Assembly (NCBI GenBank): GCA_030167865.1
Contig: JALAGF010001947.1
Span: 1 to 42,533 of the forward strand
Source of the DNA: Craspedostauros australis
Taxonomy: Eukaryota
Length of the DNA stretch: 42,533 nucleotides
Direction of reading: 5' to 3'
Shown here: piece by piece, positions 1 through 42,533 of the stretch
Layout of the letters: each line of letters begins with the position of its first letter
How positions within the stretch are numbered: the stretch's first letter is position 1
Made by a program: the position numbers and the translations under genes
The notes under the pieces: model-generated
What the model saw: the letters and a program-made list of their open reading frames with translations, nothing else
Database searches by the model: none
Told to the model about the DNA's origin: nothing

Positions 1-2018
1 TAGAGAGTTATCGCATTCAGCTCCCTCAGCTGATGTCAATTGTCACAGTTCGCATTGACTCTCGAGCAGAGAAACTGCACAGGACTGATTCGTGACATAA
101 TACTGCATGGATTAACTCGAGCGCTTTTGAGTCTATCCTATTCCCAAGGTATCAAGTTTAGACAAGTTCGTTGCATTTCCGGTTTGGCAACATCCTATTT
201 TGGTCATTCCTGTTCTGAGATTGTAGATGACGGCCAGGGAATAGAAATATATATTAATTCGTTGTGATGGGTGTGTCATCGTTGTTCTCTTGGATGTTGG
301 TGTCCGAAATTGAATGCATACAGTGTAGCGTTGCGACAAACATAGATCATTGACAACGACAAGAACGACCAAAACGGTCAAAATGAAGCAATATTATTGG
401 CTACAAGTTTAGTTACGCGTGGAAGTGATAATTTTGCCAGGACTCCACGAGCTGAGATGATTTCAGTTCAGAGCGTCGGAACTGAGTTCTCATCAGTTCG
501 CCGAGGGGGAAGTTCGCATCCCGCCCCTCGAAAAGTGTCTCTATCAGGTTATGACTCCCTCCTGGGACTGGTCGTGACTGGGTGAGCTGAGTGCGATAAC
601 TCTCTACTGTACCAGTCATTCGCAAAGTTCGTTTGGTTTCTTCTGTTTGTCCTGGTTGTTCACCTTGTTGGTTGGTTGTGTGTGTGTGTGATGACGTGAT
701 CGCCAAGTGTGCTGTTGCACCGCCCGTCACGGGACCACACACCAACAGTGCGCGGTCGTGTTTGTGTTTCGTTTTGTGACGTTTCTTCTGCACCCTTCTG
801 CTGTCTTGTTTGCCGCGGGCGTGAAGGGATAGTGAGTCCTGGAGCGTTTGTCCACGTGACGCAATAACTCTCTCAATTTGTTTAACGAATCCCTTTTCGT
901 CATGACAGACGAAGAACCTATGGTGGCTTAGCTGCATGTTGGTCCCGCATCGTGTTCGACTTCGCTGAGCAGTTTTTGACGGATGCACGAACAAAACGAA
1001 GAGATTGGTTGCAACGAAGAACGAAGCACGAAAAACTGCATTGACTAGTCGGAATGAAATTGTTCGTCAACAATTGTGTTCGTTGTGATTGCTCAGAATT
1101 TGTGACCTTCTGTTGTCTCTACATATTATATAATATTTACCGTATATACCACTCTCTGTTCCAACACAATTTGTCAAACTTTCTGCCTTGGAAGTTCGGA
1201 GGCGATTGGCATGCCAATTGGCGCCACACTTATCCGCCGTCTCACGCTTGAGCAAACTCTTGGTGGAATTCACAACACCGCATGCATCATTCGATGGCTT
1301 GCATGTGAGTGACTCCTTGTGAAGACTTCCCGTATCCGTGAGGGCATGTGTTTGTCCTTCTAGTGGTGAATGGATGAATGGATGTCCGGAATGTGGAAGA
1401 GTGTGTATGTACGAGCGGAGAAGGTGAAGCTGTGGTTGGTGTCGTTGTTGTTGTCGTTGCCGTTGACCAAGCAAGGTGAGTTGGTTGTGATTGCATTCAC
1501 AGGTACTCGTACCATGCCTTTACCTCAGAAGGTATCCATCGTGCTCTTCTCATACCCGTACGTATGTGTGTGCTGCACTTGCGTGCATGCCAGAGAAGCA
1601 AGGGGCAGTGGTTGATGCTTCAACTTCCTTCGAAGGGACTGCCTCGCCCGCCTCTGTGATGGCGGATCCAACCTGTGCCCATAATCCATCACAGATACGG
1701 TTCCCAGATCAGATGTCCGTGCTCGCAGCTCGGACAAAGTGATCTGGCTGTGCTCGGATTAGTACGATGCAACTGCGATGCCAACCACTTGAAACGAGTG
1801 AGCAATGCGTGACATTTTAGTGTTGGCATGTCTTGAAGTTGTTGTCGAGTACTAATTCATTAGATCATGGTGGCTGCTGCTACATATTGCATTTGTTCTG
1901 TCTCCATGTTGCGCTTCACGTGCTGCGCAATTGGTTGACTGTTCTTTTCCTTGCTCTTTCTCTTCCCGCCTGCGTGTGTGCGGGTGTGTCTGTGTGTATG
2001 TACAAAGAAGAGGTCGAT

Positions 2019-2660
2019 TTATCTCGCTGTGGATCGGGAGAACATGTTGCGGATGGCGCCGAGTCTTCGCTGTCTTCGTGGTGCGTCGGTTCCGTTGCCG
2101 GATGGTTGCACAATGACGAACTGGGCGTTGGGTCCTGGTCCCTGCACTGTTGGTGGCATCTGTCCCGGCACGATCAAGCCAAGACTTTCCATGCACTGTG
2201 TCTGTTCGTTGACATCGTACTTGTCGGCATCGAAGGAGTAGGCTGTGTGCATTGCGGTCTTGCGCAGGCTGTTGGTGGAGTGGTTGGATTCGCTGCCAAG
2301 GGAGAAGCTGCCGCTTTCCTGGTCTGCGATTGTCGATGTGCATGTGGAGGAAGCCAGGGAGTGGTGGGAGGAGGATGCGCCGAGGAGCATTCCGTTGCGC
2401 CGCTTCCACTGGTGGATCTGCACCTTGAGCTTGGCGTTGGCGATGAGCTTGTTCATTGGGAGTGGCTTGCGGGTGAGCGGGCATGTGCCGTTGCCGCGGT
2501 GCAGCCACTCGATGATGGCCTTGCGCTCGAAGCTGTGGCCATGCACGCTGAGCAGTGGATCTGACATGAGCTCGAGCGTGAGAGGGCACAGGAAGTGGCT
2601 TGGTGGCACTGGTGTGGAAGCGCTGCTCTTGCTGCTGGAGGTGGACGATGAGTTGCACAT
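2019..2660 (-). CDS. U-box domain protein (putative E3 ubiquitin ligase), 213 aa
   Basis: ATG-started intronless ORF. PSHFLCPLTLELMSDPLLSVHGHSFERKAIIEWLHRGNGTCPLTRKPLPMNKLIANAKLKVQIHQW matches the U-box consensus (F.CPIT.ELM.DPV...GHTYER.AI..W......CP.T...L....L.PN..LK..I..W). The rest is Ser-rich low complexity. Confidence 0.92.
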   Translation of the reverse strand: MCNSSSTSSSKSSASTPVPPSHFLCPLTLELMSDPLLSVHGHSFERKAIIEWLHRGNGTCPLTRKPLPMNKLIANAKLKVQIHQWKRRNGMLLGASSSHHSLASSTCTSTIADQESGSFSLGSESNHSTNSLRKTAMHTAYSFDADKYDVNEQTQCMESLGLIVPGQMPPTVQGPGPNAQFVIVQPSGNGTDAPRRQRRLGAIRNMFSRSTAR

Positions 2661-5600
2661 GATTGCTGTTGTTGTTGTGAATTTGTGTGTATCGCGGTTG
2701 TTGCTGTTGTGGTTGTCCGAGCTTGGATTTTATGAGATCAGTGAGCGTGGGAAAAAGGTGAAAGTGGGGTTGTGTGTGTGAGCACGCACGTGAGTGTGTC
2801 AGCTTTCCTCCTGTTTTGGATTTGGCTTGGCGCTGTTGCGTGCAGTTGTTGTGGTCGTGATGTGCTGTTCAACCGGCAAAAAACGAGCGAGGGAGGTGGT
2901 TGCGATGTTGCGGCTCGTGCAGTGATGGTCGTGATGATGGCGGTGGGGCCGTTGTCGTCGTTGTGGTGGCGACGTGAATTCGGATTCTCCGATGGGATCC
3001 TCACCCAAAGCAGACGAGCGAAGAATGCACTCAGCACGTTTTGTCTTCTCGCATGGGCAATTGACACCATGTTAGTTTTGTCATTGCGGAAATGCCTCAT
3101 GGCCCAATAAGTTGCCCCGAAGAATAGCGTGAAAACGTCCGAAGGTGCCACCACAGCAGGATTTTACGATCACAGGGACTGTGTACATGGGTGATGACAT
3201 CATTGGGCATACATGCACCAAATGCCCTTTGTCGGTGTTGTTCTTTCGTTCCGCATCACGTCCAACGGCGGTGGCTAGCCTTCATGTCACAGGATACCGC
3301 AGCCTAATTGGTGAACGCACAACTCGTAAAACTACCAACATGCTGTTCGTCCGCTGCTGGCAGCGTACTAGCCAAGAAGCGACAAACGCATCCATGATCA
3401 CCTTATCCAGGCAGCCAATGTCAATAGGAAGTCGTGGAACATGTTTGACAGAGGTTGGATGCACCGAACAGCTCCCTTTTCTCAGTATGGATCATGCCCG
3501 TCGTGTCAAGATATTTCTGTGGCTTGCAGTACCAAGAAAGCACAGGTACGAGCCGTATCCCACCTCCCCTTTCGCCCTTGGCCGCAGACGCTTTTTCAAT
3601 TTCCTTTTCTGTTTCCGATTCAACCTGCTCTGTTTCTTCACGTGATCGTGTGCACTTGTGTGCGCCCGTGTGCATGGTACGTAGTAGTAGGTTCGTAGAA
3701 GTAGCTTGAGGTCAGGGGTGCTCACGTACATGCCTATCTGTCGCACATGAATGAAGGTGAGCAGTACTTGCGTGTCTGCGTGTGCATGTGCATACCAGGG
3801 ATGGAGTAGTGGCCGTAGCCTGGCCCTCCTTTCTTGTTCAGAATGATTGTTCAATGTTCGTGAGTCGCCAGAGCTGCCTTGACGTTGCACGTCCGGCTTT
3901 GCACCCTCGAGGTTGGTGATGCTGCTGCTCCTTCCCTTGTCGGTCAACGCGTCAACCACGCGCGTACAAGTACCCGCAGCTTGGATGATGACAAACGCCT
4001 ATGTGAGTTGAAGATCTCTCTGGATAGCTCGTACAGAACACTGGAAAGTATCGCACCCCTACTCTCCATGGCCCAAGCGTGATCTGCCTCGCAGAGTCCA
4101 GCACCTTAGGCATTCAATTCCATTGGTCGCTAAGCTGTCACTTCCACTCGTTGATTGCCATTTAGGCGAGCATTGACGAGAGATGCTCCACTTTCAATCT
4201 CATTGTTGGTTTGTGCTTCATTGTGTTGCGTGGCAGAGTATGAAGCTTCTCCAGTTCGGCAGTCTCGCATCATTCGCCCAAGATGAACTGTGACGGAGGA
4301 GCTATCAACACCGGCAGCAACTGGTGTATTGAATGATTGGAGAGCCAAACTCTCGGCAGGTCCGTGACGCGGCAAAATGTGACCATCATGACATTCACCA
4401 AGTTCGGCAAAACACAACTGAGCACCTTTTCGTCGGGTTGGTGCCAGTCGATCATCTCGACAAATGGGAATGTTAAACGTGGTCCAAAATGTCATTGAAA
4501 AGGCGAACGAAGACTCGCGACGCTAAAGTAAACCATGGACCAGAATGTCGTGAACACTTATGAGGCGCTGTTGCGAGCCGTCATATATGTATCGACATTT
4601 ATGCTCCAGTCATGATGGGTGACTGTTGTTGGCGCATTTACAAAGGAGTTCTGCGCCTTGGGCCGCCACAACTGTTTCGTGAGGGTGGACCTACGTGTCA
4701 GCTGGCGTGGACGTTCACCACGACCGCTCGTGCGTCGATGAAGATACAAAGAGGCAGGTCGTGGAGTCGCAATCTCTGCGACGCTGCGTTTTCATGCTGA
4801 GCCATTGTTCATTCGTTTCGTTTACTTCGTTCCTGTGGTCTTGGCTCGTTCGAGCCACATCCACAACCCATAGTCGTACTTCTCTCTCTCTCACTCTCTT
4901 TCGCTCAGATTGCAAAACACGAGGGGTGTCACAATCACCATGGATGAAGTGTACGGGCATGTGCAGATCCTACATATTCTTCGAGCCACGAGTATTCACA
5001 ACAACAGAAGCGACAAAATCGCAGCCGACACTGTGATCCACAAGCACAGTGGAGTACTCGTAGCGCGGAACAGGGGACATGCCAGAGAGTACGTTGTGAA
5101 TGAAGACTAACCTCCCGACCGGGTTCTTGCGTGATGGACTTTGGTTGCGATCACGACAAATCGTGGAATCAGCGTCAGTTTTGGTAACACGGAGCCAACC
5201 CGATCTCTGTCCGCCTCTCTCTCTATGTGGTGCCTTCTTGGGAGTTCTTTGCTCACCGCACACTCTACGTCATCCCGTGCGAGCAGATTGTCCGCATTGT
5301 GTGAGGGAAACAACAGCGACTCCATCACAGTGGAGGCATGGCCATTCGAAGTACTTGCACACACATGTGGACAGGAACAAGGAAGGAGCGGATACAACAA
5401 GACACCTGTGTACCTACAATCATGTCTGCTGTTGTTCTTTGGCCGCAACCAGAACCGTCGGACAAGACACCCTGTCTTTGAGAAACGATGTCGCCAACAC
5501 CCATGGCCGACCGATGCGGTACCGTGCCATACCGTTTCCCAGTTGCATTTCGTGTCTGATCTCTGCCGCATCATCGCCGCCGTCATCTCCATCGTGGCGT

Positions 5601-7198
5601 TCCCATTGTTGACCAAGGGGATGGCTGCGTGTCTGTGTCGCCTGTACTCGAGCTGATTCGCAACTCGGTGACACTTGATTCCGCAGCGATTTGCACTTTG
5701 GTGTTGACCTCATCGCAACATTGCTCTGCGTATTGCATTCTGCCGATCCCGAAGCCACCGAATGCAACGAAGCAGACAAATGTGACGAAACAGAACTCAA
5801 CCAAGGCCGATGGATGCAACAAACGTCGGAGGAATGGTCGAGGCGGCGAGCCTGGAAGAAGGAAATGGAAGAGAAAGACAAATAGATGAGAGAGGCGGAG
5901 AACACCAACGTCCATGACGCCCACACATGCCAAACATACGAACGCGTGGAACATCCATGGGCAAGAGGCGGAGGAATGGATGATGCACAGAGCAAGCAAG
6001 CGCAAGAGAGAGGGACGACCAGAGCATCGCCGCAATCATCATCCATCGGTGGAATGGTGAACACCTCCCTCCACAGGTCACCATCATCGCTGGGACCGCC
6101 AACGACGGCTGCCGCGACGACAGTATCCAAAACTTGCGAAACCATGTCACGAACCACATTTCGGACGCAACGAGTTGGAAAAGTGTCTCCAACACGATCG
6201 CCATTCGCGCGCCAAACACAAAGGCGATTTATGTGTTCCGATGAGTCGATCTTCAAGTCGATGACAACAATCTCTTGAGTCGACTCGTGACAAAAAAACA
6301 CGGATGTAGTCAATTGAATCTAGCGCCGCACATCAGACAGTATCGCGACTCACTTTCTCATCCAGTCACGTTGACGTCGCCAACTGAGAACGCAAAAAGA
6401 GAAACAAAGGTATCTTTGGAATCAATCACAACACGACGAGTGTCACGCGAAGGAACCACACACAAACAGACACTGAGCAAGAAAAGAAAGAGATAGAAAG
6501 AAATGCTGCGTTCGATGTTTGAATCGTCACTGTTGACGTCGCCAATTGACCATGACTCGAAGCCATCGTTGTTAGTATTGTAATAGTAGAGAGAGAGAGA
6601 GAGAGTGAGTGAGCGAAGTATCTTGCCAAGGTCGCTGTGGTGTGACCAAAGATGGCCGGGGACGTGGCGGAATGACACCAGAGGATGGGCTCGGCACAGG
6701 CGCGGGAGAGGAGGTCACAAATCAACCGCGGGTCTCGATCATACAAGTACCTACTCGCGTTGCCAGAGGACGAGAGTGCATTTGGCGCACAATTCTGAAA
6801 AGCAACTGCCCTCATACCGTATTACAATTCGGAATCGTGTGGTATTGGTGTGCGCGGCCCCATAGTTCCACCCACGATACCGCAGCACTGCACGCTGCCA
6901 CTCGTATTGCCGCGCGCATTGCCGCACGCACTCGTAGATCGCATCGCACCATAGTAGCATCGTGCATACCAAATACTGCGGCAACCGCGTCTCGAACGAA
7001 GCGAGGAGGAGACGAACGAACATATCCACACCGACGACGTTGTCACGAAGTTGGCGCTAAACGTCTCGAGAGCCGTCTCGTGATCCATCTAACCCACGGG
7101 CCTCTCTACTATTACTCGTAGAAGGCCACCGCATCACATCACGAAGCAACGCACCGGCACGCAACGTCGACCGCCATTCTGCCTGCCAGCGTGCCACG

Positions 7199-9166
7199 AT
7201 GGAGACCAAGATGGAAACGCGGCTGCTACAGGATGAAGCATCGCCGCCGCTGTCTTCTTCATCAAGGTCTTCCTCAGCTGCTCGCAAGCCGATCACGGAG
7301 GAAGACACGATCATCGTGAAGGGCCGGTACTTTTTCCATCAGGCAACGCAAGAGCGCTTCTTAATGAAGGGCATCGCATTCCCCGTGCCGCGATCAGCCA
7401 CGAGCGAAGCGCACGACGTGGGAGGCTGGAACAGGGTGCTGGATCAGCTCGCCACCGAACTGCCGCACCTCAACACCATCCGCGTCTACGATCTCAACTG
7501 CAACAAGGATCACGCGGACTTCCTCACGCACGCCGCCAAGCTCGGCCTCTACGTCATGGTCCCCCTCACGGCATCCTCCGGACCGGGCGTGCTGGACCGC
7601 GGCGCCGTCGCGCCCAAGTGCTACCCGCACACGCTCTTCCAGTACGGACAGGCCTGCATCGACCACTTCTCCAGACACCCCAACGTCATCGGCGGGTTGG
7701 TGGGCAACGAGGTCATGAATTCGCCAAAGACCTGGGCCTCTGCGCCATGCGTCTACGCCTACGCGCGCGATCTCAAGCAGTACCAGCTCAGCATGCTGGA
7801 GGAACCGGTGGCCAGCGATGCGAGTCCACAAGAAGGAGGACAGCAGCAGCAACAGCAGCTCCAAGGCATCCGTAGACGCGCGCCTCGTCACTACATCCCG
7901 CTCGTCTACGCATCGCAGCACGACGCCTCGTTGGTCGGCGGTCCGTCGCTCATGCCTTCCAAGGCGATGCACATCACGGCGGACGTCCTCACGTGCGAGG
8001 TGACTGGCGGTCACAAACACAGAGAAGGATCGGGATCGCAAGATTCGGAGGATTCCACTGCAACTGTCACCATCCCCACGATATCCGCCATTCCCACGGT
8101 GCCTGCCATCCCTGTCGCCGACGACAGTAGCAAGGACATTGCAGCCAATGATGACGATAGCACAGGTCAGGCTCGCAACGGTACCGACAGCAACAGCAGC
8201 AACAGCACTGGTGTACCAGGATACTTTCAAGGCCACAATGGTGAGATCATCATTGGCTCGCCATCATCCCCAACATCATCGGTGCTGCTGTCGCCGGCAA
8301 TCGATGTGTTCGGCATCAACATCGAGTCCTGGTGCTCGTCTCTGCAGACCTTTCGCTACAATGAGGACGGAGTGTCCGAATCCAGCTACTACACGCTCTA
8401 CAACGAGATGGTCCGCGACGTCAACTGCCCCATCATCTTCACGGAGATTGGATGCTCCAAGCGCAGCTACAACCGTGACAACGGGATGCTACCCCAAGGA
8501 TACCGCGACTGGAAGCAAGTCCCTGCGGTCCTCGATGACATGTCCCTCGCCTTCTCGGGATTCTGCGCCTACGCCTACGACGGAAATCCCGACTTCCGCA
8601 TGATGGCCGACGAGCACGTGCCGTGGGACGGCCACACCGTCCTCACACCGGGAGATGACTTCAAGAGCTTCGGCAAGCAGCTGGACGCGACCGCGCATCT
8701 CGCACCCTCCTCGTCCGCATGGATGCCCGCCGGTGCCAAGCCGCCCAGCTGCCGAAGGGTGTGGAATGAGATCCATCAGATCTCTGGCCTGCGCATGTAC
8801 CCCGCCGATAAGATGCCAACGTACGCGGCCCCAGTCGTGATGCGCTACGCTCGCGCATCCATCCCGTTCGTTGGCATCGGCATGTTCCTCCTATTCATCG
8901 CCCTCTGCATCAAGCACGTCCTGCACACCAAGTCGTCACGTTCGACGTCGCCGCGGTCCTACAATGACAGCATCTGTGATGGCAAGACGTCGTCCTTCTC
9001 TTCGTCCGCTTCACCTTCATCGTCTCGGGATTCATTGCCCTTGCTGCAGCATCCAGCACGAACTAGCCGCGACGCAAGCGAGAATGACGTTGACCTTGGC
9101 GCAGACAACGTCAATGGCACTGCGACTATTCCGAGCTACAGATCGATCACAGCCACAATGGATTGA
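7199..9166 (+). CDS. Glycoside hydrolase family 72 (Gas1/Gel-like beta-1,3-glucanosyltransferase) with C-terminal transmembrane helix; 5' end possibly incomplete
   Basis: GH72 motifs occur in order: IIVKGRYFF..RFLMKGIAF, NTIRVYD, GLYVMVPL, GNEV (acid/base Glu), FGINIESWC, PIIFTEIGC (nucleophile Glu), FSGFCAYAY. Hydrophobic segment IPFVGIGMFLLFIALCI is followed by a Ser-rich tail. Strong C/G third-position codon bias. Confidence 0.88.
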   Translation: METKMETRLLQDEASPPLSSSSRSSSAARKPITEEDTIIVKGRYFFHQATQERFLMKGIAFPVPRSATSEAHDVGGWNRVLDQLATELPHLNTIRVYDLNCNKDHADFLTHAAKLGLYVMVPLTASSGPGVLDRGAVAPKCYPHTLFQYGQACIDHFSRHPNVIGGLVGNEVMNSPKTWASAPCVYAYARDLKQYQLSMLEEPVASDASPQEGGQQQQQQLQGIRRRAPRHYIPLVYASQHDASLVGGPSLMPSKAMHITADVLTCEVTGGHKHREGSGSQDSEDSTATVTIPTISAIPTVPAIPVADDSSKDIAANDDDSTGQARNGTDSNSSNSTGVPGYFQGHNGEIIIGSPSSPTSSVLLSPAIDVFGINIESWCSSLQTFRYNEDGVSESSYYTLYNEMVRDVNCPIIFTEIGCSKRSYNRDNGMLPQGYRDWKQVPAVLDDMSLAFSGFCAYAYDGNPDFRMMADEHVPWDGHTVLTPGDDFKSFGKQLDATAHLAPSSSAWMPAGAKPPSCRRVWNEIHQISGLRMYPADKMPTYAAPVVMRYARASIPFVGIGMFLLFIALCIKHVLHTKSSRSTSPRSYNDSICDGKTSSFSSSASPSSSRDSLPLLQHPARTSRDASENDVDLGADNVNGTATIPSYRSITATMD

Positions 9167-9236
9167 ACAACGCAATGCTGGATCGCCGAAGATGAGTGCA
9201 GGCATACACTTAGTGCATACTATGTATGTAATACCT

Positions 9237-10860
9237 TTAGATATGAGTCCAATGTGATGTAGAGGACTCTTTTTCCAAGATCTGGGATTGCCTCAAATCG
9301 GTTCCCTTCAAACGACTCTCGAATGTCCCCACTCGATTATGATTCGCTTTTCTGCTCGACTCCACTCGTTCTGTACGTGCTTGGTGTTGACATGGCTGGT
9401 TTCGTGGTTGAGAATCCTCCTTGAGCATGCGCTTCTTCCCCCCTTCGCCCTTTTCGTCCATGTCGTCGTTGTCGTCCATCTCACCCATCTTCTCGCTATT
9501 GTCACCATCAATGTCGCTGTCATCGTAGGACTCGGACTCAGGCGTAGTCGTATCCAATGGGATCATGCGCGCAAACCTCGTACAGTGATCCTTTCTTTTG
9601 GTCACTCTTGTGACGGTTGTCCAAAGCCCGCATCGCGTTGCCCAGTAGACGGCATCCATCAGTTGAAACAAGAAAAACGCCCACGAGGATGGTGCGTTGA
9701 GCGGTGCTGGCACTGTGTCATCTCCACATCCGCTGTCCTGACCTGCGACACAGTACAGCCAATGGACGCCAGAGGCGATATCATTGAAGCTGTCGTAGAC
9801 TCTGGTCATGCTTTCGCGGAGCTCTTCCATTTTCAATGGACCTCTCCTGGAGGACTCCCTCGCTCGGATGCAGATCGTGTACATATCGAGAAGTTGCACA
9901 CTGTAGTGGGGCTTTCACACCCATGCAGGCGATGTGCCAAGGAAAGCAGTGCCTCCCACCAGGTTCTTGCCTCCCTGCAACATCCACACAGAAACAAGCC
10001 GGATGGCTTCATTGACCATGAATGGTGCTTCCAGCAGTTCTGGTCCATCCTGTGCCTGGCTGGACGGACCGTCACTCGTGGGCGGATTGTCGGTTCTCGG
10101 TGCTTCCACGGTCACGGCCGCTGCTGCTGTCGCCACAATTACGTTCCTTGGTTGCCCTCTGGTGCATTCGTGTCGCTTTCGAAGATCTCGAACGACGTTG
10201 GTATCACGAGATCACCCCCTCGCCATCATGACCTTTCTCATCACCCCAACTTCCGACACTTCCACCTTCTGCGTGATTGGTGAACTTGTTCTGCAAAGCG
10301 TTGCGATCGAAGGAGGTCGGATTATCGTTGATGGCCACTAGCGGGCGTACTACGAGGGACAACCGAAGAAGGTGGAGCACTGACGGATGCGCTGAGACGT
10401 CCGCGCGGGACACGAGGCAGGCAACAGGATTTCACTCCTGAGCTGTGGCGCGAGGCCGAAGTGCGTGATGCGGCGTTGGCATCGTTAACAGTGCGCCTTC
10501 CAATCCACCGAAAGAGGTTGGATGCTGATAGAAGCAACTGTACTATGATGGTGCCCCCGAGTGCTCCATCCCCATGACGATGCGGAAGAGACCGCTGGTG
10601 GCTGTGAAGTTGTCCGTTCCACCGCCCCATGATTCGCAGATCACGATCGCTCTGCAAACATCGGACACCAACAGACCTGGCCCTGCGTCTCGACCTGATC
10701 CGCTCATTGCATCGGCATATGCATGTGTATGGGCATGGATACCAACAGAGATACACTTATGCCTTTGCAGAATGGACAGCGGCGGATCGTCATGGCAACC
10801 ATGGTGATGATGGCGTCCTTGTGGCCGAAGTTGTTGCTGGTGTGTGCCTCTTGTTGTCAC
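9237..10860 (-). pseudogene. Possible degraded or mis-sequenced gene of unknown function
   Basis: Minus-strand ORFs 10543-10860 and 10204-10413 share a frame. ORFs 9915-10136 and 9237-9899 share another frame and are separated only by a TGA at 9915-9917. Translations are protein-like, with an acidic tract ESESYDDSDIDGDNSEKMGEMDDNDDMDE. No family recognised. Confidence 0.3.
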
Positions 10861-12494
10861 GGGAAGAACGGGTGCGGAATGGATTTATTCGTGATTGAAT
10901 GATGTCCTTAATCACGGGTCCACATAAAGTGCGTCCAATGAGACCCGGATATTCGTGCACAAAGCATGCCGCAACCGTTTGGTTTGAAAATGTTTGGTCG
11001 GAAAGAGTCTGTCGCAGTCAATCGTGGGGACGTGTGTTGACAAATGGGTTGGAACAATTCAGGAGCGCACGTCCGACACACGATTTCTGGCGCCGATCAC
11101 GTGCTTCCGTCTTTCCTGTCACCATTTGGGACGAACCCCCACATCTTCCGAAATGCTACAAAGAAGCACCGCGGGTGTGTCACACCCTCGCCCAAAACGC
11201 GCCATAGTGAGAACGCCACATAACAATCCCTGCTTGCGCAACGGCTCGAAGTGACGATGCTGAAACATGTTCATAGCTGTGTATTGTAATTGACGTTATA
11301 AGAACGTTATAGCCATTATGTATTTTTGTCTGTAGTCCGATTGCGCCCCTAAGTAGGGTAAAGTTCCACTGTCGCCCACAAATCGCTGATTACGACGCCA
11401 AATCTGCGAATTTTCATCACCTGCTCCAGCGAAACCAAACAAAACAATGCGCGTTGCAATCCCTGTCGCAATCCCCTTCGGCCTCCCGCCACTTGGACCA
11501 TGTCGTTGTCACAATACCAACTTGGGAACAATCTTGTCACGACAACCTCATTGAAAGAGCACAACAAGATCTCATCCACATCGTCGGTCACAATCCTCAG
11601 AATACCTTCCTTCTTCACATCGAATCGAGTCAGCAAGGTGCGTGTGCTTCCATGATGATCATCATTCTCGGGTCTTTGCATGGCGCATCCACCCCATCAC
11701 ACTCCGTTGCTGGAGGCACCAACAATGAGCGGAAGCACATGCGCGCATCCCGAATCTTTGAGTGTGAACGGATGCGATGGCGTGCGGAGGCGAACGGACA
11801 GGCCAGGGTGTGATGCGAAAAGGACGCACCTTTCATTCCACGAGCACGGCATGCGCTGCCATGATTGCGCGGCGAATGAGTTGACAATGATGAACGATCC
11901 TCTCCGACAGCGCGTACCAATACTGAACGATCCATACTCAACGGTGCAAGGGAAGGAAAAAGCTCGGATCGCAACAGACAGTCGTTTGAGTGCACTGCCT
12001 GTACTTGCAATGTACCATGCAAAACCGAATGAGACAGCAGAGCAAGTTTCTTACATTGATCCTTCTTTCGAATTTTTCTCATTGGCTATCTCCTTGCACG
12101 TTTGGCCACACCTGGCGGACTTTGGAAAATGGCGACGAATCGTAACAATGGCGGACACAATGACAACTCACACGGCACAACGTCAACCCGCAACTCTCCG
12201 TTGGTCGTCGTACAAAAACCCCTCTGCGCGAAATCTTCGATACCTTTGATGCGGTCGGAATGGGATGACCTCACGATCTTCACTGGAACATGGCACACTG
12301 CAACGCAACGCACCGTGCAATCTCCGCATCCGATCATTTTACAAACTCGCCTCATCTCACAATCGCAACGAACGCGTCAATCGACACTAAATTGCCCTCA
12401 ACCGGTGACGACGGCGACGACAATCAATTACAACGCATTGGTCCACATTGCACTGGAACGGAACGAATCGGAACAACTCAACTTGAACAACAGG

Positions 12495-14513
12495 ATGAAG
12501 TTCCTCCCAATCACCCTCATTGCCCTGTCGGCACTTGCGTCTGCCGTCGAGGCAACCAAAACTGTGAAGCTCAACAGCCCGGAGTTCCGAGCGATGGTCC
12601 GTAAGCTTGACCAGGCAGCCGACGATGGCGCAGATGCGGACGCAGATGCCGATGCCAACGCAGCGGATGCTGATGAGAATGACGCCGGTGATGACGCCGG
12701 TGATGATGCGGATGACTCCAGCTCGACCGTGACCACGGGAACGACCTCGTCGACCTGGCCACAGCGTGAGATGCCAACCGCAGGCAACATCGAGTTCCTC
12801 GGTTGCCACACCTTCATCACGGGCAATGCCAACAGCGCGAACAACAACAACAATGCCAACAACGGAGGCTACAATGGGCAGAACGCGCAGTACCAGTACG
12901 CCGAGAATTCATACGGCGGATCGCAGGCTGCGAGCTTCTCCTCCAAGTCGTACATCGTCCTGGGAGGCAACTTCAACAGCGGAAGCGACAACGTCGGCTA
13001 CTACAATGGCAACAATGGCAATGGTAACAATGGCAACGGCGGCAACGATAACGGTGACGACAACAGCTTCAGCTACGAGAACACCAACAGCGAGGCCTCG
13101 ATGATGAAGGCGGCCATGGAGATCTCCGACTTCATGTCCACCGTCGTCGCATCCACCGAAAACCAGCGCGAGGAGGACTGCAACATCTGCCGATCCCTGC
13201 GTTACTACTGCTTCCCGCAGGAACCAGAGAACCTCAACAGCGGAAGTTCCACCCATCTCTTCGACTCGTCCGGCAACGTCATCTCGCAGGTCTCGTGGGA
13301 TGCCTCGTGGGATTGGGGCAAGTCCGAACAGCAGAACATGGGCGCCTACTACGAGCTGGAGGATGCCGTCAACTGCGACGACTGCGTCGCCCAGAACTGC
13401 TACCCGCTCGAGAACTACTACAACATGTGGGAGTACATGGCCCAGAACGTGTACGGCAGCGACTTCGAGTCCTTCTCCGCGTACGCCTTCAAGGAAGTGT
13501 ACGAGCGTTACGCCGACCTCAACGGAGGAGCCTACCCGGACCAATTCGACGATGTGGAGAATATGTTCGCCACGCTCGATGCCACCCTCGAGGAGGTCGC
13601 GCAGTGCGTGCAGATGGACGGCACCAACTACTACGCAGGCTGGACCTGCACCAGCGCCGGTAACGGTATCCAACGCGCAGTCTTCACCGACAACGAATGC
13701 ACCCAGTACGTCAAGATCAACTACGAGGATGTCGCCATGAACGACGTTGATGGTTTCGCCGCCTTCAGCTACGCCATGGAGAACGTCGACCTTTCCGAGA
13801 TCCTGTCCGATGGTATCACCTGCGACGCCAGCCACCTCACCGTCGGATCCGGAATCGCCGAGCGTTACGGATACGACATGAACGGACAGCAGCTGGACTA
13901 CGACACCTACATGGCCGAACGTCAGGCCGCCCTCAGCAACGATGCATACTACAACGGAGATGGAAACGGAAACGGCGATGGCAGCGTCCAGTACGATTAC
14001 GACTTCTTCACCAACCCGCAGCTCAACGACATGTGCATGGCCTACAAGTACGACCAGCTGAGCGGACAGATCGACATCACCGCCTGCGACAACTACGATT
14101 CGTCCTCCTACAACAAGGCCTACGGCAACAACGACTACTACGATGAGCAGGTTGAGGACGCCGACGGCAACACCCAGAGCAGCAAGTACAAGAAGGAGTT
14201 CGACACCAACGAGTTCGCCGAGGGTCAGCTGGAGACCTTCTGCGCCCTCATCAGCAAGGACTTCGGTTCCTCGCAGGGTAACAAGGAGACGCAGGACAGC
14301 GGCATCACGTTCACCAGGAACAAGTCGAAGACCGGTTTCGCTGCTCTGTCGGCCGGCGTCAAGGCGCTCGTGATTCTGATCTTGATCCTCGTCGCCGCTG
14401 TCTTCGTCGTCGTCATCGCCATGACCGTGAATGCCAACAAGCGTCGGGAAGCACCGCCGCAGTTCAAGATGCCGCTGGCAGGTGAACCAGACGGGCAGTA
14501 CGTTGCTGCCTAA
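12495..14513 (+). CDS. Silicanin-family (Sin1-like) type I membrane protein, putative silica deposition vesicle protein, 672 aa
   Basis: ATG at 12495 gives signal peptide MKFLPITLIALSALASAVEA and RXL motif VRKL|DQ. The luminal region is acidic and N/Y-rich with 14 Cys in a silicanin-like pattern (IEFLGCH; CNIC...YC; NCDDC...NCY; AQC...YYAGWTC...GIQRAVFTDNECT; TCD; DMC; FC). One TM helix (ALVILILILVAAVFVVVIAMTV) precedes a short cytosolic tail. Extreme codon bias. Confidence 0.85.
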   Translation: MKFLPITLIALSALASAVEATKTVKLNSPEFRAMVRKLDQAADDGADADADADANAADADENDAGDDAGDDADDSSSTVTTGTTSSTWPQREMPTAGNIEFLGCHTFITGNANSANNNNNANNGGYNGQNAQYQYAENSYGGSQAASFSSKSYIVLGGNFNSGSDNVGYYNGNNGNGNNGNGGNDNGDDNSFSYENTNSEASMMKAAMEISDFMSTVVASTENQREEDCNICRSLRYYCFPQEPENLNSGSSTHLFDSSGNVISQVSWDASWDWGKSEQQNMGAYYELEDAVNCDDCVAQNCYPLENYYNMWEYMAQNVYGSDFESFSAYAFKEVYERYADLNGGAYPDQFDDVENMFATLDATLEEVAQCVQMDGTNYYAGWTCTSAGNGIQRAVFTDNECTQYVKINYEDVAMNDVDGFAAFSYAMENVDLSEILSDGITCDASHLTVGSGIAERYGYDMNGQQLDYDTYMAERQAALSNDAYYNGDGNGNGDGSVQYDYDFFTNPQLNDMCMAYKYDQLSGQIDITACDNYDSSSYNKAYGNNDYYDEQVEDADGNTQSSKYKKEFDTNEFAEGQLETFCALISKDFGSSQGNKETQDSGITFTRNKSKTGFAALSAGVKALVILILILVAAVFVVVIAMTVNANKRREAPPQFKMPLAGEPDGQYVAA

Positions 14514-14863
14514 GCTTGTACGAACATGTACGTACCAATGCGATGATGAGCAAATGATTTTAACAGTAATGGACATGCCCAACGTGACGAGCACCACCGA
14601 ATCACAGGCAGCACAACAAGTCCTGACGACACCAGCAGTGACGACGAAAGCAACAACAACAACAGAAGACAAAGACAAAAATGAAACAATGGGCACTGAT
14701 GAACGAGCATCCATGGAAATGTAATGAAAACAATAGTGAATGAAAGTTAAACAACAACAAGCAAGCAATGACTTGCGTGGAACTGTGTTAATTCGGTGTT
14801 GCGCTTTGCTGTTGTTCCTCAATGGATGGGGATTCCTTCTTTAACACTCCATGAGGCAACGCA

Positions 14864-16417
14864 TCATGCACGTTCCTCAATCGACGCGCGAATTTGGGCA
14901 AACGTGAACGCATCCGTGCCAGCCGCCGTCGCTGCCACCGCCTTGAGCTTGTCCAACGTCGGTGATGCACCATCGCTCGCCAACGCCACGACCTCCTCGA
15001 TGAGAACGCCGAACGCACGCACCTCGCAACGTTGCACGAGGCTACCGTATTGCGATGCCGCATCGTAAAAGAAGGCTGCACCGAAATCACTGAGCTTGAC
15101 GTCGATACCGTCTGCGGATAACCGAATCAGGATATTATGCGCGTAGAAATCACCATGGCAGATCCCATTCGCATGCAGCTTCTCGAGGACTTGCGACAAC
15201 CCCACGAGCAGCGTGCGAACTTGAGCCGTCGTCAACTTTGTCGACGCGTCGTAGACATCGCGTGAACATGTCTGCATGCTGGGCGGACCGGCCAACGCCG
15301 TGTATCCGTCGAGAAATTCCATGACCAAGGCGCCGTTGTTGGTTTCGCCGAGCAATTGGATGAGGCAAGGATGCTGCTGGCAGACATGGAACGCCGTCCT
15401 CGAGATGATCTTCTCATCCAACGGACTGCCATCGGACGTCAACTCACCAGCGTAGGTCTTGACCGCGACGTCCTTGCCATCGTACGTCGCCTTGCGCGTG
15501 ACGCCGCCGGCGCCTTGTCCCAGCACTGGCCAATCCTCGTTGTCCAGGTCCGCGGCATTCTGCAACACCGACAGTGCGGGCTCATTGTTGCTGTTGTTGT
15601 TGTTGCGTTGCTGGATGTAGTGCGTGATGAATGGATTGTTGGAAACGGCCGCCCATCGCAAATTCTTGAGACCCAGCAGATGCATTGGTGGCTGCATTGA
15701 CCAATAGAGTATGGAGCACAATAGGAAACAAGTGGAATATGATAAAATAGCGCATGTTGAGTATAATATAATACATGTGCAAACACCACCAAACACAACC
15801 AAAGGCAAATCCCATAACAATCCATCACAGCCACCAACACCGTGCATCCACCTGTTCACACTTCACTTCACTACACTACACTACATTGCACTACATTGCA
15901 CCACTCTACCCACCTCCTGAAGACGATTGCACGCCAACCGAATCAACTCCAAATTGTCCAACTGCTGCACGGCTTCTGGCAACTGCGTCAACTGATTCCC
16001 GCTGAGCATCCACTTCTGCAATCGCCGGCATCGACCGATGGTGTCCGGGATCTGATGAATGGCGTTGCCCGTCAAGATGAGCCAGCGCAGTTGCGACTGC
16101 AGCGCATCGGGATGGATACTGCGCATGCCGTTGTTCTTGAAGGAGACCATCTGCAATTGGAGGCAGGAACCCAGGATGGCGGGCAGTTCCTCGAATTGGT
16201 TGTTGGGCATGAAGAGGATGGAGAGATTGGGCAGGACGGACGGCATGCAAGCAGGTAAGGAGGAGAGACCGCAGTTGGGGAGATTCAGTTTGGTCAACGT
16301 GGTGAAGTCCACGCTGGGAGCGATGTTGGCATGCAGCAAGGCGATGAACTGCTCGCGTTCGTCGTCGCTCTTGTTGTTGGCGGGCGCGTCTTCATTGTTG
16401 GTTGCCATTGTTGTCAT
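14864..16417 (-). CDS. Leucine-rich-repeat protein kinase (bacterial-type LRR-kinase family), 2 exons, ~443 aa
   Basis: Exon 1 is 16417-15914 (alternative ATG 16408) and encodes LRRs such as LTKLNLPNCGLSSLP, LRWLILTGNAIHQIP, LQKWMLSGNQLTQLP. GT-AG intron 15913-15692, phase 0. Exon 2 is 15691-14864 with LGQGAGG, VAVK, TSDGSP, GPPSMQTCSRDVY, HGDFYAHNILI, SDFGAA. Confidence 0.92.
15859..15905. repeat. Degenerate pentanucleotide microsatellite (CACTT/CACTA/CATTG) inside the LRR-kinase intron
   Basis: cacttcacttcactacactacactacattgcactacattgcacca seen directly. Confidence 0.7.
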
Positions 16418-17076
16418 TGTTGTTACCGTAGTTGTTCTATTGGTATGGTTCGGTCCCGATGCCCAGCGGAGATCAGGGATTGAGTCAGCGCCGGTGTGAG
16501 ATGGGAGGAAGCTAACCAAGAAACAGAAGATCTTGTTCGTTGTTGTTTTGTGCGTTGGGTTTTGGCGCCAGTCTTGCATTGAGGCGTTCAGTTCGAGACT
16601 CCCTTTTCGGAGCGTGTTTGCGAAGCGGCGAACGTGGTCGCTGATGTTCCATGATGGGAAGGGGGCGTCGGTTGTGCATCTCAATCCCAACACAACAGTG
16701 CCGGTCTTCTTCCAAGTGCGTTAATGAAAGAAAGACATGTTGCGTCTGTGGTAGGTATATTATTTGATCTATCACATTATAGAGAGTAGGATTGTTTTTT
16801 CGTTGCTGTGCTTTTGGTTGTCTTGTAGAGTGGTGTGCGAATATGCACGTATTGGATGAGTGTGCGCACGTATTGGTGTTTGTGCGATTGAGCGCCCTTG
16901 TATTGGCCTCATCGCATTCATCTTGATGGGCATCGTCGTCATGCTGTAGCTGATGCCGTCTTCTTGGAATGTAGAATATTATACTGTGGAGTATTGACGT
17001 TTGGCATGCACTGCGTCGTGCATCGTCATAGGATGGAGCTTGATTGCCTCGCATCATGCTGTATTGTGTTGCCACC

Positions 17077-17430
17077 TCAATACTGGTACGACGTCATCAA
17101 GGCGACGTTGCGGACGTACGATGGGTCGTTGGCATCCGCATCTGTTGGTCCTGCCAAGCGTCTTCTTCCGAACGCAGTTGATTTTGGGGGCAAATCAGAA
17201 GACGAAGCGGAACCCAAAACGCGGGCGGGTGACGATGATCCTGCCGTCACCGAAGTCTGCGTCGCGGGATCCACCTTGTTGTCATGGCTTTCGTGGTTGT
17301 GGTTGCCGTTGTGCGGATTGGGTCTGTGGGTGTGTCTCCATTCCGCATCGACGGTGGGGTGTTGTATTATCATCAGGATGACCACGAACCAGATGAGGTT
17401 GCTGAAACGCGAGGGTGTGCCGAATGTCAT
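17077..17430 (-). CDS. Small secreted protein / putative pre-pro-peptide A (117 aa)
   Basis: ATG start, hydrophobic signal-like N-terminus (NLIWFVVILMIIQHPTVDA|EW), His/Asn-rich then Ser-rich spacer, GRRRL basic/RXL site. The 3' end uses preferred codons (tac gtc cgc aac gtc gcc). The C-terminus resembles that of ORF 32253-32657. Confidence 0.6.
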   Translation of the reverse strand: MTFGTPSRFSNLIWFVVILMIIQHPTVDAEWRHTHRPNPHNGNHNHESHDNKVDPATQTSVTAGSSSPARVLGSASSSDLPPKSTAFGRRRLAGPTDADANDPSYVRNVALMTSYQY

Positions 17431-18291
17431 CTTGTTGGAAAGATGGTTGGTGTATGAGTATGAGTATGGGCGTGAGTATGAGTATGAGCGTGGTGTAGAG
17501 GAGTGTAGAGTCTTTCTCCAAGTGAAAAGGAATACGAATAATGGGAAGGTCTGCGGCGTTTGTGTTTGTTTATGACCGCGACGATGATGACTGTGCCCGA
17601 GGTCGTTGCAGGTGCTGTCTGTTGTTGTGCTTTCTTACGCGATGTGAGGATGGCGGTTGCGGATTGGTGTGTCTTTGTGCGTCCATGGTCTTTGGGTTTC
17701 GGTCGGATGAAGGAACGTGCAACCTTCGCCTCCTGCGTTTCTTCGCTTCCGATTGATGGGATGCGTTGTGCTATACCTCTCAGCGTGGATGTGAGAGCAC
17801 GTGATGGGTGGCCGAGTCTTTCGGAAGTCGGTCGACATCGCCGCTGCCTCCTGTTGATGTCGACGGAAAGGCATCAACTGTTCCATCACGTTTTGCTGAT
17901 GTTCTGTGACAGTCGCCTTCTGGTTCGCATGGGGCAGTTCGCAAACAATGAGAACCGCCTTTTTCTGGCGCATCCAATCACATACATTCCTTTGCTCTTG
18001 GGGAACCATCGCGTTTGGTGTGAGGTATCTTTCCCATGTGAATCACACTGACAAGAAGCAAGACGCAGCAGCGAAGCGTTCCTGAGCGATTTGGTATGGT
18101 ACGAGTATGAGTGTAGCTGGAATGCAACGTTTGCATTATTTGCAGCGCGAGGTTTGAACTGTTAACTTGGCGTGATCATCGCCATGTCACTGGATGGCCC
18201 AAGAATCTATCAAGCGTAGATGTTGTCATAGAGGAGACAGCGTTGTCTCCCTGGACATCCATAGTGCAGCGTCAGAGAAATCATCTTGCAA

Positions 18292-19943
18292 TCAATCTTC
18301 CGAATCGTCGCTTTGAAAGGACGATGCATATGACAGAGACACCGTGTCGTCGTCGTCGTTTCGTTTGAGAGCGTCTGCGCCATCATGATCATCGTCGTCA
18401 CCATGATTATCGTCGTCCGCCAAAAACACTTGATTGGCCATCTGCGTCATGGCACAGCAGTTGCAAAATAGGACGAGGAACCAATCTTCGAAGCTGCCGC
18501 AGCATCCCGTGGGAATGCCGTACTTGAGCCGGATGAACCGTCGCAATCGAACGACCACCAGGATGCCGTATAGGGAGAGAGGCAAGGAGAGCAGGAGATA
18601 CAGCAGCTGCGGCCAGGACAGTGAGGGAAAATTGACGTCGATCGTTGCTTGCTGCGTGCCGGCGGCTTGCTGGATGCGTCGTCGTTGCCGTCGTTCTTCG
18701 GTTTGGCTGTGACGCATGCTCGGATCTGACGTATCGCTCGCCATTGGTTTTCCTGGTGGTGGCAAATGTTGCTGCTGCAGATCGAAATGCATGGTTGCAG
18801 ATTCCACATTCTGCTGCTGCTGCGGTGTCGCATCGCTATAAAGCTCCCCCCAAATCGACGGTGGTTGATCCCACTGGCTTGATGGCACGGATGGTGCACC
18901 AAAGCCGCGATCAGGTGATAAAAATTGATGACGCGACGTCTGAATGAGATCGAAAACAGAGAAGAGGATGAGAATCTTCATGAGTCGATCGACCATGGCC
19001 TGCGAACGACCCTCCCCGCTGCGATGCACGCGCCTTGGACGATGGTGCTCCTGTTTTGCGGCGATGAGCAACCAGTTCATGTTCATTTTGGTGAGGAGCT
19101 GACCCAGGAGCAACTGCGGACACAGCCATGCGCGGATCGAGGTGGTATCGCACATGCCGAATTGGCACAGTCCGCTCTTCCAACGCCCCGTGTGCGAGAT
19201 TCTGCAGGTGTCGCACACGGGCGTAGTGATGTACTGATCTGCTTCGACACCACCTGGCGGAACGACCACAGGGAAGGATGCGCGGCCGTCCGTGGCCCAG
19301 AATGTGTAGCCTGCAAAATGCGAGCGACGCGAGGTGGATGTACGAACAGAGAGGCAGACAGAGACACACACAGACAGAGAGAGAGAGAGAGAAGCAGAAA
19401 AATGATGCAAGCATGGTGTTAGCGAAGATGTATCAACAACCAAGCATGATCTTCATTGCAGGCATCCTCATGAGTTGGAAAGACACGCGAAGCCTTTCAA
19501 CAAGGACGACACCCAATCGCTTCCTCCTTGTCTGCATCGTAATGTTCCCACGGACGCTCACCTTCAGCCAAAGTAAAGGGAACCTTGATGCGGATCATGT
19601 CGACGTGCTCGCAGGATGCTTGGGGATACTTGCAGGGACACGTGACGTGCTGCGGCTGGTGGCACTGCTCACAGTCCTGTGCGGCGCAGGATGAGCCGGC
19701 ATGCTGATGTTGGTTGTGACATCGATGCCGACGCTGATTCAAAGTGCCACTGTCGCCGCTGTGGCAGCTCTCGCTGTGGTCGCTGTGGTAACTGTCATCT
19801 GATGAAATCAACGGCAATGGTGCTGCTGCAGATGCTGCAGATAGTGACGCAGATGGTGATGCTGATGGTGATTGTAATGGCATGGGTGCGTGACGCCATG
19901 GCGACTTGTCGCTTTCCAGAAGAGGCAGCAGCGTGGATGGCAT
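18292..19943 (-). CDS. PLAC8-family (Cys-rich) membrane protein, 2 exons, ~466 aa
   Basis: Exon 1 is 19943-19562. GT-AG intron 19561-19311, phase 1, joining ..TLAEG|YTFW. Exon 2 is 19310-18292. Split PLAC8 motifs: GRWKSGLCQFG..AWLCPQLLLGQLLTKM and RLRRFIRLKYGIPTGCCGSFEDWFLVLFCNCCAMTQMANQV. Two hydrophobic segments lie between them. Confidence 0.85.
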
Positions 19944-20219
19944 CGTCGGATGATGCAACGCGATGGCAATGTTGCACGGTGCGTGTATTAGTGTATTAGT
20001 GTATTATGGCATGTGCGGATGGTGTTATCATCAACAACCCTCCTTGGTTGATCGGCACCTTCGCTCTGGAACAAGTGTCTGCCTTTGTGCCCTTTCGCTT
20101 CCCTCCAAGATCGTGTGACATCTACCACAAATTCCTCAAGGAACCAAATTTTCCAGTTTGGCACGGCTCACGTTCGTGCGACACAATTCTTGCCAAAAGT
20201 GACGAGATACGTTTATGAA

Positions 20220-20258
20220 ACATGTCGCACTTTCGCTTTCAATTAATGTGCGACATGT
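20220..20258. promoter_or_regulatory. 11-bp perfect inverted repeat (ACATGTCGCAC-N17-GTGCGACATGT) in the divergent PLAC8/SNARE intergenic region
   Basis: Arms at 20220-20230 and 20248-20258 are exact reverse complements. A regulatory role is inference only. Confidence 0.35.
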
Positions 20259-20778
20259 CACGTCTCCAAGTTTATTGGCACGCGCGCCGGCACTTTCCGG
20301 GATGATGTCATCAAAATCGGCAATTTCCAAGTGGTCGAATGAGTCGTAGTACGATGAATTTGGGCAGATTGCGTCTGCCTCCGACACCGTTTTGGCGGGA
20401 TCGAACAAAAGCGATGACCGCAGCGGCGACCATGGCGAAGAAGGCCATCGATTTCGCACGACGAACAAGGAATCAAGAAGGGGAGCGTCCTCTTTCTCTG
20501 TCTTTCTCTCTCTGGTGTCCGACTCAATCCAGCCAAACACATTCCGACCTTGTGCACCTGCTTGTGCACTCTGATCAATCCTCAACGATCTGCTCTACTA
20601 TACTCCACTTGCATCTGCTTTGTCCTTCCACGGGGGCGTTCATTCAAACCACAAAGCACATCGAAGCAAGAGCAATCAAGCAATCAAACAATCAAGCAGA
20701 GAAAGGCATCGAAGTCCAATCGGAGGAGGAAGACTGTGTCTGGTCATCTTGGTTCTCCAACTGCATCCAGAGCGCCAC

Positions 20779-20838
20779 TCATACTATTCATACTCAGACT
20801 ATTCATACTCAGACTACTCATACTCAGACTATTCAGAC
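20779..20838. repeat. 15-bp tandem repeat (TCATACTCAGACTAT-like) x3 plus partial copies, upstream of the SNARE ATG
   Basis: tcatactattcatactcagactattcatactcagactactcatactcagactattcagac seen directly. Confidence 0.8.
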
Positions 20839-20922
20839 CTGATCTCAGCGCATCATTTTGCTAAAAGCAACTTCATCTATTATAAGTCTACAACAAGACA
20901 CAACAACGCACAACAACGCACA

Positions 20923-21492
20923 ATGTCGTTCAATCGGGCAGGAAGCCGCTCCAAGGAGTACGATCGCGTCAGCTTGGAGGAATTCAGCGATGATGACAGC
21001 AACGATGGCAACAATGACTTTGTTCAGAGCAGCATCAAGAATCAGCAGGTGCGTTCACAATATCTCGTGCGGTATGCAATGCTCTCCCACGTCTGAATTT
21101 GTGCGGTCCATGGCGATGCTTCATTCATCCATATCTCATCGCTGTCATCGGCATCTGATTCTTCTCGCATCGAACTACATCCAACCCACGCGCAACACCA
21201 CCAACACCAACAGGAGCTCATGAAACAACAAGATCAGGGCCTGGACTTCCTGGCCACGAGCGTCAATCGGTTGCACGAGATGAGCATGGGGATATCGGAC
21301 GAGCTCAACGAACAGAACAACATGCTGGATGCCATGGAGACGGATCTAGATGAAGCTGGAGAGGAATTGGACATGGTCACAAGGCGCACCAAGGAATTCA
21401 TCCAGCAGGCAGGGGGGACCAAGAATTGCGTCATCATCGTCTCCCTCAGTCTCATCGCCTTGGTTCTCTTCTTTTTGGTCATCTACGTGTGA
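20923..21492 (+). CDS. Qc-SNARE (syntaxin-6/8/SYP5-6-like SNARE motif + C-terminal TM), 2 exons, 134 aa
   Basis: Exon 1 is 20923-21048 (MSFNR...IKNQQ). GT-AG intron 21049-21213, phase 0. Exon 2 is 21214-21492: ELMKQQDQGLDFLATSVNRLHEMSMGISDELNEQNNMLD (0-layer Gln), ending in a tail-anchor CVIIVSLSLIALVLFFLVIYV. Confidence 0.92.
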
Positions 21493-21511
21493 CGTGACGT
21501 GACGTGACGTG
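21489..21511. repeat. (GTGAC)4+ pentamer microsatellite overlapping the SNARE stop codon
   Basis: gtgacgtgacgtgacgtgacgtg seen directly. Confidence 0.8.
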
Positions 21512-22187
21512 TGGAACGGCATATCATACAATGCGTGTGTGTACCACATATGCACTCGTACATGCCAACTGGGAAACGGATGCGCAGGTGGATGAGTGTG
21601 GGCATGGAATTGCAGGACGACAATTAGTGAAAGAGCGATGCTGAACATGCGAAATGTATCAACATCGCACGAATATGAACATGGGCAAGAATGGTCAGCA
21701 ATCGCGATGGGGGAAATCTCGATGATCACGTATGGAGCAGGTTTGCGATTCGACATCGGAACTGCATCATTGTGATTCGACCATAGAAATGCACGTGCGA
21801 AGCTTGCGATGCCGTGACACTACCTCCAGCGTCCCAATACAACCGCGAACCAAATGAAAACACAACAGTATTTGCACAGCTAAAGGCAACAGGAGCAAGC
21901 AAGTGGTGGCCTTCGGAGCGTTGCGCGACGATCGCAGACATGAACCTTCCACCTCGACTCGTACTCTTTTCGGATCTCGATCTCCTCCGTACACATGCGC
22001 GTACGCGTACACATGAGCACGCGTAATGAACACCAACACAGCTTCCATCCCCACTCCATCCATCCATCTGTGTGTTTGCCTGTCTCCCTGATGACACCAT
22101 GTCAATGCCAATACTATCACAACGTAACCACAGCGACAGCATCGTATTTGGTTATTCATTGTGAACGCTCTACCTACATACTATACT

Positions 22188-25100
22188 CTAGCACCCGTCA
22201 CCTTCGCTATCCTGAGTCATTTGAGTTGGCAGTGTGATGGTCGCGGTCGGGCCCGTGTAGTAGTCCTGCTCCTGACGTTGATCGTCGCGAAGGATGGGGA
22301 ATAGGTCTCCAATATGACGCATGGTCGGTCGTCCGTGCGGGCAGTTCCAGGGATGCTCCACATCGGCAAGCCGTTGCACCACTTGGTCCATCTCCTTTTG
22401 GGACAGCGCTGTCCCGATCATGATGCTCGTGCGGCATGCGCGGCTGGCAAACATGGCGATCGCCTTCGGGAGCCTGGCGAGGATCTGATTCGATGAACTC
22501 TGCTTCTTCGCACCGGCACCGGCTCCAGCCACATCCATGTCGTTGTCGTCGTTGCTGCTTTCAGCCGCTGGCGCTTGTGTTTGCGTCATTTGGGAGGCTG
22601 AGGCGTAGCGGCGCACGGCGTTGTTGCCGTACCTGCCTGTGCCGTCCGTTCCGATCCCTCCGTCACCCGCCTCGTATGCCGAACCTTCCGACAGGATCGC
22701 ACACAACGTAGACACGTCGTCCTTGCCGAATTGCACGGACTTGCGACCGTCTTGCGCACCGGAATGCGGCAGCGCTGTGAGCTTCAACCGATGGCGGATG
22801 GGTGCGCTGGGATCGTGCTCGAAGCGAAATCCGTTCTTCGTGAAGATGTCCATGTGATCCAGGATGCAGGACTCCTCGGACGAACTCAGTTCCAGAGGCA
22901 TCGGGCGGATGAGCTTCTGCTCGTGAATCACGGTGTCCCTGATCAGGTTCTCGAAATTGTACTTCTCATCGCAGGCATGCTGATCCAAGATCCAAAGGTT
23001 GTTGTTTTGGCATTTGGCCAAGATGAAACCGAGATTGAACTGCCCCAGGATTTGCATCTTTCCGTCTCGGAAGTCTTCCTTGGATAATCGGACGATGTTG
23101 TCATCGTCGTCATTGGTGGTATCACCGCTACCGTCATTGCTTGTGCCATTGCCGTTCATCACTGATGGCTTACGTGGAGTCTCACCACCACCGTTTCTCT
23201 GCAAATCCAATACCCCGTCTGCAGAGCCAGCAGCATCTGAGTTGGTTTTGGCGGTTCCATGCTTCGATCGGCGCAACGCTAACTTCCGTTCCCTCATTTC
23301 TGTTCGATATTCTCTTGCTTCTCGAGCTACAGCTTCCGTACTCTCGTACGCACCCCAAAATACCGGAGCTTCCTCCTTGCCATCATCATCACCACCATCA
23401 TCATCTGCTTCATCTTGTTCATTGGCATCATCACCACCGTCGATCCTGTCGTCGCCCTCAGTCGCTGCCAAGTCTTCGTCAAGGCGAGCCACCACTGTCG
23501 AAGTCGATGTATCCATCACATCTGTATCTGGATCAGATTGGCGTGCTCTTCGTTGTGGTGAAGGGACGCCGCGGCTGGCGCTACCTTGTCTACTGCGTGC
23601 ACGCGTGGGGGAGGCTGATCGTGATGATGTCTTCGAGTTGTTTGGTTGGAAACCAAATTTCTCCAACAGCGTAGACGAAGACCTGGGACTGGTGCTGTTA
23701 TTTCTGCTTCGTCGCAATGGTGATGCTGACGTTGACGTTGGGCTCCTCGTGGGTGATGCCGATGATCTGGCAAACTGAGAGAAATCTCGTTTGCGCAACA
23801 CGGAGGTTGGCGATCGTGGTGGACTCGCGCTGCGTCGATTCGCAGCAGCTCTCTCGTTCTCATGCCCGCTTTGGCTTGCCTTGTCGTTCGATGCGTCCGC
23901 GCTGTTGCTCGGTGATAGCTCCTCGCATGTTGGGCTTGATTGCTTGTTGAAATTGGTCTGCGCCGTCATCCATTCTCGGATGTCTCGGTCGGAAGCCTTC
24001 CTGTGCCTGCTGTATCGCTGTTGGCGTCGTGGACTCGACCGGCTGTTGGGACTGCCTCTGCTACCGATCGATGCAGGACTGGAAGACTTCCGTAGGTATG
24101 GATTCGAGACCTCCGCGCGTAACGATGGGCTGGTTGGAGTTTGGACTTGCGAGGATGCTTGTGCCACAGTCTGATGAGTGTCATCAGATGATCTGGACGA
24201 TGTGACGCCAGCAGCCGGACTGCCTATGTCTACAGTTGCATCACGTTTAGCTCCAGCCGGGTCCTTCGCTACGTTGCTTGCATTGGGCAGATCGGCGTCA
24301 GCTGCATCGTTCTCACCGATGGATTCGGTTTCTCTTGAAATTCTGCGACCTGGCACGAATTGTTGCTGATCATCAAGGTGCTGCATGTGACTACGAGTAG
24401 GTTGAAGCATTTGAGGGCGTCCTTCCATGGCTTCGTTCGGAATGGAATCGTTTCTTTGGTTGGGATGAGCAGAAGAATCACTCCCAACAATCTCCCGATC
24501 TCTGGATACACGCCTGCGCTTCATCACTCGTTTTGTTTCGTCATTCAGCTCCAAGTCCTGGCTCTGTGGGGTCCCCGAAGAGACTGGATCACGTTGTGAC
24601 TCGTTATTGCTGCTGGAATTCTCCGTCCGGACAGACTGCGACAGTGGTGTTTCCGCCTCTGCTCGAGGAGCCGTGGTTCCGTCTTGTTCGCTGTCTTCGT
24701 TTTGCAATTCAGAAATTGCTGCCTTCGATGTCTTGGAATCATCAGTATCCATCCGGTCGGAACCATCCGCACGGCCATCATTTGTGTTGCCTGTGCCGTC
24801 ATCATGTTCATCGTCGGTATCTGAATCTTCATCACCATCCACAACAATCGATTCCACCACTTCATCACTGTGTTGCTGGTCGGCGTTCGCATCCGCACCG
24901 CCGGCGAGATCCGTGTATACATCCTTGGCGCGTTCCTCCAATTCGTGCTGCATCTTGGCTTTGCTGAGATCATGCACGAAGGCATTGCGTCGTTTGTGCA
25001 GCTTGCGCTGCGAGTCCGGCGACAGCACTTCCAACGCACGCGCATCGGTGGCATCACCGCGATCCAACACTTTGCTTTGAAGCTGATTGAGTCTCGATGC

Positions 25101-27102
25101 GGCGTTGACCGTAAATTGCTGTTGCAGCTGCTGTTGTAACTGCTGTTGTTGCTGCTGCTGTTGTTGCAATTGTATTTGTTGATAGAGCTGACGCTGCGGC
25201 GAGATATTGGAAAGCTGTGAAAACGGAGGCGTTCGCAGACCACGCTGAGGGCTCAGCAGCTGCTGCATGTGTTGCTTTATTCTTTGCTGTTGCTGTTGCA
25301 GCTGCTGCCTGTGCTGTTCCAGCTGCGACAGCTGAAAGCTGCCATGGACCTGACTGGACCAGTACGTGGTGATCGCTGCTTGCACGAGGTGCACGACATC
25401 CTGTTCGTGCATCATGAGGACTTCACGCTTGTCGGGTGCCACGTTGATATCGTATGCGTTGTTGGGTATGCGGAGATGGAGGATGCACGATGGCTTGCGC
25501 TTGCCTCCGAATGATTGCCACGCCTTTCGCATCACAGCAGTGATCTTGGGAAGATCGACTGGGCGGCCGTTGATACAGAAATAGTTTACGGATGCTTGCG
25601 GCGTCTTCGTTGAGGCTGGTGATTTTGAGATGAATCCAGAAAGTGACCAACTGCCTGCGACAGGTTGTGGTGATATTGCGTGCTTGATGGTTGGTGGTGA
25701 CGACTGACCGGGTGATCCCGAAGCAGCCGCTGCCGTTGATGCAGAAACAGTGATGTGAGATTGCTGTCTCTGTTGTTCGAGTTGCTGCTGATGCTGTGCA
25801 GCAACAGCTGATAGATCGACTGTCAGCGGTGCCATCGATGACAGAAAGTTGTGACCCAGGACGGACGAAATGTTCTCCTTGAGATGCTTTGCGGTATGAG
25901 ATGTTGTGACGGCTGTTTCCTCCCGTTGCCCCGAGCCATGCGACACCATGTCAATGAGGTTTATTCTCTTGCCAACATGAAATATGGCATCTATCGTGGA
26001 TGCGAGAGCATGAGAACAGAATAGAGTAGTTTGTGGCAAGTGCGTTGTGTGCGAATGTGTTTGACCAAGGAATCAATCCGGACATTAATACGATATGGGA
26101 AAAGCGTGAAAGCGTTAGACGCATGGATGAGAGAGGTTCTTTCGGTTGCATCCATCCATGCCGGTGCACGCTCGTGACCACCATCGCAAACATCAATGCC
26201 ACCATCATGGAGTCCAACGCACACAATGCCCCTCGTCTTGCACACCGCCAACGTACATGATTGCATCAACCGAAATAGCTTGGAGCGTTCCGATCGTATT
26301 CTGCGTGCCATGTCTGCTCGGCGGGCGGGCAGGGTGTGGAATGGCTTGACGATGGCCACCGTGGTGCCCACCTTGCGCGGAATCTGCAGGAATCCGTCGT
26401 TCGGTTCGACGAGGGAACCGTCGCGGGCATACTCCAAGCGCACGGCAGACGTTTCGGCCGCAGTGCGCGTGGCAACAATGAGCTTGTCGCTGAGCGCCGC
26501 CATGGAGAAGAGGGCCTCGCCGCGGAATCCCAAACTGCAGTCGTTGCTTGTGTTGTTGTAGATGTCATCCAAGGACCTTATCTTGCTGGTGGCGTAACGT
26601 GTTGCCAGGAGCTTTCGGTTGTGTGCTGGAACGCCCGAACCGTCATCCGTAACTTCGATGATCTCCAGACCGTGTCCAAATAATCGCACTGTAGATAAAT
26701 AGAGAAATGAGAGATAGATAGAAGAGATGGGCATGATGGAAGAGTTCCACGTGTACGAGTACATATGCATCGACGCAGTGGGGGGATAGGTTGCGCAGAA
26801 ACGAACATGTAGGTAGTGAATAGAGTTTGTGAGTCAACGATGGTCCTTGCGCTTGTACGGTACGATCCTTTCTCAAATGAACGACGATGCCGCAACGTAC
26901 CGTTGATACAAGTCGATCCAGCATCCAGCGCGTTGTCCACCAGCTCCTTGACGATACCCGAAAGGTCCGTGATGGCCTGTTCGGCGACAATTCTGCGCAC
27001 GGTGGATTGCGCCAGCGGACGAATGAGACTGGGCGTTTGCGCGGCACTGTCATGAAGGCTCTCCGCTGCATCTCCGCTGCCATTGTGCATAGTGCTGGTC
27101 AT
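22188..27102 (-). CDS. PMS2: DNA mismatch repair endonuclease PMS2 (MutL-alpha subunit; PMS1 in yeast/plant naming), 3 exons, ~1478 aa
   Basis: Exons 27102-26901, 26688-26257 and 25990-22188, with GT-AG phase-1 introns that restore the frame (CIN|VRLFG, MQS|YAIF). GHKL ATPase motifs KELVDNALDAG, DDGSG, ATSK, LGFRGEALFS, GTTV. S5-like domain INGRPVDLP..YDINVAPDKREV. Endonuclease motifs GQFNLGFI, DQHACDEKYNFE, SRACR, WNCPHGRPTMRH. Confidence 0.95.
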
Positions 27103-27365
27103 GCTGGCGTTGGTGCTGTGCGTCTCTCTTCAGCGGTTGATGTGTGTGCGAGGATGGATGAATGAATCATACACGCACGCTTGTTTGTTGGTTGGACTGC
27201 TCTGCTTGACGGTACCCGCAGCTTTCGTAACTCCTGATGGTCCGATGCGTTGGTCGCGATTTCTGAGCACTCGATCGGTTGTCCTCGTATGTGCGCTGCT
27301 GGTGGGAACTTTGCGTTGCAATCAACTCGTGTGATCGATTGCCTGCATCCATTCAAACGATGCGT

Positions 27366-27399
27366 GTCACAAATCGATGCGCGTCACAAATCGATGCGC
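27366..27399. repeat. Perfect 17-bp tandem duplication (GTCACAAATCGATGCGC)x2 upstream of PMS2
   Basis: Copies at 27366-27382 and 27383-27399. Confidence 0.8.
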
Positions 27400-29914
27400 C
27401 GTGGGAAGGTGGCTGGCTTCAACTCAACTCAATTCAAGTTGATGCTTGCGTTTGACTTTTGTGTGGGCTTGAAATTTGTCGACGAAAATCGGCGGCGCGA
27501 AGAATCCTGCCTTGTTCTTGTCGTTGCGTGACAGCTTCCTTTTGGTTCGTTGGTTGGTTAGTTGGCTGGCTGTTGAAGTCCTTCTCTCCAGAGAGTCGTA
27601 TGGCACAAGTACGCACAAGGACAGTATGGTATGGTATGTTACATCCAAGTGGGACGCGATGCGTACACCAACGTCGTCGGACAAGATGATCAAGAGCCCT
27701 CCGACACAATGGCCCTGGCTGTCGTGGAATGAATGCGCCAGAAGCGGAAGGGCCGCAGCGTGTTGCTCCCTCCTGTGCGCTGAGTTTGTCGCGATCCAGT
27801 CCAGTTGGGAAGGGAAGTCTCGTTGTCCAAGTTACCTACGACTACTGGCGCTGTTGCGAATCGTTGAGGCGGTTCCACTGTTCTCTGCCTCTTCTGTTCC
27901 TTCTCGTCAGCTTGGGAGACACTCCTTCTCGTCGACCGCCTTCTGGTTGCTTCCGAGCTTTGTTCCTGTTGGAGTTGCTGCCGTTCCTTGTTCTTCTCGT
28001 GCTGTGCTGCTTGTGCTGTGCTGCTTGTGTGAGCGTGTTGCAGCCAAAACACTCCACGAATGGCGCGGGCCCCGTACGACCTGAAGCACAACGCAACGCA
28101 ATCGATGCTATTCGCAGTATGAACCCCTTGCGACACAAACAACCCGATCCAAGAAGAAGAAGGATGCGATTGGAGCCCACCGTTCTCGCGCACTGTTACA
28201 CTGCAATACTTGCAACCAACCGAGTCCACACGATCGGCAAGAAGGGACCGAAAGTCGAAGAAATTGGGTGAGAATGGCCCAAACCGTTTTGCGCTTTGGC
28301 CCAACGAGGCAGCGTTTGAATGTGGATGTGATTGTGGGCGTGGATGGAAATGGATGGACGGAGATGCGAGCCAGGATGGAGATGCTTGCATGCTTGGATG
28401 GGCCAACAAGCGAAGCAAGAAGAAGCACGAGCGGCAACAAGGCAAAACGAGAGAGAGGAACACAACAGCTCGTACAATCTCTTCGCCACGCGGCGCCGCG
28501 CATCGTCATCATCGTCGTTATTCTTGTTCCACGCGCTGCGACTGCTGCAACAGTTTTGCGGACAATTTGCTTCCGCACGTTTCCACGCTGTTTGGTCCAC
28601 TGATTCCTGCGTAGTCGTGCAACAACAAAGACATCTGCATCCCGCGATGTCATGCCGCTAAACTTTCCGCATTCGCCGCTCGTGTGATGTCTAAATCGGT
28701 GATATTTGTGTGATGGATTGGAATTAGTTGGCCTCGTGCTCAGAGATAAAAAGTGTTGTCCACGCGTTCTCAATTAGGGCGACATCAGGTTTTGCCTTTC
28801 TCGGTTTCTCTCTTTGTGGTTCGAAGCACCAACAACAGGCTCGCTGGCAAAGGTGAAAGATTGGGCGACTCCTCTGCGCAATGGATGAACGTCGCGGCTG
28901 CCAAGCGTCCAAGAATCATCTCGCTTGCGCTGTATCTGATCTGCGAGCTGCGTAATACTCTATGAATGAACACATCCATGAGATGGGCTTGTGTAGTATG
29001 GTGGGACCAGACGCCCGACACGTTCGTTTCAAAACTTGAAAAACCCTTTGTAACTCAGCCGCAGATGATTTACTCCATCATGCCCGTCGTCTTCAAGGAG
29101 ATCAAGAGCGAAGATCCAACAGCGCTCATCCTTGTCGGAATGTTTCAGGTGGCTGGACAATCACAGTCTCTCTGCTCTATTACAGAAAGTATTGCTACAC
29201 CACGGACAAGTCCAGCGCTTTACATCTCCCAGAATGATCGTGGTGTCGAATGTTACCTCCACAGCGTGTCTTGCAGAAGATGACGTATGCCGATGGACGT
29301 AGAATATGTTCTCTGTTCGGCTCCAAATCTTTTGGAGAGATGATCGTCGTCATGCATGCATCATTCATCTTTGGCTGTTGTCGCGGACGTGAGCAAGGAC
29401 AAGACGCTCTCATTCCCTTCTCGGCATTTTTGCATGTATCATCTGTTACCGGTCTGTTCCTGTGTTCCAATCATACTCGTTGGCGCTATTCCTCGTTGCC
29501 TATTCGTGTGCTGTGGTAAGTGCTTTCGAACGCCACAATCTCACCTTTGTATGCAGATCTTCGACACGAACAGGACAGAGTGCACACAACACACTACGGA
29601 GAGGATCACAGGTGCGTTGCTTGAGCACGTGAGAGTGGGAGAACCCAACATGGGCATCACCAATCGCATTCTGTTGCCCGTTCCAGACAGGGAAAGCAAT
29701 GCGGCATCGCCAGAAATCGTGTTCACTCACTTGCTAATCTTTGGGATGGATGAGTCCACATCGTCGCAATAATCATACGGAGAGAGAGAGTGAGTGTGTG
29801 TGTGTGGGTAGAGTAGAGTAGATGCAGCCAACTCTCATTTGTGATGCTCGCATTGAAGCAACTGCGCTGGTCGACCTCTCGCCGTTGCTACCGATGCTGT
29901 CACCAACGTTGCCA

Positions 29915-31525
29915 TCAATGTTTGGAAGCGTCCTGCCGCATCGCCTCCACTTCTTCGTTCGGGTACAATTGGATTTGCATTCGATCCTTCAGTTTGGGAT
30001 TGGTGTACTTGGAGAATCGTTTCGCTTCACGCTTGACGAAGGCTTGCGTCGCTGCATCCGAGTTCTCCACGAGATACATGCGGACGCGTTGCATGTCGCC
30101 CAGATACGCCGCCCAGAGCAGGAAGGTGGACTTGGCACAACCCACCAGCTCCTTCTGCGCTGATTTCAAAACGCAAAAGTCCTGCATGTCGGTTTGGTCT
30201 GTCACGAGGCGCACCTTGACACCGCGCTGTTGCAATGCCGCGACGTAGGCTTGCGTGACATCGTTGTGCATGCGGCTCGTCATGATGACCTTGTCGCCAG
30301 GCTGCAGCTGACCGAACAATGCATGCGCCGTCTTGTTGGGTGACAGCTCCTCGAATCCGCGGAATTTGGCAGCATTGGGGATCTCCGTTTTGAAGTTGCG
30401 GAAATGCTGGCGTTGCGGAAGAAGCGATGGCGCGGGACGTGGTGTGATGAGATGGATTGATACAAGACGACGCAGCGTCGAGGGATATGCGAAGTGCGCA
30501 CGGAGTCGAGCGCATTGCTGCGTCCATGACTCTGACCTCACAATTTGAAATACAATTCATGGATACCTGCCTGTATGCAAAACAAAGCATCACCATCACG
30601 TGGTGCTCACAATTTCATGTCCACTTACAAAAACGGATTCGTCCGGTTCCGGCAGAATGCCACAGCATTGTTCCGACGTGCTGTCAAAGGCGAACAATCG
30701 CCGATAATCGTCAAGGAACCGATCGACGAAGAAGCGAGGCGCAAATTTGCGCACCACAATCACGGGCAGCATGATCGTTTCGTCACGATCGTCCACCGTC
30801 ATCTGCATCGGACCGGAATGCCGCGATGCAAGATCCGACAGTTGCCGCAATCCCTGTTCCATCTCGGAAGGTTTCTCGCCATGCACCAACCGTTCAATAG
30901 CACCGACTGTGTCCACTTGCCGTTGCCGAATGGCTTCGAAATCCCAACCATTGGCCTGATTGAAGCGAAATACGCGCAGGTGAGGAAAGCACGTCTTGAT
31001 GCGTCTCTCGGTGGATGCCCACTGGGTCGGCAAATTGTCGCCCTTCATCTTCAGCACGAGCTGCGTCGGCAGACGGAATTTGCGTTGCAGTTGCAAGTGC
31101 AATCCGTATCCAAAGGCGATACGCTGCAGATTATTTCCAACTTCGCCCGTCAGTTCCACGACGATGGTTGCTTTGGGTGGTTGAGATGCAAGTGCAGGGT
31201 TCTTGTCGCTGTCCATTGTATCGCCATGGATGTTGGTATGAAGCGCATCTTGTGCTCGTGCAGCTTGCTCGCTCTGCGGTGCATCTGCGTTGCCATCTTG
31301 CGCTTGTTGAAATGACGACAGAGACTTCAACAAGTGCGATGTCTGTGCAGATTGCTGTTGCTCGTGGTTGATTGTCGACGCCTCTCCAGAAGGCCACAGG
31401 ACCTCATGATGCTGGGTCGAGAGAAAGCTGACCTGGAAGATGACCACTGCAGCCACAGCGCAGATCAGCGCATCCGTCGTCTTTCGAAAGCATGTCCGTT
31501 TGACACCGCAGCCAGCCGTTGCCAT
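29915..31525 (-). CDS. GT11-like (alpha-1,2-fucosyltransferase-like) type II membrane glycosyltransferase, 2 exons, ~462 aa
   Basis: Exon 1 is 31525-30629. GTAAG..CAG intron 30628-30407, phase 0. Exon 2 is 30406-29915. N-terminal anchor ALICAVAAVVIFQVSFL. Motifs GEVGNNL (cf. GRLGNQMF), SVF|HFRNF (cf. VHVRRGD) and QDFCVLKSAQKELVGCAKSTFLLWAAYL (cf. D..LM..C.H.I..NSTFSWWAAYL). Confidence 0.75.
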
Positions 31526-32252
31526 GTCATCTCATGCCGCAGCACTTCACTTGATGCGGGTGGTGGTGCAGAGTGGGATGGAGAACAATCGTAAGCACTG
31601 CTGTTGAGTGTGAGTGTGAGTGTGGGCACGAGGATGGGGAATGCAGTCGTTGTTCTGTGGAGTCAAGAATCGTGCTCGTCGTTCTGGAATTCGGAACTTG
31701 GCGCCAACGAATAATGACCGAAAATGTCCGTGTTTCGTAGACTTCCGCAACAAGCATAGAGGTGGACAGGAATGACAGCAAGGCACGAGGATGAAGAGGA
31801 CACGCCCACATTCATGGCAGTGTGCGCACAGCACAGCTCTTGCAAATCAACTGCATTGCGATGGTATCTACTCTGTGCCTCTTCGTTGAATAGCGTATGT
31901 ACTGGTGTGATTTATGGTGGTGTGTTATTGTGCATGTTGAAAATGTTGTAGTTGGAGTGTGGCCGATGCATTCATTCAGTGTCTGTTTGGTTGGTTGGGA
32001 CGCTCTGGGAGAGAGGGAAGCATGGAGTAACATGGAATGGAGCGCAAAAGAGTGGAGGAGCCAGCAACTTCCATTCTCTGGCGTGATGCGTCGTGCTGTG
32101 TTGTGCTGCAAAGAGCGGCGTTCCGTTTCAAGATGCGACAGCGCCAGGCCAATTGCCCCATCCTTGCTGTCAGCTCTCATTGGTGCTATTCCACATTCGT
32201 TGCTGCTGCGCTGCCCCCGCGAAGGATCCCACGCCTGCTTGATCTCATGAGC

Positions 32253-32657
32253 TCACAGATACTGGTAGGGAAGCATCGGCGGTGGGATATGTCGATACGG
32301 CTTCGGATCGCGTGGAAGTGGTTGCGGTGGGAGTGGAGGAGATACAGGAGGCACGACGCCTTGCGCACCATCCTCCATGCGTTGCGTCCTGCTCACGTGT
32401 TGCACGGCGAAGACGGGATCCTGTTCATCTGCGCTTGTGTTGGTGGGAGGAAGCTCGGAATGCACTGGCCGAATGTTCTCTTGCATCCGCTTGGTGTCTG
32501 TGTCCTCCAGCGGCGACGCGGAGGAAGGGATCACGTTGGAAACGCCGAACCTCCAATGTCTGCGTCCGTCCACCGGCTGGAACTTGAGAAGCAGATACAT
32601 CGTCATGGCGAAAGCCGCGCATCGGAAATGATTGACTGTCATGGTGCTGTTCTTCAC
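32253..32657 (-). CDS. Small secreted Pro-rich protein / putative pre-pro-peptide B (134 aa)
   Basis: ATG start preceded by a CAA-rich leader. Signal-like segment CAAFAMTMYLLLKFQPVDG, then WRFGVSNVIP. The C-terminus is Pro-rich and ends MLPYQYL. Motifs are shared with ORFs 37959-38411 and 17077-17430. Confidence 0.6.
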   Translation of the reverse strand: MKNSTMTVNHFRCAAFAMTMYLLLKFQPVDGRRHWRFGVSNVIPSSASPLEDTDTKRMQENIRPVHSELPPTNTSADEQDPVFAVQHVSRTQRMEDGAQGVVPPVSPPLPPQPLPRDPKPYRHIPPPMLPYQYL

Positions 32658-33455
32658 AAGTGTATGCTCGCAGAATGTGCAGTTGTGTTGGGTAGTGCTC
32701 TTGTTGTTGTTGCTGTTGTTGTTGTTGCTTTTCAGTTTGTGTCGGGTTGTCTGGCAATCTTGCTTTTGTTTTGGGTCTCTCTGTTCTGACTTCGCTTGCT
32801 TGTCTCTTGTGGGTTGGGCGTGTTTGCGAGTATCGTGCTTGCTGTCGTTGTGACATCATTTCTGTGCAGAACAATTCACAACAGGAACAGGAGAGGGTGT
32901 GTGTTGCATCACGCAAAGAAGTTCTACCACATCCAAACCTCCACACACATGACAGGTCGCCTCATCCTTTCTCTGTGCCTCCCTGTTTCTATCTGCACTT
33001 CGCTTCACCCATCACTGATGTCGTGTGTCAACGGAAGGCATCCCTTCTGTTGGTGCCCTCTCTGTGTTCCGTACCTCGTGCTTTGTTCTGTGTGGCTCAT
33101 GAATTCGGTGGACCTCTCCATTCTGTCCCATCAATCGTCATCGTGTGAACGGCGACTTTCACAGAACCGTGTCATCACTGCTCATGTTCGTATTCTCTTT
33201 TTTGTCCCCGCTGTTCTCGTTGCACGGTTTGGGTTCTTGTTTCCTCACGCTTCCGCGAGAGTTCTGCTTCTGACATCAATTTCCGATTTGTCTGCTGTGC
33301 TTTCTACAACTGACTTCGGTTGTTGGTTTTAGACCTCGTCGACCCAGTCATCCAGTCACGCCATGTACCCACCGACTTCAATCACGAATGTCGCGCTCCG
33401 GAATCAGCAAACGCCAACCAAAACAAGATGTCGATCAAAGCCACACCCAACACAT

Positions 33456-33507
33456 CAATCCGATCCAATCCGATCCAATCCGATCCAATCCGATCCAATC
33501 CGATCCA
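33456..33507. repeat. 10-bp tandem repeat (CAATCCGATC) x~5 upstream of the plastid-protein gene
   Basis: caatccgatccaatccgatccaatccgatccaatccgatccaatccgatcca seen directly. Confidence 0.85.
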
Positions 33508-33659
33508 TCAAACGCAGAGTCAAGAAGTGGTTCAGTTCTGTCAAAGCACCTACGATCCATTATACGAACAGAAAGTCCATCCCAAGTTGCACCACCATCC
33601 TTGCAACAAGTGTAGCACATTGAAGATTGCAAGCATACAAGATCATCACTACGACTGTC

Positions 33660-35153
33660 ATGTTCAGCAATAGAAGAAGTTGTTGCACGGCGGCCATTTT
33701 GGCTGTAGCATTGATTGCAACAGCGCAGGCATTCCAATCCTTTCAACCATCAACACACAGCCATGCAAATGCCAGGCTCCACCCGACAACCGTCCGATCT
33801 CATTCATTCCGTTTGCAAGCACAACTGGGAAGAAGCTCGCAGAATAGCAGCCACCGTCATCACCAATGCAATCGCAAAGGCCAAAGCAGCAGCACGATGC
33901 TGTTTGCAGACTCGGCATCGCTCAATGACGATCTGGAAGAGAAGGAGTATATGTTGTGGGAGGAGATGGCGCTCACCTTCCACCCCAACCTCGATGAGAA
34001 TGACTTTGAGCAGATGAAGGGATTCGTCAACACCGTCACTCTGCTGCGAGTTGGACTCCCGGCGGCCTTCATCGCCAGCTCCGCCTGCCTCTCCTATCCC
34101 ACGGTCTCCCTCGAACTGGCATCGCTCATCAACGACTCCGGCGTCTTCAGCGTTGTGGCGCAGGATGCGTCGCAGTACATCCAGAACATCCTCACAACCT
34201 CTGGTCTCATGTTCTCCATCCTCCTCGGACAGACGTACTACTTCATGTACCAGCAGCAGGAGGCGATTTACTTGGCGCTCTTCGAGGAGGTCGCCACCAC
34301 CAAGTCCTTGATGGAGCAGGTCGGCCTGGTCTCGCGAGGACGCCAGCAGCTCTACACCGCCATCATGTCCAGTATCCAGGAATACGTCAACGAAGATCTC
34401 TCCAAATTCAATGACATCGAACCAGCCGAGATGATCTCGGCACGTCCCATGGACGACCCCCTCGAGGAGGTCCTGTACCTCACCAGCGTGGGCGAACCAT
34501 CGATGGTGTACCAGACCGTCAAGTCCCTGCGACAGGCCCGCGCCTACCGACTGGGCGCCCTGCAACGCAAGCTCCCAGAGATCCAAATGATCCTGCTGTG
34601 GACGCTGGCCACCATCACGCTGTTCACCTTCCCGCTCCTGGGCGCCGGTTCGCAGACCATCGGAGGCATAGGCATTCTGAACGTGCAGGCGTGGTACCTG
34701 GGATTCCTCGTGTTCGGCATCAGCATCACGATGGGCATCGTCAACGAACTGCGCACGCCATCCAGGGTGGGTGCCTACAATGCCCGGACGGTGTTGCATC
34801 TTCTGGTGGAAGGCCTCAAGGATGAAGTGGAGATGAGGATGAACGGCTCCATCAGTCCACCAACTCTCGAGATGGAACCGACGGTCGACAATGACGGCTT
34901 CATCCTATCGCCCAGCGCGGCCGCGGCCATGCCGGATGGTATCGTCGACGGAAGAACCACGATCCGAAACTCAGCTTTGCTCGAGGCCGTTCCTGAAGCG
35001 GAGAATGTCCTGACTGCCTTTGAGAATGCCAAGATCGTGGACAATGTCGATGGGACCTTTGCGGAGACCGCGGAAAAGCAAATTGCGGCAACCAAGCCAC
35101 CCAAACGACGGGGCTTTCGGGAGCGTCTCTTTGGCAAGAACAAGCGCGATTGA
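33660..35153 (+). CDS. Nucleus-encoded plastid-targeted multi-pass membrane protein (possibly DUF4239/bestrophin-like), 497 aa
   Basis: ATG at 33660. Signal peptide ends AQA|FQSF (diatom ASAFAP-type motif) and is followed by a Ser/Arg/His-rich, acid-free transit peptide. About four hydrophobic segments are arranged in two pairs around a helical soluble region (GLMFSILLGQTYYFMYQQQEAIYLALFEEV..). Strong codon bias. The family call is tentative. Confidence 0.8.
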   Translation: MFSNRRSCCTAAILAVALIATAQAFQSFQPSTHSHANARLHPTTVRSHSFRLQAQLGRSSQNSSHRHHQCNRKGQSSSTMLFADSASLNDDLEEKEYMLWEEMALTFHPNLDENDFEQMKGFVNTVTLLRVGLPAAFIASSACLSYPTVSLELASLINDSGVFSVVAQDASQYIQNILTTSGLMFSILLGQTYYFMYQQQEAIYLALFEEVATTKSLMEQVGLVSRGRQQLYTAIMSSIQEYVNEDLSKFNDIEPAEMISARPMDDPLEEVLYLTSVGEPSMVYQTVKSLRQARAYRLGALQRKLPEIQMILLWTLATITLFTFPLLGAGSQTIGGIGILNVQAWYLGFLVFGISITMGIVNELRTPSRVGAYNARTVLHLLVEGLKDEVEMRMNGSISPPTLEMEPTVDNDGFILSPSAAAAMPDGIVDGRTTIRNSALLEAVPEAENVLTAFENAKIVDNVDGTFAETAEKQIAATKPPKRRGFRERLFGKNKRD

Positions 35154-36299
35154 TGCGGTTGGGGGCGACAATGATGTTGGAGCTGATTGGCAGGTCGTAG
35201 GTGGGCAGTGTGCAGACGGGACGGATTCGTAAGTGTCGCATTCAGCAATACAGGTGGATGGGAAGATGGAGGTACCGAAAGACTTTGCGCATGAATATGG
35301 TACTTGACGATTGATAAGTGCAAGACTTGTATGCGTAGAGTACGGAGTATGCGAAGATTCAACTTGACAATGCAAGGTACCAACAATTGGTCTAGTTTCT
35401 AGTGTTTGCAGGTCTGCATTGATTGTATAGTAAACAGTTCGGCAATGGTAGGTAGGTATGTAGGTTGCACTCTTCGGGGAGAGTGGTGCAGTTGGTGTAT
35501 CCGTATCTCCAGGTTGCATGCCACGCCGTGGGTGATCGTTCAGTTGTGCGAGCCCAAGCAATTGCTCTGCACTATTCGAAGAAGAAGACTACACAAGTAA
35601 ACCGCCAGAAATAGTCAAGGCGGCAACTCGAACAGCGCGTGCGCACTTTTTGAACTTGAGACTGCCAGTTAACGCAACGACCACAACAGCAAAACTGGAA
35701 TTTAACGCAACCAAGTTTACCGATTACCAGCGGTACTTGCAAAATTAAACCAGAGCAAACCCACCAAACCCAGCCGTTCTGTCCCTCTCAGCAGCCACGT
35801 AAGAGCTGTACCAGAAATGCGCGTAGGCGTCGAATTCAAAAATTATGAACAGCCGAACACCACCACCAAACAGTTTTGCAGAGTGGCAAAGAGAGGTCGC
35901 GCACGTAAATCGCGTTGATTTGCGCGAGGTGTGTGGGGGATAGCGATCGCAAACCCACGTAAATTGCCAGCAACAACACGATAATGCACACCAAAACCCA
36001 TCCGCGACGATGAAGTGATGGACTGACAACAAAGACCACAAACAACTCAGTCACCAGCGACAACAGAAGCAGCAAAAAACAGTTTTGGCAGCCACTGGTC
36101 GTCCCAAAGGGCAAAGTCAACCACATCGAGTCGGTCAATCCAAACAGCCCACATCATCCAGTTGCTCACAATTTGAAAGCCATCGAGGCAAAGCATCCTC
36201 CGGGTATCATCCATTGCCCTCACGAACACACACACACACACATCATCCATTGCATCATCCAAAACAAGGCAAGTTAGAAGCAAAGAGAAGCAAGAAGGC

Positions 36300-37706
36300 A
36301 TGATGACAGCTAGCAAAAAGATCTCGGCTCCAAGCAGCCCAAGCAAGCCCAACGGCAAGGGCAAGAGCAAGAGCAACGGCACAACCAATGGCAAGGACAA
36401 TGGCAATGACAAGAAGACCAGTTCCGTCGTCGTCCCCGTGCCTCCGGCCAACAACCATGCTGCTCTCATCACAATGCCGGCCGCCACCATCCCAGAGCAG
36501 TCGGCACCCGAACCATACGCCTACCCAATGGTGGCAACTGTGAAGGTGGCGCCCTTCAAGACCAAATCCCTCAACAGCGTCCACGTCACCAAGTGCACCG
36601 TCCCCCGCAGAACCGCCGACACCAACCAACCGCTGACTGTCGGCGAATGGACTAGATCCGTTGTGGAATCCAACCCCGATTGGCTCATCAAGCTCCTGCG
36701 CCGATGCATCGGCGACAAGAACGTTGCCATCCTCACGTACGGCGCGGGATACGAAACCTTGGTCCTGATGGATGAGGCGGTCGGCACCATCCCGGTCAAG
36801 TTCGCCGATATCACCCGCGTTCCCGTGGGTCTGTCGACCAGCTCCTGCACATCCGGCGATGACGAAGTCAAGCTGGCAGCGCGAGGTGTTTTGACGCCAA
36901 CGGATCTCATTTGGGACCATCTGCGATTCCAGAGTCAGGACACGTCGAACACCAAGCCAGACTCCTGCCTGTGTCTGCACAACAAGCTGACTCTGTTTGG
37001 TCCGACGGAAGCCACTCACAAGAGAGTGCTGCAGATCAACACGAACGCACCCAGCGACCCCAACGCATTCAAGGAGGCCATCTCCAACGCCCAGTTCGAA
37101 GCCGAAGTGCATGCGACATGGAGCGGCGCGCGCTTCGGAACCACCGATGTCGTGGTGACGGAAGAGGAAGGTGTGTCCGACATCGTCTTCAACTCGCTGG
37201 AGCTCATCCTCCTCGAGAAGGCCCTCCTCGATCAGCTCCAAGAAGAAGACATGGTCATCGACGTCAACGCCGAGTACGGCGAGAGTGAGATCGAGGCTGG
37301 CCTTGCCGTCATCCACCGCGCCAACGACCAGTTCCGCGAGTTCACCAAGCGCACCCGCAAAAAGACCACGAAGTCGGAGGACGACGCAACGGCTCCACCC
37401 AAGAGCCCAACGAGGAAGCCTGCCTCACCAAAAACGGCCGCGCCCAAGGGTCCAGCGAAGAAGGCGCCCACCAAGGCCGCAGCGGCCAAGGCAGCGAAAC
37501 TCATGAAGGAAGAGGAGGACGCAACAGAACAAATCCAGTCACCACAAGATGAAAGTCCGGAAGCCCCACCCACCATCCGATCCTCCAAGTCCAGGAGCCG
37601 GCGTTCCTCTTCCAAATCCAAGAAGGGCAAGCGCGATCGCTCTGTCGAGGGCACTTCCTCGTCGCGTTCCAAGCGCAGCAGAAAGTCCACCAGGGAGAAG
37701 AAGTAA
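36300..37706 (+). CDS. Hypothetical protein, 468 aa, probably nuclear (Lys/Ala/Pro-rich and Arg/Ser-rich C-terminal tail)
   Basis: Long intronless ORF with strong coding-type codon bias. Globular-looking core of ~270 aa with no recognised family. Basic tail PPKSPTRKPASPKTAAPKGPAKKAPTKAAAAKAAK..SKSRSRRSSSKSKKGKR. Confidence 0.85.
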   Translation: MMTASKKISAPSSPSKPNGKGKSKSNGTTNGKDNGNDKKTSSVVVPVPPANNHAALITMPAATIPEQSAPEPYAYPMVATVKVAPFKTKSLNSVHVTKCTVPRRTADTNQPLTVGEWTRSVVESNPDWLIKLLRRCIGDKNVAILTYGAGYETLVLMDEAVGTIPVKFADITRVPVGLSTSSCTSGDDEVKLAARGVLTPTDLIWDHLRFQSQDTSNTKPDSCLCLHNKLTLFGPTEATHKRVLQINTNAPSDPNAFKEAISNAQFEAEVHATWSGARFGTTDVVVTEEEGVSDIVFNSLELILLEKALLDQLQEEDMVIDVNAEYGESEIEAGLAVIHRANDQFREFTKRTRKKTTKSEDDATAPPKSPTRKPASPKTAAPKGPAKKAPTKAAAAKAAKLMKEEEDATEQIQSPQDESPEAPPTIRSSKSRSRRSSSKSKKGKRDRSVEGTSSSRSKRSRKSTREKK

Positions 37707-37958
37707 GCAAACGCGGTCTAAAGTAATGTCATGGGAGTACGTCCGTAATTATTCTATGATTTTGAAATGTTGAGGTTTGCACCGGATTTGTTGTGTTCGT
37801 GTGTGTTTGTATGTGTATGCGAAATCATCATTATATTGGCCATGCACGCAAGTGTATGCATTGCTCCACTATGACTGGCATAGGATTGTTGCAACGGATT
37901 CTGTGAGAGACGGAAGCGCAGCATGTACTGCGCTCAATGCTGCACTCCCTCAACCACC

Positions 37959-38411
37959 TCACTCCTTCTCCGAATCGCCGAACTGCTCCTTCCAGATCTT
38001 GCCCCAGCGTTCCTTCGTCTTCTGAAAGTGCGACGTCTGCACATCCTTCTCTTCCTGCAGCTTGTCCTTCACCTTGTCCGCCTTGCGCATGACCTCCTTC
38101 TGCTTCTTTTCCAGCTTGACACGCTCCCGTTTCAGCTGCTTCTTGGCGTTGGCGGCCTCCTTCTCCAGCACCTCGGCCTGTTCCTCGACGCGTTTCTTTT
38201 GCATCCCGAACCATGCCTTGGTCTCATCCGACACGACGGCCTCCGCCTCGGCCTTGAGCTTCTCCACGGATTTCTTCTTGCTCTGGTCGCGCTCGACGCC
38301 GTTGTCGGGCAGGACGGTGGATTGACCGAATCGCCAGACCGTGGCGTCCGTGATGCAGCAGCTCATTGCGAGCACCAGCAGCAGGAACATCGTCATTGGG
38401 TTCTTCATCAT
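37959..38411 (-). CDS. Small secreted coiled-coil protein C (150 aa)
   Basis: ATG at 38411/38408 after an ACA/ACG-rich leader. Signal peptide MMKNPMTMFLLLVLAMSCCITDA, then WRFGQSTVLP, then a Lys/Glu-rich helical region. Strong codon bias (aag, gag, gcc). Confidence 0.8.
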   Translation of the reverse strand: MMKNPMTMFLLLVLAMSCCITDATVWRFGQSTVLPDNGVERDQSKKKSVEKLKAEAEAVVSDETKAWFGMQKKRVEEQAEVLEKEAANAKKQLKRERVKLEKKQKEVMRKADKVKDKLQEEKDVQTSHFQKTKERWGKIWKEQFGDSEKE

Positions 38412-39152
38412 CTTGGTCGTCGTCGTTGTTGTTGAGATCTGTGATTTGTGGCTTCTTGCGAGTTGTGTCTTGTGGACGATGTCTTCCAGTGCGAAACTCG
38501 GGAGGGTGGCTACGATCTGGAGAGGAGGAATCAAGATTCCAAGATGCTTCTGGATGAGAAAGGTGGAAGGCGAAGATACGATGTCATGAGGGATGCGTGT
38601 CGAGGGCAGTGCCTGGAGAAACGCCGCACAACGTGGCGCATCACGATCAACACGGTGATGGCGCCAAAGATACCCCACGAAAGGATTTAAAAGTAATCGT
38701 GATTGGGTGTGACACCATCGCCATGATTGAGAACCCAACACGAAAACACGATAAAGCTCGAAGAAGGACCTCTCAAGTCCAACTTGAAGAAGTACTCGGG
38801 ATTCAATAAGGACCAGTCGTGTGTGAGTCAGTCTTGTGTCGAATCTCCAACGCGACAAAAGAACAAGGTGAAGAAGAAAAAATGAAAAATGAAACATGAA
38901 ACGTGGAAAAAGGGATTTATGAACCAACATGCAACGTCACACACGATGAGAACGTCGACTGCAAGGATGAAGAAGAGTGCTGCGAAGAAGGGATGCAACA
39001 ATGGAAGGCATTGTTTGCTGATACAACACAATCGATGACAGTGAATGCGTTTCTGCCGAGTGCGACTATTCGAGCAGAGTATAATATAATAGATCGGAAG
39101 GAAGCCAACGTCAACGTCAACGTCCTCAGCGATAGTGATATCGACATCCACG

Positions 39153-40490
39153 ATGACGGCCATGACGCGTGCGAAATCAATACGGCTGGCGATGCTGCTG
39201 CCGTTGGCATTGGCATTGACAGCAACTGTGGAAGCAGTCCCTGCATTTCATCTCGACAACACTGCGAACGATGACAATGACAGCAGCAGCAGCAAAGCTC
39301 AGGATGAATGGAGAAATCAGGCATTCCTAAGTCATCGCAGCCAGCGTCGGAGTCAGGATCATTTGCAGTCCCAAAGTGAGATGCAGCGACCGACGATCAG
39401 GTCGCTCGATCATTCGTACAGGAATCGGGTTGGATCGCGGCAATCACTGCAGCAACAGCACATGAATGCTGAGCTTGATGATAATGATGATGATCCAACA
39501 GCAGATGCATCGCAGCAACAAGCGCGATTGATGTTGTCCGAAGTGGCAACGTCGCTGTTGCAAACGGATGATGGCGACGACAGCACCGGCGGAGTTCATT
39601 ATCACTCCAATCCCTTCGTTCAAGAGTTGCAACGCCAGGAGCAGGAATGGCGACGGCAGAGAGAGCTCGATGAAGACGAGGCCGCCACAGCACAGAAACA
39701 GGGCAGATTCCTACAGAAATCGCCACAGACCTCCTTGTTGTCCTTGCTGGGTACGGGCGCTCTGCTTGGCATTGCCACAGTCTTCGATCCCACCATCACC
39801 ACGGTATCCATCGAAGGTCTCCAAAAGCTCGCCAAGGACTCCATCTCGGCTCTGCTATTGTCGTGGATACCGATCCTGCTGCTGGGCGACGTTCAGCAGT
39901 CGCTGGGAGTCGGCTGGGTGGAGCTGTCGTCGGCCGCCTTCGTGATGCTGCAGACTTCCTCTGTGCGGCAGTATCTCATTCAAACAATCCTGCCGACCAT
40001 GCGCACGACCATGCGCAAACTGCTGCTGGCCGAAATGTGGAAGCAGATCTGGAGCATCGTCTGGAGTCCGTTGCCGCAACCCATGTTCACACCCAAAGAG
40101 TTGCATCTACGCGAAGGCGTGCCGCAATGGTTGCTGTCGCCGTTGCAGTATGCGACCAAGCTGATTGACAAGTACACGCAAGGCTTGATCAAATCCAACA
40201 TCAAGGAAAACGTGATGGCGGCGGTGGGTGGCATCACGTCATCCGCCGAGCTGCCCGAAATTACCGTGCTGCAGTGGCGCGAAATGGCGCAGGAAGACCA
40301 GGAATCCGTGGAGCTGTACGTGTCACGGGATGTGGAAGAAGCTGGTGCGAATACTGCCAGTAGTGGAGATAGCCGGATCGTGGAGGAACAGATTGGTGGC
40401 GTTGAATCAATCGAGGAAAGTGATGATGACGAGCCTTTGGTCGAGGATGTGGCTGAGGAAGAGGAGGAATGGGAGCCTGTGGAAGCATGA
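39153..40490 (+). CDS. Hypothetical secretory-pathway/organellar membrane protein, ~445 aa
   Basis: ATG at 39153 (or 39162). Signal peptide LAMLLPLALALTATVEA, a polar Q/D-rich region, several hydrophobic segments (LLSLLGTGALLGIATVF; ISALLLSWIPILLLG; LGVGWVELSSAAFVML) and an acidic C-terminus. Confidence 0.8.
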   Translation: MTAMTRAKSIRLAMLLPLALALTATVEAVPAFHLDNTANDDNDSSSSKAQDEWRNQAFLSHRSQRRSQDHLQSQSEMQRPTIRSLDHSYRNRVGSRQSLQQQHMNAELDDNDDDPTADASQQQARLMLSEVATSLLQTDDGDDSTGGVHYHSNPFVQELQRQEQEWRRQRELDEDEAATAQKQGRFLQKSPQTSLLSLLGTGALLGIATVFDPTITTVSIEGLQKLAKDSISALLLSWIPILLLGDVQQSLGVGWVELSSAAFVMLQTSSVRQYLIQTILPTMRTTMRKLLLAEMWKQIWSIVWSPLPQPMFTPKELHLREGVPQWLLSPLQYATKLIDKYTQGLIKSNIKENVMAAVGGITSSAELPEITVLQWREMAQEDQESVELYVSRDVEEAGANTASSGDSRIVEEQIGGVESIEESDDDEPLVEDVAEEEEEWEPVEA

Positions 40491-41022
40491 GCACGTTGTA
40501 TTCAATACATGTATGGTATAGTATGGCATGTATACTAAGAGTAGAGTTGTGGCAATGATGTCACATTGTTGGTCCTGAGTGGCTGCCGTGGTTGCCGATG
40601 TCGTTGCTTCTCCTATGTCATGGGAGTCTAACATTTACAAGTATCGTCGTACCAACAATCTGAGTTTCAAACTCTGATGTTGTTGTATGCTAGTCGGACT
40701 GATTGGGTGTGGAATAGCTTCCTGAATTCAAAAAGAGAATCTCTGGTTGAATGTTGAGGATCGGGACCACGAACGTAACACGCACACCAAGACAGTCGCA
40801 CAACCAACACGGAGAAACTCCGACAATGACAACAAACGGAAAAACGAGAACGCCAACCACATGGAAAAAAGATCGGCACCAAACCCAACCGTCAGCGTCA
40901 ACAACAACATCAACCACGACATCATCGAAAACAACAGTGATCGGCGGCTTCGCAATTTCAGGGGGCACAGCAACAACAATCACACCTGACGCAGCACACA
41001 AGACACAAATTTCATGATTCAT

Positions 41023-41052
<30 letters not shown>
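41023..41052. repeat. (AGCAAC)5 hexanucleotide microsatellite
   Basis: agcaacagcaacagcaacagcaacagcaac seen directly. Confidence 0.8.
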
Positions 41053-41053
<1 letters not shown>

Positions 41054-41598
41054 ACGACAACAAGAAGCCCGCCGCAACACTCATCGCCTCACTCATTCCA
41101 ACACATGCAAAGGAGCACCATTGAGCTGTTCGCACAGTTGTGAACATTGCAACCTCACACGACCACTTTCGCTCATCGTTCATTTCGGCAACCGGCCAAG
41201 TCATCCTGGGGGCAATCAGCACACAGGAAGCAACCAGCAAGGCAGGCGACCCTCGACCCGAACCCGGGCAATCGGAGCAGCACCCACGGCAATAGAGTAC
41301 TCGTGCTCGACCGCAACGACATCGCAGCCCTCGGATTGGTTTCGTCACCAACAGGAACAACACAAGCATCGAAAGCGCAGCCCAAAATTGGTCGCGCATC
41401 TCTTCATCTGAGTATTCCACTTTGCTCCATCATCCATCAATTGCTTTCTGAGGAACAAGTCCATCAATTGCGCGATTGCGCGATCATCTCACAAAACAGA
41501 GAGCACGCAGAGTCAAAGACCATCATTCACAACGCAAAACAACATAACGCAAAGCTCATCAAACAATTCCATCAAGCATCGCATCCACAACCTTCACG

Positions 41599-41799
41599 AT
41601 GAGTTCCACAACAGCATTCAATTTCCTTGCCGTGCCCATCGGCTTCACGGTCCTCAACCTCCTGTTCGCCATGTTCATCAACCAGCGGCATTCGCAGGTT
41701 GCTGGCCTCACAGTGGTGGAGGCTTGGGTTCCTCTCGATTCGGACGCAGTGGCAGATACGTTCCTCTCCGTGAACAGCGACGATTTTTTGTTTGAATGA
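41599..41799 (+). CDS. Possible small single-TM protein (66 aa)
   Basis: ATG in ACGATG context after a CAA-rich leader. Preferred codons (ttc, ctc, aac, gcc, atc). Hydrophobic FLAVPIGFTVLNLLFAMFI and an acidic C-terminus. No family recognised. Confidence 0.45.
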   Translation: MSSTTAFNFLAVPIGFTVLNLLFAMFINQRHSQVAGLTVVEAWVPLDSDAVADTFLSVNSDDFLFE

Positions 41800-42533
41800 A
41801 GCGCGAGAAGCAACGCCATGGAACAAGTCAGAACGACGACGCGATGGGATTCCTTCGCAACGGTAGATGGCGCGCCGTTCAATCGACGAGATGAAAGAGA
41901 ACGAAGGGTGGGGCATCCCCACGAATGAAAGCCACAAAGCGCATCAGCCGTACGAGCAGACTTGATGCGCCAACACCCACGAGGACGACGCAAGAAGACC
42001 TCTTGCCAATCGATCCAACATCATATGCACGCGCACACACACACAAACAAGCGTGGATGAACAAGCATCCACAAGATGAACCTGTACAATATCACATATT
42101 CTATCACCTATAATATACATATGTAACAATAGCAACATCCGATCTCAAACAACAAACGAATACAGCAGAGTATTATACCAAGCAGATACGGACGTTATTA
42201 CCGGTTATTTGAGCGTTAGACTGGGCACTTGCAGCTGAATCGTACGCAGCAGAGTAGAGACCGCATCAGAGGTAAATGGCTCGTGCCTTGAGCTCATAAT
42301 CCGTTGTTTACTTCCAATTCCATGCCTTTTCCCAGTAGGAGAGTTTGGTTTATCATTGACTCGTCGCTCTTTCTGAGCAACATGAGAGGAACAGCCTGAG
42401 GAGGCTACGATAATACTGGAGCTGCAGAATCGTGTAGTATCCGCCATGGCCGGCACAGCCTGCGTAGTGCGGCGTCTCCTATGACAATCATGTGCTGATG
42501 TATATTGGTCAACATCAGAGGGACGTCAACTCA

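Follow-up and report, generated by a model that had tools for sequence, protein, structure and literature searches.

Three small open reading frames of Craspedostauros australis may be separate genes rather than members of a modular peptide-precursor family

In a 42,533-nucleotide stretch of DNA from Craspedostauros australis (the window), we consider it somewhat better than an even chance (a probability of roughly 0.55) that three short minus-strand ORFs, A (17077-17430, 117 aa), B (32253..32642, 129 aa) and C (37959-38411, 150 aa), do not form a three-member modular family and are three separate small eukaryotic genes without detectable relatives, a description which for A refers to a look-up of the exact sequence and of its 90% cluster. 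A sequence-only reading of the same DNA had proposed an undescribed, processed peptide-signal system built by module shuffling, in which B and C share an N-terminal module, and A and B a C-terminal one. Our finding that the A-B link stands at chance level breaks the chain from A through B to C; the idea of module shuffling falls with it, and nothing else supports it. What remains is three small genes without detectable relatives, two of which, B and C, may make up a two-gene family whose sole defining feature is the first mature residues.

As genes, A, B and C are plausible. All three ORFs were found at their reported positions, although their starts are less simple than had been described: that of B at 32657 (ORF 32253-32657, minus strand) is a GTG, five residues ahead of the first ATG (32642) from which we count, and that of C is an inner Met in a reading frame which is open further upstream to an ATG at 38930. 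For B and C we compared the span 19501-39500 with contigs of a presumed RNA run (X1), two joints of which have GT..AG and CT..AC ends, as expected of spliced RNA. Each ORF lies whole within a short contig from this run, B within 31886..32690 (866 nt; no other letters, gaps or joints) and C within 37805..38444 (641 nt; one other letter, no gaps or joints). The RNA coverage that the sequence-only reading had asked about is thus present for these two ORFs, and the contigs, from which transcript ends and strand cannot be read, are colinear and joint-free inside both, which fits the proposed lack of introns; neither contig holds a better ORF than B or C. Many bins of the compared span have no X1 contig cover, and we conclude nothing from these gaps. 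The letter-exact sequence of A occurs in a public peptide collection, with JGI/IMG and mmetsp as its sources, and the exact 129-aa form of B occurs in the peptide sets mmetsp and eukprot; we take the mmetsp label to denote a transcriptome resource.

Codon usage is graded across the three ORFs. Eight training genes gave codon scores of 0.099 to 0.539, and 26 wrong-frame ORFs overlapping them gave -0.036 at most. C has the highest score of the window (0.577, with a GC3 of 0.87), and A (0.133, computed stop-free; rank 11 of 105 ORFs) falls within the span of the training genes, its frame being the best of the six at its locus. The score of B (-0.008) is ambiguous, below all eight training genes and slightly above the best wrong-frame ORF; its GC1/2/3 values of 0.65/0.46/0.64 resemble those of the real genes of the window. 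On the opposite strand, the ORFs that overlap B and C have scores of -0.359 and -0.290, respectively.

The C-terminal pattern that had been taken to join A to B does match these two ORFs only, in the six frames of the window, through DPSYVRNVALMTSYQY in A (17080..17127, minus) and DPKPYRHIPPPMLPYQY in B (32259..32309, minus). The resemblance behind it stands at chance level, however, and we take it to be a coincidence: BLASTP of A against B gives E = 18; 2,681 of 10,585 ORF pairs do at least as well as their full-length Smith-Waterman score of 32; and, depending on gap cost, 52 to 274 of the 21,736 ORF-tail pairs of the window score at least as high as the two tails. The tail of B scores higher against two unrelated ORF tails (40 and 39) than against that of A (35). 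Both A and B end in YQY or YQYL, and the window has three such ORF ends against 0.03 expected in Markov-1 windows, for a pattern picked post hoc; we prefer pairwise ORF nulls to such Markov-1 pattern counts, which are not a fair test of patterns that these very sequences served to define. C has no tail of the A/B type, and BLASTP of A against C returned no alignment at E <= 100. A is not demonstrably related to either B or C. The practical upshot is a negative one, that motif sharing at the level of A and B is to be expected by chance among the short ORFs of one window.

The resemblance of B and C lies at their N-termini. In B the common part (32526..32606, minus) comprises MTMYLLL (32586-32606) and WRFGVSNVIP (32526-32555); in C (38307..38396, minus) it comprises MTMFLLL (38376-38396) and WRFGQSTVLP (38307-38336), and the two WRFG stretches are the sole matches, in six frames of the window, to the N-terminal pattern of the sequence-only reading. 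As a single comparison, BLASTP of B against C gives E = 4e-5, and the head score of 52 was reached in none of 200,000 full and in 2 of 200,000 segment-wise shuffles. Only nine of the 83,583 Met-head pairs of the window reached that score, six of them being B-C itself and the other three low-complexity pairs. Two short contigs that were found independently of the match each have an N-terminal half of it, in register, in their best ORF. Counted over every ORF pair of the window, however, the similarity is borderline: the raw score of 56 is reached by 36 of 10,585 pairs (B-C included), and an E of 4e-5 multiplied by some 10,000 pairs comes to about 0.4, so that it is not safe under multiple testing. 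Nor does the DNA of the two loci support it, since the best local score, 25, is no higher than the average for random tiles and is reached by 78 and 75 of 168 tiles. The shared N-terminal module is a genuine observation, nominally significant in the single comparison and borderline over the full set of pairs.

Two further candidate links were rejected. CAA-type tracts lie directly upstream of the start codons of both B and C, but the window has 18 copies of CAACAACAA where 0.72 would be expected. A third WRFG at 32932-32943 (minus), upstream of B, is in another frame and beyond the B contig, and we take it to be due to chance.

Past their N-termini B and C have no structural likeness in AF2 models, B being disordered there and C forming one long helix. 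B has a weakly hydrophobic N-terminus, then the WRFG block and a Pro-rich remainder, and is modelled as a helix at residues 3-20 with no regular structure elsewhere. C has a hydrophobic N-terminus and the WRFG block, followed by a long Lys/Glu-rich helix; its modelled helices span residues 5-28, 44-59 and 62-144, with block-mean pLDDT of at least 95 across residues 71-140. The translation of A has a hydrophobic N-terminus ahead of a remainder rich in His, Asn, Ser and Pro, with a run of three Arg (RRR) some 26 residues from its C-terminal end.

The [VT]-D-[AG] endings of the three hydrophobic N-termini look like signal-peptidase sites in general, at which position -3 is small or aliphatic and position -1 is small. 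A crude rule combining hydrophobicity with these -3/-1 residues is passed by A (3.4), by C (2.8) and barely by B (1.96, against a cut-off of 1.9), but also by 74 of the 576 Met-heads of the window, so the signal-like N-termini that had been described are there, in the form of a feature which is not rare among arbitrary ORFs. From these N-termini we consider that A, B and C probably enter the secretory pathway; in the case of B, its ambiguous codon score and a hydrophobic core barely over the crude cut-off mean that it may be neither translated nor secreted. Among 209 ORF heads of the window, [VT]D[AG] occurs in 8 and WR in 31. The combined pattern [VT]D[AG].{0,4}WR, fitted post hoc, has four matches in six frames, whereas Markov-1 windows would have 0.52, and three of the four lie where the hydrophobic N-terminus of A, B or C ends. 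For the match in A the base rates give a rough p of around 0.1 or more, which does not fully explain it away; the [VT]-D-[AG]/WR likeness of A to B and C is most likely a coincidence, combined with the generic look of a signal-peptidase site.

Searches for relatives do not support the idea of a conserved family. B matched itself only in the protein library, C matched nothing, and a joint B/C profile found B only among proteins of 101 to 2000 aa. A phmmer search with C against 1.84 billion representatives gave one match (P0005), a protein of 930 aa with seven repeats, covering only residues 11-43 of C; we rejected it as a homologue, as seven near-identical repeats match the same 33 residues around the end of the hydrophobic segment. 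Libraries of 5.8 and 1.84 billion proteins yielded no third member or orthologue for B, C or the B/C profile, and C itself was absent from both. When A, B and C were scanned against Pfam-A, none matched a family at E <= 0.01, which takes in peptide-hormone families as far as Pfam contains them; a GAPT match to C was sub-threshold (17.4 bits against a cut-off of 21.1). The look-up for A took in the exact sequence, its 90% cluster (which has one member), Pfam, the ESM Atlas and two metagenome scans: the protein-pattern scan gave 597 pattern matches of which none was confirmed, a scan with an exact 42-base pattern gave none, and the best ESM Atlas matches, at 0.77 or less, were under any useful level. 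The ESM Atlas gave no usable match to C. Part of what had been named beforehand as grounds for giving up the proposal is thus what we found, namely motif sharing no better than in controls and an absence of conserved orthologues.

We propose that the hydrophobic N-terminal segment of each product most likely takes it into the ER as a signal peptide, with cleavage near ...VDA/ in A, ...VDG/ in B and ...TDA/ in C. On this view each gene encodes a small protein that is secreted or sits at the cell surface, and none a precursor of short processed peptides: mature C would be a single long Lys/Glu-rich helix, mature B a disordered, Pro-rich chain and mature A a His/Asn/Ser-rich chain. Of the three, only B and C would have anything in common beyond chance, namely the last part of the signal segment, MTM[FY]LLL, and the residues with which the mature chain begins, WRFG.S.V[IL]P. 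This block is most likely the remnant of an old local duplication, the downstream parts having diverged past recognition. Local duplicate pairs in which nothing but the signal-peptide region and the start of the mature chain is retained are a general evolutionary pattern, and B and C are like them in lying 5.3 kb apart on the same strand with common residues only around the presumed cleavage site; they are unlike them in that no trace of duplication is found at the DNA level and the common block has only about 30 residues. Common ancestry of B and C is likely, and the two are perhaps old local paralogues.

Four other readings have to be set against that of three separate genes with a residual B-C relationship. 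All of the resemblances could be coincidental, that of B and C included, with C a real gene, B a young or non-coding transcript whose ORF is fortuitous, and A an unrelated small ORF. We regard this as possible but rather doubtful. It accords with the codon score of B, below those of all the training genes, with the lack of a relative of B anywhere searched, with the 36 ORF pairs that reach the B-C raw score, with the lack of DNA-level similarity between the loci and with the unrelated predicted bodies of the two proteins. It accords poorly with the single-comparison E value and the at most 2 of 200,000 shuffles, with the register of the match in contigs found independently, with the low-complexity character of all the other equally scoring head pairs, with the gene-like GC1/2/3 of B, and with the fact that an independent pipeline called exactly ORF B. 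Alternatively one or more of the ORFs, mainly A, could be an upstream or downstream ORF inside the UTR of a neighbouring gene: the sole contig on record for the A sequence is 2,815 nt, far exceeding the 354-nt ORF, and may also carry a neighbour, and A sits between same-strand ORFs with a PLAC8 domain (18292-19155) and of a kinase (14864-15847, with 15881-16579), as seen in the ORF list and Pfam. The real-gene codon score of A, its frame being the best at the locus, and the shortness of the B and C contigs, with no better ORF in them, make this unlikely.

It seems to us improbable that B and C open up a lineage-restricted family, so far undescribed, in which the mature N-terminus immediately after the signal peptide (WRFG.S.V[IL]P) is conserved and functional and the tails are free to vary. 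Under this reading the decapeptide could be a sorting or processing tag, or a short N-terminal piece set free to act as a signal, and A might be a distant third member in which just ...VDA-x-WR is retained; more members would be expected in the unannotated genome of the organism, given that C is missing from public protein sets. Least credible, and very improbable on our evidence, is a single modular family of secreted pre-pro-peptides, in which an N-module (B, C and, weakly, A) and a C-module (A and B) are joined in precursors that are processed into signals. Three hydrophobic N-termini, each with a plausible signal-peptidase site and a WR close behind, would suit it, as would the YQY/YQYL ends of A and B, albeit picked post hoc, and the RRR run of A could be a processing site. 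This is outweighed by the chance-level A-B tails, by the lack of an orthologue or extra member for B, C or the B/C profile, by the lack of a Pfam family, and by C being a 150-aa protein whose confidently modelled 83-residue helix is like a folded protein and not a spacer.

A comparison of the three ORFs with plant CLE, PSK and PSY precursors gives a similar picture. They are alike in that the N-terminus is hydrophobic and the middle part variable and of low complexity, and the C-termini of A and B are Tyr-rich; however, the conserved terminal motif which defines those precursors has a counterpart in A and B that is not common to them beyond chance. Unlike the plant precursors, B and C have no family members or orthologues that we could find, A, B and C have no Pfam match, and C has its long, confidently modelled helix where the spacer would be. 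The part of the literature that we consulted contained no described diatom peptide-hormone family, although one may exist in print. Were the peptide-signal idea true, no such precursor family would have been proposed earlier for an alga of this kind; on present evidence the idea is not upheld.

A closer comparison is with orphan small secreted proteins, which form an operational class and have been described in fungi, oomycetes and algae. With lengths of 117 to 150 aa, A, B and C are short; each begins with a hydrophobic segment, and the bodies are of low complexity or simple helices. For B and C neither a homologue nor a known domain was found, and for expression, which is also looked for in this class, both lie whole in X1 contigs, and A and B are in mmetsp-labelled peptide sets. 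This is a class and not a family, so that membership implies no common function, and secretion is here a prediction. Fungal small secreted proteins (for example PMC4759460) are one case of such a taxonomically restricted (orphan) class. C, which combines the strongest codon bias in the window with an RNA contig yet is missing from both protein libraries, indicates that small genes are under-annotated.

The three short minus-strand ORFs proposed as one secreted pre-pro-peptide family are borne out by an ORF listing (A, 17077-17430, 117 aa; B, 32253-32657; C, 37959-38411, 150 aa), and we favour, at a probability of about 0.55, the reading that each is a small gene in its own right, with no relative detected and a product that probably goes into the secretory pathway, B and C possibly being old local paralogues and A unrelated. 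The start of B at 32657 is a GTG; from its first ATG (32642) B encodes 129 aa, and a further inner ATG lies at 32606. The frame of C is open upstream as far as an ATG at 38930 (323 aa), so the start at 38411 is an inner Met.

Peptide-set records, contigs of a sequencing run (X1) and codon usage, taken together, leave little doubt that C is a gene, make A probably one, and leave B uncertain. The 117-aa A is present, exactly, in a public protein collection (sources JGI/IMG and mmetsp; the one contig on record is of 2,815 nt), as is the 129-aa B (mmetsp and eukprot); C had no exact match there. X1, used as RNA evidence although its RNA label is itself a guess, contains 37% of sampled words from 30001-40000. 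Its contigs, which are uninformative on strand, transcript ends and expression level, were aligned to 19501-39500, a span that takes in B and C and leaves out A, and all eight aligned contigs are at least 99% identical to it. Two joints skip introns of 165 bases (21046-21210, plus strand) and 222 bases (30407-30628, minus strand), with ends GT..AG and CT..AC, as in spliced RNA. B lies whole and without a joint in an 866-nt contig (31886-32690) and C likewise in a 641-nt contig (37805-38444), neither with a strand given; this fits the earlier description as intronless for B and C, the two ORFs that the alignment covered. A 122-aa minus-strand ORF (29915-30283), with codon score 0.317 (rank 4 of 105), falls within the spliced contig 29069-30846, so that it probably represents one exon of a gene on that strand.

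Codons were scored by a log-odds table trained on eight of the window's long ORFs, of which six have a Pfam match, stop codons being left out of the normalisation. C scores highest of all scored ORFs (0.577), and A (0.133, rank 11 of 105) lies inside the 0.099 to 0.539 spanned by the training genes. B (-0.008, rank 17) falls short of every training gene and slightly exceeds the top score among 26 wrong-frame ORFs (-0.036); antisense ORFs score -0.359 over B and -0.290 over C. GC at codon positions 1/2/3 is gene-like in B (0.65/0.46/0.64) and extreme in C (0.57/0.30/0.87). No ORF in the X1 contig of B is better than B itself, which may or may not be translated; C is apparently an unannotated small gene, with the top codon bias and a contig over its whole length, yet in neither large protein library.

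The C-terminal module proposed to join A and B dissolves into the background. BLASTP gave E = 18 for this pair, i.e. nothing found, and their Smith-Waterman score of 32 was equalled or beaten by 2,681 of 10,585 pairs among the window's 146 ATG-ORFs of at least 80 aa. When the last 22 residues were compared among the 209 ORFs that continue for 60 aa or more behind a Met, 274, 94, 55 or 52 of 21,736 tail pairs scored as high as A-B, for gap-opening costs going down from 11 to 3, and two unrelated tails match that of B better than A's does; with scores so common, such a likeness is expected somewhere in any 42-kb window. In six-frame translation, the C-terminal pattern of the sequence-only reading matches A and B alone, and its N-terminal pattern (WRFG.S.V[IL]P) and MTM[FY]LLL match B and C alone; since these patterns were derived from the tested sequences themselves, little can be read from simulated windows that lack them. 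A and C gave no BLASTP alignment at E <= 100.

The proposed N-terminal module of B and C fares better, in part. Here BLASTP gave E = 4e-5 as a single comparison, the alignment being filler past about residue 40. The 45-residue heads score 52, reached by none of 200,000 full shuffles and by two of 200,000 that kept hydrophobic and mature parts apart; nine of the window's 83,583 Met-head pairs score at least 52, six being B-C start variants and three low-complexity. On the other side, the raw full-length score of 56 is reached by 36 of 10,585 ORF pairs (B-C among them), the E-value multiplied by some 10,000 possible pairs becomes about 0.4, and the loci show no excess likeness in DNA (best score 25, reached by 78 and 75 of 168 random tiles). 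The match is probably real, because in each of two independently supported short contigs it sits at the start of the best ORF, and in register. WRFG occurs three times in six frames (0.30 expected); the third copy (32932-32943, minus strand), some 290 nt 5' of the ATG of B, opens a 173-aa GTG-ORF (32425-32946) in a frame differing from B's and beyond the 866-nt contig.

The [VT]-D-[AG] followed by WR, present in all three ORFs, does not suffice to link A with the other two. Signal-peptidase sites in general have a small residue at -1 and either a small or an aliphatic one at -3; [VT]D[AG] is present in 8 of 209 ORF heads and WR in 31. We estimate that, among about 200 ORFs, a further one with the combination of B and C would turn up with a chance of the order of 0.1, before freedom in writing the pattern is counted. 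A crude hydrophobicity and -3/-1 rule passes all three N-termini, A and C clearly and B barely, and also 74 of 576 arbitrary Met-heads. In single-sequence AlphaFold models, C has helices at 5-28, 44-59 (short) and 62-144 (long), with most of the WRFG block in a poorly defined stretch between the first two and a block-mean pLDDT of at least 95 over residues 71-140; in B, the helix at the N-terminus (3-20) is all the regular structure there is. With the compositions (C 18% Lys and 13% Glu; B 16% Pro), the models indicate that B and C, beyond their N-termini, are unrelated in kind, and C, as modelled, looks like a folded helical protein rather than a spacer before a terminal peptide.

Against 5.8 billion proteins, B (searched at 70 to 226 aa) found itself alone and C (82 to 263 aa) nothing; a profile of both N-termini found only B among proteins of 101 to 2000 aa. 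Two metagenome scans gave no confirmed match for A, the Atlas no usable match, and Pfam none for A or B and a sub-threshold one for C. The single phmmer match of C among 1.84 billion representatives (930 aa, E = 7e-5) we regard as spurious: it has seven near-identical repeats, each aligning C residues 11-43. A third member and an orthologue appear to be absent within reach of these searches, which took B, C and their profile as queries for distant relatives, select candidates by words and cover this organism incompletely, C itself being missing.

That all the resemblance is chance, B perhaps being non-coding, is a serious if less probable alternative: the window-wide count on the full-length B-C score and B's codon score suit it, and the head shuffles and register of the match speak against it. 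Rather unlikely is that A is an ORF of a UTR, which overlaps the other readings; its codon score lies within the range of the training genes. We consider it more doubtful still that B and C typify a family whose defining part is the decapeptide at the start of the mature chain, further members lying hidden in unannotated genome. The sequence-only reading, a three-member pre-pro-peptide family, we hold to be very improbable; small, expressed and perhaps secreted genes survive from it, and the modular peptide-signal family does not. Its analogy with plant CLE, PSK and PSY precursors fails on the trait that defines them, a terminal motif that several members conserve more closely than chance would give, since tail likeness here is at chance and no further members were found for B, C or their profile. 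A partial view of the literature yielded no description of a diatom peptide-hormone family, and orphan small secreted proteins, an operational class, is the closest description. Under our preferred reading of separate small genes, the signal peptides would be cleaved and the proteins secreted, and B and C, if of common ancestry, would have kept no more than the end of the signal peptide and about ten residues at the start of the mature chain.

A (GTATGA)n hexanucleotide repeat (17452-17492) lies immediately 5' of the start codon of A, and CAA-type trinucleotide tracts, strongly enriched window-wide (CAACAACAA occurs 18 times, 0.72 expected), include some immediately 5' of those of B and C (e.g. 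32701-32727, 38426-38434). The DNA is that of a eukaryote, and among the domains encoded by the long ORFs of the window are GH72, MutL/DNA-mismatch-repair, protein-kinase and PLAC8, the 655-aa GH72 glucanosyltransferase ORF (7199-9166, plus strand; domain E = 1.2e-27) belonging to a mostly fungal family. The region around the three ORFs seems rich in secretory-pathway proteins. Judged by the crude rule, three long plus-strand ORFs nearby (12495-14513, 33660-35153, 39153-40490) also begin in a clearly signal-like way; in one of them, bestrophin-like, the first flagged small-x-small site lies within ...TAQA, with a Phe two residues on, which we take to resemble plastid-targeting signals of algae with complex plastids.
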